Assembly: GCF_023055435.1 (NCBI RefSeq)
Contig: NW_025964223.1
Location: 41,044,001-41,108,000 of the forward strand
From: Haliotis rufescens
Lineage: Eukaryota
Length of the DNA stretch: 64,000 nucleotides
Reading direction: 5' to 3'
In this document: in pieces, positions 1-64,000 of the stretch
Layout of the letters: each line of letters opens with the position of its first letter
How positions within the stretch are numbered: position 1 is the first letter of the stretch
The notes under the pieces: generated by a model
What the model was told of the DNA's origin: nothing
Seen by the model: only the letters and a program-made list of their open reading frames with translations
Database searches by the model: none
Position numbers and translations under genes: made by a program

Positions 1-1400
1 GACAAGGGAGGCGACTCCACAAAGGGGATGATGTAACCTTCCATAATAGTTCTAATGATGAATTCTGGAGCTTCTATATCCTTCCAAAATGAGATGTGCC
101 TCTTAAGATTTTCCTTAATGTTATGCTTACTCGCTGACGTGTCAGTTCTGTCAAGATAACTAGGTACAGGTACAAAATCAGTACTAATACCTCTGGTTTC
201 AGGTTTGACTTTGTCTACGGGTGAAACATCAAGCTGTGACCTACTACTAGGCTGTTCTGATATTGAACGGGAGACCTGTGGCAAATCCATGTTAGTTTTT
301 CTTTTAATACTTCTGCTTGAGTTCTGATCCCCTGAAACATATGTAATACGATCTCAATCAAGATAGTAACGCATTAGCCACTCAAATATATATTTCATAT
401 CTCAAAAGTGGTTTTGATTTACCTGAATAATCACTGCTTTTTGCAGGCCTCTGTAGGCTGAAGTCCTTGTGGTGGGTTGAAATTACTTGACTGCGATGAC
501 CTCTGGGCGGCTGCAAGGGGACATGTGGCTCTCCAGTGCCCAAAGGCTCCGCAAAAGTAGCATTGTTGGTTTGGAAGTGGTGTTTTCCTGGGTTGAAAAC
601 GAAAGGGCTGGTTCTGCTGAACCTGAGGGGCCTGTTTGGGTAATTCGCTGTTAGGATTGGGGAAAGTTGCAGAAGGATAAGGACTATAACCTCTACCACG
701 GGAATTGAAAGAAGTAGGGCGCTTTCTGCACTGTGCCTTACTTTCCGCTCTCTCGAAACGTCTCTCTTCATCCTAGTTTGAAGCCAGATCATCCCCTTCC
801 AACTCCGAGACTACTGCCCAACCGGCTGTAGATCTGTCTGCAAGTCTAATGTGCTTGTTTCTTTTACTGATGTTAGAGCTAATTTCTCTCAAGACATGCA
901 CACAATCGACTGTGTTATCCCGATTGATAAACCGAATAGCAGAGTCAACCTGATCCAAAATACCAATGTTGAACTTATATTGTAACTGATTCCCTTTGAA
1001 TCTAAACTGTGGAGAGTCAAAGTCTTTTCTAGCTCTCTTAATGACAGAATACGACCTCTGCTCAGTTTCATCAATAATTTCACTTTTGAAAGTCTTCAAC
1101 TTACAGTCCATATATTGCTTAAAAAGTTGAAACGTTTCGTACCCTTCAACAGAATCCTGTGCTTTGTTAGGTTGACCAGGAATGTGTAGTTCTTCAACGG
1201 AGTCAAGATTTTCCTGCTGTGGTGAATCCATTCCGAACAAAGAAGACAACAGCTCGCCTGTGTGACGCGAAGGCCTCGAGTGGTGTTTCTTGCCCTCTCC
1301 TCAGCACCTTATGCACGTGACGCCACCGCTTTCACGTGCACAGCCTTCTTCAAATCACATTCGTTACCGTATTTACCCCATAGTAAATACATTACCTTGA
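1..1400 (-). mobile_element. DIRS/Ngaro-type (tyrosine-recombinase) retrotransposon, 5' part, degenerate
   Basis: Gag-like frame 1249->431 (FKGNQLQYKFN...RNKHIRLADRSTAGWAVVSELEGDDLASN*DEERRFERAE) reads through one TAG (773-775) into a CCHC knuckle CYFCGAFGHWRATC. A second frame from ATG 290 runs off the window edge with the typical DIRS RT lead-in IKENLKRHISFWKDIEAPEFIIRTIMEGYIIPF. Confidence 0.85.
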
Positions 1401-1649
1401 TATTGTTCATTGNNNNNNNNNNNNNNNNNNNNNNNNNNNNNNNNNNNNNNNNNNNNNNNNNNNNNNNNNNNNNNNNNNNNNNNNNNNNNNNNNNNNNNNN
1501 NNNNNNNNNNNNNNNNNNNNNNNNNNNNNNNNNNNNNNNNNNNNNNNNNNNNNNNAGTCCATCATCTTCTTTATATCAGTTTCAGACATAGTACTTTCGC
1601 TGTCTCATGACAGGTCTTCAGTGTAACTGACAATGACATAACATATATA

Positions 1650-3120
1650 TATATACAGGTCATATGCGAGGATAACTTAAGAATGATGGCAGGCGTTATT
1701 ACACATATATATACATATATATACGGATGGCGGCCAAGATATTCAAAGAATAGACACCGTCAGTTCAAATATTGTTATCTGAAAAAGGTAAACTACAAAT
1801 GTACACAAACATGGTTCCCTCAATTGTTAGCAATATAAGAAACCATTTTCAGTGTATGAGAAATGCATGTGACAGCTTTCAGCAGTTGTGATGTATAAAT
1901 GGGTTCAGATATAGGTTATTGTGGTGACATGACCCTTTTGTCCATTGTAAACAATCTTTAATATTGCGAAGTTTAATTTCCCATATTTCCGTAAAAATAT
2001 GACAGCGTGTTCCAAATTTGTTAGACTGCGATAGTACCGCGTGTAAGTATATATAACAGGACAGGTGGAACAAGACAATGTTGACTTTCTGACAAGTGTT
2101 GCTGGATTGAAGGTATTCAGGGCAAAATTGCAATAGAACACATTGTGACATTTGCATTAAGAGTACCAATTGTCACAGAGCTATCATACCAGGACAATGT
2201 TGGCCATGCATTTACATATCAATGTAAACGTGACTTAAAGAAAAGTATTATTTTGTGTCATCAATTTAGCATTCTTTATTTCGTATCAAGTTACGTATCA
2301 TCAATAACATTGACGCAACTGTGTGAATGATGTAGATAGTTTCCATCATCGGAATGAATACAGTTAAGTCCACGAGGACGCGATGTCTCAGCGTTTACAT
2401 GGGTTAGACCCCAAGACGTAGGATCCGAGTGGCCTTACTGTCTTAACCTCTCACCATCACTAATTAATAGTGATTTAAAAACATACGATTATCATATATA
2501 CAATGGATTATGGAAATGTCGCTTGTATTTCCATGTCTATGTTAGCTTTTGGGTACAGACCCCTGCCGGCAACACACGTTTTATGTCATTTTCTTCTCTC
2601 CTCATATTAGATGACAGACAAAAATAAACATTGAATCATCATTGACATAATCTGTTTCATCTGAAGGTAAACGTTTACGTATACTTTATATATACCTATC
2701 TAAGACCTGTCTAACGTTACGATCTGTCGTCGAATTGATAAAAAAAAAATACTGGATGATGAACAAAGATGTTTCAATGGAATATGATTTTTTATTTCGA
2801 AAGGGACTGTTTTGCCCATTGTAGGCTATGCTTAATATCGTTAAGTTACATTTTCATGATTTCCGTAAAAATATGACCGTAGTCCTTTTAAATTTGTTTT
2901 ACTGCGATAGCATCGTGTCCAAGTATTACAACATAAATCGAACAGGATAATACTGACTTTCTGAATAGTGTTACTGAATTTTCGATATGAAATGCAACAA
3001 TGCCATTAAACACATTGTGACATTTACAGGAAAAGCATGACACTACACAGAGATAAAGTTCGCAACAGATGGCATGATCCTATGCATAGTAGTATGCATA
3101 ATATGCTATCATACCAGGAA
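1650..3120. repeat. Intergenic block duplicated at ~12785-14500; related ~1-kb units at 2800-4100, 27440-28700, 49800-50900, 59030-60420
   Basis: Near-identical stretches, e.g. ggatggcggccaagatattcaaagaatagac... at 1725 and 12995. Confidence 0.85.
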
Positions 3121-4539
3121 AATTCGGGCAATGTAGTTACATGTCAGTGTAAACGTGACTTCAGGAAATATATTCCTTTTATATTGTGCTTGTCGCCACC
3201 TGGTATTAATTTAGAAGTCTATATTTCGTAAATAACTAGTTACATATCTGGTCACAAATCCTTAGCAAGATTAACACAACTGTGTGAATTATGTAGTTAG
3301 TTTTTTTCCCCATCAGCATGGATACAGTTAAGACCACGAACACCCGGTGTCTAATCGTTGACATGGTCAGTTAGACCCCGAAACGCGGGTCCGAGTGGCC
3401 CTACCTTCTGAACCATGGCTACTATCCCAAGCATTTACAAACAATGTCTTTTTTACGTTACTTTGATGATTCTCATATATATTCAAAACGTCTATGTTTG
3501 ACAACCTACTTTCGTTAAATGTACAGATTTGTAAATGTATAAAACGCATACTCTCCCATTTATTCTATCCTAGATTTCTAATATATCAGTGACAAAACTC
3601 ATGTCCGTTACAATTCCCTATTGTGACTTGTACCGTTATGTGTCGTGTTGTTTTCGAGGTAAACAGTTGGGTTGCCTTTGCATGTAACTGGTGCCACCGT
3701 AGGGTCAGGATACGCCCACCTTTTCACAAACACCTGGTATCATCCACACTTGATAGATATTCATAAACACTAATGATATACATGTAGTCGGAATCATACA
3801 ACGCAGATTTGTTATTATTAATAGATATTTATAATGAAAATGTTTATTTAATTATTTCCATGTCTTTGATAGCCTTTCCATGCAGACACCTGCCAGCGAC
3901 ACATATTTGATGTCAAATTTGTTCTGATATCAAATTGGATGGCAGAGGTTAATAAACATTTCATGACCGAGACATATCTGTTCCATGTGAAAGTAATGTA
4001 ACATTTGCATATACGTATTACAGACTTATCTAAGAACTGTCTAACGTCATGACATGTATACATGTTGAATTAATAACCAAAAAATATCGGATGATGAACA
4101 TTCGGAAGGAATGTAAAAACGCATAATCACATAGCTTAGAGTAATAATAATTCATAACAAAGCAGATAAACTAAATATATTTATCAAACATGCTGATTGA
4201 TCATTTGATAAATGAAATATTGTGAAATGTTATGGAATAAGGATTTACTGGAATGTGTTTAATATGGAACAAATATTGAACACATTTTGCAACTTTAGAG
4301 AAATAATTGCCAAAATAAAGTTTATTTGTATACGTCCGCTGTTATAGAAGCACTGGTTAGTCTTACACTGAATTATACAGACGACTATTTTATTTCAAAG
4401 GAATGTGAAAAAGCATAACCAGATATGTTCATAGCTTAGAATAATATTAATTCATAACGAAGCAGGTAAACTAAATATAATTATCAAGCAAGCTGATTGA
4501 TCAGTTGATAAACGAAACTTTGAAAAATGGGGTGGAATG

Positions 4540-4815
4540 AAAAACACAAAAGCTTTTGATGAGCGTACTTGTGAAAAGAGCAATTGCCCAAAATCCTTTT
4601 TAAACATCATGATAGTGATGTGAGAGATATGTGTCCCCTTGTGACAGTTCGGGTTCGAACCACCTTGGAGCAATGAATTAGAAAGTGAAAAACGCAACTG
4701 TGCACACTGCACCGAAACACAATCACTGTTGCTGGACACATGCTGCACGTGAAAAGCTTGATCCCAGGTTCTTTAAAAGCACACAGGAAACTGGTCATCG
4801 GTCACTTGTTCAATC
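4540..4815 (+). mobile_element. Truncated 5' fragment of the same Tc1-like element downstream of copy A
   Basis: Near-identical to 17350-17622, then jumps directly to the flank found at ~18650, so the rest is deleted. Confidence 0.8.
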
Positions 4816-4928
4816 GGTTACATGTTATACTTGATAAGTGCAAATACGCACTGACTGATCGTATACCTGCGAATAATGGTATATGCTGCAACAATCTGAA
4901 ACATGTACACTAGCTTGTGTGTTAGTCT

Positions 4929-7900
4929 CTAGGCGTAAATGTATGGATCATCTCCACTGACCGAGTTGACGTACGAAGGTACTTCACTTCTGTTTATGTG
5001 ACCGTAGCTATGTTCGTCACCGTCTTCACTTGCATTACGTTGTATTCCATTGTACATATTTCTTTCAACATCATGGCTGAGGCCAGAATATGTGTTGGTG
5101 GTGCCACTGGTGGGAATAAGGTCATCTTCTCCCTGGGATCCATCAGGGATGCTCTGCACACCATAATAAACTGACGTTTCAGGATTCGATGAATTACCGT
5201 GCGAGTTCCTGGATAGCCTGATTACCATGCTGCAGCAATAGACGTTTTGCATACGATCATTGAATAATAATTACAAGGTTGCATTTTGACTTCATTACCA
5301 AGTGCCATAATATCACACGTATAAATCAAACAGTTTGATGTACTTACATATATATGATGAGCGCCACTATGATGAGAACCAGGACACCACACACCACTGC
5401 TAAGGGTAAAACAATATTTCCATTGTCTGAAACGAGATACATGAAGCCTTTAACGTGAAGATTTCTGCTTTTGTCTGTGCCTTCATTGCACAACTTGGGC
5501 TTACAAACACACGAGCGCGCGCGTGTATACACACACACACACGTGCATGCACACTCTTACACGAAATTATTTCCATATTTCGTATAACAATCTCATTGGT
5601 TACCTGTGTGTGTTGATGACAGGGCTGTAGAGGTAAGGGATGTCATTGTGACGGTTGATCCCTGAGCAGTAGTATAGGTAGTTATTTCAGACAGTGTAGT
5701 GATGCCGTTGGATATCCGTAGCGTTGTGGCTACTGACGTAGTTAGTGAATCTGTATGGGAAATGAAACACAATGAGTGATTTCCTCTGTGGTTAGTATGC
5801 ATGGCCGTCGTAGGGATTCCGGAAGAAAATACATGAGGTTCCCAGAAACCGTCGCTGGTCTCAGGAGGCGATCAAATGAATCGGGGTGATTGTGTATCTA
5901 CGTACCCTGATGGCGTGGATCGTTGCTCACAAATAACAAATTGTCTGGTCCAGTTTCGATTTTTTACAAACCGCCATCGTATATATAGCTGCAATAATAG
6001 TACGGCAAACAAACAAACAGAGACCAAATCAAACTATTTGTCGACCTCTTAACGGAATAGGAACAATAGATAGGGATAGAAGTTGAGTTCTCGTTACTAA
6101 TTCAACATGGGACAAGTCGCCCTGTCATTTCCTTCAGTCAGGCTCTCTGATTACACCTTCTGGAGTTAGGCTGTACTGATGTTCTAGCATATTGTTCAGG
6201 GCAGTCTATGTCAGCTATTGCGTGTTCTAGTGATGAGATACAGACTCAGGGAAATTCAAGGTAATAACACTGCTGCCATAGACCACACTAGTCTTCTCAA
6301 ATGCGTGTCATCACAAATGTTCATACTCATACCCACACAAATATAACGGTAATCCAACTGATCACCGTTGAGAGGGTCATGAAACATCGTCATCAGGTGA
6401 CACTCACCCATAGAAGTCAAAGGTGTACTTGTTGTTGCTGCAGTGGTCAGTGTGTCCAAAGTACTTGGACTGGTTGCATCTTGTGAACGCGATGGCGCCT
6501 GTGTTGGCGTGGGTACTGGGGTGGTTGATGCTTCCAACGGTTGTCGCTCAGAAGTTATGTTCATTTTACCTGAAGCTGTGAACAATCATTTCTGAAGCAG
6601 TCTGTAGGTCCGAGTTCCGTTTGATTTGAAATAAGTGATGCGACTCCCGGACACTGGAGGAAACTAGCTGACCATAGAGTCGTAGGTCGTAGAGTTGTAT
6701 AATATATGATGAAACCTACTGCATACCAGTCAAGTCATAATATTTTCTTAGTATATTATGGAAAGTAGTTAAAAGGGGGTTTATTTTCATCATGGCTACA
6801 CTGTACTTTTCTTTTGATGGAACCAGCAGTTCTCGAGAGGCTGTCACAATTGTATTTTTCAATAAAATAAATTGAACAAATCAGAAACTATGTATTGTCA
6901 GGATAGATTGGTTCATAAAGGAATTTTATCATTAAAGTGATCACACTGGACTGACTGAAGGTAGATTGAAATAATTACATGTTTTCTCGGATAGCGAGTC
7001 AAAAGTCAAATCAAGACCGGCATCAGATTCTATTTGTTAACTTATTGCTAATTTGATGGTTATCATAGAAGGAGACACGTCAAAAGATAAATTTGATGTA
7101 TACTCTCATACATACCAGAAACACGTATCCATACATTTGATCCATTCTGATAATGGTTATCGTAGACTATTACTACTTCGGCAGCTGTTCCCCGTAATAA
7201 CCTGTTGTTTTGGATCAAGTTCACCCTTGTCCAGAGTTGATTCCCGTCACCTGAGATGTTAAGACTCCCTAACTTTATCCGCTGTTCTACCAATGTTACT
7301 TGTATATTCTCCCCTGTGATCCTAACAACACAGCTGCTGTTCACACCGACACTGTTAGGGAAGCCCGGGGAATGTAGGTACACCGACCCGTTTACTGTTG
7401 TGCTGACTGAACTACACATATCCATACTTTCTGAAACACAATGCATATAACAAGTAGAACAACTTACATGCTAGTATTCAAATTAGTGACATATTCTTTC
7501 ATAACAGGTCATATAAAGCAAATTGCTCCCATGTATTCTTGATTTCGTTTTGGCGCCCGGTTGATCAAGGCTGAAGCTGAAACACTCATGAATCGCTGGA
7601 AATGATATAGCATTATTACCAGGGTCACACTAAGGTCATGATGCAGGGGGCACTTGGCATGTAGTTCTAGTCAGTTGGCATGAGCGTCTAGTCAGGCTCT
7701 AGTCAGGCTCTAGTCAGGAGGTTTAATCAGTTTGCAGTATCCTTTGGTTGTTTATTACAAAACATATACTATAATTGATGGCAATGATGGTGAAAGATGT
7801 TATGAAAGCAGTCCAGTATTCGTACGCGCTTGTTGTTTTGTTATGTCATAAATCACAAACAGAAGTCGGTGCAATTAAACGCTTACTAGGTAACAAAATA

Positions 7901-8054
7901 TGGTACTCATACACGTGTAACCTTGACATGTCACGATGTATTTATGAATATTGTAACGAACAACATAATGATAAGAAAGATAGTTTTTTTATGTCAACTT
8001 CTTTATCATGAAGAACACAACATTTTCGGAGTAGATGCTTACTCCTTCATCAGG

Positions 8055-8091
<37 letters not shown>

Positions 8092-11000
8092 TGATGATGA
8101 TGATGAAACTAGAAATGTGATGATGAGAAATAATCAACACAATAGATGCATAAAGCCACAATTAAAAACGTGGCTGATCACGATAAGTTCGATATTGTCC
8201 CATGTGACTTAATGTTCATATCCTAAAAGCCTGACACGATGGATGTTTGAAATGTAATTACATTTTTGCCTCAATCAGTTGTGAAATCGTGATGGTGGCC
8301 TCAAGGAACTACACGCTCACCTCGAGATGTGAAGTCACGGACGACGACGATACAATCCAGACATGCATAACCAACAGTTATCGCATGGTGCATGATACGT
8401 TGAACCGCGATAACACAAGTGTTAATTCTCTGCAGAAAATATACACTTGTTTGTTCCGTTTACTGACTTGCAATACATGTGCGTGTTCTGTATGTCAGTT
8501 AAATATTGTCATGTTCCGATCTCCAAGCAGACACTCCATCCACGAGACCATGGAGGTAGTCCATCATAAGGCTCACCAGTAAGTCTTGCAATGATATCAA
8601 CAGGCTAACATACCATGTTGCAATGACATCAACAAGCTACTTACGATATACACTGGTCTTGTTTGTTGCGTTAGCTTTATTTTTCAAAACATATTTGTGT
8701 GTTGTACGTCTGTTACATATTGTCATGTTGAGATCGAACCACCAATGCAGACGCTCTATCCCTAGACCATGGAGGCAGTCCGTCATAAAGTTCATGAGTC
8801 AGTCTTGAAATGACATTAACTAACATTCTTTACTAGTCTTAATCTATTCCTGCAGTGTCGCATATCAAACTTAAGAATCTATCAGCTGTTTGTTTGTTGT
8901 TTAACGCCGCACTCAGTAATATACACAACGGCGATCCGCGAATACTCTAGTCTGGACCATACAATCCTGTGACTGACATCGTGAGCATCGATCTACGCAA
9001 GTGGGATACGACGACCTACATCAGCCATGTCCGCGAGTCTCAACTCTCTTTCTAGAAGCATTGATTGCTGAAGACCAATTTTAACCCGTATCGTCATGAG
9101 AGCTCTCAATTATAATATACACGTGGGTGAACTGGATTTATCGCCGCCTTAAATAATATTTCAGTTATATCACAGGATATCAGCCTGATGTGATGGGAAA
9201 GCTCGACGTAATAAAGTTCTTGGGATTTTACCACTTTGGTGTAACCCACGAGCACTGGTATGGTACAAAGAACACTAGAAACAATCATAGAAGATCATAG
9301 GTTCAAGGGTTTCTGACACGCGAATTGCAACAGAATCACCCATGACCTCTTATTACAATATATATTTTAAAACTTCAGGCTAGAAGCTGAAAAACTCAAA
9401 TGCACAACATTACCCTAATCTCTCTCCATCTGTTTTCACATGGATAGAGACAGGTAGTATATTTTCCATTTGTATCAACACGTACAAATGTAACGCATAC
9501 ATTCTTCCGATCCTTGCCACGTGTATGGGTGTTAAGGTATTCTACTCCAATAATCACCTTGGGGTAAATACATGTACATGTATGGATGTATTGTGTGATG
9601 TGCTAACAATAGGAAGGATTGCTAAGAACGAAGTGAGATGCTGTGCACGTCCAGATCAAATGTCCATGAATGGCAGACACATAATGTGACATATCAACGA
9701 TTGAAAGACAACAGAATATACCTTCTGTCATGAACGTACCATTTTGTTTTCTTCTAAAACTCACATATGCATTTATGACTACTGGGTTTAATACCTACAA
9801 TCATACATGCGATTTTTATCGAATCAGTAACTCATTATTAAAAGCAAACCATGTTGATTGTGTCAGTTTGACCAGATACTAAATTTACGTCTCACCTTTG
9901 ATACAGGTGTAATTTACTTCAGCAGCAGCATATGTGAAGTTACAGTTTATTTTGGGTGTTGCGGATATGGCTTCATGGCAGGACTGTTTCCCATTACAGT
10001 TGACGATCAGTCCATTTTTGCTGCTGGTATGGCTCTTACTACACGGCTCTGCTGACTCTTACTGCACGACGATTTCAGGCGACATGTCGCATTGTCTCCA
10101 TCCCCATACGCCTCTTGCTCGACATGTATCCATTCACCGGCAGAACACTGAAGCTGTATTGTAAAGGTTCTCCACAACCCCTCTATACATCTGTTCCCAG
10201 TTCTGGTGTCACCTTTGAATGCATTATAACTCGTTTAAATATACTTCGCTGAATAAGATCTAAACGTTTTTACTACAGTCGCAGGCAACTGCCGTGTACC
10301 AAAGCTGTAATGCTGTAATTATCAAATAAAACATTAATGAGAAATCATTATGTGGGAATACACAATATGCAGCTGTTGAGTGGTTTATTAAGAGCTTTCA
10401 TTTCTCAAAAGCAACTAGTTATGTAATATGCTCATAAGTAAATCACACAAGCGAATCCCGTTGTACTTTACATAAGTGATGCATGACAGACATTTCAAAG
10501 TAAGATTCGCCTATTACATTATCCCGTAGAAAATTGTAATGATCTCGAAAGTACATAACCTATCATGAATCCAAGGATCGCATTTGCGCAAATAAAGTAT
10601 TGGCTCGTATCTCTTCATCTAATACTATGAAAGCCTATTGAGGTCAAAATTGAAATATGGAAAAGGACACGAAATGAAATTCGTTATAACGGGAAAAAAG
10701 TTCGTTATGACGGAAATAATTTCGTTATAACGGAAAAAAGATTCGTTATTAAGTAAAAGAATGTTATTACGAAAATGTTTTCGTTATGAAGGAAACAATT
10801 CGTTTTTACGGAAATAATTTCGTTATAACGAACCATTGTTTCGTAATGCCGAATCGTTTTCAGTAATAACGAATTCTTTTTCCGTAATAACGAATTTCTT
10901 TTTGTAATAACGAATCTTGTTTCGTAATAACGAATTTTTTTTTCGCAATAACAAATATATTTTCATAATAACGAATCTTTTTTCCGTTATAACGAAATTA

Positions 11001-11468
11001 TGATCAATTTTGACCCAAATAGGCTTTCGTATAATACATAGTTTGAACTACTTGTATATTCATGCTGTTTGATACCCCTTTCTGTTTCCTAGATACATAG
11101 TACAGCAACACTGGTAAATGTAAATGCTTGTGCGCTGTTAAATTCAGTGACATCCAGGGGGTTGAACATTTGAGCTTTTGTATTGTTGTATACTTGTAAT
11201 TTCAGTCACAACAAATCACAGGTACCAAGATCATATGGCAACCGCTGTCGCAATTTCTGGGTCTTATTCAACGATTCATAAACAAACGAACAGTATTGCG
11301 ACTTTTATAATATTGAAATCTGATGAAAATACACATCGTAGTTGCCAAAATGAACAATGCAACCCATACTCAAGTAAACAAACCAAATGAACGTATATCT
11401 TTTTTTTACTCACCGCATACAGCCAGTAAGAAATAGACGCAAAGCACAAATGCTCTTTCAGCATGCAT
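4929..11468 (-). pseudogene. Receptor copy A: SUEL-lectin/CUB-like/mucin-stalk/TM/Tyr-tail receptor, frameshifted in the lectin exon
   Basis: GT-AG exons: 11468-11414 (signal MHAERAFVLCVYFLLAVCG), 10212-9896 (lectin, 317 nt = 300+17), 7430-7116 (CUB-like), 6575-6408 and 5750-5604 (T/S/P stalk), 5426-5348 (TM), 5229-4929 (tail). A 17-nt insertion at 10054-10070 causes a premature TGA; all other exons are open and in phase. Confidence 0.8.
10626..11031. mobile_element. Foldback MITE with ~27-bp TIRs, internal ~20-bp tandem repeats and a 6-bp TSD
   Basis: Termini tatgaaagcctattgaggtcaaaattga / tcaattttgacccaaataggctttcgta. TAATAC lies on both sides (10620-10625, 11032-11037). The arms are built of ttcgttataacgg units in opposite orientation. 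Absent from intron 1 of B, C and D. Confidence 0.85.
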
Positions 11469-14400
11469 AGCTTTTAAATCTCAGTCCTCAGGAGCACACT
11501 ACGTCCTTTTTGTATGTCCGTGGATACACAACACGCCGACTCTATTCAGGCATTACATGTCGTTAAACTGTTGTGCTCAGTATGTAGCGAGTCGCCTGTA
11601 GGAATGTCCCACACATACGCAACTGAATCACTGGCAATGTCCACAACGTTCGTAGGTTCATGGCAGCACGTAATCACTCCTGAGACATCTTCAATGTGTC
11701 AATTGCCGTCCCCTTGAATCATCCGGGTAGACAGGAACACCTAACATCTGAGTCTTACACATATCACTCAGGCGAAAAGTAGTGTTTCAATGTAAGCTGA
11801 AACATGAAATGTTATAACCAGGACAATGTAGATACGAATTCAAAAACCTCACAAGGTAGCTTAGAATTGCTGATAGCAAATATGCATGAGTAAACGCAAC
11901 TTCTGACATGACATAACAAGACAAAACGGACCTACGAATACTGGACTGCTTTCACCACCATTGCCATCAACGAACAGGGAAGTAAAATGACTGTAAACAT
12001 GTATGTTTAATGAAGCGTAAATGTAACTACATGCGTATAGCACAATGTCCTTTTCTCGTCAGCCAGGTCGACTCTTGCTATACAGCAGAGAACTTCCTTG
12101 TGCTTGTTTCGTATTCCGGTTCAACAAGGGTTATTTTGCAAAGTATTGTGGTTATTAGCATTCTTATAGCTAACAATCGGCTGGGGGTAGGGGATGTGAG
12201 GAGGGGGTGGTGGTGTGTGACCAGAGGTACGGGTAGCATGTGTGTATGTGTGCGTGTGTGTCAGGGTGGTGTGGGGTTGGTACTGCGAGTGAACTGATTT
12301 TCATGCTGGATGGTTGTGCATACATTGTATACATCGAAATGTGACATGCATTACTTACAACTGTAAAGAGTGTTTTTAATTATCCACCACGAGCAGGTTT
12401 TGGTACTTCAAATAGAGCGGAATGTATGGAACTTTCAATTTCCAGTAATGAACTGCTTATAGACGTGTGCTTTCAGGTGTTAGCATTTGATAATGGGTTA
12501 GTAATATGATGAATAAAACATATTATAAATCATCTTCAGTTGGAGAGTAATTTAGGACCGATGATGGCGGGAAACACATCAACTATGACTCTCTAAGGTG
12601 AGTAAGCGGTAGGCTTACTGAATATATTGACGGAAAACTGTGTTCCGGAAGTTATTTCGACACTTTTTTTACGATACATCAAATGTTTGCAATAGTGCTT
12701 GATACCAGCCTTGTGTTCGGGTGATGAAGCAGTTTAAATGTCTGATCTGGATATTGTTCATTGAAAATTGACACAACAGGCAAATATATACAGGTCATAT
12801 GAGGGGATGACTTTAGAATGATGGCAGGCGGTATTACACATCTAAGAAAACATAAATAGAATAATGTGTGGTATATCTAATATGTAAGAGAAACATTTTA
12901 TGTTTTATTCCACAGTTTACCTTTTTAAAAGTCATTTACATGACTTGAAAGTAAACGTAAGAACAGGATTGGTCTTTTAGCTTGAATTGGTATGGGTGGC
13001 GGCTAAGATATTCAAAGAATAGACAACGTCAGTTCAAATATTGTTATCTGAAAAAGGTAAACTACAAATATATACAAACACGGTTTCCTCAATTGTTAGC
13101 AATATAAGAAATCATTATCAGTGTAAGAGAAATGCGTGTGACAGCTTTCAGCAGTTGTGATGTATATATGGGTTCAGACATAGGTGATTGTGGTGACATG
13201 ACCCTTTCGTCCATTGTAAACAATCTTTAATATTGCTAACTTTAATTTCCTAGATTTCCGTAAAAATATGACAGTGTGTTCCAAATTTGTTTGACTGCGA
13301 TGGTACCGCGTGTAAGTATATATAACAAGTGGAATCAGACAATGTTGACTTTCTGACAAGTGTTGCTGGATTGAAGGTATTCAGGGCAATATTGCAATAG
13401 AACGTATTGTGACATTTGCGGGAAAAGCATGACATAACACAACGTTCGCAACATACTGCATGATGTATTAAGAGTACCAATTGTCACAGAGCTATCATAC
13501 CAGGACAATGTTGGCCATGCATTTACATATCAATGTAAACGTGACTTAAAGAAAAGTATTGTTTTGTGTCATAATTAATTGTCTACATATGTTTGCTCAT
13601 TTGCTCTTGTATACCATGTCTGTCATCAATTTAGCATTCTTTATTTCGTATCAAGTTACTTATCATTAATAGCATTGACTCAACTGTGTGAATGATGTAG
13701 ATAGTTTCCATCATAGGAATGAATACAGTTAAGTCCACGAGGACGCGATGTCTTAGCGTTTACATAGGTTAGACCCCGAGACGCGGGATCCGAGTGGCCT
13801 TACCGTCTTAACCTCTCACCATCACTAATTAATAGTGATTTAAAAACACGCGATTATTATATACAATGGATTATGGAAATATCGCTTATGTTTCCATGTC
13901 TATTTTAGCCTGTCGGTGCAGACCCCTGCCGGCAACACACGTTTTATGTCATTTTTTTCTCTCATCATATTAGATTGCAGACAAAAATAAACATTGAATC
14001 ATCATCGACATAATCTGATTCATGTGAAAGTAATCATTTACGTATACTTTAAATATACCTATCTAAGACCTGTCTAACGATACGATCTGTAGTCGAATTG
14101 ATAAAAAAAACAATACTGGATGATGAACAAAGATGTTTCAATGGAATATGATTTTTTATTTCGAAAGGGACTGTTTTGCCCATTGTAGGCAATGCTTAAT
14201 ATTGTTAAGTTACATTTTCATGATTTCCGTAAAAATATGATTGTGGTCTTTTTAAATTTGTTTTACTGCGAAGGTATCGTGTCCAAGTATACAACATAAA
14301 TTGAACTGGATAATACTGACGTTCTGACAAGTGTTGCTGAATTTTCGGTATGAAATGATATGAACATTGCCATAAAACACATTGTGACATTTAGAGGAAA

Positions 14401-14696
14401 AGCATGATACTACACAAAGGGAAAGTTTGCAACATGATCTTACATGTATGAATAGTACCACTCGACACAGCGCTATCATACCAGGAAAGTGTGGGCTTTG
14501 TCGTTAGATATAAATGCAAACGTGACTTCAGGAAGAAAATGTATTGCTTTGTGTCATAATTAATTGCCCACACATGTTGGTGCTTTTGCTCTTTCACAAC
14601 ATGTATGCACCTGCTATCAATTTAGAATATTATTAAAATATCCCTTTCAAAGTATGTCAGTGACAAAAATTATGTCCGATGCAATTCCCTATTTTG

Positions 14697-14795
14697 AGTG
14701 AGTGAGTGAGCATGGTTTTAGGCCGCCGGGAATCGAACCCGGGTCTTCGGCGTGTCGAGCGAACGCTTTAACCACTAGGCTACCCGACCACGCCC
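14697..14795 (-). mobile_element. tRNA-derived SINE with internal deletion, next to a poly-C run
   Basis: Head and (CACT)n tail of the 23040 family joined directly. Confidence 0.8.
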
Positions 14796-14859
14796 GCCAC
14801 CCCCCCCCCCCCCCCCCCCCCCCCCCCAAACCCAAACCTCTGGAGCAATAGCTTGAGTG

Positions 14860-15375
14860 TTGATATTAGATGTTAACATATGGACCATCTTCACTGACAG
14901 TAAACATAGGCAGGCCCTTCACAACTGGTTATACGCCCGTAGCTACATGTATGTTCGTCACCATCGTCACTTGCATCACAATGTATTCCATCGTAGACAT
15001 GTGTCATCATAATGACTGAGGCCAGAGTTGGTGGTGTCACAGGTGGGAATTAGGTCATCTTGTCCTTTTGATCTTTTAGGGATCCTTTGCATATCATGAA
15101 CTGACGTGTAAGTATGTGATGAATTACCGTGCGAGTTTCCCCTGGATAGATTGTTTACCCTGCTGCAGTAATAAACGTTTTACATACCGTAATTAGTTAA
15201 TATTAGTGATATTACCGAAATATTGCTTAAAACGGCATAAAATGATTCTTATTCACTCACTCATATATAACTCGACCAGTTTCATGTACTTGTAGTTTCA
15301 TGATGAGCACCACTATGATGAGACCCAGGACACGACACGCCACTGCTAATGGTAACACAATACGTCTAGTGTCTT
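14860..15375 (-). pseudogene. Relic copy F: TM and tail exons only of the receptor family
   Basis: TM-like DTRRIVLPLAVACRVLGLIIVVLIM (~15372-15295) with the donor site lost. Tail-like RVNNLSRGNSHGNSSHT...QDDLIPT has the first Tyr deleted and a frameshift. No upstream exons are recognisable. Confidence 0.75.
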
Positions 15376-16439
15376 TAATGTGAGCACACCGGCGTCATTA
15401 TGTGGCGATATTGCATTCATCACAATTTTGCTCTATTCAAGTTGAGGTAAAAAGCATTTCACAATTATTTCAGTAACTGCACACACCCACCCACCCTTGG
15501 TGCCTTGTAATGCAGTGTTATCCCTAACGTTGCATTTTAAAGAGTATATGATCATGTGCGCATATCGGGCGATTCGCACACGAATATACGGACAGATGTG
15601 AGGTGAATAAAATAGGGTGAAACGTTGCTTTCAAGATTATTGTACTTTTATAGCGACGTGCATGCACGCATGTGTGACTGCTTGTACTATTCTGGACCAA
15701 TTCCGCTTTAATTTTATAGTGCTCGCTCACTGAAATAACACGCAACAGTTTAACATTGATACCCAACTCGGACACAATATACGGACTCCGAACCGATCTC
15801 TGCTTGCTTTATCCCCTCAATGCCGAGCGCCAGGCAGGGTAACAACAAGTACCATATATTTAACGTCTTTGGTATGACGCGGCCGAGAATTAAACCACTG
15901 TTTGGCCTACCGCTATTTCCACTAGATAACGGAAGCGGCCTCTTTTTCAATTTTCAGGCTTATCAGCGATCTGCGTTTTCCACCTTTGAATGAAAGCAGT
16001 GGATTTTCCAATATAGCTAGTCTATTATGTGAAGTTTATCTGCAAGCTTTATATATTCAGGGTGTTTCTGCAATGCAGGAGACCATTGAGTAAACAACTT
16101 ATGAGAGGAAATATATATATGTACGTACATTATCTGTAAAGCATTCGAAAGATACACACATTCACATAGGGGAAGTGTTTTGCTGTGGGGAAGTGAAAGT
16201 AACTATGATCCTCGTCAGACAGTTTTTTGCTCCATGTACGTTAATGACGTGGTTCTTTGTGATCATGTAGTGCTCAGAAAATTACTTTCAAATGTTGGCA
16301 TGTTGTGTGTACACAGTAATACTGAGGAAGTTGAATTAGACATTGACTATGTCGGTAAGATGTTTATTATAAGATGTATGCCTTGAGTGATGTTCGTTGA
16401 CGTGATTGTTTACAAATAGGTTTCGTATGCGAAGTATGC

Positions 16440-16630
16440 TTCTTTAGCGCTACTCTTCTTACAGTACCTCTACCATTATCAGTTGAATTGGCAAGTGGCG
16501 TCCTTGCAGTCATAGTGATCCCATCCCATATCATTACCGACCCATCCCAAAATCTGTCAAGTCTGCTAAAACAAGGCCAGAGTGCCGATGTACAAAACGA
16601 TATTAGTGCTAATGTGATCGTAACTCCCAT
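16440..16630 (-). mobile_element. Older Tc1-like transposase fragment
   Basis: LDRFWDGSVMIWDGITMTARTPL resembles the Tc1 DRFGGGSVMVWGGI..xRTxL motif. Confidence 0.6.
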
Positions 16631-17334
16631 ACCTTAAGACAGACTTGCGGCAGTCGTAGCGCTGAGGTTGTTTTGTACAATGGTACCCTGGTCGGCAGGG
16701 AGTGTGAGTGGGTTGTCCATGTTAAGACTGCGGCATGCTATATCTGTTGACTAGCACAAAAAAACCTCGCATTACAAGCAGTCACACGCACTTGCATAAA
16801 CTTGCATAAACGTCCCTATATATATCCCAAAAAATATCGGATGATGAACAAAGATAATTATTGGAATATGAATATTTTATTTCGGAAGGAAAGTAAAAAC
16901 GCATAATCACATATGTTCAAAGCTGAGAGTAATAATGATTCATAACAAAGCAGATAAACTGAATATATTTATCAAAAAATGATGATTGATCAGTTGATAA
17001 ATGAAATATTGTGAAATGTTATGGAATGAGGATATAACTAGAATGTGTATAATATGGAACAAATATGGAACTCCTTTTCAAACTTAAGAGAAATAATTAC
17101 GAAAATAAAGTTTATATGTATACGTTGGCCTTTATAGAAACACTGGTTAGTCTCACGCTGAATATACAGACCACTATTTTGTTTCAAAGATATGTGAAAA
17201 AGCATAACCAGATATGTTCATAGCTTAGAATAATATTAATTCATAACGAAGTAGGTAAACTAAATTTAATTATCAAGCAAGCTGATTGATCAGGTGATAA
17301 ACGAATCTTTGAAAAATGGGGTGGAATGAGGATT

Positions 17335-18607
17335 TACCACAAAGCCATTGAAAACACAATAGCTTTTGATGAGCGTACTTGTGAAAAGAGCAATTGCCCC
17401 AAACCTTTTCAAACATCATGATAGTGGTGTGAGAGATATGTGTCCCCTTGTGACAATTCGGGTTCGAACCACCTTGGAGCAATGAATCAGAAAGTGAAAA
17501 GCGCAACTGTGCACACTGCACCGAAACACAATCACTGTTGCTTGACACATGCTGCACGTGAAACGCTAGATCCCAGGTTCTTTAAAAGCACCTACGAAAA
17601 TGGTCATCCGACACTTGTTCAGTATGCCAAGACTCGACCAAGCCAGCAGGAACCAAGCGATCAGAATGCTGCAAGAAGGGGCAACTCAAGTGATCGTCGC
17701 CAGACGTGTTAACGTCCATCCATGCAAGATAACTCGACTGTGGCATCGTTTCAACCTTTTGTACCTTTTGGTACTTTTGGGACCCGTCAACGCCGCTGTG
17801 TTTTGGAAAGGTGTCGCTTTGGAGGAGGCTGTACAATGGTATGGGATGTACCATCAGTTTCCGGTCCCACAGACGGTGGTTATCCAAGGCATTATGTGAA
17901 TAATACCCTTCGCCCAGCACTATTGCCATTACTGGCTCAACATGGCGCCCTACATCATCTTGTCTTCCAGCATGACAATGCACGTCCACAAGGTTCACGG
18001 GAGACTTTCTGACCAGGAACAACATCCTGCCATGTCACCTGACATGAATCCAATTGAACACTTGTAGGACGAGCTTTGACAGAGGGTTCCAACTCAACAG
18101 CAACCGCCTCAGACAGTGGCAGAGTTGACACAGTCCCCACAACATCAGGGGCGGTCGGATCGCCTGGTGGTTAAAGCGTTCGCTCGTCACGCCGAAGACC
18201 CGGGTCCGATTCCCGACATGGGTACAATGTGAAGCCCTTTCCTTGTGTCCCCGTCCTGATATTGCTGGAATATTGCTAATAGCGGCGTAAAACCATACGC
18301 ACCCACCCCCACAACATCACTGGCAGACCATTCAACAACGTTTCCTGAGTTGTCAGTCCATGCCTCGGCGACTTCAGGCATTCGTCAGTGGATATGGTGG
18401 ACATGCCCGCTATTGATCCTCGGTGGTCCCGGCTTCGTTCTGAGCCTCTGTGTCATCATCCACGGGCGTGTTTCTTACGGACTTTATTGCTAACATTTCA
18501 TGTAATGGGTGTGTTTGTCATTTTGGTTGGTTTCATTTGGTTTTCTTTCACTGTAATAAAATACACACATTCTGAACACTGAAGTGCGTTTTCAATGGCT
18601 TTGAGTA
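17335..18607 (+). mobile_element. Tc1-like DNA transposon, internally deleted
   Basis: Inverted termini cacaaagccattgaaaacacaat / agtgcgttttcaatggctttgag-TA. Transposase remnants: MPRLDQASRNQAIRMLQEG (HTH), RFGGGCTMVW, FQHDNARP and SPDMNPIEHL. Confidence 0.9.
18148..18306 (+). mobile_element. tRNA-derived SINE nested in the Tc1 element
   Basis: tRNA-like head ggggcggtcggatcgcctggtggttaaagcg...gggtccgattccc, tail gctggaatattgctaatagcggcgtaaaacc, and TSD ccccacaacatca on both sides. Confidence 0.9.
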
Positions 18608-18756
18608 TATATGGAACATGATATAGAGACATAATTTACAACATAAACTTTACATGTTATACTTGATAAGTGCAAATACGCACTGACTGATCTTATACCT
18701 GCGAATAATGGTACTATATGCTGCAACAATCTGAAACACTAGCTTGTGTGTTGTCT

Positions 18757-21700
18757 CTAGGCGTTAATGTATGGATCATCTCCACTGACCGAGTTGACGT
18801 AGGAAGGTCCTTCACTTCTGTTTATGTGACCGTAGCTATGCTCTTCACCGTCTTCACTTGCATTACGTTGTATTACATTGTAGATATTTCTTTCAACATC
18901 ATGGCTGAGGCCAGAATATGTTTTGGTGGTTCCACTGGTGGGAATAAGGTCATCTTCTCCCTGGGATCCATTAGGGATGCTCCGCACACCATAATGAACT
19001 GACGTTTCAGTATTAGATGAATTACCGTGCGAGTTCCTGGATAGCTTGTTTACCATGCTGCAGCAATAGACGTTTTGCATACGATCATTGTATAATATTT
19101 ACAAGGTTTCATATTGACTTCATAGCCAAGTGCCATAATATCACACGTATAAATCAAACAGTTTGATGTACTTACATATATATGATCAGCGCCACGATGA
19201 TGAGACCCATGATACCACACACCACTGCTAAGGGTAAAACAATACTTCCATTGTCTGAAACGAGATACATGAAGTCTTTAACGTAAAAATTTCTGCTTTT
19301 GTCTGTGCCTTCATTGCACAACTTTGGCTTACAAACACACGAGTGCGTGCGTGTATACACACACACGTGAATGCACACTCTTAACCGAAATTATTTCCAT
19401 ATTTCGTATAACAATGTCATTGTTTGTCGTTATTACATGTACATATAGATACCCGTGTGTGTTGATGACAGGGGTGTAGAGGTCAGGGATTTCATTGTGT
19501 CGGTTGATCCCGGAGCAGTAGTATAGGTAGTTCTTTCAGACAGTGTAGTGATGCCGTTGGATATCCATAGCGTTGTGGCTATTGACGTAGTTAGTGAATC
19601 TGTATGGGAAATGAAACACAATGAGTGATTTCCTCTGTGGTTAGTATGCATGGCCGTCGTGGGGATTCCTGAAAATAATACATGAGGTTCCCAGAAACCG
19701 TCGCTGGTCTTAAGAGGCGTCCAAATGGATCGGGGTGGTCAGGCTCGGTGACTTGGTTGATTGTGTATCTACGTACCCTGATGGCGTGGATCGTTGCTAA
19801 CAAATAACAATCACTGGATTGTCTGGTCCAGTTTCGATTATTTACAAACCGCCATCGTATAGCTGCAATAATAGTACGGCAAACAAACACATTGAGACCA
19901 AGTCAAACTATTTTCAGTCAGGCTCTCTGATTACACCTTCTGGAGTTGTGCTGTACTGATGTTATAGCATATTGTACAGGACAGTCTATGTAAGCTATTG
20001 CATGTTCAAGTAATTAGATACAGACTCAGGAAAACTCAAGGTAATAACACTGTTGCCATGGACCACACTAGTCTTCTCAAATGCGTGTCATCACAAATGT
20101 TGATACTCATACCCACACAAATATAATGGTAATCCAACTGATCACCGTTGACCAGGGTCATGAATCATCGTCATCAGGTGACACTCACCCATGGATGTCA
20201 AAGGTGTACTTGTTGTTGCTGCAGTGGTCAGTGTGTCCAAAGTACTTGGACTGGTTGTACCTTGTGAACGTGATGGCGCCTGTGGCGTGGGTGATGGGGT
20301 GGTTGATGCTTCCAATGTTTGTCGCCTAGAAGTTATGTTCATTTGACCTGAAGCTGTGAACAATCATTTCTGTAGCAGTCTCTAGGTTCGAGTTCCATGT
20401 TGATCTTTAATAAGTGAGGCAACTTCTGGACACGGGGGAAACTAGCTGACCATAGAGTCGTAGGTCATGTCATTTATTTACTGAGGAACTTGTTACCATA
20501 CAAATAACTGTGAATACAGTATAATATATGTTGAAACCTACTGCATACCAGTCAAGTCATCATATTTTCTTAGTATATTACGGAAGATTGTTAAAAGATG
20601 GTTTCTTTTCATCATGGCTACACTGTACTTTTCTTTTGATGGAACCAGCTGTTCTGGAGGGGCTGTCACAATTGTATTTTTCAATATAATAAATTTAACA
20701 AAACTATGTATATTTTATTGTCAGGATAGATTGGTTCATGAAAGGAATTTTATCATCGAAGTGATCGCACTGGACTAGATTGAAATAATTACGCGTTTTC
20801 TCGGAAAGCGAGGCAAAATTCTAATCAAGACCGGCAGATTCTATTTGTTAATTTATTGATAAATTGATGGTTATCAAATAAGGAGAAACGTCAAAAGATA
20901 AATTTGATGTATACTCTCATACATACCAGAAACACGTATCCATACATCTGACCAAGTCTGATCCTGGTTATCGTAGACTATTACTATTTCGGCAGCTTGT
21001 CCCGGCAACACCCTGTTGTACTCGTCTACTATCACGCTTGTCCATAGTTGTTTCCCGTCACCTGAGATGTTAAGACTCCCTGTCGTTATCCTCTCTTCTA
21101 TCAATATTACTTGTATATCCTGCCCTGTGATCCTAACAACACAGCTGCCGTTCACACCGACACTGCCAGGGAATCCCGGAGTATGGAGGTACACCGACCC
21201 GTTTACTGTTGTTCTGCCATTACCTGAACTACACATATCCATACTACCTGAAACACAATGCATATGACAAGTAGAACAACTTACATGTTAGTATTCAAAT
21301 TAGTGACATATTGTATCATAACAGGTCATATAAAGCAAATTGCTCCCATGTTGCTTGATTTCGTTTTGTCGCCCGGTTGATCAAGGCTGAAGCTGAAACA
21401 CACATGAATCACTGGAAATGGTATAGCATTATTACCAGGGCCACACTGAGGTCATGATGCAGGGGACAGTTGGCATGTAGTTCTAGTCAGTTGGCATGAG
21501 CGTCTAGTCAGGCCCTAGTCAGGAAGTTTAATCAGTTTTCAGTATCCTTTAGGTGGTAATTACAAAACGTATGCTATAATTGATGGCAATTGTGGTGAAA
21601 GATGTTATGAGAGCAGTCAAGTATTCGTACGCGCTTGTTTTTTTGTTATGTCATGAATCGGGAACAGAAGTCGGTGCAATTAAACACTTACTAGGTATCA

Positions 21701-21855
21701 TACACGTGTAACCTTGACATGTCAAGATGTATTAATGAATATTGTAACGAACAATATTTCGTTCGCAAGACTAAACACAGTTATGAGGATATCTGTATAC
21801 CGGTACTACTACCGGTACTACTACTACTACTACCACTACTGATACTACTATATAT

Positions 21856-21893
<38 letters not shown>

Positions 21894-22004
21894 GTAGCAG
21901 TAGTAGTACCAGTAATAATGATAAGGAAGAGAATTTATGGATGTCATCTGTTTTATCACGAGGAACACAATTTTTTCGGAGTATAAGCTTACTCCTTCAT
22001 CAGG

Positions 22005-22051
<47 letters not shown>

Positions 22052-25000
22052 CTGTGTAATTCTCTGAAAAATTATGCCTGTTACCATATGTGTATCTCAT
22101 ACGTACATGTAACTATGGAAGAAACTAGAGTTGTGATGATGCGAAATAATCGACACAATAGATGCACAAAGCCACAATTAAATATGTGTCTGATTACGAT
22201 AAGATCGATATTGTCCCATGTGACTTAAGTTTCATATCCTAAAAGCCTGACACGATGGATGTTTTAAATGTAATTACATTTTTGCCTTAATCAGTTGTGA
22301 AATCGTGGTGGTGGCCTCAAGGAACTACACGCTCACCTCAAGATGTGAAGTCACGGACGACGTCAGATCAATATATACAATCCAAACATGCATAACCAGT
22401 AGCAGTTATAGAATGGTGCATGATACGATGAACCGCGAATCCTTGATAACACAAGTGTTAATTCTCTACAGAAAATATACACTTGTTTGTTCCGTTTACT
22501 GACTTGCAATACATGTGCGTGTACTGTATGTCCGTTACATGCTGTCATGTTCCGATCTCCAAGCAGACACTCCATCCACAAGACCATGGAGGTAGTCCAT
22601 CATAAGACTCATCAGTAAGTCTTGCAATGACATCAACAGGCGAACATACCATGTTGCAATGACATCAACAGGATAACATACAAATTGAATGTTGCAATGA
22701 ACAAGCCAGCATACCATGTTAGTCTTACATTATTCCTGCAGTGTCTCGCAGCAAAATTAACAAATTATCAGATGTTTGTTTGTTTGTTTGTTGTTTAACG
22801 CCGCATCCGATATCAGCAATATTCTATCTACATGAGGGCGATCTGCAAATAGTCTGAGACAGACAATCCAACGATTTACATCGTGAGCATCGGCCAATGC
22901 AATTGAGATACGATGGCCTGAAATCAACCAAGTCACTGATCAGTAAGCCTGGCCACTTGATCCTGTTAGTCACCGCTAAATTGCTGAAGACCAATTCTAA
23001 TGATTAAAGGTTCTTAGGATGCGACTTCAGACTAGAGGTGGGGCGGTCGGGTAGCCTAGTGGTTTAAGCGTTCGCTCGTCACGCCGAAGACCCGGGTTCG
23101 ATTCCCGACTTGGGTACAATGTGTGAAGCCCATCTCTGGTGTCCCCAGCCGTGATATTGCTGGAATATTGCTAAAAGCGGCGTAAAACCATACTCACTCA
23201 CTCACTCAGGCTAGAGGTTGCAAAAACAACAATGCACGTCATCACCCTTATATGTCGTTATACGTTTACGCAATGATTAATCTCACTTTAATCTCACTTA
23301 AACTAGTAGTACTCCGTCGCATCAGACTAATAGAGCCAAGTAGTATTTTTTCTGATTTTAATCAAACCTAAATTTAACACATATATTTGTAAAAAAATGT
23401 TGACAATAATATTTTTGTGCATTATGCTAAAGCATGGTGTGCGCATGAATGCACTGTATCCGATAATCGGGAAAAGCTAAATAATGTTCCAGCTTTACAA
23501 CATCCTGTACATTATAATGGAATCTTGATCGGGCAAACCAGTGCACGATAACACGAGCAACGTGCCAAGATGTAGAGTAGGATGACAGTTGGTTAGACAG
23601 AACAACACTTTGTAACCATCATATCATTGCGATTTGTATGGGTGTTAGTGTGTTCTACTCCAGGAACCACCATGGAGGAAAATACATGCTTCAATGAATG
23701 CATTGTGCGATGTGCAGACAATAACAAGACTTGCAAAGAAAGAGGTTAGATGTCATGTACCACCACATCGACTGTACATGAACGGCAAACACCTACTGTG
23801 ACCAAATCAACCTTTGATAGAAAACGGAAAATAACATGGTTTTTGAACGTACAGAACATTCGCATCTGTATTTATGATTATTGGGTTTTATATCTAAAAT
23901 CATGCATGTGGGTTTAATTGAATCAGAAAGTGGTATTACTGAAAACAACGCATGTTGTTTGCATCGAGCAAGAACTAAACGAAGTGTCACCTTTGATACA
24001 GTTGTACTTTACTTCAGCAGCAGCATCTGTAAAGTTACAGTTTGTTTGGGGTGTTGCGGTTATGGCTTCACGGCATGACTGTTTCCCATTACAGTTGACG
24101 ATCAGGCCATTCTGGTTGCTGGTGTGAACCTTACTACATGCCTGTGCTGATTTCAGACGACATGTCGCGGCGTCTCCATTCCCATACGCCTCTTGCTCGA
24201 CATGTATCCATTCATCGGCAGAACACTGAAGCTGTACTGTGAAGGTTCCCGCCAACCCCTCTATACATCTGCTCCCAGTTCTTGTGTCACCTTTGAATAT
24301 AAGGTAACTCGTTCACTGTCAAATATACATCGCAAAATATAATCGAAATGTTTTTACGTCAGTCTCAGGTAAATACCACATTGAAACAAACATGCTGCAA
24401 TCAACATTGATCTGGAAGTGACAGGTGCATCAATGTATTTATGACAATTGTCAATGTAATATTGTGTGTCGAGAATGAGACAATACTGAGGAAATCATGA
24501 TGTTTACATATGTAACTGTTGAGTCGTTTATTATCGCATTCCATTTGTCACTAGACATTGCGTGTATTTATGTATTTTGCTGACAATTAAATTATATAAA
24601 CGAATCCCGTGACATTTTACAGAAGTGATGTCATGACTGACATTTATCCGTCTAAGTCTGATATAGGATATTGAATTAATATTGTAGTAATGGTCTCACA
24701 TCTTTTAGAAATAATAAAATTGTATTTGCGTAAATAAAATTATTGATGCAAAATTCCATATCTGATAGACTGTTTTGAAAGACATGTAACTTTTTGCTGT
24801 TTGATACCATCTTATGTTTCCTTGACAAATCGTGTAGCAACACCAGAAAGTGTAAATGCAAGTGCGCTGTTACATTCAGTAACATCAAGGGAGTTGAACA
24901 TTTAAGCTGTTGTGTTGTTGCATGTGTGTACTTTTAGTCACAACAAATCGCAAGTACCAGGATCAAATGGTACCATCTGTTAGTACTCAAACATTAGTAA

Positions 25001-25186
25001 GCAAACACGTCCGGGAGTGACACTTTTAACATATTGAACTCTGATGAAAATTCAGTAGCCAACACGAACAATCTTGGTACACGAACTGTAGTACACAAAC
25101 CAATGGAAAGTCTATCTGTCTATTTACTCACCGTGTACAGCCAATAAGAAATGCACACAAGCCATAAACACTCTTTCAGTATGCAT
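18757..25186 (-). CDS. Receptor copy B: type I membrane protein (signal, SUEL/Gal-lectin fold, CUB-like, mucin-like stalk, TM, ITAM-like tail), ~455 aa
   Basis: Exons 25186-25132, 24290-23991, 21247-20927, 20353-20189, 19599-19453, 19254-19176, 19057-18757 sum to 1368 nt. All are GT-AG with phases 1,1,1,1,1,2 and no internal stop. Lectin: 8 Cys with CIEG..LQC..WIHV..AYG..CNGKQSC..EVKYNC. CUB-like: C..GSVYLHTPGFP..NGSCVVRI. TM: IVLPLAVVCGIMGLIIVALIIYIMV. Confidence 0.85.
21803..22050. repeat. (ACT)n and (AAT)n microsatellites; orthologous (AAT)n at 8057-8105 and 55548-55594
   Basis: Directly visible. Confidence 0.95.
23040..23207 (+). mobile_element. tRNA-derived SINE, full length
   Basis: A/B boxes (tagcctagtgg, ggttcgattcc), (CACT)n tail, TSD tcag(g/a)ctagaggt. 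Empty site in copy D at ~56515. Confidence 0.9.
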
Positions 25187-25671
25187 AGCTGTTAAATGTC
25201 AGTCATCAGAAGTACACTACATCTTTTCTGTATGTCCGTTGATACACAACAGGTCGACTCTATCCAGGCATTACATGTCGTAAAACGGTTGTGTTCCTAT
25301 TCTGTATGTAGCAAGTCCTCTCTGCGAACGTCCCACACCTTGAATCACAGACAATGTAAACAGCTTCACTTCTGAACACTTCAAACCTATTAGCACGTAA
25401 TCACTCTCCTGGGACATCTTAAATCTGTCATTGTGTCCCCATGAATCTTTCGGGTATACTGGAACATCTAACACCATAGTCTTACACATATCACAAGACA
25501 AATGGTAAACTGAACAAACACAATCAACGAAATGTCATAACCAACACAGCGACAATATGTACAAACCTCACAAGGTAGCTTAGAGCTATTGATAGCATAA
25601 TGCATTAATAAAACGTCCCTGGTGGCCCACGAACAGGGAAGTTGACTGCAAACATGTGTGTTTAATGTGGC

Positions 25672-25910
25672 GTGACCGCGGTAGGTCCGGGGTTCGATCC
25701 CCGACCGCGTCATACCAAAAGACGTTAAAAGATGGTACTTGTTTGTTACCCTCTCTGGCGCTCGGCATTAAAGGGCTAAAACAAGGACTGGTCGATTCGG
25801 AGTCAGTATACTGTGTCTGAGTGGGGTATTCATGTTAAACTGCGGCATGGTATCTCAGTGAGCTAGCACTATAAATCGGCATCAGTCCGGATTAATACAA
25901 GCACGCACGC
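25672..25910 (+). mobile_element. Second tRNA-derived SINE family (Meta-domain-like centre); fragments at ~15750-15900 (-), ~16690-16790 (+), ~28750-28900 (-), ~49010-49085 (-)
   Basis: B box ggttcgatccc followed by gtcataccaaaagacgttaaaagatggtac...ggcgctcggcattaaaggg, repeated elsewhere in the window. The superfamily name is from memory. Confidence 0.7.
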
Positions 25911-28900
25911 GAGTATTAAACTATAACATCCGATGAGCTCCGCCGTTCTTTTTGTCTGTTTGTTTAGGCTGAAGAAATTAATTAACATGCTCCCTTTGTC
26001 GAAATCTTTATAGATCACAGTTAACCAATCAGTGTTTATGCAAATATGCGTAAAACAATTATTGCCTCCAGCCTCCAAGTTTATTTAGCTTTACTTGCAG
26101 ACGGTAGCCCAGTCTCTGGTCACGCTCAGTTGCGTTGCGTATCATCCGGGTACTCACGGGGGAAAAAACAATAACAAAGGCATTAACCAGTCCGGGGAAT
26201 TGCATTAGATCAGTGCCCCTTTAAACCCCATTTCACCTCACCTCACCTTTAATGTGGCGTAACTGTATGTTGCGAGCATACTCAAGGGCTAGACTGTCTC
26301 TATTGTTGCAGCAGAGAACTTATTTATGCATTTTGTTTTATGTTCCGACTCTAGAAGGTTTATTTTTTTCAACATTGTGGATATTAGCAGTTTGATAGCT
26401 GAACGATCGACTGGAGGTGGGTGGTAGAGGGGGTAACGGGATATGGAGAATTGGCTCTGATATTCTATAAACAACTACTAAAAGAGTGTAGTGTTAAATG
26501 GAGACACCTTCACATTTGTTGCACTGACATATGTAACTGCTTAACAATGCTTCTAATCACTTCCCGAAGAACTTTATAATAGTAGTGTATGTACTACAAG
26601 AGACAGGGTCGCCTGACTTCATATTTGGTGGCCAGTATAAGAGTTTCTAAGAATATCTACATGTATATAATTTTATAACTTATTACTTCAGTATAGTGTT
26701 GAAAAGATACACACAAATAAAAAAGTGTGTCACCCAAAACATAGTGTCAGCAAAAGTTTCAAAAGGCTGCCATGCCAATATTACGCACATACCAGTCTTG
26801 TGGGATAAGGCACATTGTTTTATCACTGCAAGGACGGCCATTCGTGGATATTCTTTTGAAACGTCGGCACAGCTCCTTCACGATCACAATTGATGTCACT
26901 ACTATCTCTTATGATTTCATTAGGGCTTGGGGAAGGTGCAGAACAGAGTTACATTTACATGCGGTTCTGACTGGACTACGGAAAATATTTATACACACAT
27001 GTAGTTTTTATGTGTTATATTATCAGCGGCTGCTCTGAACAGAGTTTGGACAAGTTTCCTTGTATATATATATAATCGTCCCGTATTATGCTACTGGGGG
27101 CACGTCTGAATAGAGTACTGACACAAATTTACGTAAACATGCATATGACCAGTGTTATATTATCGGCGCCATTTGTCTGTGGGCAATTGTCCTGGGGCAG
27201 TAAAACCAGCCGTCGGTAGCCTCTGAATCAGAACATTTGATCTCTACCTTATCGAACCAATATCTGACAAAAGAATTAACCATTGGCGATTGATATGTGC
27301 TGCATAAAAAAATTACGCCATTTTCAAATTATTTTATTCAATTCATTGATTCAAAATGTCCTTTTATACGACAGGTTTATAGTGTCACGCTTACCATTAC
27401 CTTTCATACCAGTGTGGTTGGAATGTCGCAAATGTTAGACATACATTAATGTGGTAACATGACCGTTGTGTCCCTTGTAAGAAATCCTTGACATTGCCAA
27501 GTTTTATTTCTTGGATTTCCATAAAAATATGGACACTGTTACATTTACAGGAAAAGCACAAAACTCCACAAAGAGAAAGTTCGTAACAGATAGCATGATC
27601 GCATGAATAGTATCACTCATCAAGGTGTTATCTTACCAGGAAAATGTTTGCTGTGTATTAACATATTATTGTAAACGTGACTTCAGGAAAGTATTGCTTT
27701 ATGTCATAGTTATTTTGTTGTTGTTATCGCGCTTGTACACCACGTCTGCATGCCGGCACCTGAGTTAAATTTAGCAGTCTTTATTTCGTAAATAACGAAT
27801 CCTAAATCTGGTCACAAATCATTCACAACATGGACGCAACTTTGTGAATTATGTAGTTAGTTTCCCTCATCAGAATGAGTACAGCTCAGACCACGAGCAT
27901 CCGGTGTCTAATCGTTGATATGGTCAGTTAGACCCCGAGATGCGGAGTCCGAGTGGCCTTACCTTCTAAACCATGGACAATAATTAATACGATCCCAAAC
28001 ACTTAATCAATGTCCTTTAAACATTCTGTTGATGACCCTCTTCCAAACGATGCACATTTAAAACCTTGACAACCAACGTTCGTTCAATGTACAGATTAAA
28101 TAATATACAAAACACAAATACTACCATATATAAACGGATACACTATTTGTCGTGTTCACAGTAAAAGTACGTATATATACCTTTCATAGAATGTCAGAGA
28201 CAAAAATGATGTCCGATGCAATTCCCTATTTTGACTTGTACCTTTAAGTTCCCGTGTTCTGATAGACGGCGGGATACGCCTCCCTTTTCGAGAACACCTC
28301 GTATCCTCACTACTTGAAAGTGATTCAAAAACGCATGCCCATGATGTAGTCGGGATCGCACAAAAGTAGACTTTTAGTAGAGATTTGGCGGATATAACAC
28401 ACGTTTTAAATCATCTAATTCGATGACATAAAACAATACACATTTCATCATCGAGACATATCTGTTCGATGTGAAAGTAATGTCACATTTGAATATACTT
28501 AAAATTGAGACCTATCTAACGTTACGACATGTGGTAGATCAACACAAGATAATGGATGATGAACAAAGATGATACACTGGAACATGAAAGTTGTATTTCG
28601 AAAGGAATGTAAAAACACAAAACTACATACGAAGCTTAGAGTGTTAATAATTCATAATAAAGAAGATGAACTAAATATTTTTATCAAGCATGCTGATTGA
28701 TCAGGTGATTAACAAAACCTTGTAAAACGTCATTGAAGGTGGTGAGGTGAAATGCCGCAGTTAAACATGAATACCCCACTCAGACACAGTATACTGACTC
28801 CGAGCCGACCAGTTCTTGTTTAAGCCCCCTGATGCCGAGTGCCAGCCAGGGTGACAACAAGTCTTTTAACGTCTTTTGCTGTGACGCGGCCGGGGAACCT

Positions 28901-29089
28901 GATGGGTTTACTGGAAAATGTATAATATGGAAAATGGAACATATATTCAACGTTAAGAGAAATAAATAACAAAATAAGGTTTATTTGTTATACTTTATAT
29001 GTACATATTCGCCTTTATAAAGAAGACTGGCTGATCTCAAAGTGACTATAGAGCTACAAGAGTCTAAAGCACAAGCTTGTGTGCTGTCT

Positions 29090-32000
29090 CTAGGTGTTAA
29101 CATATAGACCAACTCCACTTCCAGAGTTAACATAGGCAGGTCCTTGTCTGCTGGGAATGCGACCATAGCTATGTTCGTCACCATCTTCACTGGCATTACG
29201 TTGCATTCCATCGTAGACATTCGTCTCATTGTAATGGCTGAGGCCAGAATATGTGTTGGTGGTGCCACTGGTGCCATTGGTGGGAGTAAGGTCATCTTGT
29301 CCCTGGGATCCACTGGGGATGGTTTGCATACCAAGATGAGTTGACGTTTCAGTATAATTCGATGCATCACCGTGCATATCCGTCCTGGATAGCTTGTTTA
29401 CCATGCTGCAGGGACAAACGTTTTGTGTACTGTTATTGTATAATTTTCACTATCATAAGGTTATATTTGACTTCTCTCAAAGTGTCCTATAGTTTCTCAT
29501 GAAACAGTTACTTACATATATATGATGAGCGCCACTATGATGAGAACCAGGACACCGCACACCACTGCTAAGGGTAACACAATACTTCCATTGTCTGAAA
29601 CGGAATACGTGAAGCCTTTAACTTGAAGATTCATACTGGTCTCGCTGCGTTACTTGCGCAACACGGACTTACACGCACACGCACGTGTGCGGAAACCAAT
29701 ACACACGCATACACATACTTACTCACAATTATTTTAATATTTCTCGTAAAACAATGTCATTGGTTGCCGTTAATGCATGTACATATAGATACCTGTGTCA
29801 GAGAATCATATAACCAGTTTAAAGACCTGTTATATATATGTTCATAGAACGTCAGATCAAACACGAACAATTCAAAAACAAGGGACATAACTGGTGGGAT
29901 GCGAAATTTGTTGTTTGTTGTTTCAAGCCGCACTCAGCAGTATTACACTCTGTCAGCTATATGACGGCGGTCTGTAAATAATCGAGTCTGGACCAGATAG
30001 CCCAGTGATTGACATCATGTGTATCAATTCACGCTATTGGGATACGATGTCATGCATCAACCAAGTCAGCGAGCCTGACCGCCCGATCTCATTACTCGCC
30101 TCTAACGACAAACATAGTCGCTTTTTATTAAAGCATGGAAGTACTATAAACAACTGTATTTTCAGAAATATACACGCATCTATTTTAGAGTTCTAGATTC
30201 AATAACAGATGTGATGATAAACACACGTGAAGATGTATCAGAATTATATATAGACATAACACATGAAAAGGCTGTAACAGATATTCAGGTATGCAAAGTG
30301 GAAAGGATCCAGGTTTCAGTGGAATAGCTATAGAATTCTTTAAATATGCACCAAAGATATGCATATCCAAAAACAGCGTTTATTTTGGGGTTAAATTGCC
30401 TCTTCACAAGAAAGGTGATGTTGATAAACCTGAGAACTATAGGCCAATAACCTTATTAGATGTATCAAAGTTTGTATTTCTTGCTATGAAAATGCGATGT
30501 AAACAACTAAGTTTACTGTAAAGAGCAGAATGGCGCTTTTACGAAACAAACATCAATGTATCATTAATGCATGTCATCACAAATGACATACTCATACCCA
30601 CACAAATATAATGATAATCAAACTGAACACCGTTGACCAGGGTCATGAAACATCGTCATCAGGTAACACTCACCCACAGAAGTCATAGGTGTACTTGTTG
30701 TTGCTGCAGTGGTCAGTGTGTCAAAAGTACTTGGACTGGTTGTACCTCGTGAACGTGATGGCGCCTGTGGCGTGGGTACTGGGGTGGTTGACACATCCAA
30801 TGTTTGTCGCTCAGAAGTTATGTTCATTTGACCTGAAGCTGTGAACAATCATTTCTGTACGTAGCAGTCTCTATGTTCGAGATCCATGTTGATCTTAAAA
30901 AAGTGATGCGACTCCTGGGCATTGGGGGAAACTAGCTGACCATAGAGCCGTGAGTAATTTAATCATTTTTTGAGGAACTTGTTACCATACGATGAACTGT
31001 GAATACAGTATAATATATGCTGAAACCTAATGTATACCAGTCACGTCACATGTCATCAAATTAGATGTTTGTGGCTTCACTGCACCTTTCTTTTGATGGA
31101 ACCAACAAGTCTGGAGAGGCGGTCGCTATTGTATTTTTCAATATAGTCCATTGAACAAATCAGAAGCTATATTTATTTTACTGTCAGGATAGATTGGTTC
31201 ATGAAAGGAACTTCATCAATAAAAGGGATCACACTAGACTGACTGAATGTAGATTGTAATAATTATATATATTTTCTCGGAAAGCGAGGCACAATTCAAT
31301 TCACGATCGGCATCAGATTTGATTTGCTAATTGATTGATAAATTGATAGTTATCATATCAGGAGACACGTCAAAAGATAAATTTGATTTATAACCTCACA
31401 CATACCATCAACACGTATCCATAGATTTGCCCCAGCCTGATCATGGTTGTCATAGACTATTACTACTTCGGCAGCTGTTTCCGGCAATACCCTGTTGTAT
31501 TGGTCCACGTTCACGCTTTCCCAGAGTTGTTTACCGTCACCTGAGATGTTAACTAGCCCTTGTCTCATCCGCTCTTCTACCAATGTTACTCGTATATTCA
31601 TTCCTTTGATCCTAACAGCACAGCGTCTGTTCACAGCGACACTGTTAGGGTAGCCCGGGGAATTGAGGTACAAGGGCGCCCCTACTGTTGTTCTGACAGT
31701 ACCTGAACTACACATATCCATACTACCTGAAACACAATGCATATAACATGTTGAAGAACGTATATGTTTTGATTCAAATTAGCGACATATTGTATGGTTC
31801 ATATCAAACAAATTGCTTTCAAACAAACGTGAATTTGTGCTCGCGTCCATTTGATCAAGGCTGAAATGAACTTGAAGCTCAAATCAAGAACCAACATTCA
31901 TAAATGTTATAGCATTATTACCAGGGAAAGGCGTTTCCATCTTACTGGTAGCGCCAAGGTCATGATCCAGTTGACAGTTGGCATGCACTTTTAGTTGGTC

Positions 32001-33355
32001 AGTTAATTTGCAGTATCCTTTTGATGGTAATTACAAAACATACACTATAATTTATGGCAATGTTGGCGAAAGATGTGATGACGGCAGTCCAGCATTCATA
32101 CGCAGTGTGTTTTGTTTTGTAATAAATCACAAACAGAAGATGGTGCAAGTAAACTTTAGCAAGGTTACGTAGTGTGGTACAAATACATGTGTAACCTTTG
32201 CATGTCAATATGCATTAATGAATACTGAAACGAAAAATATTTCGTTCGCAAGACTAACAGTGTTATGAGGATGTCTATATACTACTACTACTGCAAGTAT
32301 TAATAATTTTAGATATCGTCCCATCTTTCATACATGAAACAAATGACGCAATATATTGTCCTGTGGCCTTTTGCCTGTTAATCAGGCATTATAATTGATG
32401 TTTTAAAGGTAATTACATGTTGGGCTCAAACAGTCATGAAATCGTGGTGGTGGCCACAAGTTACTAATCATTGACCTCTAGATGTGAAGTCAAGGACAAC
32501 GTTTCAAATACGATAATATCAACATAAGATCAACATAATGAGAACCGCGATTCCTTGTATCACAAGTGTCAATTCTCTACTTATTTGTCATTTTTACTTG
32601 GTTTTTTTCTCAATAAATGTGTGTATACTGTATGTCAGTTACTTGTCATGTTCTGATCACCAGCATACGCTCTATGCACTAGACCACGGAGGCGCACCGT
32701 CTAGTAATGTAGTATTTTTCCATCCATACGACGGTGATCTGCAAGTAATCGTGTCTTGACCAGACAATCCAGAGACTGCCATCGTAAGCATGGATCCACT
32801 CATGATCAATTAGGATACGATCTGAGCCTGACCACTCGATCCCTTTAAGCCTCAGTCACACAGACAATGCGACTGAGGTCGCTACAATGTTTCAGAGCAG
32901 TCGCAAAACCCATTCGGTCGCAACCAGTCTTTTGACTATTTGGGGTTAATTTCTAAAACTATTCATGTGGGTTTTATTGAATCAGTAACTCATCATTAAA
33001 AGCAAACCATGATGATTGTGTCAGTTTGACCAGATACTAAATGTGCGTCTCACCTTTGATGCAGGTATACTGAACTTCAGCAGCAGCATCTGTGTAGTTA
33101 CAGTTTGTTTGGGGTGTTGCGGTCATGGTTTCACGGCATGACTGTTTCCCATTACAGTTGACGACCAGGCCATTCTGGGCGCTGGTGTGGGTCTTACTAC
33201 ACGACACTGCTGATTTCAGACGACATGTCGCGGCGTCTCCATCCCCCTTCGCCTCATGCTCGACATGTATCCATTCACCGGCAGAACACTGAAGCTGTAC
33301 TGTAAAGGCTCTCGACAACCCCTCTATACATCTGTTCCCAGTTCTGGTGTCCCCT

Positions 33356-33441
<86 letters not shown>

Positions 33442-34437
33442 ACACTTATATATCTATTTATTATAACTCGATCACAGTCTAATAAACTTCGTTAAATATA
33501 ATGTAAAACATTTAACTGCAGTCGCAGGTAATTTGAGTGAGAGGTGCAGTAATGTATTGATGATCTATGGAAATGTAATTCTGTATCAAACAACACATTA
33601 CTCATGGAATGGTAAAAATACAAAACATGTAACATTTAGGTAGAGTCTTAGCAGCTTTCATCCTCAAAATGTAATTTTAGATCATGCTGATCAGTAAACC
33701 ACGCAAACGAATTTCATATGTTGCACTTAAAAATTACGCAAGTCTTTGTCTGATATAGCCTATTGCATGAATGCTGCAGAAAGGTGTAATGTCTCAAATC
33801 TATATAACAAATCAGAAATCCAAGGATCGTATTTGCGTGTATAGAATTATTGATGGGAATGTCCATATCCGATAGACTGTTTGAAATACTTGTATCATCA
33901 TGCTGTTTGATATCCACTTTCTGTTTCCTAGATATACAATGTAGCAAAACACTAGTATGTTGAAATCCTAGTACGTTGTTACATTCAGTGACTTCACAGG
34001 AGCATCTATATGGTTGTATGACAGTGTATTTTATTGTTTGACAGTGATTGTAACTGCATTACATTGTTCCTGTTGAGATTCGGTAGACGCTCATTATATT
34101 GTGTTTGGACAGTGATCAGGGCACTGACTGGAATTTTCCAGTGGTTGTATATAAGAGGTCATCAATGGAGTATATATATGTTTGTTCTTTCAGCCACAAC
34201 AAATCAAAGGTGCCAAGGTCATGTGGCAATCTCTCGATTTTACTCAAAGATCCATATGCAAACTAATAGGATTGCCACTTTTAAAATATTGAAATCTGAT
34301 GACAATGTAGTTGCCAACATGAACAATCATGTTACACTTACTGAAGTACACACATGGAAAGTCTGCCAGGCCTTTTACTCACCTTGTACGGCCGATATGA
34401 CATACACGAAAAACACAAACACTCTTCCAGCATGCAT
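29090..34437 (-). CDS. Receptor copy C: same architecture with a single stalk exon, ~411 aa
   Basis: Exons 34437-34383 (MHAGRVFVFFVYVISAVQG), 33353-33054, 31726-31406, 30838-30674, 29594-29516, 29405-29090 sum to 1236 nt, open and in phase. The second stalk exon is absent; only its donor end remains at ~29790. Confidence 0.8.
30200..30560 (+). mobile_element. Non-LTR retrotransposon RT fragment
   Basis: GKDPGFSGIAIEFFK...LPLHKKGDVDKPENYRPITLLDVSKF corresponds to the KxPGxDG and NYRPIxLL motifs at the start of LINE RT. Confidence 0.85.
33357..33439. repeat. (TA)n microsatellite
   Basis: About 40 TA units directly visible. Confidence 0.95.
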
Positions 34438-37379
34438 AACTATTCAACCTCAGTTCTCAGAAGTACAAGACATCCTTTCTGCATGGCCATATATACACAA
34501 CATGTCGACTCAGGCATTACATGTCGTAAAACTATTGTATTCCTATTCAGTATGAATTATGCCGCCTTTATGAAAGTCCCATACATTCAGGATTGAATCA
34601 CAGGCAATGTAACTACCGAAGGTTCATGTCAAGCATATCAGCACGAAATTACTCTCGGACATCGATTTCCTACCCCATGAATCATTCAGTTAAACCAAAG
34701 CCTTACACATACCGCAATGCGAAACGTAGTATTTGAATGTAAACTGAACCTATGTCCTAACCAACACAATGAAAACAGGAACCGACAGACCTCGCCAGGT
34801 ATGAAAGCAAATACGCATGAGGAAAATGTCTCTGGTTGGCTGCGAACAGGGAAGAAAATAACTATATGTGTTTCATGTGGTGGAGCTACATCGCAATTTG
34901 TATTTGTTTGTATTCCGACTCTACAAGGATTATTTTCTACAATATTGAGACTGTTATAATTCTGATATCTAAAGGATTGATTGATGGTGGGGGTAAAGTA
35001 CTCACGGAAATGAAAAAAACCTGTTCTGACCTCAGATCTTAAATAAGTGTAGTCAATATACAAAATATGTAAATATTCAAACAACTAAATTAGTACTAAT
35101 TGGGCCGTGGCACAAATACAGCGTATCAAATGTTTTTATGCCTTTTTACACGTAAAAGTGTGTAAAAATGTGAATAAAACAGACTATTGTGAAACAGGGC
35201 ATAACCAGGTGTAAGTAGATCAAGGTGACCTATGACACCTTGACGACAGGTGAGAACAGGTGCATAATGCCTATAGTCTGTTTCTGCTATGTCAATTTGG
35301 ACTTTTGTATTGTTCACTGAGATCAAACTAGCAAATCCAGACTAGTACTTTTCGAGTTGTTTTGTTATTTCGTATTTACAGCTACGTAACACTTTGTGTC
35401 GATTTTAAAATTGAGAAAAACAGGTATATNNNNNNNNNNNNNNNNNNNNNNNNNNNNNNNNNNNNNNNNNNNNNNNNNNNNNNNNNNNNNNNNNNNNNNN
35501 NNNNNNNNNNNNNNNNNNNNNNNNNNNNNNNNNNNNNNNNNNNNNNNNNNNNNNNNNNNNNNNNNNNNNNNNNNNNNNNNNNNNNNNNNNNNNNNNNNNN
35601 NNNNNNNNNNNNNNNNNNNNNNNNNNNNNNNNNNNNNNNNNNNNNNNNNTGCGTGTGTGCAAATGTACGTGTCGTGGAAGGGGGTGGTGGCGGTGGTACT
35701 AAGAATGTGCTGGATGGTTGTGCATATCAATCAACATGTGACATGCTCTACTTACAACAGTAAAGATATACAATTTTTCAAAAATGACTATGAGTAGGTT
35801 AATGTACTTCGAATGAGGCGGATTTTATGGAGCTTTTCATTTCCAGTGATGAACTGCTTGTAGTCGTGTGCCTGCAGATGCGGACATTTGCTAATGGGTT
35901 CTCCTTCTTCAAAGTACGTTTTCCTGACTTGACAGTGAGCGTAAGAGCACAGCCGCGCGGAATACTATGCAGAATTCTGGTACACTACCATATTACTATA
36001 GGGTATATACTAAGCACTGGCCTACCTGCTAATTGGATCGGTATTGGTGGCAGCCTAAATGTCAAAAGAAATAGGCGAAGAGAGGATTCTCGTTTTGAAT
36101 CTAATGTAAAACTGCAATCTCGGAAAGATTGAAAATAATAAGTGTGATATCTCTTTTGCAAAACGGCAAATTGCGGACTAGTAAAAATAATATCAAACGT
36201 ACATGTACACATGTACTTATTACATATTGAACAATCAGCTAATGACTATACCGTATGAAGAGTGATAATTTAATTATCTTCATCAGGGGGTAATGATGTC
36301 AGTCTTGAATAAAGACGCCAATGACACCTGCTGACATTGTGTTTCTCAGACAATGCGTCCGACCACAGGCACCGACGTGAATCAAGGTCTCACTGATCTA
36401 ACACAACAAACGTCATCATAACGGGCTTTCCGTAAGCAACCGAGATATAACATCTCGTCGATCCAATATAAAGCGCTGCTTATAAGTAGATTACTTCGCT
36501 TGCCGTCGAAAGTCTGCCTGAAGTTACACGATGGTAGAGGTGATTCCTACACGTCACCACAAATGTGTTCTGATTGACGAGTGTTACTAGAATATGATTT
36601 TCCTCAAAACACCAAGAACGGCTTCGTCCTTTGTATGCTTTGTTCATTAATCAGAATTCGTTTCCGATTCGATTCGTTTGATCTATTTCAACTTAATGTT
36701 TACTTTGGGAGTACCGTGCATACCTGTAAAGATTTAACAGGGCTTGAGTTCATCTGTGCACATTCGTTCCACTTCATGTCAATGTTTCATGAGGTTCAGA
36801 TCTGTCTAACACGTTGCCATTGTTCTGTGCAAAGATGTCGGCAGATACTCTAACGATCTGCATATGTGGTATCGTGCTTAAACATCATGTTTGATAGTAC
36901 GAGATGACTAATAAAAGAATTCGCCTGGGTCCCACCTGGATGACGGATTCTTGCGAGGTTTCCCTGCATATTGTGACAGACAGTTCAACCCATGGCGGAT
37001 AGATCAGCCCAAACAATGGTGCTTCTTCCTACAAAACTAACTGCTTTCTGTCGCAGCAACTCTTATTAACGTGAAAACAATAAGAGTTAGTGAGTTGGGG
37101 TTAACGTCACTTTGATCAGTCTTCCAGTTTTATCACAGAGTGTCAGCTAAGAGTGAGAGGAAAGCCGGAAGTGATGAAGCTCTCAGACGCAATAATAACA
37201 GCAGCCTGGGATGTTGTGGTCGAAAGGACGGTCCGAATTGTCTTGTGCGTACATATATTTGTCTGGTGAGAAGACTGACGATTGTGAATCAGTTGCAAAG
37301 AGTTGCTATGTCAATATTACGGATATACCAGTCTTTTGTGGGAGTAGAAACCATTGCTGTGCAACTGTAAGAACGGTTA

Positions 37380-37617
37380 GTTGGTTTGTTGTTTTATGCC
37401 GCACTCAGCAATATTCCAGCTATGTGACGGCGGTCTGTAAATATTCGAGTCTGGACCAGACAATCCAGTGATTGACATCATGGTCATCGATCCACGCAAT
37501 TGGGATCGATGACATGCATCAACCAAGTCAGCGAGCCTGACCACCCGATCCCGTTAGTCGCCTTTTACGGCAAGCATGGGTTGCTGAAGACCTATTCTAC
37601 CCCGGATCTTCACGAGT
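37380..37617 (-). mobile_element. Full-length copy of the ~250-bp SINE-like repeat
   Basis: Reverse complement of the 43260 family, from the (GTTT) tail to cttcacgagtc. Confidence 0.85.
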
Positions 37618-37939
37618 CTCTAGCTACTGGAATTTGCGGTGATCATTTGTTCTTCCAGACATTTGCAGATGAGACACGTGTATTCGTCGCAGGTGGACCA
37701 CGTATATCATTGTGACAGCATATATGAGAGACTGTAGAGTATAACAAGTAAATATTTAGCTATATATTCTCGTAATAATTTATATTCATAACCAATTATT
37801 TCCTAAAATGAACCTAAAATACATGACTAAATCAGCTGGCCAGATAACTCATAAGGGGTATTCAAAATCATCTGCGCAGCACTATTCAATCAGGTAATAA
37901 CAAAAACTTAAGTGGGATGTTAAACTGTCCCAATTCGGA

Positions 37940-38200
37940 CATGTATGTATGTGTGTGTACTATTTACTGGTGTGTGTATGTTTGTGTATGTGAGCATATG
38001 TGTGAATGTGTGCGTGTGGTGTGTGTGTTTATGTATGTCTGTAGGTACATTGTATGTATGTCTGGTTATGTGTGTGTGTGCATGTGTGTACGTGTGTGTA
38101 TATGTATGTGTGTCTTTGTATGTATATGTATTTCTGTGATTGTGTATCTTTATGTGTGTGTGAATGCTTGTGTAACTGAGTATTAGTGTAAGTATGTGTC
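37940..38200. repeat. Degenerate (GT/AT)n low-complexity tract
   Basis: Directly visible. Confidence 0.9.
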
Positions 38201-38731
38201 GTTTTTATCAGTCTGCCTGGAAGCAATGTGTGTATCACTTGAGGCACCATTATAGTATTTTAAGGATATTGGAAAATATATTTTTTATTTTCATAGAACT
38301 CAAAGGCTTTCTTCCCAGACTATCGTATGATCGGTCCTTACAGACGCTCAATCATACATGAGGTGCCTATGATCTCACAAACTTTCTCTTTACTACAACA
38401 ATAGCTGTTGGTCGCCCGAATAACTCGAGTTCGACTCCCCCGTCGTGATGAGGCTTGAATGATCTTTTAAAGTGGCGCGAGACTCTCTTCATGGATAACA
38501 TTCTAACAAGTAACAAATGCAGTGAAACTTCAATAACACGATCTTCTGTAACTTGGTACATCATTTAAGACAATTAGATTTCATGGCGCTGGCAGAATAA
38601 GTATCTTTTTTTCAAAATAGCCACTCCACTTGTTTCAAAAAATGGATAACTCGATATATTTTCGATGTTCCCAAGGACTTCGAGTTAACAGTGTTTCAAT
38701 CCTTTTAAGTTTCACTGGTTTCTAAGATATT

Positions 38732-38765
<34 letters not shown>

Positions 38766-38953
38766 GCCCTGTGATTTTATCGAAATAATTGTATTGTGTC
38801 AGATAATGCTAAACACTGACCTCCCTGTTCTTAAGAAACCCTTGGAGGGTTACACATTCTTCAGTTTGTTTACCAAAAGCGTCTACATTGCCAAAGAACC
38901 CAGATCCTTATACAGCTTCAACCCTGTGTTAAATGTCATATTGTGCTTTACAG

Positions 38954-39041
38954 ACTTGGAACATGGAACCACAATTACTTCAAGAAACGGGGCATTCCTG
39001 GGCCAGCACCATACCCTTCTGTTGGGAACCACTTTGATGTT
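38954..39041 (+). pseudogene. Isolated cytochrome P450 (CYP3 clan-like) exon, proline-rich hinge
   Basis: tttacag|A CTT GGA...GTT|gtaggt encodes LGTWNHNYFKKRGIPGPAPYPSVGNHFDV. This matches the post-anchor GIPGPxPxPxxGN motif and, as I recall it, the phase-2 start of CYP3A exon 2. No other P450 exons were recognised. Confidence 0.75.
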
Positions 39042-39599
39042 GTAGGTTCCATGATATTATTTCAATCCTTTATCCCGGAATGAGACCACGAGTCCCCGTT
39101 GTGATACCAGAGGTCATGCATGCTTTTTATACGAAGAGCTTCATTCGTCGATGTCTTAAAAGTTGCTTCATCATGGTTACAACATCCAATGCCTCTGTAA
39201 AGGTTTCAAAAAGTTAAAGGACATGATGCAATCCTAATTTTACCTTGGTTCATAATTTCCGGTGTTTTTCTTCTAATATCGATTACATTAACCTTGGCGT
39301 GGTGGATGAGGTATATAATGTCAAGGTACTGACAAAAAATAATATTGCAGCAAAGTTCTTTTCTCTTATTTTTACAGGGTTTCGTAAATCATTTATACGC
39401 CTGGAGCCAGAAATACGGAAGCATATGTGGATATGTTCAAGTATACGTATATCACATACTTGCAACAGTAATTATAGTTATAAATACTTTGTTTGTTTAA
39501 CCCAGCCCTCAGCAATACACCAGCTTTCTGACGGCGATATGTAAATAATCGACTTAAATATATTTGTTATTAATGTATAACTTACCATCTTCGTCACCG

Positions 39600-40061
39600 A
39601 TGCAAAATGGTGGTTCTGAGTTAGCCGGAGCTCTCAAATCATCGGCGTTTCCTCTCCCAACATCTTATGACGTAAGCGCCACCAAACCAGGTATTTGTCT
39701 GAAACCATGTGGGTTCTGACTCTGCATCAACGAATGCAACCATGACAGCCAATGCTCTGGTAGTAAGAAGTGTTGTAGTTCTGGCTGTGGTCGCGTTTGT
39801 TCTGAACCTTATCCTTACATCCCCACCATCAAACCGGGAGTGTGTCCAGCGTCTCGCAGCTCTGCGGTATGTTCACGGAGACATTCCTGTAGCCACGATG
39901 GAGAATGCCCAGGTTCCAGCAAGTGCTGCTGCGTGGGTAGCGGATGTCGTGTCTTTGTTCAGCAAGTTATTTCCCTACCCAAAATGGCGACTGTTCCTTT
40001 ACTACCTCAACGGACATTGTCACAGTTCCCAATGATAGGAAAAGGTTATGTTAGACGGTAG
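39600..40061 (+). pseudogene. Two-WAP (four-disulfide core) domain protein exon, perlwapin/crustin-like, disrupted
   Basis: One frame encodes KPGICLKPCGF*LCINECNHDSQCSGSKKCCSSGCGRVC and KPGVCPASRSSAVCSRRHSCSHDGECPGSSKCCCVGSGCRVF. Lesions: in-frame TGA at 39717-39719, last Cys of WAP2 reads Phe, and the likely acceptor reads ccg (39597-39599) instead of cag. AATAAA at 40668. Confidence 0.85.
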
Positions 40062-42087
40062 ATATGCTTGTGGTCATATCAAACGCAACCTGTTCATATT
40101 CATGTCATGATGCTTGGTTTAACGAACATTCTTACATAATAGTGCACGGTCGTTTCACATTTGCAGAATTGTTGAGAATGTTCTACTTCCAGATGAGAGT
40201 GGGTGTGATGAGGGAGCCTTTTGGTATACGTCCTCACACCTCATGCCATTCAATCGTTTGCTTCCCTTGTTACCCTGAGCAGTTGTCTGGTCCAATTGTA
40301 ATAGCAGGAACAAGATGTGTCTATCATATACATTTCATATACATTTCAGCTGAAGATAGTCTTGGACTTTCTATAAGCAGAAAACTTGATTGTACGGTGA
40401 TTGTCTATATTATGGTGCTAGATACAATTATTAGTCATTAATCCACATTAGTATTTTATTTATATGTAGTGCCTACTGTTTTATATGTGTAGCAAATGGA
40501 TGATGGTTGTTTAAATATAACTGTGTATCATTGGAAGGAACTCTTGAATAGTTTTCTTTCAATAGATATTAATTGCAGTTCAAGATTGTATTAGCTTTAT
40601 ATTTTGATGTAATGTGAAGACTATCTGATCCTGTATTACAAAGTGAATGTCTGTATCCTTTCATATGAATAAACCTGTTTTCTTGAAATGTGACTGTGTA
40701 TGTTGAGTACTCTTAATCCTTATTCAGATAGATGGTGTATTAGATTTGAGATAAGCATGCGTGAGTCACGTAAAGATATGGACACTAATCACTATAGTGG
40801 ATTAATTAGGTGCTTGTGGAGTAAGACCTGTATAATGCCGAAAGGAAGTCGATATCACTTCTCTTGGGAGACAGTTACATCACAATGTGTGAGTGACTGA
40901 GTGAGGGAGTGAGGGAGTGAGGGAGCTTGTATGCCGCTGTTATTCTTTTACACATTCCGCTTTTCAAGTGAACGGTTAGTTTGTGTTTGTGAACCTGGGG
41001 CGACCTATGTAGCATATTATCCTATAATCACATATGTCAGACCTATCCGTGAATGCCTTACGGTGTGGTAGTCCACGAGCCATTGTTTTGCTGCCTCATT
41101 AAACTGATGGGCCCCAATAAAAGAAAAATACTGTTAATAAGTGTTGGCCAAATCAACTTGCATGGAACTCAATGTTAGAGTGAGTGAATTTGGTTAAAGC
41201 CACAGTTGGCAATATTCTTGGTAGATCACAGGGGTCTGAAAATAGCCGAGTGTCCTGTGGCGATGCCAGATCATGTTCACTTAAGCTACATTATTTATAA
41301 TCACATATTGTGTGCAATAGGTAATTCATAAATTTTTACAGGCTCAGATGTTTAGCAATAGCAAAGGGTACATTATACAGTTTGTTTCCTTGTTTGTTGT
41401 TTAACGCCGCACTTAGCAATATTCAAGCTATATGACGGCGGTCTGTAAATAAGCGAGTCTGGACAAGACGTTTTAGTGATTGACATCATGAGCATCGATC
41501 AACGTAATTAGGATACGATGACATGCCTCAACCAAGTCAGCGCGCCTGACCACCCGATCCCGTTAGTCGCTTCTTACGACAAGCATAGGCGCCTTTTACG
41601 GTAAGCATGGGCTGCTAAAAAGGCAACTGTGCTTATCGAGGGGCGACATACGGGATCGGGTGGCCAGGCTCGCTGACTTGGTTGCATCATGCAGACAGAG
41701 ATAACATGTCTTCATGTTGTCAGACTTTCTAAGAATTGGCTTAAATTTTCGAAATATGAACGTAAAAACAGGTGGACACACAAAAATAACGATACCACTT
41801 ATTATGAAGAAAGAGGTCAACAAAAATAACTTCACAGACTGGCTATTTAATCATAAAAAAACTGTACACAACGATACGAAATCAGTGACGTAGTTCATCA
41901 TAACAATACAACCAAGTCCCGCCCACTCTATTTTCCTCCAGTCAGGAAACAGTAGCCCGAAGTAGTAGGTTAATGGAAACACAAAAGAAAAACTTGTAAT
42001 TCATTCATTCATGCGTAACTGAATAGAATTCTTTTACAAAAAAAACACTTGACATATGAGGTAGTTGATGCAGGAACAAGTCCTCGG

Positions 42088-42320
42088 GTTGTTTGTTTGT
42101 TTGTTATTTAACGCCGCACTTTGCAATATTCCAGATATATGACGGTGGTCTGTAAATAATCGATTATGGACCAGATAAGCCAGTGATTGACATCATTAGA
42201 ATTGATATACGCAATTGGGATACGATGACATGCAATCAAGCAAGTCAGCGAGCCCGACCACCCGTTCCCGTTAGTCGCCTCTTTCGACAAGCATAGTCGC
42301 CTTTTACGACAAGCATGGGT
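42088..42320 (-). mobile_element. Copy of the ~250-bp SINE-like repeat
   Basis: gtttgtttgtttgtt-atttaacgccgcac...gttagtcgcctctttcgacaagcatagtcgcc. Confidence 0.85.
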
Positions 42321-43259
42321 TGGGCTTCGGAGTTTTCTTGACATAATTATGATATCAATTATGGTATTTCACAAATAGTAAATTAGAAGTACTGTCCATA
42401 TGTATATTTGATCAGTAGGAAGAAAGACTTGCAGATACAAACGGTGAGACAAAACATTTACACATAACAGGCGGTAATAATATATAGTTGTTGCTGTGAT
42501 ATGTGAAACATGATAGAAAACATTAATGATGCGGCTCTACAGAGATATGTCTTAAACACACAGAACACTTATAAGTACACCCACGCACAGCATGTAAATA
42601 AACTCGCTCCAACAGCCAACTCTGTAACAAGCGAATGATTTACTTTTACTGGCGCTTCATGAACCAATTCATTACAAAGACTTCACCTGATGTCATCACT
42701 GATTTTCAGTGGTCCATTATATATAATTTTCACTTCTTTTTTGCCCTTTACGCTAACTAGAACCAGTTTCGGTGGATAATCAAGATTGTTTATTCTCTTG
42801 CATTGACTTTATATATTTACACAACTGACCATTAATATATAAGATATGCATTACAATGTTGGCAAACTAACAACAACACGGATACCAGTCGGTGGAAGTC
42901 TTATAATGTTAAATTACATTGAAGCTTTCGTAAAGTCTATTTGATTTTCAAGTCAGTTTCGACCTCATATATTTGATAGCGTGAACTTCCGCTCACCATT
43001 CTCAATTTACTGTCATATTCTTGTCGCAGATAAATAATTTCTAACCAAATTATCAATGTCAGAGGCATACATTTGAACCATTTATGTTGATTAATCTTGC
43101 AATTAATCGATCGTGATTGATCAGTAGCAGCGCACTAGACGACCTCTTGGGAATTCCGAACCAGGACAGGTCTCTTGTTGCCCATTCTTGCCGCACAAGC
43201 AGATTTTCAGTCGAAATCTCTCACCTGGCTCATTGCGTGTCAATGACGACAAGCTGTCT

Positions 43260-43510
43260 ACCCCGTAAAGATCCGGTTTAGAATTGTTCTTCCTCAACCC
43301 ATGCTTGCCGTAAAAGGCGACTATGCTCGTCGTAAGAGGCGACTAAGGGATTGGGTGGTCAGGCTCACTGACTTGATTGATGCATGTCATATCTCAAATG
43401 CGCGCATCGATGCTAATGATAACAATCACTAGATTATCTGGTCCCGAATAAATTATTTACGGACGGCCTTCATGAAGCTGGAATATTGCGGCCTGAAGCA
43501 ACAAACAAAC
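43260..43510 (+). mobile_element. Abundant ~250-bp SINE-like repeat with (AAAC)n tail, near full length
   Basis: Core gtcgtaagaggcgactaa-gg-atcgggtggtcaggctc..tgacttg and tail gctggaatattg..aacaaacaaac. Approximate other copies: 5850-6018, 8887-9100, 19700-19890, 22775-23000, 29907-30137, 41385-41695, 44903-45075, 47395-47600, 49650-49782, 53430-53612, 56222-56445, 61378-61607. Confidence 0.85.
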
Positions 43511-43857
43511 ACACATGCTGTCAGGAGATAACAACATTCATCGGAAGGTATTATGTTGTACACATTGATAATATTCACATAATGATAAAAAACATAATGC
43601 GTAATAAACGAACAATTACTTTCAATAAGAAATCTGTAAATTGACACTTGTATACCTCCGTTTCAAAGTATAAACTATAGCATGCTCTGTGCAGTTCCGG
43701 TGAGGTAATACGTTGATTTTCATCACCCGAGGTTAAAAGTCACACAATCTCAAAAGCTACGAAGTCCATAAACATTAATGTAATTTTAGAAGGAAATAAA
43801 TCCTGATGATCATTGTTGTTTGGCCCTTGAGTACATATCGGTAGGGCTTAACATTAG

Positions 43858-46653
43858 CTAGCCATACGTCATAAGATCCCATCTCTTGTTCCCCTCCTTG
43901 TCCCTGACCATCCTGTGATACAGATCCAACTGAGTGTACACACTCCCCAGGGCTTTAGTCCCAGCTTCCTTCTTCGCGGAAAGATGCCATTTACCCTGAA
44001 GATAGATCGGCGTTGGTTGGTTCTTCAGTTTAGGAGCCGCGACCAAGGATCGGGAGGTAACCTTCAGATACGGAAACAGGTCATCTTGGGCCTGGGTAAA
44101 GTCATACCTGTTCTCCAACTTCTGGCAATCTGGACACAAACCCGGACCAAACAGGTCACAGTGAATCGATCGTGTTTTCTCCAGTAGATCCACCGGTGCG
44201 TGTTTCCGTTGACAAACGAAACTCAGAAATCCGGGCATTTTCGTGCGTCGAAAGTCAGCAGTGGAGATCCGTTTTATTTGTCCTAAGTTGAATCGGTCCG
44301 GCACTCTCCTGGAAGTAGATTTCGATCGTACTGGCTGTCTTTGACATGGCTTTGGGGTTGGGGGAGTGTCTATTCTCTTCTCCTGGGCCTTGAGTCGTCG
44401 GTTTTTGAAAGGAAGTTTCTCATTGGGTCGTTGGAATTCTCCCATTTCAATCATCTTCCGGAGGAGTAGGAAGTCTCTCTCCGATCGTGTTCCGCTCTTG
44501 GATGTCCAAGTTCGGGCATTGCCGAGAGATCGTGTTGGTGATATGGCGTCAGGGAAGTTATCGAGGGAGGAATATCCTACTGGACGCTTATTTGTATGTG
44601 GCGGTACCTCCTCGGGGAAAAGTGGCGGAACAACTTTACCACTCCTCAGCTTGAGCTGTTTCTGGAACGAGAGACAACAAGTATAAAAACATCATTCCCC
44701 CTACGTTGTTCGTGACTGAGTTGGGATTTGAGCCGCATTTATTCCAGGAAAATCATGACGGGGACAGCGGAAACCGCAATCACAACTTGAACCCATGTAG
44801 GCATCGAACGCGAAACTTCAGCTTGACAAACGACAGTTTCAACCACCAGTCTAACCATCTTCCCTTACAAAGATAAAAAGATAATGTACAAAATATTGTA
44901 ACGAGATCGGGTGGTCAGGCTCGCTGACTATGTTGATGCATGTCATCGTATCCCAATTGCATGGATAGATGCTCATGATGCTCACTGGATTGTCTGGTCC
45001 AGACTCGATTATTTACAGACCGCCGTCATAAAGCTGGAATATTGCTGAGTACTGTGTTAAACAACAAGCAAATAAACATACAATCAAATATTGTAAATAT
45101 ACCTGGAACAGAGAACAAGTTTATACTCAAAATGTACCTCATTGGATTTTGTTCAGAGGATTTTTTAAAGAGGGATTATTCTGGACGGCACAGTGCCCTT
45201 TTAATGTCTCTGTGCAATCAGAATGAGTAATACCATGGAAAATCTGGGATATCATTGGCAGATATATTATAAATATATGATTGAAACTTAAGGCAATGTA
45301 GATTATGAATCAGTTAATTCAATTTTGCTAGGACAGCCGGTTGTCTGAGGACTACCCCCTTTTAATGTTACACCTACGGCAAAACAATTTTAATGTTTGT
45401 AACTATGTCCAGCGGATTGTAATAATAAGTCAGATGTAATCAAATTCAGCATAGCTTTTAAATCCATACTTTGATTAAAGTATTGATTCACAGAATGTTA
45501 CATGCTGCTTGAATGGTAACAGCTGGAGCCATTTGTTGGTAAGGTTTAGAGAGGATTATACTCGACCGAGGGAGGTCGAGGTGCCACTTTAGACACTGTC
45601 TCTATTTGATAGTGAGTAATGATTTACACAGCTTTTACTAATATTCTAGCCACCTGAAAACTGCTTAAAACTGTGTACGAACGTGGAGAATCGAACTCGA
45701 GCCTTCGGTGTCACAAGCGAACGCTTCAACCAAAAGCCTACTCCACCACCCTTGTTATATATGGAATAAAATTAATAGCAAAATGAAAATATTAATAAAA
45801 AGTGTACCTAGCTTCAGACATATATTAAAGGAAAGTCAAAATGGTTATAACTTGGATAAATATGCAACCTGTTTATCTTCCAATCATATACGATATAAAC
45901 CGGGTCAGCTCGATATAAATAGACCTTTAAGACAATGTATCGAATGGCACTATAGGCACTATAGTGGTTGGCACTATGCTAACACTGGAACCCCGGTTTT
46001 CTTTATCGGACAATTCGCTGTAGTTTTGGTTCAATTTAATGAGGTTTCTTTCTATAAGGGTAGTTGATATACCTGCCATCAGGCAGTCGGAGATCTATGA
46101 TAAATATAAATCCCTCATAACAGATTGTACGTTGTGCAGTGTCCCAACTTCAACATGCGACATTTTGTATGGTATGTAGCAATCGTGTAGCAGATATTAT
46201 AGATTTATAATCGGGGATAAGGTACGTCAATAAGAGCATGAACGAGAACAAGACAATATTAAAGGACGGGAATGAAGAGTTGAACGGAGTTCGATAATGT
46301 TATTACATAACACTATTGAATCATTTAGTAATACTCAACCACATACACGCGCACCATATCGCACACCCATGTATATAATCTGACTGGCAAAAGATAGTAA
46401 CACATAATCTTGAAAATTGAATTTGACAAAAAAATGTTATTTAAAGGTTCCGCAGCTGAAACAGTCGCCTAAACACTACATCCATTAAGTCAAAAACCCA
46501 GCTATGACACTCGTATCAAATTCGCCGCCGTCGAATTGCAATTTCTTGTTTGTTTCATGTTCAGCCACCATTAATAGGGTTTACCTTCTTTTGCTCTGCA
46601 GTGTATGTCTTAAATGCTTCTCCTACCTTTGATAGTGGTTGTTTTTCACTCAT
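43858..46653 (-). CDS. Uncharacterised basic protein, ~290 aa, two coding exons
   Basis: Exon 46665-46585 (ATG 46653, MSEKQPLSKVGEAFKTYTAEQKK|gtaaac) splices in phase 0 to ttgtctctcgttccag|44661-43858. That exon is an 804-nt, GC-elevated open frame (KQLKLRSGKVVPPLFPEE...HCDLFGPGLCPDC...WDLMTYG*). A possible 5'UTR exon donor lies at 48464 (CAG|GTAACC). Confidence 0.75.
45610..45750 (-). mobile_element. Degenerate tRNA-derived SINE (a similar copy lies at ~44715-44860)
   Basis: gagaatcgaactcgagccttcggtgtcacaagcgaacgcttcaacc matches the reverse complement of the 23040 family head. Confidence 0.65.
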
Positions 46654-47606
46654 TTTGGTGGTCTCCTGGTATATTCCAACATTAAAACAGATTGACAACG
46701 TCCATAATATCCAACCACCAAATCCACTGTATGCGGTAGTGCTGTGACGCGCTATATATAACACCATTCATATGTCACGCCGACACCACATATAGTCACA
46801 TACGTAAATGCGTTATTATATTATATTTCTTTTATACATAAAGGCTGCCCTCATAAATCATAACATTTGCAATAACTACTGACAGCGTCTTTGCCGTTTC
46901 TAACAGCAAATGTCATTGAATAGATCAACATTCTGCGTCTTTTCAATACGCGTATAGACTAAACACAACACATTTCATTACAAACGAGGTAGAAAGCCCC
47001 ACGGTCAACACAAAGGGAAGAGTAGTGTTATTCAAGCAATAAAGTAGAGTCTTTGTGGGAGGATAAATTGTGTTATTGTGTTGAATTGGGTTGTGGCTTC
47101 AGGTTTTCTCGTCCGTAGATAGGAAGACAGTTACACGGGATCACTTGCGGTGGTAAATTGCTGGGGGCCTGTGTGGCGTGTTGTTAGGTCCACCATAGGC
47201 CGTGAAGAGTTGTTCCCCTTAGTACCGAGATCAGACTGCTCAAAGTGGCTCGTCCCGATTAGGAGGAACATTGTTGGACTGTCAAACATGTGCTCGCCGG
47301 TTTCGCCAATGTGTCTTTCCTCCCGCATTATGTATGTAGTAAGTTGTAGATTATGTTTAGGTAACACATTACCGTTTCCATTTGATAGTCTTGCTTGTTT
47401 TTTTGTTTAACGCCGCACTCCACAATATTCCATCTACATTGTATTGGACAGCGGTCGTAAGATAACGTAGTCTGACCCAGCCAATCCAGTGATTCACATC
47501 TGGAACATCGATCCACGCAACAGCGATACCATGACGTGAACGTCAACCATTTCACCAAGCCTGTTCACCCGCTCCCGTTAGTCGCCTCCATGCTGGGTAT
47601 TTATTA

Positions 47607-48173
47607 NNNNNNNNNNNNNNNNNNNNNNNNNNNNNNNNNNNNNNNNNNNNNNNNNNNNNNNNNNNNNNNNNNNNNNNNNNNNNNNNNNNNNNNNNNNNNN
47701 NNNNNNNNNNNNNNNNNNNNNNNNNNNNNNNNNNNNNNNNNNNNNNNNNNNNNNNNNNNNNNNNNNNNNNNNNNNNNNNNNNNNNNNNNNNNNNNNNNNN
47801 NNNNNNNNNNNNNNNNNNNNNNNNNNNNNNNNNNNNNNNNNNNNNNNNNNNNNNNNNNNNNNNNNNNNNNNNNNCACTACTACTACTTCTACTANNNNNN
47901 NNNNNNNNNNNNNNNNNNNNNNNNNNNNNNNNNNNNNNNNNNNNNNNNNNNNNNNNNNNNNNNNNNNNNNNNNNNNNNNNNNNNNNNNNNNNNNNNNNNN
48001 NNNNNNNNNNNNNNNNNNNNNNNNNNNNNNNNNNNNNNNNNNNNNNNNNNNNNNNNNNNNNNNNNNNNNNNNNNNNNNNNNNNNNNNNNNNNNNNNNNNN
48101 NNNNNNNNNNNNNNNNNNNNNNNNNNNNNNNNNNNNNNNNNNNNNNNNNNNNNNNNNNNNNNNNNNNNNNNNN
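47607..48173. other. Assembly gaps (47607-47874, 47895-48173); other gaps at 1413-1555 and 35430-35649
   Basis: Runs of N. Confidence 1.
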
Positions 48174-51100
48174 AGTGTCAACACGGAACATGCTTTTTTT
48201 CCAGCAGAAACGGTGTTTCACCTTGATTGTTACAATAAAGGATTTGAACTAATAGAATGAGAATATTTATCCAATACTGACAAGATGATATACTTTGTGC
48301 TTGGAGCATGGGAGGAGATCGATGTGATACATATTGTCTCCACAGGAATAGAAATCCCCTCCCGATGGTCACAAGAGTACTTACGCACAAAATGTACGTG
48401 TGAAGGTAGTTTTTTTTATATATAGGATACAAACGTACTGTTTTCAATGTAGAGCTAGGTTACCTGTAAATTTAACTGCGCTAAACTGAATTTGGAACCG
48501 AACGTTTATCTCGATTCTTCCATGACTATACACAACGCGAACAATTTGGTGTTGGCAAATATACTGAGTGAAGCGTCATGGATTGAGTCGAGTGTTTTGA
48601 GTGGGTTGTGGTTCTGAAATACGGAATCACCGACAACAGCCTGTAAAACAAAATATGGCGCTGTATATACCCAAGCAGTTTGTTTACACCGTAATACGCT
48701 AAATTCAAAGCTCTCTGTTGTCCCCGAAACTTAAAATACATTCTCTTTGTAGATTTCTATCGTGTTTTCTGCACGAAATATATTGCCAAACATCCTTTGA
48801 ATATTGTAGTAACCGCAAATTTTGTAACTTGTAATTGTAGATTTAATTATTGAAACATGCCATCCGACATTCTATGAATATTAGCTTCCGTGGTGATGCG
48901 GCCGTCAAATCAGCTATTTCAGTCAGAGGGGGTTTATTGTCAATTAATAGCCTCTGATTGAGAAATCAGAATCTATTAATTTCCAAATTCATGGTAGAAA
49001 AACGCTAAGCGCCAGACAGAAGTACCATCTTTCAAAGTCTCTGGGTATGACGCGGCTGGGGATCAAACCCGGGATCTTCCGCTCTACCACAAGACCACGC
49101 GTACGGAGGCGGTCGGTGATAAAGACTAAATCCGGCGATAATCAACCAAGATCATGATTTATTCTTGGCAATGCTTGTGATACTGTTGAGATATGTCAAA
49201 CAAGTGCGTTCTATGAACACAATGATATCGGAGGAAGAAGAATAGAGTGCGGAAGTAAATCATATACATGTAGTTGCCTTGTGTTATATTAACAGGGGCA
49301 TTTCTAAATAGAGTACACAAAATATGAACATTTACATTGCATTCGAACATTCGATCTCTACCCAACGGTAGCAAACTCGGACAAATGAATTTGACATAGG
49401 CAATTGATATGAGCTGCTTGAAATACTCACGCAATTTTAAATACTCAGTGCAATTATCCAAAGGCGTCAAGGTTTACCGTGTCACGCTTTCCATTGCCTT
49501 TCATACCCGTTTGGCAGAGAAGGATGCAGAGTAAGTAAGAGTAAGTTGATGGAGAAGTTGGACTGCTGCTGCTGCCCAACAACAAGGCATAGTCACTGAG
49601 AAACAGTCTGGACTGGACGAGCTCCATAGTCTGGTTGAAACATGCATCAACCATGACATGTATCAACCAATCAGCGAGCCTGACAACCCGATCCCATTAG
49701 TCGCCTCTTACGACAAGCAGAGTCGCTTTTTAGACAAGCATCGGTTGCTGAAGACCTATTCCACACCGGGTCTTCACGGGTCCCGTGTGTTTCAAATTTG
49801 TTTAACTGCCGTGCTATCATGTCCATGTATGCAAAACAAGTGGAACAAGACAATGTAGACTTTCCGACAAGTGTTGCTGAATTTACGATATCCAATGTAA
49901 TTATATTACCATTAAACACATTGTGACATTAACAGGAAAAGCATGACTCTACACAAAGAGAAATTGCGCAATAGATTGACTGATCGTATGAATAGTATCA
50001 CTCGTAACAGTGCTATCATTCCAGGAAAATGTGGGCTATCTATTTACAGGAAAAGGAAAAATATTGTTTTTTTTATTGTGCTTGTCGGCAACTGGTATTA
50101 ATTTAGAAGTCTATATTTCGTAAATAATAAGTTACATATCTGACGCAACTCGTGAATTGTGTAGTTAGTTTTCCCCATCAGCATGGTACAGTTAAGACCA
50201 CGAACACATGCACCCGGTGTCTAATCGTTGACATGGTCATGATCAGTTAGACCCCGAGACGCGGGGTCCGTGTGGCCCTACCTTCTAAACCATGGCTAAG
50301 ATCCCAAGCATTTAAACAATGTCTTTTTAACATTATTTTGATGATTCTCATATATATTCTAAACGTCTATGTTTAACAACCTACCTTCGTTTAATGTACA
50401 GATTTTGAAATGTACAAAACGCAAAAACTCTGATTTTTACTATCCTATATTACTAAAATATAAGTGACAAAATTCATGTCCGTTACAATTCCCTGTTTTG
50501 ACTTGTTCCGTTATGTTTCGTGTGGTTTTTTCGAGGTAAACAGTTGGGTTGCCTTTGCATGTGACTGGTGCCACCGTAGGGGCAGGATACGCCCACCTTT
50601 TCACAAACACCTGGTATCATCACATTAGATGGCAGAGGTTAATAAACATTTCATGACCGAGACATATCTGTTCCATGTGAAAGTAAAGTAACATTTGCAT
50701 ATACTTATTACAGACTTATCTAAGAACTGTCTAACGTCATGGCATGTAGTTGAATCAATAACCAAAAAATATCGGATGATGAACAAAGATAATTATTGGA
50801 ATATGAATATTTTATTTCGGAAGGAATGTAAAAACGCATAATCACATATGTACAAAGCTTAGAGTAATAATAATTCATAACAAAGCAGATAAACTAAATA
50901 TATTTATCAAACATGCTGATTGATCAGTTGGTAAATGAAATATTGTGAAATGTTATGGAATAAGGATTTACTGGAATGTGTATGATATGGAACAAATATG
51001 GAACACAATTTCAAACTTTAGAGAAATAATTACCAAAATAAAGTTTATATGTATACGTTCGCCTTTATAGAAACACTGGGTAGTCTCACACTGAATATAC

Positions 51101-51247
51101 AGACGACTATTTTATTTCAAAGGAATGTGAAAAAACTTAGCATAATATTAATTAATAAACAAAGCAGGTAAACTAAATATAATTATCAAGCAAGCTGATT
51201 GATCAGGTGATAAACGAAACTTTGAAAAATCTGGTGGAATGGGGATT

Positions 51248-52332
51248 TACCACAAAGCCATTGAAAACACAATAGCTTTTGATGAGCGTACTTGTGAAAA
51301 GAGCAATTCCCTGAAACCTTTTCAAACATCATGAGATTTCTGTGAGAGATATGTGTCCCCTTGTGTCAGTTCGGGTTCGAACCACCTTGGAGCAATGAAT
51401 CAGAAAGAGAAACGCAACTGTGCACACTGCACCGAAACACAATCACTGCTGCTGGACACATGCTGCACGTGGAAAGCTAGATCCCAGGTTCTTTAAAAGC
51501 ACACACGAAAATGGTCATCCGTCACTTGTTCAATATGCCAAGACTCGACCAAGCCAGCAGGAACCAAGCGATCAGAATGCTGCAAGAAGGGGCAACTCAA
51601 GTGATTGTCGCCAGACATGTTAACGTCCATCCATGCAAGATAACTCGACTGCTGCATCCTTTCAACCATTTTTTACCTTTTGGTACTTTTGGGACCCGTC
51701 AACGCCGCTGTGTTTTGGAAAGGTGTCGCTTTGGAGGAGGCGGTACAATGGTATGGGAAGTACCATCAATTGTCGTTCCCACAGTCGGTGGTTATCCAAG
51801 GCAACCTCAATGTTCCAGATTATGTGAAAAATACCCTTCGCCTAGCACTATTGCCATTACTGGCTCAACATGGCGCCCTACACAAGCGTGTCTTCCAGCA
51901 TGACAATGCACGTCCACGAGGTTCACGGGAGACTTTCTGAACAGGAACAACATCCTGCCATGTCACCTGACATGAATCCAATTGAACACTTATGGGACGA
52001 GCTTTGACACCAACCGCCTCAGACAGTAGCAGAGTTGACACAGTCCCTACAACATCAGGGGCGGTCAACAACGTTGTCAGTCCATGCCTCGGCGACTTCA
52101 GGATTACGTCAGTGTACATGGTGGACATACCTGTTATTGATCCCCGGTGGTCCCGGCTACGTTCTGAGCCTCTGTGACGTCATCCAACGGGCATGTTTCT
52201 TACGGACTTTATTGCTTACATTTCATGTGATGGGTGTGTTTGTCATTTTGGTTGGTTTCATTTGGTTTTCTTTCACTGTAATAAAATACGCACCTTCTGA
52301 ACACTGAAGTGCGTTTTCAATGGCTTTGAGTA
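51248..52332 (+). mobile_element. Tc1-like transposon, duplicate of the 17.3-kb copy
   Basis: Same TIRs, same position relative to the receptor stop codon and same transposase remnants (RFGGGGTMVW, FQHDNARP, SPDMNPIEHLWD). Confidence 0.9.
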
Positions 52333-52481
52333 TATATTGAACATGATACAGAGACATAATTTACAACATCAACTTTACATGATATACTTGATAAGTGCAA
52401 ATACGCACTGACTGATCTTATACCTGCGAATAATGGTACTATATGCTGCAACAATCTGAAACACTAGCTTGTGTGTTGTCT

Positions 52482-55400
52482 CTAGGCGTTAATGTATGGA
52501 TCATCTCCACTGACCGAGTTGACGTAGGAAGGCCCTTCACTTCTGTTTATGTGACCGTAGCTATGCTCGTCACCGTCTTCACTTGCATTACGTTGTATTA
52601 CATTGTAGATATTTCTTTCAACATCATGGCTGAGGCCAGAATATGTGTTGGTGGTGCCACTGGTGGGAATATGGTCATCTTCTCCCTGGGATCTATTAGG
52701 GATGCTCTGCACACAATAACGAACTGACGTTTCAGGATTAGATGAATTACCGTGCGAGGTCCTGGATAGCTTGTTTACCATGCTGCAGCAATAGACGTTT
52801 TGCATATGATCATTGTATAATATTTACAAGGTTGCATATTGACTTCATAGCCAAGTGCCATAATATCACACGTATAAATCAAACAGTTTGATGTACTTAC
52901 ATATATATGATCAGCGGCACGATGACGAGACCCATGATACCACACACCACTGCTAAGGGTAAAACAATACTTCCATTGTCTGAAACGAGATACATGAAGT
53001 CATTAACGTGAAGATTTCTGCTTTTGTCTGTGCCATCATTGCACAACTTTGGCTTACAAACATACGAGCGCGTGTGTGTATACACACACACGTGCATGCA
53101 CACTCTTAACCGAAATTATTTCAATATTTCGTATAGCAATGTCATTGGTTGTCGTTATTACATGTACATATAGATACCTGTGTGTGTTGATGACAGGGCT
53201 GTAGAGGTCAGGGATTTCATTGTGTCGGTTGATCCCGGAGCAGTAGTATAGGTAGTTCTTTCAGACAGTGTAGTGATGCCGTTGGATATCCGTAGCGTTG
53301 TCGCTATTGATGTAGTTAGTGAATCTGTATGGTAAATGAAACACAATGAGTGATTTCCTCTGTGGTTAGTATGCATAGCCGTCGTAGGGATTCCGGAAAG
53401 GAATACACGAGGTTCCCAGAAACCGTGGCTGGTCTTAAGAGGCGTCCAAATGGATCGGGGTGGTTAGGCCCGGTGACTTGGTTGATTGTGTATCTACGTA
53501 CCCTGATGGCGTGGATCGTTGCTCACAAATAACAATCACTGGATTGTCTGGTCCAGTTTCGATCACTTACAAACCGCCATCGTATAGCTGCAATAATAGT
53601 GCTTCAAACAAACACACACAGAGCAAATGAAACTATTTTTTCGACCTCTTACAAAACAGGAACAATAGATAGGGATAGAAGTCCAGCTCTCGTCACTAAT
53701 TAAACATGGGACAAGTCATTTCATTCATTCAGGCTCTCTGATCACACCTTCTGGAGTAGTGCTGTAATGATGTTTTAACGTATTCTACAGGACAGTGTGT
53801 GTAAGCTATTACATGTTCTAGTAATTAGAAACAGACAAAAAAAACTCAAGGTAATAAGACTGTTGCCATCGGCCACATTAGTCTTCTCAAATGCGTGTCA
53901 TCATAAATGTTCATACTCATACCCACACAAATATAATGGCTATCCAACTGATCACCGTTGAGCAGGGTCATGAAACATCGTCATCAGGTGACACTCACCC
54001 ATAGATGTCAAAGGTGTACTTGTTGTTGTGGCTGCAGTGGTCAGTGTGTCCAAAGTACTTGGACTTGTTGTACCTTGTGAACGTGATGGCGCCTGTGGCG
54101 TGGGTACTGGGGTGGTTGATGCATCCAATGGTTGTCGCCTGGAAGTTATGTTCATTTGGCCTGAAGCTGTGAACAAAAATTTGTGTAGCAGTCTCTAGGT
54201 CCGAGTTCCATGTTGATTTGAAATAAGTGATGCGACTTCTGGACACGGGGGAAACTAGCTGACCATAGAGTCGTAGGTCATTTATTTACTGAGGAACTTG
54301 TTACCATACAAATAACTGTGAATACAGTCCAATATATGTTGAAACCTACTGCACGCCAGTGAATTCATCATATTTTCTTAGTATATTACGGAAAATTGTT
54401 AAAAGATGGTTTCTCTTCATTATGGCTACACTGTACTTTTCTTTTGATGGAACCAGCAGTTCTGGAGAGGATGTCACTATTGTATTTTTCAATATAATAC
54501 ATTGAACAAATCAGAAACTATGTATGTTTTATTGTCAGAATAGATTGGTTCATGAAAGGAACTTTACCATTAAATTGATGGCACTGGACTGACTGAAGGT
54601 AGATTGAAATAATTACATGTTTTCTCGGAAAGCGTGGCAAAATTCAAATCAAGACCGGCGTCAGATTCTATTTGTAAATTTATTGATCAATTGATGGTTA
54701 TCATATAAGGAGACACGTCAAAAGATAAAATTGATTTATACACTCATACATACCATCAACACGTATCCATACATATGACCCATTCTGATCATGGTTGTCG
54801 TAGACTATTACTATTTCGGCAGCTGTTCCCGGCAACACCCTGTTGTATTGGTCCAAGTTGAAGCTTATCCAGAGTTGTTTCCCGTCACCTGAGATAATAA
54901 GCAACCCTGCCTTCATCCGCTCGTCTACCAATGTTACTCGTAAATTCTGCCCTGTGATCCTAACAACACAGCTGCCGTTCACACCGACACTGCTAGGGAA
55001 GCCAGGGGAATGGAGGTACACCGACCCGTTTACTGACAGTGTTGTGCTGACTGAACCACAGATATCCATACTACCTGAAACACAATGCATATTACAAGTA
55101 GAACAACTTATAAGTTGGGATTGAAATAAGTGACATATTGTATCATAACAGGTCACATCAAGCAAATTGCTCCCATGTATTCTTGATTTTGTTTTGACGC
55201 ACGGTTGATCAAGGCTGAAATGAAGCTGAAACTCAAGAACAATCACTCATGAATCACTGGAAATGGTGTAGCATTATTACCAAGGTGACACTAAGGTCAT
55301 GATGCAGGGGACAGTTGACAGTTGTAGTTCTAGTCAGTTGGCATGAGCGTCTAGTCATGCCCTAGTCAGGAGGTTTAATCAGTTTGCAGTATCCTTTGGG

Positions 55401-55547
55401 TGTTAATTACAAAACATTTACTATAAATTAATGGCAATGGTGGTGAAAGTTGTTATGAAAGCAGTCCAGTATTCGTACACGCTTGTTGTTTTGTTATGTC
55501 ATCAATCACAAACAGACGTCGGTGCAATTAAACACTTACTAAGTAAG

Positions 55548-55594
<47 letters not shown>

Positions 55595-58366
55595 CTGTGT
55601 AAGTTTCTGTAAAGTGATGCCTGTTACCACATTTGTATCTCATACGTACATGTAACTATGGAAGAAACTAGAATTGTGATGATGCGAAATAATCAACACA
55701 CGATAAGTTCGATATTGTCCCATGTGATCACTTAATTTTTATATCCTAAAAGCCTGACACGATGGATGTTTTAAATATAATTACATTTTTGCCTCAATCA
55801 GTTGTGAAATCGTGGTGGTAGCCTCAAGGAACTACACGCTCACCTCCAGATGTGAAGTCATGGACGACGTTTTCGATCCGATACAATCCAGACATGCATA
55901 ACCAGTAACAGTTAAAATTATCGCATCGTGCTTGATACGTTGAACCGCGAATCCTTGATAACACAGGTGTTAATTCTCTACAGAAAATATACACTTGTTT
56001 GTTCCGTTTACTGACTTGCAATACATGTGCGTGTTCTGTATGTCAGTTACATGTCGTCATGTTCCGATCTCCAAGCAGACACTCCATCCACGAGACCATG
56101 GAGCTAGTCCATCATAAGGCTCATCAGTAAGTCTTGCAATGACATCAACAGGCTAACATACCATGTTAGTCTTACATTATTCCTGCAGTGTCTCGCAGCA
56201 AAATTAACAAGTTATCAGATGTATGTTTGTTTGTTGTTTAACGCCGCACCCAAGATCAGCAATATTATATTTAAATGACGGCGAACTGCAAATAGTTTGG
56301 GACAGACAATCCAATGATTTACATCGTAAGAATCGGACAATGCAATTGAGATACGATGGCCTAAAATCAACCAAGTCACTGATTTGTAAGCCTGGCCACT
56401 TGATCCTGTTAGTCACCGCTTAATTGCTGAAGACCAATTCTAATGATGATAGGTTCTTAGGATGCGACTGGATCAACCGTATGCCCCTATTATAATATGA
56501 TATATTATAAGACATCAGGCTAGAGGTTGCCAAAACAACAATGCACGTCATCACCCTTATATGTCGTTATACGTTTACGCACTATGATTAATCTTATATT
56601 AATCTCACTTACACTCTGTCGCATCAGACTGTATAATAGAGCCAAGTAGTATTTTTTTCTGATTTTAATCAAACCTAAATGTAACACATATATTTGTAAA
56701 ATATGTTGACAAAAATATTTTTGTGCATTATGCCAAAGCATGGTGTGCGCAGGAATGCACTGTATCCGATAATCTGGAAACGCTAAATAATGTTCCAGCT
56801 TTACAACATCCTGTACATTACGGAATCTTGATCGGGCAAACCAGTGCACGATAACACGAGCAACGTGCCAAGATGTAGAGTAGGATGACAGTTTGTTAGA
56901 CAGAACAACACTTTGTAACCATCCTATCATTGCGATTTGTATGGGTGTTAGTGTGTTCTACTCCAGGAACCACCATGCAGGAAAATACATGCTTCAATGA
57001 ATGTATTGTGCGATGTGCAGACAATAACAAGACTTGCATTTATGCATTTATGACTATTGGGTTTATATCTAAAATCATGCATGTGGGTTTAATTGAATCA
57101 GAAAGTGATATTACTGAAAACAACGCATGTTGATTGCGTCGAGCAAGAACTAAACGAAGTGTCACCTATGATACAGCTGTAGTTTACTTCAGCAGCATCT
57201 GTGAAGTTACAGTTTGTTTGGGGTGTTGCGGACATGACTTCACGGCACGACTGTTTCCCATTACAGTTGACGATCAGGCCAGTTTGGCTGCTGTTGTGAA
57301 CCTTACTACACGACTCTGTTGATTTCAGACGACATGTCGCGGCGTCTCCATCCCCATACGCCTCTTGCTCGACATGTATCCATTCACCGGCAGAACACTG
57401 AAGCTGTATTGTGAAGGTTCCCCACAACCCCTCTATACATCTGTTCCCAGTTCTGGTGTCACCTTTGAATATAAAGTAACTCGTTCACTGTCAAATATAC
57501 TTCTCTAAATATTATCGAAAGGTTTTTACGTCAGCCTCAGGTACATACCACATTGAAACAAAAATGCTAGCGGCAATCAACATTGATCTGGAAGTGACAG
57601 GTGCATGAATGTAGTTATGACAATTGTCAATGTAATACTGTGTGTCGAAAATGAGACACTACAGAGGAAATCATGATGTTTGATTATGTAACTGTTGAGT
57701 CGTTCATTATCGCATTCCATTTATCACTAGACATTACGTGTATTTATGTATTTTGCTGACAACTAAATTATACAAACGAATCCCGTGACATTTTACATAA
57801 GTGGTGTCATGACTGACATTTCTTCATCTTAGTCTGATATAGGCTATTGAATCAATATTGTAGTAATGGTCTCAAATCTATCAGAAATTGTATTGCGTAA
57901 ATAAAATTATTGATGCGAATTTCAATATCTGATAGACTGTTTTGAGATACATGTAACTTTATGCTGTTTGATACCACCTTATGTTTCCTTGACAAATCGT
58001 CTAGCAACACTAGAAAGTGTAAATGCATGTGCGCTGTTACATTCAGTGACATCAGGGGAGTTGAACATTTAAGCTGTTGTGTTTTTGCATGTGTGTACTT
58101 TTAGTCACAACAAATCACAAGTACCAAGATCAAATGTCAACCATTGTCGCAATTTCCCGATTTCACTCAAAGATTAGTAAGCAAACACGTCCGGGAGTGA
58201 CACTTTTAACATATTGAACTCTGATGAAAATGCAGTTGCCAACACGAACAATCTTGGTACACGTACTGAAGTTCACAAACCAATGGAAAGTCTATCTGCC
58301 TATTTACTCACCGTGTGCAGCCAATAAGAAATACACAGAAGCCATAAACACTCTTTCAGTATGCAT
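52482..58366 (-). CDS. Receptor copy D: paralogue (or allele) of B, ~455 aa
   Basis: Exons 58366-58312, 57462-57166, 55074-54754, 54166-53999, 53324-53178, 52979-52901, 52782-52482 sum to 1368 nt, open and in phase. Introns are collinear with B. Confidence 0.85.
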
Positions 58367-60482
58367 AGTTGTTAAATGTCAGTCATCAGAAGCACACAGC
58401 ATCTTTTCTGTATGTCCGCGGATACACAACAGGTCGACTCTATTCAGGCATTACATGTCGTAAAACGGTTGTGTTCCTATTCTGTATGTAGCAAGTCCCC
58501 TCTCGGAAAGTCCCGCACCTTGAATCACAGACAATGTAAACAGCTTCACTTCTGAACACTTCAAACCTGTTAGCACGTAATCACTATATATATATACACA
58601 TACTAAGTATATATACAAGGAAACATGTCCAAACTCTGTTCAGAACAGCCTCCGATAATATAACACATGAAAACTACAAGTGTGTATGATTATTTTCCGT
58701 ATATATATATAATCGTCCCGTATTGTGCTACTGGGGGCACGTCTGAATAGAGTACTGACACACATCTACGTAAACATTCATATGACCAGTGTTATATTAT
58801 CGGCGGCATTCTGTGGGCAATTGTCCTGGGGCAGAAGACCAGCCGTCGGTAACCTCTGAATCAGAACATTCGATCTCTACCTTATCGAACCAATATCTGA
58901 CGATATGATTAACCATTGGCGATTGATATGTGCTGCTTAAAACATTTACGCCATTTTGAAATTATTATAATAAAATTCATTGATTCAAAATGTCCTTTTA
59001 TACGACATATATATGTCGCAAATGTTAGACATACATTAATGTGGTGACATGACCGTTGGGTTCCTTGTAAACAATCCTTAACATTTAAGTTTAATTTCCT
59101 GGATTTCCGTAAAATTATGACCGTGTGTTTCTCATTTCTTTTACTGTCAAGGTATCGTGTCCAAGTATACAAAACGAGTGGAACAAGATAATGCTGACTT
59201 TCTGACAAATGTTGCTCAAGTTACGATATTCAATGCAACATTGACATTACACACATTGTAACATTTACAGGAAAAGCACGAAACTCCACAAAGAGAAAGT
59301 TCGTAACAAATAGCATGATCGCATGAATAGTATCACTCATCAAGGTGTTATCATAACAGGAAAATGTTTGCTATGTATTTACATATTAATATAAACGTGA
59401 CTTCAGGAAAAGTATTGCTTTATGTCATAGTTATTTATCCACACATGTTGTTGTTATCGCGCTTGTACACCACGTCTGCATGCCGGCATCTGATATCAGT
59501 TTAGCAGTCTTTATTTCGTAAATAACGAATTCTAAATCTGGTCACAAATCATTTACATGGACGCGACTTTGTGAATTATGTAGTTAGTTTCTCTCATCAG
59601 CATGAGTACAGCTAAAACCACGAGCCCCCGGTGTCTAATCGTTCATATTGTCAGTTAGACCCCGAGATTATGGGTCCGAGTGGCCTTACCTTCAAACACT
59701 TAATCAATGTCCTTTAAACATTCTGTTGATGACCCTCTTCCAAACGATGCACATTTAAAACCTCTTTGTTTGACAACCAACGTTCGTTCAATGAAGAGAT
59801 TGAAAAATATACAAAACACAAATACTACCATTTATAAACGGATAAAATATTTGTCATGGTGACAGTGAAAATACTTATATATAGCTTTCATAGAATGTCG
59901 GAGACAAAAATGATGTCCCATGCAATTCTCTATTTTGACTTGTACCTTTAAGTTCCCGTGTTCTGATAGACGGCGGGATACGCCTCCCTTTTCGAGAACA
60001 CCTGGTATCCTCACTGCTTGAAAGTGATTCAAAAACCCATGCCTATGATGTAGTCGGAATCGCACAAAAGTAGACTTTTAGTACAGATTTGTAAGGGTTG
60101 TTTTTATGTCTGTGTTTATATCAGCTGATGGCGCATAAAACACACGTTTTAAATCATATAAACTGGTGACATAAAACAATACACATTTCATCATCGAGAC
60201 ATATCTGTTTCGTGTGAAAGCAATGACACATTAGAATATACTTACAATTGAGACCTATCTAACGTTACGACATGTAGTTGAAAGATCAATAATTGATGAT
60301 GAACAAAGATGATACACAGGAAAATGAAAATTGTATTTTGAAAGGAGTGCAAAAAACACAAAACCACATATGTTCAAAGCTTAGAGTGTTAATAATTCAT
60401 AACAAAGAAGATGTGTAATGTGTATAATATGGAAAATGGAACATATATTCAAAGTTAAGAGAAATAAATAACAAAATAAGGT

Positions 60483-63400
60483 TTATTTGTTATACTTTAT
60501 ATGTACATATTCCCCCTTATAAAGAAGACTGGCTGATCTCAAAGTGATTATAGAGCTACAAGAGCCTAAAGCACAAGCTTGTGTGCTGTCTCTAGGTGTT
60601 AACATATGGACCAACTCCACTTCCAGAGTTAACATAGGAAGGTTCTTGTCTACTGGTAATGCGACCGTAGCTATGTTCGTCACCATCGTCACTGGCATTA
60701 CGTTGCATTCCATCGTAGACATTCGTCTCATTGTAATGGCTGAGGCCAGAATATGTGTTGGTGGTGCCACTGGTGCCACTGATGGGAGTAAGGTCATTTG
60801 TCCCTGGGATCCACTGGGGATGGTTTGCATACCAAGATGAGTTGACGTTTCAGTATAATTAGATGTGTCACCGTGCATATCCGTCCTGGATAGCTTGTTT
60901 ACCATGCTGCAGGGACAAACGTTTAGTGTACTGTTATTGTATAATTTTCACTATCATAAGGTTATATTTTGACTTCTCTCGAAGTGTCATATAGTTTCTC
61001 ATGAAACAGTTACTTACATATATATGATGAGCGCCATGCCCACTATGATGAGAACCAGGACACCACACACCACTGCTAAGGGTAACACAATACTTCCATT
61101 GTCTGAAACGGAATACGTGAAGACTTTAACTTGAAGATTTATACTGGTCTCTCTGCGTTACATGCGCAACACGGACTTACACGCACACTTACTCACAATT
61201 ATTTTAATATTTCTCGTAAAACAATGTCATTGGTTGCCGTTATTGCATGTACATATAGATAGCTGTGTCAGAGAATCATATAACCAGTTTCAAGGCCTGT
61301 TATTTATATGTTCATAGAACGTCAGATCAAACACGAACAATTAAAAAACTAGGGACATAACTGGTTGGATGCGAAATTGTTGTTTGTTGTTTCAAGCCGT
61401 ATTACGCCGTATTTCACTCTGTCAGCTATATGACGGCGGTCTGTAAATAATCGAGTCTGGACCAGATAGCCCAGTGATTGACATCATGCGTATCAATTCA
61501 CGCTATTGGGATACGATGTCATGCATCAACCAAGTCAGCGAGCCTGACCACTCCATCCCGTTAGTCGCCTCTTACGACAAACATAGTCGCCTTTTACTAA
61601 AGCATGGAAGTACTATAAACAACTGTATTATCAGAAATATACACGCATCTATTCTAGAGTTCTAGATTCAATAACAGATGTGATGATAAACACAAGTAAA
61701 GATGTATTAGAATTATATATAGACATAACGCATGAAGAGGATGTAACAGATATTCAGGTATGCAAAGTGGAAAGGCTCCAGGCTTCAGTGGTATAGCTAT
61801 AGAATTCTTTAAATATGCACCAAAGGTATGCATATCCAAAATAGTGGTCATTTGGGGGTTAATTTGCCTCTTCACAAGAAAGGTGTTGTTAATAAACCTG
61901 AGAACTATAGGCCAATAACCTTGTTAGAAGTATCAAAGTTTGTATTTCTTGCTATGAAAATGCGATGTAAACAACTAAGTTTACTGTAAAGAGCAAAATG
62001 GCGCTATTACGAAACAAACATCAATGTATCATCAATGCATGTCATCACAAATGACATACTCATACCCACATTCAGTCAGGCTCTCTGATCAGACCTTCTG
62101 GAGAAGTGCTGTACTGATGTTTTAACGTATTCTACAGGACAGTCTATTTAAACTATTACATGTTCTAGTAATTAGATACAGACAGGAAAACTCAAGGTAA
62201 TAACACTGTTGCCATCGACCATACTAGTCTTCTCAAATGCGTGTCATCACAAACGTTCATACTCATACCCACACAAATATAATGATAATCAAACTGAACA
62301 CCGTTGACCGGGGTCATGAAACATCGTCATCAAGTGACACTCACCTTGTGTACCTTGTGGACCTTGTGGACCTTGTGTACTTTGTGTACCTTGTGGACCT
62401 TGTGAACGTGATGGCGCCTGTGTTGGCGTGGGTGAAGGGGTGGTTGATGCATCCCATGTTTGTCTCTTGAAAGTTATGTTCATTTGACCTGAAGCTGTGA
62501 ACAATCATTTCTGTTCATACTCATGCAGGTAATGACACCACAATAATATGTTAAATTATATTATTCTTGCATGTTCATATATGTTCTAGTAATTAGATAT
62601 CAGTATGAAAACTCAAGGAAATAACACTGTAGCCAGTAACCACACTTGTCAAATTCATGTTATCACAAACGTTCATACTCATACCCACATAAATATAATG
62701 GTAATCCAACTGATCACCGTTGACCAGGGTCATGAAACATCGTTATCAGGTGACGCTCACCCATAGAAGTCAAAGGCGTAGTTGCTGTTGCTGCAGTGAT
62801 CGTCAGTGTGTCCAAAGTACTCGGTCTGGTTGTACCTTGTGAACGTGATGGCTGCTGTGTTGGCGTGGGTGATAGGGTGGTTGATACATCCAATGTTTGT
62901 CGCCTAGAAGTTATGTTCATTTGACCTGAAGCTGTGAACAATCATTTCTGTAGCAGTCTCTAGGTTCGAGTTCCATATTGATCTTAAAAAGGTGATGCGA
63001 CTCCTGGGCATTGGGGGAAAGTAGATGACCATTGGGCCGTAGGTAATTTAATCAGTTTTTGAGGAACTTGTTACCATACGATGAACTGTGAATACAGTAA
63101 AATATATGCTGAAACCTAATCCATACCAGTCACGTCAAATGTCATCAAATTAGATGTTTGTGGCTTCACTGCACCTTTCTTTTGATTGAACCAACATGTC
63201 TGGAGAGGCGGTCGCAATTGTATTTTTCAATATAATACATTGAACAAATCAGAAGCTTTATTTATTTTACTGTCAGGATAGATTGGTTCATGAAAGGAAC
63301 TTCATCAATAAAAGGGATCACACTAGACTGACTGAAGGTAGATTGTAATAATTATATATATTTTCTCGGAAAGCGAGGCAAAATTCAATTCACGATCGGC

Positions 63401-63814
63401 ATCAGATTCGATTTGCTAATTGATTGATAAATTGATAGTTATCAATCAGGAGACACGTCAAAAGATAAATTTGATTTATAACCTCACACATACCATCAAC
63501 ACATATCCATAGATTTGCACCAGCCTGATCATGGTTGTCATAGACTATTACTACTTCTGCAGCTGTTCCAGGTAATACCCTGTTGTATTGGGACACGTAC
63601 ACGCTTTCCCAGAGTTGTTTCCCGTCACCTGAGATGTTAACTAGCCCTTGTCTCATCCGCTCTTCTACCAATGTTACTCGTATACCCATTCCTTTGATCC
63701 TGACAGCACAGCGTCTGTTCACAGCGACACTGTTAGGGTAGCTCGGGGAATTGAGGTACAAGGACGCCCCTACTGTTGTTCTGACAGTACCTAAACTACA
63801 CATATTCATACTAC
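60483..63814 (-). CDS. Receptor copy E (5' end beyond window): paralogue of C with a duplicated stalk exon and a frameshifted tail
   Basis: Exons 63814-63494 (CUB-like), 62931-62761 and 62494-62345 (two stalk-1 copies), 61102-61018 (TM, +6 nt in frame), 60906-60483 (tail). A 1-nt deletion near 60798 relative to C shifts the tail frame. May be a pseudogene. Confidence 0.7.
61660..62020 (+). mobile_element. Non-LTR RT fragment, duplicate in copy E
   Basis: Collinear with 30200-30560 (GKAPGFSGIAIEFFK, KPENYRPITLL). Confidence 0.8.
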
Positions 63815-64000
63815 CTGAAACACAATGTATATAACATGTTGAACAATGTATATCTTTTGATTCAAATTAGCGACATATTGTATGGTTCATATCAAACAAA
63901 TTGCTCTCACACAAACGTGAATTTGTGCTCGCGTCCATTTGATCAAGGCAGAAATGAACTTGAAGCTCAAATCAAGAACCAACATTCATACATGTAAATG

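What the first reader, a model, noticed from the sequence alone, without database searches (positions are those of the whole stretch)
4929..63814. Tandem cluster of diversifying lectin-CUB-mucin-TM receptors with tyrosine-motif tails: candidate invertebrate immune or allorecognition locus
Seen: five copies plus one relic of a 6-7-exon gene that splice in frame to signal + 8-Cys SUEL-fold + CUB-like + T/S/P stalk + TM + multi-Tyr tail, with B, C and D intact. Established: SUEL/RBL and CUB domains are extracellular recognition modules, and clustered polymorphic single-pass receptors underlie Hydractinia Alr allorecognition and the Biomphalaria resistance (PTC/GRC) loci. Inference: I do not recognise this domain combination as a named family. 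Its birth-and-death pattern (duplication, chimerism, exon gain and loss, pseudogenes) is what recognition-receptor clusters show.
Basis: partly seen in the sequence, partly recalled or inferred. Interest (0 to 1): 0.9.

Follow-up and report, generated by a model that had tools for sequence, protein, structure and literature searches.

The report
Abalone lectin-CUB membrane receptor gene array
The window holds five head-to-tail copies of an abalone-only gene for a cell-surface protein with a lectin domain, a CUB domain, a mucin stalk and a tyrosine-rich tail; the family is real, fast-evolving and unstudied, but nothing yet shows what it does.

Summary
The window is red abalone (Haliotis rufescens), scaffold C445, 41.044-41.108 Mb. 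On the minus strand lie five tandem copies and one tail relic of a 6-7-exon gene. All junctions are GT-AG and in frame. B and D (453 aa) and C (409 aa) are intact. A has a 17-nt frameshifting insertion in the lectin exon. E has a 1-nt deletion in its tail, and its first exons lie beyond the window. The assembly gaps are intergenic. Exon 2 is a divergent 8-Cys SUEL/rhamnose-binding-lectin domain. Exon 3 is a clear CUB fold (Z 11.5). The genome holds at least 27 copies in three clusters. Relatives with this architecture were found only in four Haliotis species, all unnamed predictions; no paper describes them. Copies evolve by birth-and-death with mosaic exchange. dN/dS is 0.5-1.0 yet frames stay open, so evolution is fast, but diversifying selection is not shown. 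An immune role is plausible and untested, and allorecognition is unlikely. No RNA data could be obtained. Both RefSeq protein models found for this cluster join exons of neighbouring copies, which raises the possibility of inter-copy splicing. The scan had noted parts of this same window before.

The parts
25340..25417 (-). Copy B upstream exon 'e0', used as first coding exon in RefSeq model P0060
   Evidence: Exact match to P0060 residues 1-26, with a GT donor in phase 1. It is open only in B, so it is probably a 5'UTR exon.
25132..25186 (-). Copy B exon 1: signal peptide
   Evidence: ATG, hydrophobic core and GTGAGT donor in phase 1; conserved in A, C and D.
23991..24290 (-). Copy B exon 2: SUEL/RBL-type lectin domain, 8 Cys
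   Evidence: Pfam PF02140 E 7e-6 over 1-80/80. Fold hits are all SUEL domains.
20927..21247 (-). Copy B exon 3: CUB domain
   Evidence: AF2 pLDDT 86.5. Top PDB matches are CUB domains: Z 11.5, rmsd 2.1 A, 98 of 106 residues.
20189..20347 (-). Copy B exon 4: S/T/P stalk 1
   Evidence: Phase 1-1, GT-AG. Stalk is 56% S+T+P.
19453..19599 (-). Copy B exon 5: S/T stalk 2
   Evidence: Phase 1-1, GT-AG.
19176..19254 (-). Copy B exon 6: transmembrane helix
   Evidence: Kyte-Doolittle 19-residue maximum of 3.0; GTAAGT donor in phase 2.
18757..19057 (-). Copy B exon 7: cytoplasmic tail with 6 Tyr
   Evidence: Tyrosine motifs YSGL-x8-YNVI, YGHI, YVNS and YINA.
14851..15374 (-). Relic of TM and tail exons between B and A
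   Evidence: 75-80% identical to B e6/e7, with several frameshifts and stops.
11414..11468 (-). Copy A exon 1: signal peptide
9896..10212 (-). Copy A exon 2: SUEL exon broken by a 17-nt insertion (about 10056-10072)
   Evidence: Alignment to B e2. The genome search splits it into two pieces.
7116..7430 (-). Copy A exon 3: CUB
   Evidence: exact match in RefSeq P0060.
6408..6569 (-). Copy A exon 4: stalk
5604..5750 (-). Copy A exon 5: stalk
5348..5426 (-). Copy A exon 6: TM
4929..5229 (-). Copy A exon 7: tail
   Evidence: 100% identical to P0060 residues 364-462.
34383..34437 (-). Copy C exon 1: signal peptide
33054..33353 (-). Copy C exon 2: SUEL
   Evidence: The acceptor is preceded by a (TA)42 run at 33356-33439.
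31406..31726 (-). Copy C exon 3: CUB
30674..30832 (-). Copy C exon 4: stalk (no exon 5; a 21-nt remnant at 29778-29798)
29516..29594 (-). Copy C exon 6: TM
29090..29405 (-). Copy C exon 7: tail, divergent subtype (YSGL-x8-YDGM)
58312..58366 (-). Copy D exon 1: signal peptide
57166..57462 (-). Copy D exon 2: SUEL
54754..55074 (-). Copy D exon 3: CUB
53999..54160 (-). Copy D exon 4: stalk
53178..53324 (-). Copy D exon 5: stalk
52901..52979 (-). Copy D exon 6: TM
52482..52782 (-). Copy D exon 7: tail
63494..63814 (-). Copy E exon 3: CUB (exons 1-2 lie beyond the window end)
   Evidence: E's SUEL exon is at G000:C445:41109230-41109520.
62761..62925 (-). Copy E stalk exon 4a
62345..62488 (-). Copy E stalk exon 4b: duplicated exon with a 9-nt QGP/QGT repeat
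61018..61102 (-). Copy E exon 6: TM with 6 extra nt
60483..60906 (-). Copy E exon 7: tail with a 1-nt deletion; the frame shifts and all Tyr motifs are lost
   Evidence: Alignment to C e7.
35430..35649 (.). Assembly gap, intergenic (C-D spacer)
   Evidence: 993 bp from the nearest exon.
47607..48173 (.). Two assembly gaps, intergenic (C-D spacer)
   Evidence: more than 4 kb from D's last exon.

Best explanation
The window is part of a roughly 215-kb head-to-tail array in red abalone. The array belongs to a Haliotis-restricted multigene family of type I membrane glycoproteins.

Each gene is built from phase-compatible, one-domain-per-exon modules: a signal peptide, a divergent SUEL/rhamnose-binding-lectin domain, a divergent CUB domain, one or two O-glycosylatable S/T/P stalk exons, a transmembrane helix, and a roughly 100-aa acidic tail with five conserved tyrosine motifs (YxxL/I and YxN).

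Most likely mechanism (inferred):
- The SUEL-CUB head, held away from the membrane on the mucin stalk, binds an extracellular glycan or protein ligand.
- Engagement leads to phosphorylation of the tail tyrosines and recruitment of SH2 proteins (Syk/Shark-type for the ITAM-like pair, Grb2/Drk-type for YxN).

The array evolves by birth-and-death with patchwise exchange between copies. Amino-acid replacement is fast while open frames are kept.

My odds:
- Real, coding, membrane-receptor family: about 0.85.
- Signals through tail tyrosines: about 0.5.
- Its job is recognition of microbes or other non-self in immunity: about 0.35.
For: Shown:
- Gene models have canonical junctions, and B, C and D are intact.
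- All 19 lectin exons tested hit Pfam SUEL over the full model (best E 2e-7). One H. rubra homologue passes the curated cut-off (34.4 vs 31.4 bits).
- An unbiased fold search puts eight SUEL-type domains at the top (Z 6.0-6.7), followed by a drop.
- The exon-3 model (pLDDT 86.5) matches only CUB domains at the top (Z 11.5, rmsd 2.1-2.3 A over 98-100 of 106 residues).
- The exon-3 profile retrieves tolloid-like, cubilin-like and DMBT1-like CUB proteins.
- The TM helix scores 3.0 on a Kyte-Doolittle 19-residue window, and the stalk is 56% S/T/P.
- Four tail tyrosines are kept in every sequence of this tail type in the four-species alignment.
- The genome holds at least 27 CUB exons, 24 lectin exons, and 11 intact plus at least 7 decayed tail exons.
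- Under neutral drift along the exon-3 tree, 18.7 of 20 copies should carry a stop codon; 1 does.
- dN/dS is 0.5-1.0.
- Identity profiles are mosaic.
- Species-interleaved and species-specific clades are both present.

From established knowledge: SUEL domains bind sugars or proteins (latrophilin-teneurin), and CUB domains mediate extracellular protein binding. YxxL/I pairs and YxN are SH2 docking motifs.
Against: - I obtained no transcript evidence. The only runs holding the stretch are DNA.
- No protein identical to B, C or D came back from two family searches, so RefSeq probably does not call them as separate genes.
- The window copies score below Pfam's SUEL cut-off (19-27 bits).
- The sugar-binding YGR and DPC motifs defined for rhamnose-binding lectins (PMC3269628) are replaced by YGD/YGN and TNC, so sugar binding is doubtful.
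- Pfam's CUB model does not hit exon 3, the second CUB disulfide is absent, and the middle acidic residue of the Ca2+ site appears to be missing.
- The lectin-domain model has low confidence (pLDDT 61).
- dN/dS never significantly exceeds 1.
- The tail motifs are also plain YxxPhi sorting signals, and in copy C the second ITAM tyrosine reads YDGM.
Confidence: 0.6

Rival explanations
1. The proteins are endocytic or scavenger-type, or adhesive, mucin-like surface glycoproteins. The head captures cargo or mediates adhesion. The tail tyrosines act as YxxPhi sorting signals for AP-2, not as phosphotyrosine signalling motifs.
For: YSGL, YNVI and YGHI all fit YxxPhi. CUB plus lectin modules are typical of cargo receptors such as cubilin and DMBT1, which the exon-3 profile retrieves. 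The stalk is long and mucin-like.
Against: The acidic context and the two conserved YxN motifs at the C-terminus look more like kinase-substrate and SH2 sites. Related clusters carry repeated END-x-Y-D-G-G and YANS motifs, which is unusual for sorting signals. Rapid paralogue turnover is not typical of housekeeping cargo receptors.
Confidence: 0.2
2. The proteins act in reproduction, as gamete-surface or egg-coat-associated recognition proteins. Like abalone lysin and VERL, they would evolve quickly and be genus-specific.
For: SUEL was first found as an egg lectin, and spermadhesins are CUB domains (PDB hits 1sfp and 1spp). The family is restricted to Haliotis and evolves fast.
Against: There are no expression data. 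A TM helix plus a signalling-type tail and more than 27 copies are unlike the known abalone fertilisation proteins. dN/dS is not above 1.
Confidence: 0.12
3. The window's copies are mostly dead or silent remnants of an array whose working members lie elsewhere. B, C and D would be only recently inactivated, or never transcribed as units.
For: A, E and the relic are broken. Neither RefSeq protein model found for this cluster corresponds to a single copy. No RNA-derived fragment was found. C's exon-2 acceptor is preceded by (TA)42 instead of a pyrimidine tract.
Against: B, C and D keep seven or six exons, all splice sites and full open frames. The neutral simulation shows that frames are maintained across the family. 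Each copy has a polyA hexamer 105-535 nt after its stop codon.
Confidence: 0.1
4. The locus is an allorecognition locus like Hydractinia Alr.
For: It is a cluster of single-pass receptors with variable heads, which is only an analogy.
Against: Abalone are solitary and have no known tissue-fusion or rejection biology (my own knowledge). The domains are unrelated to Alr (Ig-like). Polymorphism could not be measured here.
Confidence: 0.02

Closest known systems
SUEL / rhamnose-binding lectin domains (sea urchin SUEL and SUL-I, fish CSL3, latrophilin and LAT-1 Lec domains)
   Same: Both are domains of about 95 aa with eight cysteines in the same spacing. Pfam PF02140 matches end to end. The best fold matches are these domains. 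The domain is encoded by a single exon, as in Hydractinia rhamnospondin (PMC3269628).
   Different: The YGR and DPC sugar-binding motifs are not kept. The window copies score below Pfam's cut-off. The domain is fused to CUB, a stalk, a TM helix and a Tyr tail, which none of these relatives has.
CUB-domain single-pass receptors with tyrosine tails (CDCP1, DCBLD2/ESDN, neuropilins)
   Same: All have a CUB fold in the ectodomain of a type I membrane protein. CDCP1 and DCBLD2 also have a tail rich in phosphorylatable tyrosines. Neuropilin a1 is among the best structural matches.
   Different: There is no sequence-level orthology. Only one CUB is present, it has a single disulfide, and it is preceded by a lectin domain. 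The family is genus-specific and highly multiplied.
Invertebrate multigene recognition-receptor clusters (Biomphalaria FREPs and the PTC/GRC region, sea urchin 185/333, Hydractinia Alr)
   Same: All are tandem clusters with birth-and-death turnover, mosaic exchange, fast-evolving heads and lineage restriction.
   Different: The domains are different. No polymorphism, expression or challenge data exist for this family. This is a resemblance in genome dynamics only.
ITAM and hemITAM immunoreceptors (Draper, Dectin-1/CLEC-2, FcR gamma)
   Same: Copies A, B and D carry YxxL-x8-YxxI, plus a second possible pair with x12 spacing. The motifs sit in an acidic tail on a lectin-type receptor.
   Different: In copy C the second motif is YDGM. 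Short-tail relatives in H. rubra and H. asinina lack the first tyrosine. No phosphorylation or Syk binding has been shown.
Clustered protocadherin / UGT1A-type loci (comparison for the novel reading only)
   Same: RefSeq models join 5' exons of one tandem unit to 3' exons of a unit downstream. In cluster 2, one ectodomain is joined to either of two TM/tail cassettes.
   Different: Every unit here has its own complete set of exons and its own polyA hexamer. The RNA support behind those models could not be inspected.

Membership tests
SUEL / rhamnose-binding lectin domain (PF02140) | Eight half-cystines in conserved spacing within about 95 aa | tested here: met
   C8, C22, C43, C51, C66, C72, C84 and C97 are present in the window copies. 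C84 shifts or is lost in a few genomic copies elsewhere (L041-L043, L047-L048).
SUEL / rhamnose-binding lectin domain (PF02140) | Score at or above Pfam's curated cut-off (31.4 bits) | tested here: inconclusive
   Window copies score 21-27 bits (E 1e-5 to 4e-4) over 1-80/80. All 19 copies match. The H. rubra homologue P0001 scores 34.4 bits.
SUEL / rhamnose-binding lectin domain (PF02140) | SUEL fold | tested here: met
   The Foldseek top 13 and the wide VIA top 8 are SUEL-type domains (Z 6.0-6.7, 77-89 residues aligned). However, the model's pLDDT is only 61.
SUEL / rhamnose-binding lectin domain (PF02140) | YGR and DPC-x-GT-x-KYL carbohydrate-binding motifs (PMC3269628) | tested here: not met
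   The copies read YGD or YGN and TNC...VKY. Lectin activity is therefore doubtful.
CUB domain (PF00431) | CUB beta-sandwich fold of about 110 aa | tested here: met
   Z 11.5, rmsd 2.1-2.3 A, 98-100 of 106 residues aligned. All top 50 chains are CUB domains. Foldseek E is 6e-5.
CUB domain (PF00431) | Match to the Pfam CUB model | tested here: not met
   No CUB hit at E up to 1. A profile of the family does retrieve bona fide multi-CUB proteins.
CUB domain (PF00431) | Two disulfides (four Cys) | tested here: not met
   Only C5 and C35 are present. The second pair is absent, as it is in the CUB repeats of P0007 and P0015.
ITAM-bearing immunoreceptors | YxxL/I-x6-8-YxxL/I in the cytoplasmic tail | tested here: inconclusive
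   Met in A, B and D (YSGL-x8-YN[VG]I). Not met in C (YDGM). The first Tyr is absent in H. rubra and H. asinina short tails.
ITAM-bearing immunoreceptors | Tyrosine phosphorylation and tandem-SH2 kinase recruitment | not testable with these tools
   This needs biochemistry.
Polymorphic recognition loci (Alr, PTC/GRC type) | High between-individual polymorphism concentrated in the ectodomain | tested here: inconclusive
   Four DNA runs differ from the window by about 3-4.4% in exons and introns alike. Most listed differences are shared by all four runs, so they are probably fixed differences of another taxon or population.
Polymorphic recognition loci (Alr, PTC/GRC type) | Positive (diversifying) selection, dN/dS above 1 | tested here: not met
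   Exon 3 gives 0.82 overall, loops 0.87 (0.56-1.31) and strands 0.76. Exon 2 gives 0.57-0.98. Site models could not be run.

The most novel reading that the evidence does not exclude
The array may work as a combinatorial unit rather than as independent genes. All extracellular exons are phase 1-1, so read-through transcripts could splice a recognition module of one copy to the CUB, stalk, TM or tail modules of a copy downstream. In the sister cluster, one ectodomain is joined to either of two TM/tail cassettes. This would give a repertoire of receptors with mixed heads and alternative signalling tails from about 27 units.

The lead comes from RefSeq models. P0060 joins B's exon 2 to A's exons 3-7, an intron of about 16.6 kb. 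P0057 uses exons 1-6 of one copy and the tail exon of the next copy 22 kb downstream, although its own tail exon is intact. H. rubra LOC124264670 has 20 isoforms that mix three lectin, two CUB and three tail versions.
Probability: 0.2. Interest if true: 0.8.

Novelty: new variant of a known kind. Interest (0 to 1): 0.55.

Why it matters
Abalone are farmed and endangered animals hit by bacterial, rickettsial and herpesviral disease, and their surface receptors for non-self are poorly known. This is a large, genus-specific, fast-turning-over family with a domain combination not described elsewhere (SUEL lectin, CUB, mucin stalk, tyrosine tail). It is a concrete candidate set for such receptors and gives copy-specific targets for expression, association and binding studies. 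If the inter-copy and alternative-tail splicing suggested by the RefSeq models is real, it would be a new way for an invertebrate to diversify or tune receptors. It would be directly testable with long-read RNA. It is also a warning that automatic annotation mis-joins and mis-names these genes.

Tried and rejected
RNA evidence:
- The look-up of sequencing runs returned no RNA holder.
- The four runs laid with read laying turned out to be DNA contigs covering introns, so splicing and expression stay untested.

Spliced models:
- The joined spliced models of B, C and D were not sent to any search or folding tool. Exons were searched by reference.
- Whole-protein questions used the RefSeq paralogues P0057 and P0060.

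Searches that found nothing:
- A search of the 5.8-billion-protein set with exon 3 alone.
- Literature searches on the domain combination, the LOC identifiers and the RefSeq names gave no paper on the family. A 'mucin-22-like' entry in a Pacific abalone haemocyte protein list (PMC11250055) cannot be tied to this family.
- Pfam gave no CUB hit.
- The ESM Atlas gave only sub-threshold CUB and SUEL leads.

Readings rejected:
- That copy A is a unique C/B recombinant. Its junction near 8634-8658 is shared collinearly with the copies at 41.037, 41.168 and 40.98 Mb.
- That exon-3 divergence between B and D shows exon-limited selection. It extends into the flanking intron.

N gaps were not filled or looked up.
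Full report
**Where the window is.** The RefSeq protein P0060 is named 'putative GPI-anchored protein pfl2 [Haliotis rufescens]'. It matches six window exons residue for residue. Its scaffold length of 63,335,689 bases equals that of contig C445 of the window's own assembly. The window is therefore red abalone, G000:C445:41,044,001-41,108,000.

**Checking the observation.**
- Direct-repeat and blastn analysis show five collinear units plus a short relic. All coding sense is on the minus strand.
- I read every exon boundary from the sequence.
- Copy B has seven exons, with GT-AG at all six introns. It gives a 1362-nt ORF of 453 aa.
- Copy D has the same structure and length.
- Copy C lacks the second stalk exon, of which a 21-nt remnant survives. 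It is intact at 409 aa.
- Copy A has a 17-nt insertion in the lectin exon that shifts the frame.
- Copy E runs off the window. Its lectin exon lies about 1.2 kb beyond the window end. It has a duplicated stalk exon, 6 extra nt in the TM exon, and a 1-nt deletion that destroys the tail frame.
- The relic at 15374-14851 is a decayed TM and tail pair.
- Exons 2-5 are all phase 1-1, and the TM/tail junction is phase 2. Each exon corresponds to one protein module.
- The assembly gaps all sit in the 18-kb C-D spacer, at least 993 bp from any exon. No model depends on them. I did not try to fill them.

**The domains.**
- Exon 2 has eight conserved cysteines. In all 19 genomic copies tested it matches Pfam SUEL_Lectin end to end (E down to 2e-7), though below the curated cut-off. 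One H. rubra homologue passes the cut-off.
- Its AlphaFold model has low confidence (pLDDT 61). Even so, Foldseek's top 13 hits are latrophilin/LAT-1 Lec domains, SUL-I and CSL3. An unbiased search of 48,161 chains puts eight SUEL-type domains first (Z 6.0-6.7), followed by a drop.
- The YGR and DPC motifs that define sugar-binding rhamnose-binding lectins (PMC3269628) are not kept. The domain may bind protein, as the latrophilin Lec domain does.
- Exon 3 has no Pfam hit. A profile of the five copies retrieves tolloid-like, cubilin-like, CSMD-like and DMBT1-like multi-CUB proteins.
- Its model (pLDDT 86.5) matches only CUB domains at the top: Z 11.5, rmsd 2.1-2.3 A, 98-100 of 106 residues. It has only the first CUB disulfide.
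- The stalk is 56% S/T/P. The TM segment is strongly hydrophobic.
- The 100-aa tail carries YSGL-x8-YN[VG]I, YGHI, YVNS and YINA. The last four tyrosines are kept in every sequence of this tail type in the four-species alignment.

**How large and how old the family is.**
- The genome has at least 27 CUB-exon matches and 24 lectin-exon matches, in three clusters.
- Cluster 1 is C445 40.977-41.193 Mb, with about 13 units including the window.
- Cluster 2 is C445 47.16-47.38 Mb, with 8 units.
- Cluster 3 is C423 2.67-2.78 Mb, with 6 divergent units.
- The window's tail type is confined to cluster 1: 11 intact tail exons and at least 7 relics.
- In 1.84 billion representative proteins and in the 5.8-billion set, the only proteins with this architecture are predicted, unnamed proteins of H. 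rufescens, H. cracherodii, H. rubra and H. asinina. There is one weak partial relative in Gigantopelta.
- A CUB-domain tree shows one old paralogue lineage shared by all four species. It also shows rufescens/cracherodii copies interleaved, rubra/asinina copies grouped together, and recent rufescens-only pairs such as C/E, B/40.977, D/40.991 and A/41.034.
- No paper describes the family.

**How it evolves.**
- Pairwise Nei-Gojobori dN/dS is about 0.8 for the CUB exon within cluster 1, 0.57-0.98 for the lectin exon, and 0.54-1.25 for the tail.
- CUB loops are more variable than strands (entropy test, p = 0.008). Their dN/dS is 0.87 (bootstrap 0.56-1.31) against 0.76 for strands.
- Positive selection is therefore not demonstrated.
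- The exons are clearly not drifting freely either. A neutral simulation along the exon-3 tree expects 18.7 of 20 copies to carry a stop codon, and one does.
- Identity profiles are mosaic. B and D are 96-98% identical at the 3' end but 87-89% identical over about 1.1 kb around exon 3, including intron.
- The family has two deeply diverged 5'-half types that meet at a sharp boundary near 8634-8658 in copy A. The copies at 41.037, 41.168 and 40.98 Mb share A's type.
- This is birth-and-death evolution with patchwise exchange.

**Expression.** I could get no RNA evidence. The four runs that hold the stretch are DNA contigs spanning introns. No RNA-derived fragments were found.

**An unexpected lead from the annotation.**
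- Two family searches returned only two RefSeq proteins of the window's type in red abalone. Neither corresponds to a single copy.
- P0060 is made of an upstream exon of B (25417-25340), B's lectin exon, and A's exons 3-7.
- P0057 is made of exons 1-6 of the copy at 41.1615-41.169 Mb and the tail exon of the next copy 22 kb downstream. It skips its own tail exon, which the genome search found complete and without stops.
- In H. rubra, 20 isoforms of one locus mix three lectin, two CUB and three tail versions.
- In cluster 2, each ectodomain is joined, exactly at the TM-exon boundary, to either of two unrelated TM/tail types.
- Because the exons are phase-compatible, all such joins stay in frame.
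- These models may reflect real read-through and alternative splicing. They may instead come from misplacing reads or protein alignments among paralogues. I cannot tell which.

**Verdict.**
- The immune role is only a reasonable guess, and allorecognition is unlikely.
- 'Diversifying' should read 'fast-evolving with maintained frames'.
- This is a new variant of a known kind: a lineage-specific lectin-domain single-pass receptor array.

Noticed in passing
G000:C445:47.16-47.38 Mb (loci L009, L015, L037, L040): In the sister cluster, RefSeq isoforms share an identical ectodomain and stalk (first 310-320 aa). They then switch, exactly at the TM-exon boundary, to one of two unrelated TM/tail types: one with YANS/EDSY repeats, the other with END-x-Y-D-G-G and LYxxF repeats. 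Each gene has its own version of both types.
   Followed up: partly
G000:C423:2.67-2.78 Mb (L021, L023-L027): A third, divergent cluster of six CUB exons. Only one has a detectable lectin exon. The RefSeq protein P0016 (860 aa) maps here.
   Followed up: no
window 33356-33439: A (TA)42 microsatellite abuts the acceptor of copy C's lectin exon, in place of a pyrimidine tract. It may weaken splicing of an otherwise intact copy.
   Followed up: no
window 62343-62404: Copy E's duplicated stalk exon contains a 9-nt tandem repeat coding QGP/QGT units (collagen-like in appearance). No other copy has it.
   Followed up: no
window 29920-30103 and 32496-32863: Intron segments of copy C recruit enormous contig depth (up to millions) in four DNA runs. 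They are very high-copy repeats of the abalone genome.
   Followed up: no
window 17273-18025 and 51511-52307: Paired ORF fragments downstream of B and D belong to the duplicated unit. They look like a decayed Tc1/mariner-type transposase N-terminus (my recollection), but Pfam gave no hit.
   Followed up: partly
window 10671-10998: An array of 20-nt units in both orientations (a palindromic tandem repeat) lies inside intron 1 of copy A.
   Followed up: no
P0001 (H. rubra 'mucin-22-like isoform X1', 958 aa): This protein contains two CUB stretches that fall in different clades of the tree. The model probably fuses two neighbouring genes.
   Followed up: partly
window 29000-34500, runs X1-X4: Four DNA runs labelled as another organism differ from the window by about 3-4.4%, and most listed variants are shared by all four. 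Coverage of intron 2 differs between individuals (present in X1 and X4, nearly absent in X2 and X3), hinting at structural variation.
   Followed up: no

What the first reader, a model, noticed from the sequence alone, without database searches (positions are those of the whole stretch)
18871..18918. ITAM-spaced tyrosine pair and SH2-type docking sites conserved in the tails
Seen: B and D YSGL-SHDVERNI-YNVI, A YSGL-SHDVERNM-YNGI, C YSGL-SHYNETNV-YDGM. These are followed by YGHI/YGRI and YVN, then a terminal YIN (B, D), YVN (C) or YIY (A). The five Tyr positions are kept between B-type and C-type tails although the surrounding residues diverge. Established: ITAM = YxxL/I-x6-8-YxxL/I (Syk/ZAP70/Shark), pYxN binds Grb2 and pYxxM binds PI3K p85. 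Inference: these are activating, possibly phagocytic receptors, and C-type copies may signal differently.
Basis: partly seen in the sequence, partly recalled or inferred. Interest (0 to 1): 0.75.

Follow-up and report, generated by a model that had tools for sequence, protein, structure and literature searches.

The report
Abalone lectin-CUB receptor tyrosine-motif tail
The marked stretch encodes part of the inner tail of an abalone-only family of lectin-headed surface receptors, and its conserved tyrosine motifs look like docking sites of the type immune receptors use, though their function is untested.

Summary
Window 18871-18918 (minus strand) encodes YSGLSHDVERNIYNVI in the last exon of gene B. 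Gene B has seven exons: signal peptide, SUEL-like lectin domain, CUB fold, mucin stalk, TM helix and a 99-residue tail. Spliced contigs from public runs join the TM exon to the tail exon as predicted.

The family is known only from abalones (Haliotis), as uncharacterised RefSeq proteins. At least 20 tail copies lie in about 212 kb of this genome.

The whole tail drifts almost neutrally among recent copies (pN/pS 0.82), but the motif positions do not. Only 1 of 10 varies against 45 of 99 columns (P=0.017). Four tyrosines and both YxN asparagines are among 12 invariant columns of 44 across four species and two tail types.

Its first tyrosine is missing in all 8 H. rubra and H. asinina tails. The genus-wide core is Yxx[I/L/M]-x12-YxxI plus two YxN.

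Src-family, SHP2-like, PLC-gamma-like and CSK-like genes were matched in the genome (p85-like by eye only). No Syk or Shark gene was located, in an incomplete search. "Activating, phagocytic" remains inference.

The scan noted sister clusters of this family before (s1-810253, s1-811071).

The parts
18871..18918 (-). The finding: codons for YSGLSHDVERNIYNVI (Y47 to I62 of tail B), two YxxL/I motifs 8 residues apart
18823..18882 (-). Second, overlapping pair YNVI-x12-YGHI (Y59 to I78). Both tyrosines are kept in all 25 tails compared, across four Haliotis species
18793..18801 (-). YVN (Y86). Tyr and Asn are invariant in 25 of 25 tails. Grb2/Drk-type pYxN consensus
18763..18771 (-). C-terminal YIN (Y96). 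Tyr in 25 of 25 tails, Asn in 24 of 25 (copy A has YIY)
18757..19057 (-). Exon 7 of gene B: cytoplasmic tail (99 codons plus one base of a split codon) and TAG stop
   Evidence: spliced contigs join 19057 to 19176
19176..19254 (-). Exon 6 of gene B: transmembrane helix (DNGSIVLPLAVVCGIMGLIIVALIIY), donor GTAAGT
19453..19599 (-). Exon 5: Ser/Thr-rich stalk, second part
20189..20353 (-). Exon 4: Ser/Thr/Pro-rich mucin-like stalk, first part
20927..21247 (-). Exon 3: CUB-fold domain
   Evidence: the fold was assigned on the RefSeq paralogue P0026, with an Atlas lead
23991..24290 (-). Exon 2: SUEL/rhamnose-binding-lectin-like domain, below Pfam's cut-off
25132..25186 (-). Exon 1: start codon and signal peptide (MHTERVFMACVHFLLAVHG), donor GTGAGT
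4932..5228 (-). Tail exon of copy A (ITAM-like segment 5043-5090; terminal YIY)
29093..29404 (-). Tail exon of copy C (segment 29204-29251; second motif YDGM). Identical to the tail of RefSeq XP_048240589.1
52485..52781 (-). Tail exon of copy D (segment 52596-52643)
60595..60923 (-). C-type tail exon with a frameshift upstream of the motifs (copy C'). RefSeq XP_048240587.1 reads the shifted frame
14903..15373 (-). Degenerate TM plus tail remnant: stop codon, frame break and first Tyr deleted

Best explanation
The stretch is part of the cytoplasmic tail of a single-pass type-I receptor. The receptor is built of a signal peptide, a SUEL-like lectin domain, a CUB domain, a mucin stalk, a TM helix and a roughly 100-residue tail predicted without secondary structure. 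The tail most likely works as a phosphotyrosine docking platform. Clustering of the lectin/CUB head by a ligand would let a Src-family kinase phosphorylate the tail. The chained YxxL/I motifs would then offer bidentate sites for a tandem-SH2 protein. These are Y47-x8-Y59, a canonical ITAM spacing found in H. rufescens and H. cracherodii, and Y59-x12-Y75, the older pair found across the genus. The candidate partners are a Syk/Shark-type kinase or SHP2. The two invariant YxN sites (Y86, Y96) would dock a Grb2/Drk-type adaptor. Shown here: the gene structure, the transcription and splicing of the family, the membrane topology logic, the motif pattern and its selective conservation. Inferred: phosphorylation, the partners, and the activating or phagocytic outcome.
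For: Gene model: seven exons with GT-AG borders, summing to 1365 nt or 455 codons in frame. Spliced contigs join 19057 to 19176 (4 contigs in 3 of 4 runs) and 19256 to 19455 (3 contigs in 3 of 4 runs). One 1160-nt contig spans exons 4-7. Domains: SUEL_Lectin covers 1-80 of 80 profile positions at E 1e-4 to 2e-3, below the cut-off. The top 21 structure matches are all CUB domains, Z 8.4-10.4, rmsd 2.2-2.9 over about 100 residues. Conservation in 25 tails from 4 species and 2 tail types: Y2, Y3, Y4 and Y5 in 25 of 25; Asn of YxN in 25 of 25 and 24 of 25; Y2+3 is I, L or M in 25 of 25. In a deep set of 8 lineages, 12 of 44 columns are invariant and include all 4 Tyr (P=0.0036) and all 6 Tyr/Asn positions (P=1.3e-4). 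Among 13 recent tails, 45 of 99 columns vary but only 1 of 10 motif positions does (P=0.017), although pN/pS for the whole tail is 0.82. The 11 intact tails of this genome keep 55 of 55 motif tyrosines, while 7 of 8 broken or split copies have lost at least one. The type-2 tail is homologous (BLASTP E 6e-7) and keeps YSNL-x8-YERL. A Src-family kinase gene, an SHP2-like gene and two PLC-gamma-like genes are present in the genome by best PDB match; two p85-like genes were read by eye only. Mollusc precedent: oyster CgIgR with a classical ITAM co-precipitates with CgSyk (PMC6994640, passages read).
Against: No experiment of any kind bears on phosphorylation or binding. Y47, the first ITAM tyrosine, is missing in 8 of 8 H. 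rubra and H. asinina tails. The x8 pair is therefore not needed for whatever the family does across the genus. In type-2 tails the third motif is not YxxI, so neither pair is universal. Copy C has Met at the second +3 position. No Syk or Shark gene was found among the SH2 loci I could examine. There is no acidic residue at -3 of Y47. Overall dN/dS of 0.5-1.2 in all exons shows weak constraint. The runs laid are only guessed to be RNA, and their contigs are 93-99% like copy B, so they show that the family is expressed, not necessarily this copy. The tissue of expression is unknown. The structure model is poor outside the CUB domain and TM helix (mean pLDDT 42), so tail disorder is only suggested.
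Confidence: 0.5

Rival explanations
1. The tail is a phosphotyrosine adaptor-type tail that does not use an ITAM-Syk module. The functional core would be the two invariant YxN sites (Grb2/Drk) plus single YxxI sites for Src-family, SHP2 or PLC-gamma SH2 domains, as in transmembrane adaptor proteins. The x8 spacing in H. rufescens would be incidental.
For: The only genus-wide invariant motif elements are Y2, Y3 and the two YxN sites. Y1 is absent in H. rubra and H. asinina. Type-2 tails multiply the YxN-type unit (repeats of SY[A/I]NSGG). No Syk or Shark was located, while Src-family and SHP2-like genes were matched and p85-like genes were seen by eye. The language-model neighbours of the TM plus tail include the SCIMP and GAPT adaptors and the MUC1 tail, all at scores below 0.9, so these are leads only.
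Against: YSxL-x8-Yxx(L/I) is kept in two tail types that share only 46% identity over 50 residues. It is also kept in all 14 intact H. rufescens and H. cracherodii type-1 tails. In shuffles such a pair is rare (0.62%).
Confidence: 0.25
2. The YxxL/I motifs are tyrosine-based sorting signals (YxxPhi, bound unphosphorylated by the AP-2 mu subunit). The protein would then be an endocytic or scavenger lectin receptor, not a signalling receptor.
For: YSGL, YNVI and YGHI all fit YxxPhi, which is established knowledge of sorting signals (recalled). A lectin/CUB head on a mucin stalk suits a cargo receptor.
Against: One YxxPhi motif is enough for sorting. This reading does not explain the fixed x8 and x12 spacing, the acidic run before Y75, or the invariance of two YxN sites whose +3 residues (S, A or T) are not hydrophobic. 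The two roles are not mutually exclusive.
Confidence: 0.15
3. The pattern has no function. The tail is a Tyr-, Asn-, Ser- and Gly-rich low-complexity segment of a young, fast-drifting gene family, and the motifs are kept by recency and chance.
For: pN/pS is 0.82 among the 10 B-type tails, and dS is about equal to intron divergence (0.058 against 0.056). Many copies in the cluster are broken. The family is confined to one genus: 5 hits among 1.84 billion representative proteins.
Against: Motif positions are significantly less variable than the rest (P=0.017; P=0.0036; P=1.3e-4). They persist across four species and two old tail types. They decay only in broken copies.
Confidence: 0.1

Closest known systems
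Vertebrate ITAM-bearing immunoreceptor chains (FcR gamma, CD3, Ig-alpha/beta, DAP12)
   Same: Yxx(L/I)-x6-12-Yxx(L/I) in a short cytoplasmic tail predicted without secondary structure (consensus read in PMC3528668 and PMC3026934). A Src-family kinase gene is present in the genome.
   Different: There is no sequence homology. Here the motif sits on the ligand-binding chain itself, and the TM helix has no charged residue for pairing with an adaptor. Three YxxL/I motifs are chained, followed by two YxN. The first tyrosine is not conserved across the genus. Syk was not located.
Drosophila Draper / CED-1 family (Src42A-Draper-Shark axis)
   Same: An invertebrate receptor that carries its own ITAM together with a second kind of tyrosine motif. 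Alternative isoforms swap the signalling tail (Draper-I ITAM against Draper-II ITIM; PMC4503800, passages read). In this family, RefSeq isoforms X1 and X3 of LOC124137135 likewise carry different TM plus tail modules.
   Different: The ectodomain is unrelated (EGF repeats in Draper, a SUEL-like lectin plus CUB here). The accompanying motif is YxN in this tail and NPxY in Draper.
Oyster CgIgR (Crassostrea gigas)
   Same: A mollusc membrane receptor with a 'classical ITAM' in its tail. It was shown by co-immunoprecipitation and RNAi to act with CgSyk and ERK in haemocytes (PMC6994640, passages read). It is the nearest functional precedent in the phylum.
   Different: CgIgR has five Ig domains, not a lectin plus CUB head. 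No sequence relation was tested or expected. That case has experiments and this one has none.
Dectin-1 / CLEC-2 hemITAM lectin receptors
   Same: A carbohydrate-recognition head wired directly to a YxxL-type Syk-docking tail. A single YxxL per chain suffices when the receptor dimerises (PMC3026934, passages read). That could explain how H. rubra and H. asinina tails work without Y1.
   Different: Those are type-II C-type lectins with an N-terminal tail. This is a type-I protein with a SUEL-like lectin domain and a C-terminal tail.
Transmembrane adaptor proteins with pYxN sites (SCIMP, GAPT)
   Same: A short TM protein whose tail is a string of tyrosine docking motifs, including Grb2-type YxN. 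These were the nearest named neighbours by language-model features (scores 0.76-0.82, a lead only).
   Different: Those adaptors have almost no ectodomain. This protein has a ligand-binding head of about 330 residues. No homology was shown.

Membership tests
[quoted passage not shown] | Two Yxx(L/I) motifs separated by 6-8 (strict) or 6-12 (broad) residues | tested here: met
   Copies A, B and D have YSGL-x8-YN[VG]I (strict) and YN[VG]I-x12-YGHI (broad). In copy C the middle motif is YDGM, so neither pair fits the letter of the rule there.
[quoted passage not shown] | Lies in the cytoplasmic part of a membrane protein | tested here: met
   N-terminal signal peptide, Ser/Thr-rich stalk, a 25-residue hydrophobic helix, then a K/R-containing start of the tail. 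The TM-to-tail splice is seen in contigs. The TM helix is modelled at pLDDT 62-77.
[quoted passage not shown] | Both tyrosines and both +3 residues are conserved in orthologues | tested here: inconclusive
   The x8 pair is kept in 17 of 25 tails: all H. rufescens and H. cracherodii type-1 and type-2 tails. It is lost in 8 of 8 H. rubra and H. asinina tails. The x12 pair is kept in 22 of 22 type-1 tails of four species but not in 3 of 3 type-2 tails.
[quoted passage not shown] | Acidic residue shortly before the first tyrosine (original D/E-x-x-Y form; recalled, and not required by the modern consensus) | tested here: not met
   The residues before Y47 are T-T-K/N-T. Y75 does have E at -3 and an acidic run (SEDGEEHS) before it.
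[quoted passage not shown] | A Syk/ZAP-70/Shark-type kinase (tandem SH2 plus kinase) exists in the same organism | tested here: inconclusive
   There were 58 SH2 matches in the genome. The tandem or kinase-linked loci I examined were, by best PDB match, CSK-like, SHP2-like, PLC-gamma-like (two), JAK/TYK2-like, Src-family, and a BTK/Src/Abl-like array. By eye only, I read two further loci as p85-like and one as Tec-like. A transcriptome paper lists SYK among abalone genes (PMC8428104, passage read).
[quoted passage not shown] | Phosphorylated by Src-family kinases, with the doubly phosphorylated form binding tandem SH2 domains | not testable with these tools
   This needs biochemistry. Only the presence of a Src-family kinase gene and Ile/Val/Met at -1 of Y59 can be stated.
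ITIM / ITSM (inhibitory or switch motifs) | (S/I/V/L)-x-Y-x-x-(I/V/L), or T-x-Y-x-x-(V/I) (consensus recalled) | tested here: not met
   The -2 residues are K/N (Y47), N (Y59) and H (Y75) in the tails of this window. None fits.
Grb2/Drk SH2 docking site | Y-x-N | tested here: met
   Y86-V/A/I/F-N in 25 of 25 tails; Y96-I/V-N in 24 of 25 (copy A has YIY). Binding was not tested, and a Grb2/Drk gene was not sought.
PI3K p85 SH2 docking site | Y-x-x-M | tested here: inconclusive
   Only C-type tails have YDGM. One copy is intact (window 29093-29404) and two are broken. p85-like genes were seen by eye, with no database test.
SUEL / rhamnose-binding lectin domain (Pfam PF02140) | Score above Pfam's gathering cut-off of 31.4 bits | tested here: not met
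   Scores of 18.6-23 bits, E 1e-4 to 2.4e-3, though 1-80 of 80 profile positions are aligned. Some family members carry a precomputed PF02140 label. The structure model of this domain failed (pLDDT below 50). I therefore call it SUEL-like, not a member.
CUB domain | CUB beta-sandwich fold | tested here: met
   Model residues 120-226 of P0026 (pLDDT 50-84) match 21 CUB structures at Z 8.4-10.4, and the next row (TMPRSS6) scores 7.4. The Atlas neighbours are CUB clusters at 0.84-0.88, a lead only. Pfam's CUB model gave no hit.

The most novel reading that the evidence does not exclude
Abalones evolved their own germline-encoded, tandemly expanded receptor system. One fast-changing lectin-CUB head is wired to interchangeable tyrosine tails. 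One is an ITAM-plus-YxN tail (this cluster of 20 or more copies). A second is an ITAM plus YxN-repeat tail. A third is a long acidic tail with repeated NxxY-like motifs. At least some genes appear to switch tails by alternative splicing. If so, ITAM-type bidentate signalling was assembled independently on a lectin receptor in a gastropod, and the x12 pair is the ancestral working unit from which the canonical x8 ITAM arose or was lost.
Probability: 0.25. Interest if true: 0.75.

Novelty: new member of a known kind. Interest (0 to 1): 0.45.

Why it matters
ITAM signalling is the core switch of vertebrate antigen and Fc receptors. Outside vertebrates only a few receptors (Draper, oyster CgIgR) have been tied to it. 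This is a genus-restricted, many-copy lectin-CUB receptor family whose only clearly constrained tail positions are tyrosine docking motifs. It would give a tractable case of how such signalling tails are gained, duplicated, swapped and lost. It would also name candidate pattern-recognition or self/non-self receptors in a farmed and endangered group of molluscs. As it stands this is a sequence-level prediction on genes already deposited as 'uncharacterized'.

Tried and rejected
Tail-only homology searches. A profile of 14 tails against 1.84 billion representative proteins gave only 5 hits, all Haliotis. Word-based searches with the type-1 and type-2 tail regions gave 5 and 3 proteins, all from H. 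rufescens or H. cracherodii. No relatives outside abalones were found, so deep conservation could not be tested.

Pfam on the tail, TM and stalk exons gave nothing.

The whole-protein structure model was poor (mean pLDDT 42). It served only for the CUB domain and the TM helix. I do not claim a fold for the lectin domain from it.

The Syk hunt used many searches and ended without a Syk or Shark locus. I do not conclude absence.

ITIM and ITSM readings were rejected on the -2 residues. A hemITAM reading of the acidic run before Y75 was considered but rests on recall only.

Using A/B/D identity as evidence of constraint was rejected after dN/dS. The 3'UTR distances are unreliable because of misalignments and insertions, and I did not use them.

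Literature: no paper in the searched library describes this family.

Full report
WHAT IS AT THE COORDINATES. Window 18871-18918 read on the minus strand encodes YSGLSHDVERNIYNVI. The exon starts after a TGCAG acceptor. The exon upstream (19176-19254) encodes a hydrophobic helix (DNGSIVLPLAVVCGIMGLIIVALIIY) and ends at a GTAAGT donor. The split codon (AT + C) gives Ile, so the helix runs straight into MVNKLSRNSH....

The window also holds a frameshifted C-type copy (60595-60923) and a degenerate remnant (14903-15373).

THE GENE. Mapping the RefSeq paralogue P0026 on the window and reading the junctions gives seven exons for gene B, all with GT-AG borders: 25186-25132 (signal peptide), 24290-23991, 21247-20927, 20353-20189, 19599-19453, 19254-19176 and 19057-18760. 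Together they make 1365 nt, or 455 codons in frame. I summed only the lengths and did not join the exons. All full-length analyses used RefSeq models returned by the tools.

Exon 2 matches Pfam SUEL_Lectin over the whole profile but below the cut-off (23 bits against 31.4).

Exon 3 is a CUB fold. In a model of P0026 (poor overall at mean pLDDT 42, but 50-84 over residues 120-235), the top 21 PDB matches are all CUB domains at Z 8.4-10.4. The next row (TMPRSS6) scores 7.4. The Atlas neighbours agree, as a lead only.

Exons 4-5 are Ser/Thr/Pro-rich. The TM helix has no charged residue. The tail is modelled without secondary structure at pLDDT 23-32, which fits disorder but proves little with 25 sequences in the alignment.

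TRANSCRIPTION. Contigs from four public runs (kind only guessed as RNA) were laid on 18700-24400. They skip 19058-19175 (ends CT..AC on the plus strand, which is GT..AG on the minus strand) in 4 contigs of 3 of the 4 runs. They skip about 198 nt between exons 5 and 6 in 3 contigs of 3 of the 4 runs. One 1160-nt contig covers exons 4, 5, 6 and 7 in order.

The exon 5/6 joint is reported two bases off the canonical site. I attribute this to a one-letter difference between copies.

The contigs are 93-99% like copy B and come from coded organisms A and C. They therefore show that the family is spliced as predicted, not that copy B itself is expressed. Of the 22 listed differences inside the tail exon, none falls in a codon of Y47, Y59, Y75, Y86 or Y96, and one changes Y22 to Phe. 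Fifty-seven further difference rows for the laid stretch were not shown, so this is not a claim of absence.

THE FAMILY. The tail has 20 matches in the window's genome. All are on the minus strand of one contig within about 212 kb. Ten are intact B-type, one is intact C-type, and the rest carry stops, frame breaks or insertions.

A profile of 14 tails found only 5 proteins among 1.84 billion representatives. A full-length search found 39 proteins. All are from Haliotis rufescens, H. cracherodii, H. rubra or H. asinina. None has a characterised function: they are named 'uncharacterized' or carry automatic '-like' names. RefSeq XP_048240589.1 (H. rufescens) has exactly the tail of copy C, and P0030 matches this genome at 100%. 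The genome is therefore red abalone or something indistinguishable from it.

The same head is combined with at least three tail types:
- Type 1 is the tail of this finding.
- Type 2 reads ...YSNLVMYDRSNNYERL..., followed by repeats of a SY[A/I]NSGG unit. Three copies lie 6 Mb away on the same contig.
- Type 3 is a long acidic tail with repeated tyrosine motifs.
RefSeq isoforms X1 and X3 of one gene carry type-3 and type-2 modules respectively.

IS THE MOTIF MORE THAN CHANCE? Shuffling tail B 200,000 times gave a strict ITAM in 0.62% of shuffles, a broad one in 1.4%, a chain of three YxxL/I in 0.026%, and strict ITAM plus two or more YxN in 0.076%. With thousands of membrane tails in a genome, that alone proves nothing.

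Identity among A, B and D also proves nothing. Across 45 pairs of the 10 B-type tails, mean dN is 0.047, dS 0.058 and intron divergence 0.056, with pooled pN/pS 0.82. Pairs within the window give dN/dS of 0.5-1.25 in tail, lectin and CUB exons alike.

The signal is site-specific:
- Among 13 recent tails (10 H. rufescens B-type, 3 H. cracherodii), 45 of 99 columns vary but only 1 of the 10 motif positions does (Asn98 to Tyr in copy A). The hypergeometric P is 0.017.
- In a deep set of eight lineages (B, C, three H. rubra, one H. asinina, two type-2), over the 44 columns present in all, 12 are invariant. These include all four tyrosines (P=0.0036) and both YxN asparagines as well (P=1.3e-4).
- The 11 intact tails of this genome keep 55 of 55 motif tyrosines. 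Seven of the 8 distinct broken or split copies have lost at least one. I infer at least four independent events: the Y1 deletion shared by three copies, Y4 to His shared by three, and Y1 to His plus a stop at Y5 in one.

These tests treat related sequences as independent, so the P values are rough.

WHICH PAIR IS THE CONSERVED ONE? In 25 aligned tails, Y2, Y3, Y4 and Y5 are present in 25 of 25. Asn of Y4xN is present in 25 of 25 and Asn of Y5xN in 24 of 25. Y2+3 is I (21), L (3) or M (1). Y3+3 is I in all 22 type-1 tails but not in the 3 type-2 tails.

Y1 is present in 17 tails: all H. rufescens and H. cracherodii type-1 and type-2 tails. It is absent in 8: seven H. rubra or H. asinina tails lack a 35-residue segment, and H. 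rubra P0002 has Asn there.

The type-2 tail is a true homologue (BLASTP E 6e-7, 46% over 50 residues). It has the same eight-residue spacer, and BLAST and MAFFT differ only in where they put a one-residue gap. The simplest reading is that YSxL-x8-Yxx(L/I) is old in the family and was lost in some lineages. I could not root this. I also could not check whether the H. rubra and H. asinina deletion is in the DNA or in the gene models.

The genus-wide core of type-1 tails is Yxx[I/L/M]-x12-YxxI plus two YxN. A 12-residue spacer is still inside the broad ITAM definition, Yxx(L/I)x6-12Yxx(L/I) (PMC3528668 and PMC3026934, passages read).

PARTNERS IN THE GENOME. Pfam SH2 gave 58 matches. Pfam PK_Tyr_Ser-Thr listed 150 of 151 matches, with only 143 of 882 candidates scored.

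By best PDB match, the loci I examined are:
- two adjacent CSK-like SH2 exons;
- an SHP2/PTPN11-like tandem SH2;
- two PLC-gamma-like genes;
- a JAK/TYK2-like kinase;
- a Src-family kinase;
- a tandem array of six or more SH2-kinase genes whose kinase is BTK/Src/Abl-like.

By eye only, I also read two p85-like genes and one Tec-like SH2.

No SH2-SH2-kinase gene of the Syk/Shark type turned up. This point is open, not negative.

From the literature: oyster CgSyk exists and co-precipitates with the ITAM-bearing CgIgR (PMC6994640, passages read). A hybrid-abalone transcriptome paper lists SYK among its genes (PMC8428104, passage read). The Drosophila Src42A-Draper-Shark axis is the classic invertebrate case, with tail-swapping isoforms (PMC4503800, passages read).

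VERDICT. The tail is best read as a phosphotyrosine docking platform on a lectin-CUB receptor. It has an ITAM-type bidentate site and two Grb2-type sites (confidence 0.5).

The main rival keeps the docking idea but drops Syk (0.25). The others are sorting signals (0.15) and no function (0.1).

ITIM and ITSM do not fit. 'Activating' and 'phagocytic' are untested. The claim that C-type copies signal through PI3K rests on a single intact copy.

The genes are already in RefSeq as uncharacterised proteins, and I found no paper on them. The scan had already noted sister clusters of this family in the same genome (s1-810253, s1-811071) and this cluster as a whole (s1-818162). I saw their type-2 and type-3 tails independently through.

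I file the finding as a new member of a known kind, the tyrosine-motif (ITAM-like) receptors of invertebrates, with moderate interest.

Noticed in passing
window 4932-11468 and 23991-25534: RefSeq model P0029 ('putative GPI-anchored protein pfl2', H. rufescens) begins with an ORF at about 25274-25534 and the lectin exon of copy B. It then continues with the CUB, stalk, TM and tail exons of copy A, about 13-20 kb downstream. Copy A's own lectin exon matches in two pieces that are out of frame with each other (10076-10222 and 9894-10055). The model looks like a chimera across two tandem copies, or a read-through transcript.
   Followed up: partly
window 19655-20036 and 22902-23283: Two intronic stretches of gene B collect contig depths of 1e4 to 1e6 in all four runs laid, with many back-joints and loose ends. 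They are probably very abundant short interspersed repeats.
   Followed up: no
proteins P0023, P0032, P0033, P0035-P0038, P0040, P0041 (family members at other loci): A third tail type of 250-340 residues is very acidic. It has 3-5 repeats of motifs such as ENDxYDGG and MVDNxLYDKF, that is N-x-x-Y, reminiscent of NPxY/PTB sites. RefSeq isoforms X1 and X3 of LOC124137135 share one head but carry type-3 or type-2 TM plus tail modules.
   Followed up: partly
G000:C112:40.06-40.25 Mb: A tandem array of at least six genes, each with an SH2 C-terminal half followed within 2-3 kb by tyrosine-kinase exons. The one kinase exon tested is closest to BTK/Src/Abl-type kinases. This is an expanded cytoplasmic tyrosine-kinase family in the same genome as the expanded tyrosine-tail receptors.
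   Followed up: partly
window 17582-18156: Between the degenerate copy and copy B lie ORFs with a transposase-like look (a '...QHDNARP...' stretch, which I recall as typical of Tc1/mariner elements). The same stretch recurs before copy D (16827-18156 against 50762-52066, 90% identical).
   Followed up: no
window 60595-60923; RefSeq XP_048240587.1 (P0005): The C-type copy at the right end of the window has a frameshift inside the tail exon. The RefSeq protein for it follows the shifted frame and so lacks all tyrosine motifs, although the motif codons are still intact in the old frame.
   Followed up: partly
G000:C445:41113559-41188635 (loci L013, L015, L017): A further tail subtype (YSGLRH[HY]DDTNVYDGI ... 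VYGFM ... PSH[VI]N) has the tail exon split by an insertion of about 140 nt or more. It has His in place of the fourth tyrosine, and two of the three copies carry TGA stops. It is unclear whether any is functional.
   Followed up: no
G000:C112:48.43-48.52 Mb; G000:C79:26.43 and 26.53 Mb; G000:C1:61.697-61.701 Mb: Several SH2 signalling genes occur as close pairs: two p85-like (read by eye), two PLC-gamma-like, and two CSK-like SH2 exons 3.7 kb apart. This suggests local duplications of phosphotyrosine-signalling genes.
   Followed up: no

What the first reader, a model, noticed from the sequence alone, without database searches (positions are those of the whole stretch)
54754..57462. Ectodomain hypervariability between the closest copies (B vs D)
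By hand count, B and D differ at about 32/107 residues in the CUB-like exon and about 17/100 plus one gap in the lectin exon. They differ at only about 9/100 in the tail and 2/49 in stalk exon 2, and the flanking introns align closely. D's CUB also carries C-type patches (VTLV.ERM, DQYNRVLP, NHDQ, WIRVD). Inference: diversifying selection and/or gene conversion focused on the ligand-binding surface, chiefly the CUB-like domain.
Basis: partly seen in the sequence, partly recalled or inferred. Interest (0 to 1): 0.7.

Follow-up and report, generated by a model that had tools for sequence, protein, structure and literature searches.

The report
Patchwork abalone surface-receptor genes
Two neighbouring copies of an abalone cell-surface receptor gene differ most in one outer domain because that stretch descends from different relatives in each copy, likely swapped in by gene conversion; selection for new binding surfaces is possible but only borderline.

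Summary
The counts are right: B and D differ at 32/106 CUB-exon residues, 17/98 lectin, 9/99 tail and 2/48 stalk 2. Seven of the 32 come from two independent 6-nt insertions. The pair is not the closest for this exon. At least 18 close paralogs lie in two clusters 6 Mb apart. D shares a 1.25-kb tract (55267-54020: CUB exon, intron 3, stalk 1) with a copy 108 kb away (1.4% divergence inside, 6.0% outside; permutation P=0.0005). B's CUB groups with another copy; B and D are sisters only at the 3' end. Silent divergence rises with replacement divergence (B-D CUB dN 0.150, dS 0.149), and dN/dS is near 1 in the tail too. Between clusters, exons are about half as diverged as flanking introns, suggesting exon-limited exchange. 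The 'C-type patches' are mostly family-majority states. Codon site tests are nominally significant, more so for the lectin than the CUB exon, but fall to P about 0.05-0.1 against nulls with recombination. The protein is a SUEL-like domain lacking sugar-binding residues, a CUB fold (Z about 12), a mucin stalk, a membrane helix and an ITAM-bearing tail. Verdict: mosaic ancestry shown, conversion likely, diversifying selection open.

The parts
58312..58366 (-). Copy D exon 1, signal peptide
   Evidence: ATG to GT donor; homologous exon in 14 of the 20 copies modelled
57166..57462 (-). Copy D exon 2, SUEL/RBL-like domain lacking the sugar-binding residues
   Evidence: Pfam PF02140 E 7.8e-6, below the curated cut-off; weak PDB matches to CSL2 and latrophilin RBL
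54754..55074 (-). Copy D exon 3, CUB-fold domain
   Evidence: Model pLDDT 92.7; top 22 structural matches are CUB-domain proteins, Z up to 12.1, rmsd about 2 A; no Pfam CUB hit
54020..55267 (-). Tract shared almost identically with copy Q (G000:C445 near 40.991 Mb, 108 kb away): end of intron 2, CUB exon, intron 3, most of stalk exon 1
   Evidence: 17/1182 differences inside vs 200/3322 outside; permutation global P=0.0005; D+Q 100/100 in tract tree
55034..55039 (-). 6-nt insertion shared by D, Q and S among the 7 copies printed; B and P carry a different 6-nt insertion a few codons earlier
   Evidence: Nucleotide comparison; protein alignment of 17 copies
53999..54166 (-). Copy D exon 4, Ser/Thr/Pro stalk 1
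   Evidence: junction 53324/53999 seen in 3 of 4 RNA-type runs
53178..53324 (-). Copy D exon 5, Thr/Ser stalk 2
   Evidence: junction 52979/53178 in 3 of 4 runs
52901..52979 (-). Copy D exon 6, transmembrane helix
   Evidence: junction 52782/52901 in 3 of 4 runs
52482..52782 (-). Copy D exon 7, cytoplasmic tail with six tyrosines
52596..52643 (-). ITAM consensus (YxxL-x8-YxxI) in the tail
   Evidence: Present in 10 of 10 core tails; shuffle P=0.006 for D's tail
52767..53520 (-). Stretch where D is unusually close to B (stalk 2, TM, start of tail)
   Evidence: permutation global P=0.019; B+D 100/98 in the 3' tree
23991..24290 (-). Copy B lectin-like exon
20927..21247 (-). Copy B CUB exon, sister to copy P (G000:C445 near 40.977 Mb)
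   Evidence: 6.8% from P vs 13.6% from D; P+B 99/99
18757..20353 (-). Copy B stalk, TM and tail exons (20189-20353, 19453-19599, 19176-19254, 18757-19057)
31406..31726 (-). Copy C CUB exon, sister to copy E, not to D
   Evidence: C+E 100/100; 16% from D
7116..7430 (-). Copy A CUB exon; copy A has a frameshift in its lectin exon
63494..63814 (-). Copy E CUB exon; copy E has a frameshift in its tail exon

Best explanation
B and D differ most in the CUB exon because that part of each gene descends from a different paralog, most likely through gene conversion among tandem copies of a receptor family, and not because this pair was driven apart by selection on the CUB domain. Shown: D's CUB exon, intron 3 and stalk 1 are nearly identical to copy Q; B's group with copy P; B and D are sisters only over stalk 2, TM and tail; silent and replacement divergence rise together. 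Inferred: non-allelic conversion (or unequal crossover) made these tracts. The two ectodomain exons also exchange short patches with more distant paralogs, including the cluster 6 Mb away, where only the exons remain similar enough to pair. This keeps them at 10-14% divergence whatever the introns do. Inferred, weaker: some selection for new variants at 10-20% of ectodomain codons, in both domains. Inferred function: a single-pass recognition receptor whose lectin-like and CUB domains bind a non-sugar (probably protein) ligand at the end of a mucin stalk and signal through the tail ITAM to a Syk/Shark-type kinase; ligand and tissue untested.
For: D-Q: 1.4% divergence over 55267-54020 vs 6.0% outside, Fisher P=3.6e-12, best of 36 pairs in a permutation scan, global P=0.0005. 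B+D as a clade is rejected for the CUB exon (p-AU 0.0002) and for intron 3 alone (1.8e-7); D+Q is rejected for the 3' part (0.013), where B+D has 100/98. B-D CUB dN 0.150, dS 0.149; B-D stalk2+TM+tail dN 0.036, dS 0.036. Over the nine core copies dN/dS is 0.94 for CUB, 0.74 for lectin, 1.14 for tail, all intervals spanning 1. Between clusters, CUB dN 0.148 and dS 0.168 vs 0.28 in the best-aligning part of the 200-nt flanks; lectin dS 0.194 vs 0.28-0.30. In the lectin exon, nearby sites are more compatible than permuted ones (P=0.0002), and two intron-defined groups are rejected as clades (p-AU 0.008 and 0.034). S matches D's first 62 CUB nt, insertion included, but the rest of its exon groups with A. 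A 326-nt contig from a public DNA run spans the upstream tract edge with 3 differences, so D's structure there is unlikely to be an assembly error.
Against: The mechanism (conversion vs unequal crossover) and the direction D to Q or Q to D are not determined. The tract and region borders used in the AU tests were chosen after seeing the data. The within-exon recombination test is not significant for CUB (P=0.14). Monophyly of the core copies in the CUB exon is not rejected (p-AU 0.09), nor that of cluster 2 (0.10), nor two of four lectin groupings (0.16, 0.31). Strict fourfold sites in CUB (p 0.093, 0.046-0.148) are close to intron values (0.07-0.09), and non-CpG fourfold sites between clusters (0.175, 0.078-0.283) overlap the flank value, so the excess in the exon could be mainly at replacement sites. 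CUB exon divergence exceeds intron 3 in 35 of 36 core pairs (not independent), which selection would also give. Only 2 of 36 pairs reached global significance in the tract scan. The downstream tract edge was not bridged by a listed contig (the list was cut). Expression of D itself is not shown.
Confidence: 0.72

Rival explanations
1. Diversifying selection on the ligand-binding surface is the main driver of ectodomain divergence, with conversion only shuffling the variants.
For: M1a vs M2a 2dlnL 13.0 for CUB (13% of sites, omega 2.6) and 23.6 for lectin (17%, omega 3.1); M7/M8 and M8a/M8 agree. The signal stays when four broken copies are dropped (17.0 and 17.6). Core CUB dN 0.134 (0.105-0.165) exceeds intron values of 0.07-0.09. 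Simulated nulls reached the CUB value in 0 of 16 runs without recombination and 3 of 63 with one breakpoint, and the lectin value in 4 of 89. Several lectin candidate sites (73, 75, 76, 77) lie at the end of strand 4 and start of loop 2, the region that forms the binding pocket in latrophilin RBL.
Against: The non-ectodomain control (stalk2+TM+tail) is also nominally significant (10.3, P=0.006) and is reached in 2 of 22 nulls. Recombining nulls pass the nominal 5% threshold in 11 of 63 (CUB, 49-codon blocks), 13 of 28 (CUB, 33-codon) and 42 of 89 (lectin) runs; the CUB value is reached in 3 of 28 with 33-codon blocks. Pairwise dN/dS is near 1 everywhere. Variable CUB sites are spread over strands and loops (mean 2.3 vs 2.7 residue states). 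The CUB signal is weaker than the lectin one.
Confidence: 0.35
2. Relaxed constraint in a decaying tandem array: the ectodomain exons drift nearly neutrally, and the B-D contrast is only the age of each segment.
For: dN/dS near 1 in every exon. 5 of 12 cluster-1 copies have frameshifts, a stop or a lost donor site, a sixth has a lost acceptor. Decayed orphan TM-tail cassettes lie between genes.
Against: About half of lectin codons sit in a class with omega near 0.12. Seven lectin cysteines are invariant or nearly so. All six tail tyrosines are invariant in 10 of 10 copies (64 of 99 columns are, so P about 0.07). Family members are spliced in RNA-type runs. The family is expanded in four Haliotis species. 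Neutral decay alone does not give exons less diverged than introns between clusters.
Confidence: 0.15
3. Assembly artefact: D or Q is a chimera of paralogs or of two haplotypes.
For: Tandem array of copies about 85-95% alike, with N runs in the window, one 1.5-2 kb beyond the end of D's aligned 3' flank.
Against: D and Q differ at 17 sites spread through the tract. A contig from a public DNA run bridges D's upstream tract edge and another matches the CUB middle with one difference. Tree conflict involves many copies, not one.
Confidence: 0.05

Closest known systems
Hydractinia Alr family in the allorecognition complex (10.1101/2022.03.04.482883; passages read)
   Same: Clustered single-pass receptors, one exon per domain, genes mixed with pseudogenes, ITAMs in many tails.
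   Different: Alr ectodomains are Ig and Fn3 folds; here RBL-like plus CUB. No allorecognition role or allelic data here.
Biomphalaria PTC1/GRC and PTC2 polymorphic transmembrane clusters (PMC7494358; passages read)
   Same: Gastropod clusters of diverse single-pass proteins proposed to act at the host-parasite surface.
   Different: PTC2 proteins have no known domains, paralogs are under 50% identical and the diversity is allelic; here paralogs are 66-96% identical in the CUB exon with recognisable folds. No homology was tested.
Arabidopsis RPP8 NLR family (10.1101/694240; abstract read)
   Same: Tandem copies plus a distant locus (2 Mb there, 6 Mb here) share variation by intergenic conversion.
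   Different: Intracellular plant NLR with population data, where neutral simulations did not suffice; here one assembly and only borderline selection.
Receptor-attached RBL/SUEL domains: latrophilin-1, EVA-1, PKD1-like 2 (PMC2430599; passages and section 6 read)
   Same: N-terminal RBL-like domain on a membrane receptor, often without the sugar-binding residues.
   Different: Followed by a CUB fold and mucin stalk, single-pass, multi-copy; the PDPCPG loop motif is also lost.
CUB domains (neuropilin, TSG-6, Kremen, cubilin, C1r/C1s, MASP)
   Same: Same fold: Z up to 12.1, rmsd 2.0-2.5 A over about 98 residues; N-terminal Cys and SPGFP..C motif.
   Different: 9-16% identity, no Pfam CUB hit, only one Cys pair.
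Oyster CgIgR ITAM receptor (PMC6994640; abstract read)
   Same: Mollusc membrane receptor with a tail ITAM reported to recruit Syk and promote phagocytosis.
   Different: Five Ig domains; nothing tested here on Syk binding.

Membership tests
CUB domain | CUB beta-sandwich fold | tested here: met
   pLDDT 92.7 model; Foldseek top hits CUB, E 9e-6; VIA-align Z 12.1, unrelated folds 6.8 or less
CUB domain | Sequence match to Pfam PF00431 | tested here: not met
   No hit for D's exon at E up to 1; the family profile does reach multi-CUB proteins through its N-terminal half and cubilin at E 0.005
CUB domain | Second disulfide and acidic calcium site of many CUB domains (recalled, not from a call) | tested here: inconclusive
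   Only two cysteines in the exon, so no second disulfide; the calcium positions could not be aligned reliably, and a paper search found nothing
SUEL / rhamnose-binding lectin domain | Eight-cysteine RBL sequence pattern | tested here: inconclusive
   PF02140 over positions 1-80 of 80, 26.6 bits vs cut-off 31.4; PDB RBLs at E 0.017-0.47; seven conserved cysteines; the domain did not fold confidently (pLDDT under 50)
SUEL / rhamnose-binding lectin domain | Sugar-binding Glu at +1 from the first Cys, and loop-2 Gly and Lys | tested here: not met
   Position +1 is Ile (Lys or Thr in two copies); the Lys aligns to Ala and the Gly to Phe/Tyr/Val/Ala in all 16 copies; requirement from PMC2430599
ITAM-bearing activating receptor | Yxx[I/L]x(6-9)Yxx[I/L] in the tail | tested here: met
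   10 of 10 core tails, 3 of 3 close H. cracherodii proteins; absent from C's tail and from the short H. rubra and H. asinina tails checked; consensus
ITAM-bearing activating receptor | Phosphorylation and Syk/Shark recruitment | not testable with these tools
   Needs a cell assay
Gene family evolving by interlocus gene conversion | Bounded tracts of high identity between non-allelic copies, with tree conflict across the borders | tested here: met
Gene family evolving by interlocus gene conversion | Non-reciprocal transfer (conversion rather than crossover) | not testable with these tools
   One haploid assembly; no pedigrees or haplotypes
   Nominal P 0.0015 (CUB) and 8e-6 (lectin); empirical 3/63 to 3/28 (CUB) and 4/89 (lectin)
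Immune or allorecognition receptor | Expression in immune cells or at contact surfaces; binding of non-self ligand | not testable with these tools
   Only unlabelled RNA-type contigs showing splicing of family members

The most novel reading that the evidence does not exclude
Abalones carry an undescribed germline-diversified recognition system: about 20 ITAM-signalling receptors whose sugar-blind RBL and CUB exons are shuffled by exon-limited gene conversion between two clusters 6 Mb apart and sorted by diversifying selection, giving each animal a combinatorial repertoire of binding surfaces against pathogens or non-self, comparable to Alr or KIR-type loci.
Probability: 0.3. Interest if true: 0.72.

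Novelty: new member of a known kind. Interest (0 to 1): 0.45.

Why it matters
The evolutionary process (tandem receptors, birth and death, paralog exchange) is well known from other hosts. The family is not: the homologs found carry only automatic names, and three targeted paper searches listed no description of it, though subscription journals are not covered. It would be a concrete candidate locus for disease resistance or self/non-self recognition in farmed and threatened abalones, with an ITAM that predicts a testable signalling route. It is also a caution: pairwise domain 'hypervariability' between tandem copies can come from mosaic ancestry alone.

Tried and rejected
C as donor of D's CUB patches: rejected; the states are mostly family-majority and D is further from C than from B. 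Pairwise dN/dS above 1 for B-D: not significant in any exon. CpG mutation as the cause of high exon dS: non-CpG fourfold sites are no lower, but intervals are wide. Full-length fold: mean pLDDT 41.5, lectin domain unresolved, not used; variable sites could not be mapped in 3D because model coordinates are not provided. Pfam gave no CUB hit for the exon. No homolog search with the full spliced protein was run; homologs come from the CUB exon. Run search: no RNA holder listed on record; four runs guessed to be RNA were laid and show only that family members are spliced. An abalone resequencing paper on virus selection had no mention of CUB, SUEL or the H. rubra locus in its main text; supplements not read. 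Paper searches on CUB ligand loops and on recombination false positives gave nothing usable, so that bias is documented by my own simulations. Left out of codon models: copies N and O and the six C423 copies (distant), F for lectin and CUB, A for lectin, Q and F for stalk 1, C and E for the tail; gap-bearing columns dropped. One null run was cut by the time limit. The null model (independent coalescent trees per block) is crude; its blocks were tuned to observed diversity and incompatibility. The search of earlier findings by place and by sequence returned nothing.
Full report
Setting. The window is G000:C445:41044001-41108000. It holds five tandem copies (A-E) of a minus-strand gene. The CUB-like exon of copy D finds 27 matches in the genome: 13 in this cluster (40.97-41.19 Mb, one a fragment), 8 in a second cluster about 6 Mb away and 6 distant ones on contig C423. 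I fetched all three regions and modelled 20 copies. Copy D has seven exons: signal, lectin-like, CUB-like, two Ser/Thr stalks, transmembrane helix, tail. All 40 proteins found with the CUB exon are from Haliotis (four species); one from H. rufescens is 100% identical. Contigs from four runs guessed to be RNA cover the exons and join three junctions at exactly my coordinates, each in 3 of 4 runs; they differ from D at many sites, so this shows the family is spliced, not that D is expressed.

The observation. Seven of the 32 fall in eight codons where the two copies carry different 6-nt insertions; the clean count is 25/98. In nucleotides the CUB exon differs at 42/303 sites against 83/963 in the alignable flanking introns (P=0.011). 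The contrast is real.

Why the CUB exon stands out. B and D are not each other's nearest relatives there. D and copy Q, 108 kb away, differ at 17 of 1182 sites over 55267-54020 and at 200 of 3322 outside it. In a GENECONV-style scan of nine copies (637 polymorphic sites, 2000 permutations) this tract had global P=0.0005; the only other significant one of 36 pairs was B-D over 53520-52767 (P=0.019). Trees agree: D+Q and P+B are supported in the tract and in the CUB exon, B+D is rejected for the exon (p-AU 0.0002) and for intron 3 alone (1.8e-7), and in the 3' part B+D is supported 100/98 while D+Q is rejected (0.013). Borders were chosen after seeing the data, so these p-values are generous. 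Consistent with this, silent divergence moves with replacement divergence: B-D CUB dN 0.150, dS 0.149; stalk2+TM+tail 0.036 and 0.036. A 326-nt contig from a public DNA run spans D's upstream tract edge with three differences, which argues against a local misassembly; the other edge was not bridged in the listed pieces.

The C-type patches. At the sites named, D mostly holds the family-majority residue and B the rarer one (V49 13/17, M53 10/17, Q75 15/17, H94 14/17; D106 6/17). C groups with E at 100/100. There is a grain of truth: at a few sites (codons 57 and 106) D and Q share states with C, E and cluster-2 copies against most of the other core copies, and D's second-nearest CUB exon is a cluster-2 copy (9.9%). 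But core monophyly in this exon is not rejected (p-AU 0.09).

Exon-limited exchange. Ectodomain exons sit at about 10-14% from D whichever paralog is taken, while introns range from 5% to unalignable. Between the clusters CUB dN is 0.148 and dS 0.168, against 0.28 in the best-aligning part of the flanks; with dN/dS near 0.9, protein constraint does not explain that. Within the cluster the reverse holds: CUB dS 0.143 (0.098-0.195) against 0.065-0.093 in nearby introns and 0.044 in the tail. Both fit exchange confined to exons that carries older variants in. The lectin exon shows clear internal recombination (P=0.0002) and ignores the intron-1 lineages (p-AU 0.008). Against this: strict fourfold CUB sites give 0.093 (0.046-0.148), close to introns, the non-CpG estimate between clusters overlaps the flanks, and the internal test for CUB is not significant (P=0.14). 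This layer is likely, not shown.

Selection. I wrote and fitted codon site models (17 CUB exons, 98 codons; 16 lectin exons, 89 codons). M1a vs M2a gave 2dlnL 13.0 for CUB (13% of sites, omega 2.6) and 23.6 for lectin (17%, omega 3.1); M7/M8 and M8a/M8 agreed. The control (stalk2+TM+tail, 10 copies) also scored 10.3; tail alone and stalk 1 did not (3.1, 1.5). Under simulated no-positive-selection data with recombining trees, the nominal threshold was passed in 17-47% of runs. The observed CUB value was reached in 0/16 runs without recombination, 3/63 with 49-codon blocks and 3/28 with 33-codon blocks; the lectin value in 4/89; the control in 2/22. Observed CUB incompatibility (0.24) lies between the first two nulls. 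Evidence for selection is therefore borderline for both domains and does not single out CUB. Candidate sites: CUB 27, 42, 55, 57, 106; lectin 14, 27, 58, 73, 75-77, 93, 95. Lectin 75-77 lie at the start of the loop that forms the pocket in latrophilin RBL. CUB 27, 55 and 57 lie in or beside loops that I recall as the ligand end of CUB domains; this comes from no call.

What the protein is. The second domain folds with pLDDT 92.7 and matches CUB domains at Z up to 12.1, well above other folds (Foldseek), despite no Pfam hit. The first is RBL/SUEL-like but lacks the Glu, Gly and Lys that PMC2430599 shows or models as needed for rhamnose binding, in all 16 copies aligned; that paper argues that such receptor domains bind non-carbohydrate ligands. 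All ten core tails carry an ITAM consensus (shuffle P=0.006) and six invariant tyrosines. An oyster ITAM receptor is reported to recruit Syk (PMC6994640, abstract). The likeliest mechanism is a ligand-binding ectodomain held out by a mucin stalk, signalling through the ITAM; every step after the motif is inferred. Five of twelve cluster-1 copies look broken, as in birth-and-death families. Distant relatives with lectin-like remnant, CUB-like domain, stalk and membrane helix occur in a pearl oyster, and a partial CUB-like match in a vent snail.

Comparison and novelty. The closest systems are Hydractinia Alr genes, Biomphalaria PTC clusters and plant RPP8; the likeness is in architecture or evolution, with no homology tested. 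Searches listed no paper on this family. Two earlier scan notes describe the same architecture, one in the second cluster of this genome; they are leads, not support.

Verdict. Observation confirmed. Interpretation partly supported: mosaic ancestry is shown, conversion is the likely cause, the donor is not C, and diversifying selection remains open and is not CUB-specific. Interest 0.45.

Noticed in passing
window 52596-52643 and all core tails: Canonical ITAM in 10 of 10 core tails; a different ITAM sits in one alternative tail of cluster-2 genes, where annotated isoforms join one ectodomain to either of two TM-tail modules (P0014 vs P0015).
   Followed up: partly
window about 14840-15400; also G000:C445 near 41.017, 41.020, 41.115, 41.135, 41.149, 41.152, 41.179, 41.184, 41.187 Mb: Orphan TM-plus-tail cassettes between the genes, mostly decayed; they could be relics of lost copies or former alternative tails.
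   Followed up: partly
window 9896-10212 (A), 60592-60906 (E); outside the window copies Q, R, F, G: Broken copies: A lectin frameshift, E tail frameshift, F truncated lectin and CUB stop, Q stalk-1 frameshift at the end of the D/Q tract, R lost exon-1 donor, G lost stalk-2 acceptor.
   Followed up: partly
window 57470-58305 (intron 1) across copies: Intron 1 splits the core copies into two old lineages about 0.3 apart (Q,R,B,D,F,G vs P,S,A,H), while introns 3-6 show no such split: the 5' and 3' halves of the genes have been recombined.
   Followed up: partly
window 39700-40060 (+): WAP four-disulfide-core gene fragment, Pfam PF00095 E 1.3e-15, lying between copies C and D.
   Followed up: no
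window 43861-44691 (-): 277-codon open frame with no Pfam hit.
   Followed up: no
window 17300-18150 and 51400-52070: Related degenerate transposase-like fragments downstream of the B and D tails; resemblance to Tc1/mariner is recalled, not tested.
   Followed up: no
window 1-1300 (-): Overlapping open frames with a CCHC-like motif that look like a retroelement fragment (no Pfam hit for 776-1300).
   Followed up: no
proteins P0016 and P0023: Database gene models join exons of neighbouring copies (H with G's tail; B's lectin with A's CUB), and the model for D is truncated (P0001): likely annotation errors in the array, cross-copy splicing not excluded.
   Followed up: no
window 53460-53590 and 56220-56430: A short interspersed repeat inside introns 2 and 4 is very abundant in the RNA-type runs and recurs many times in the window.
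   Followed up: no
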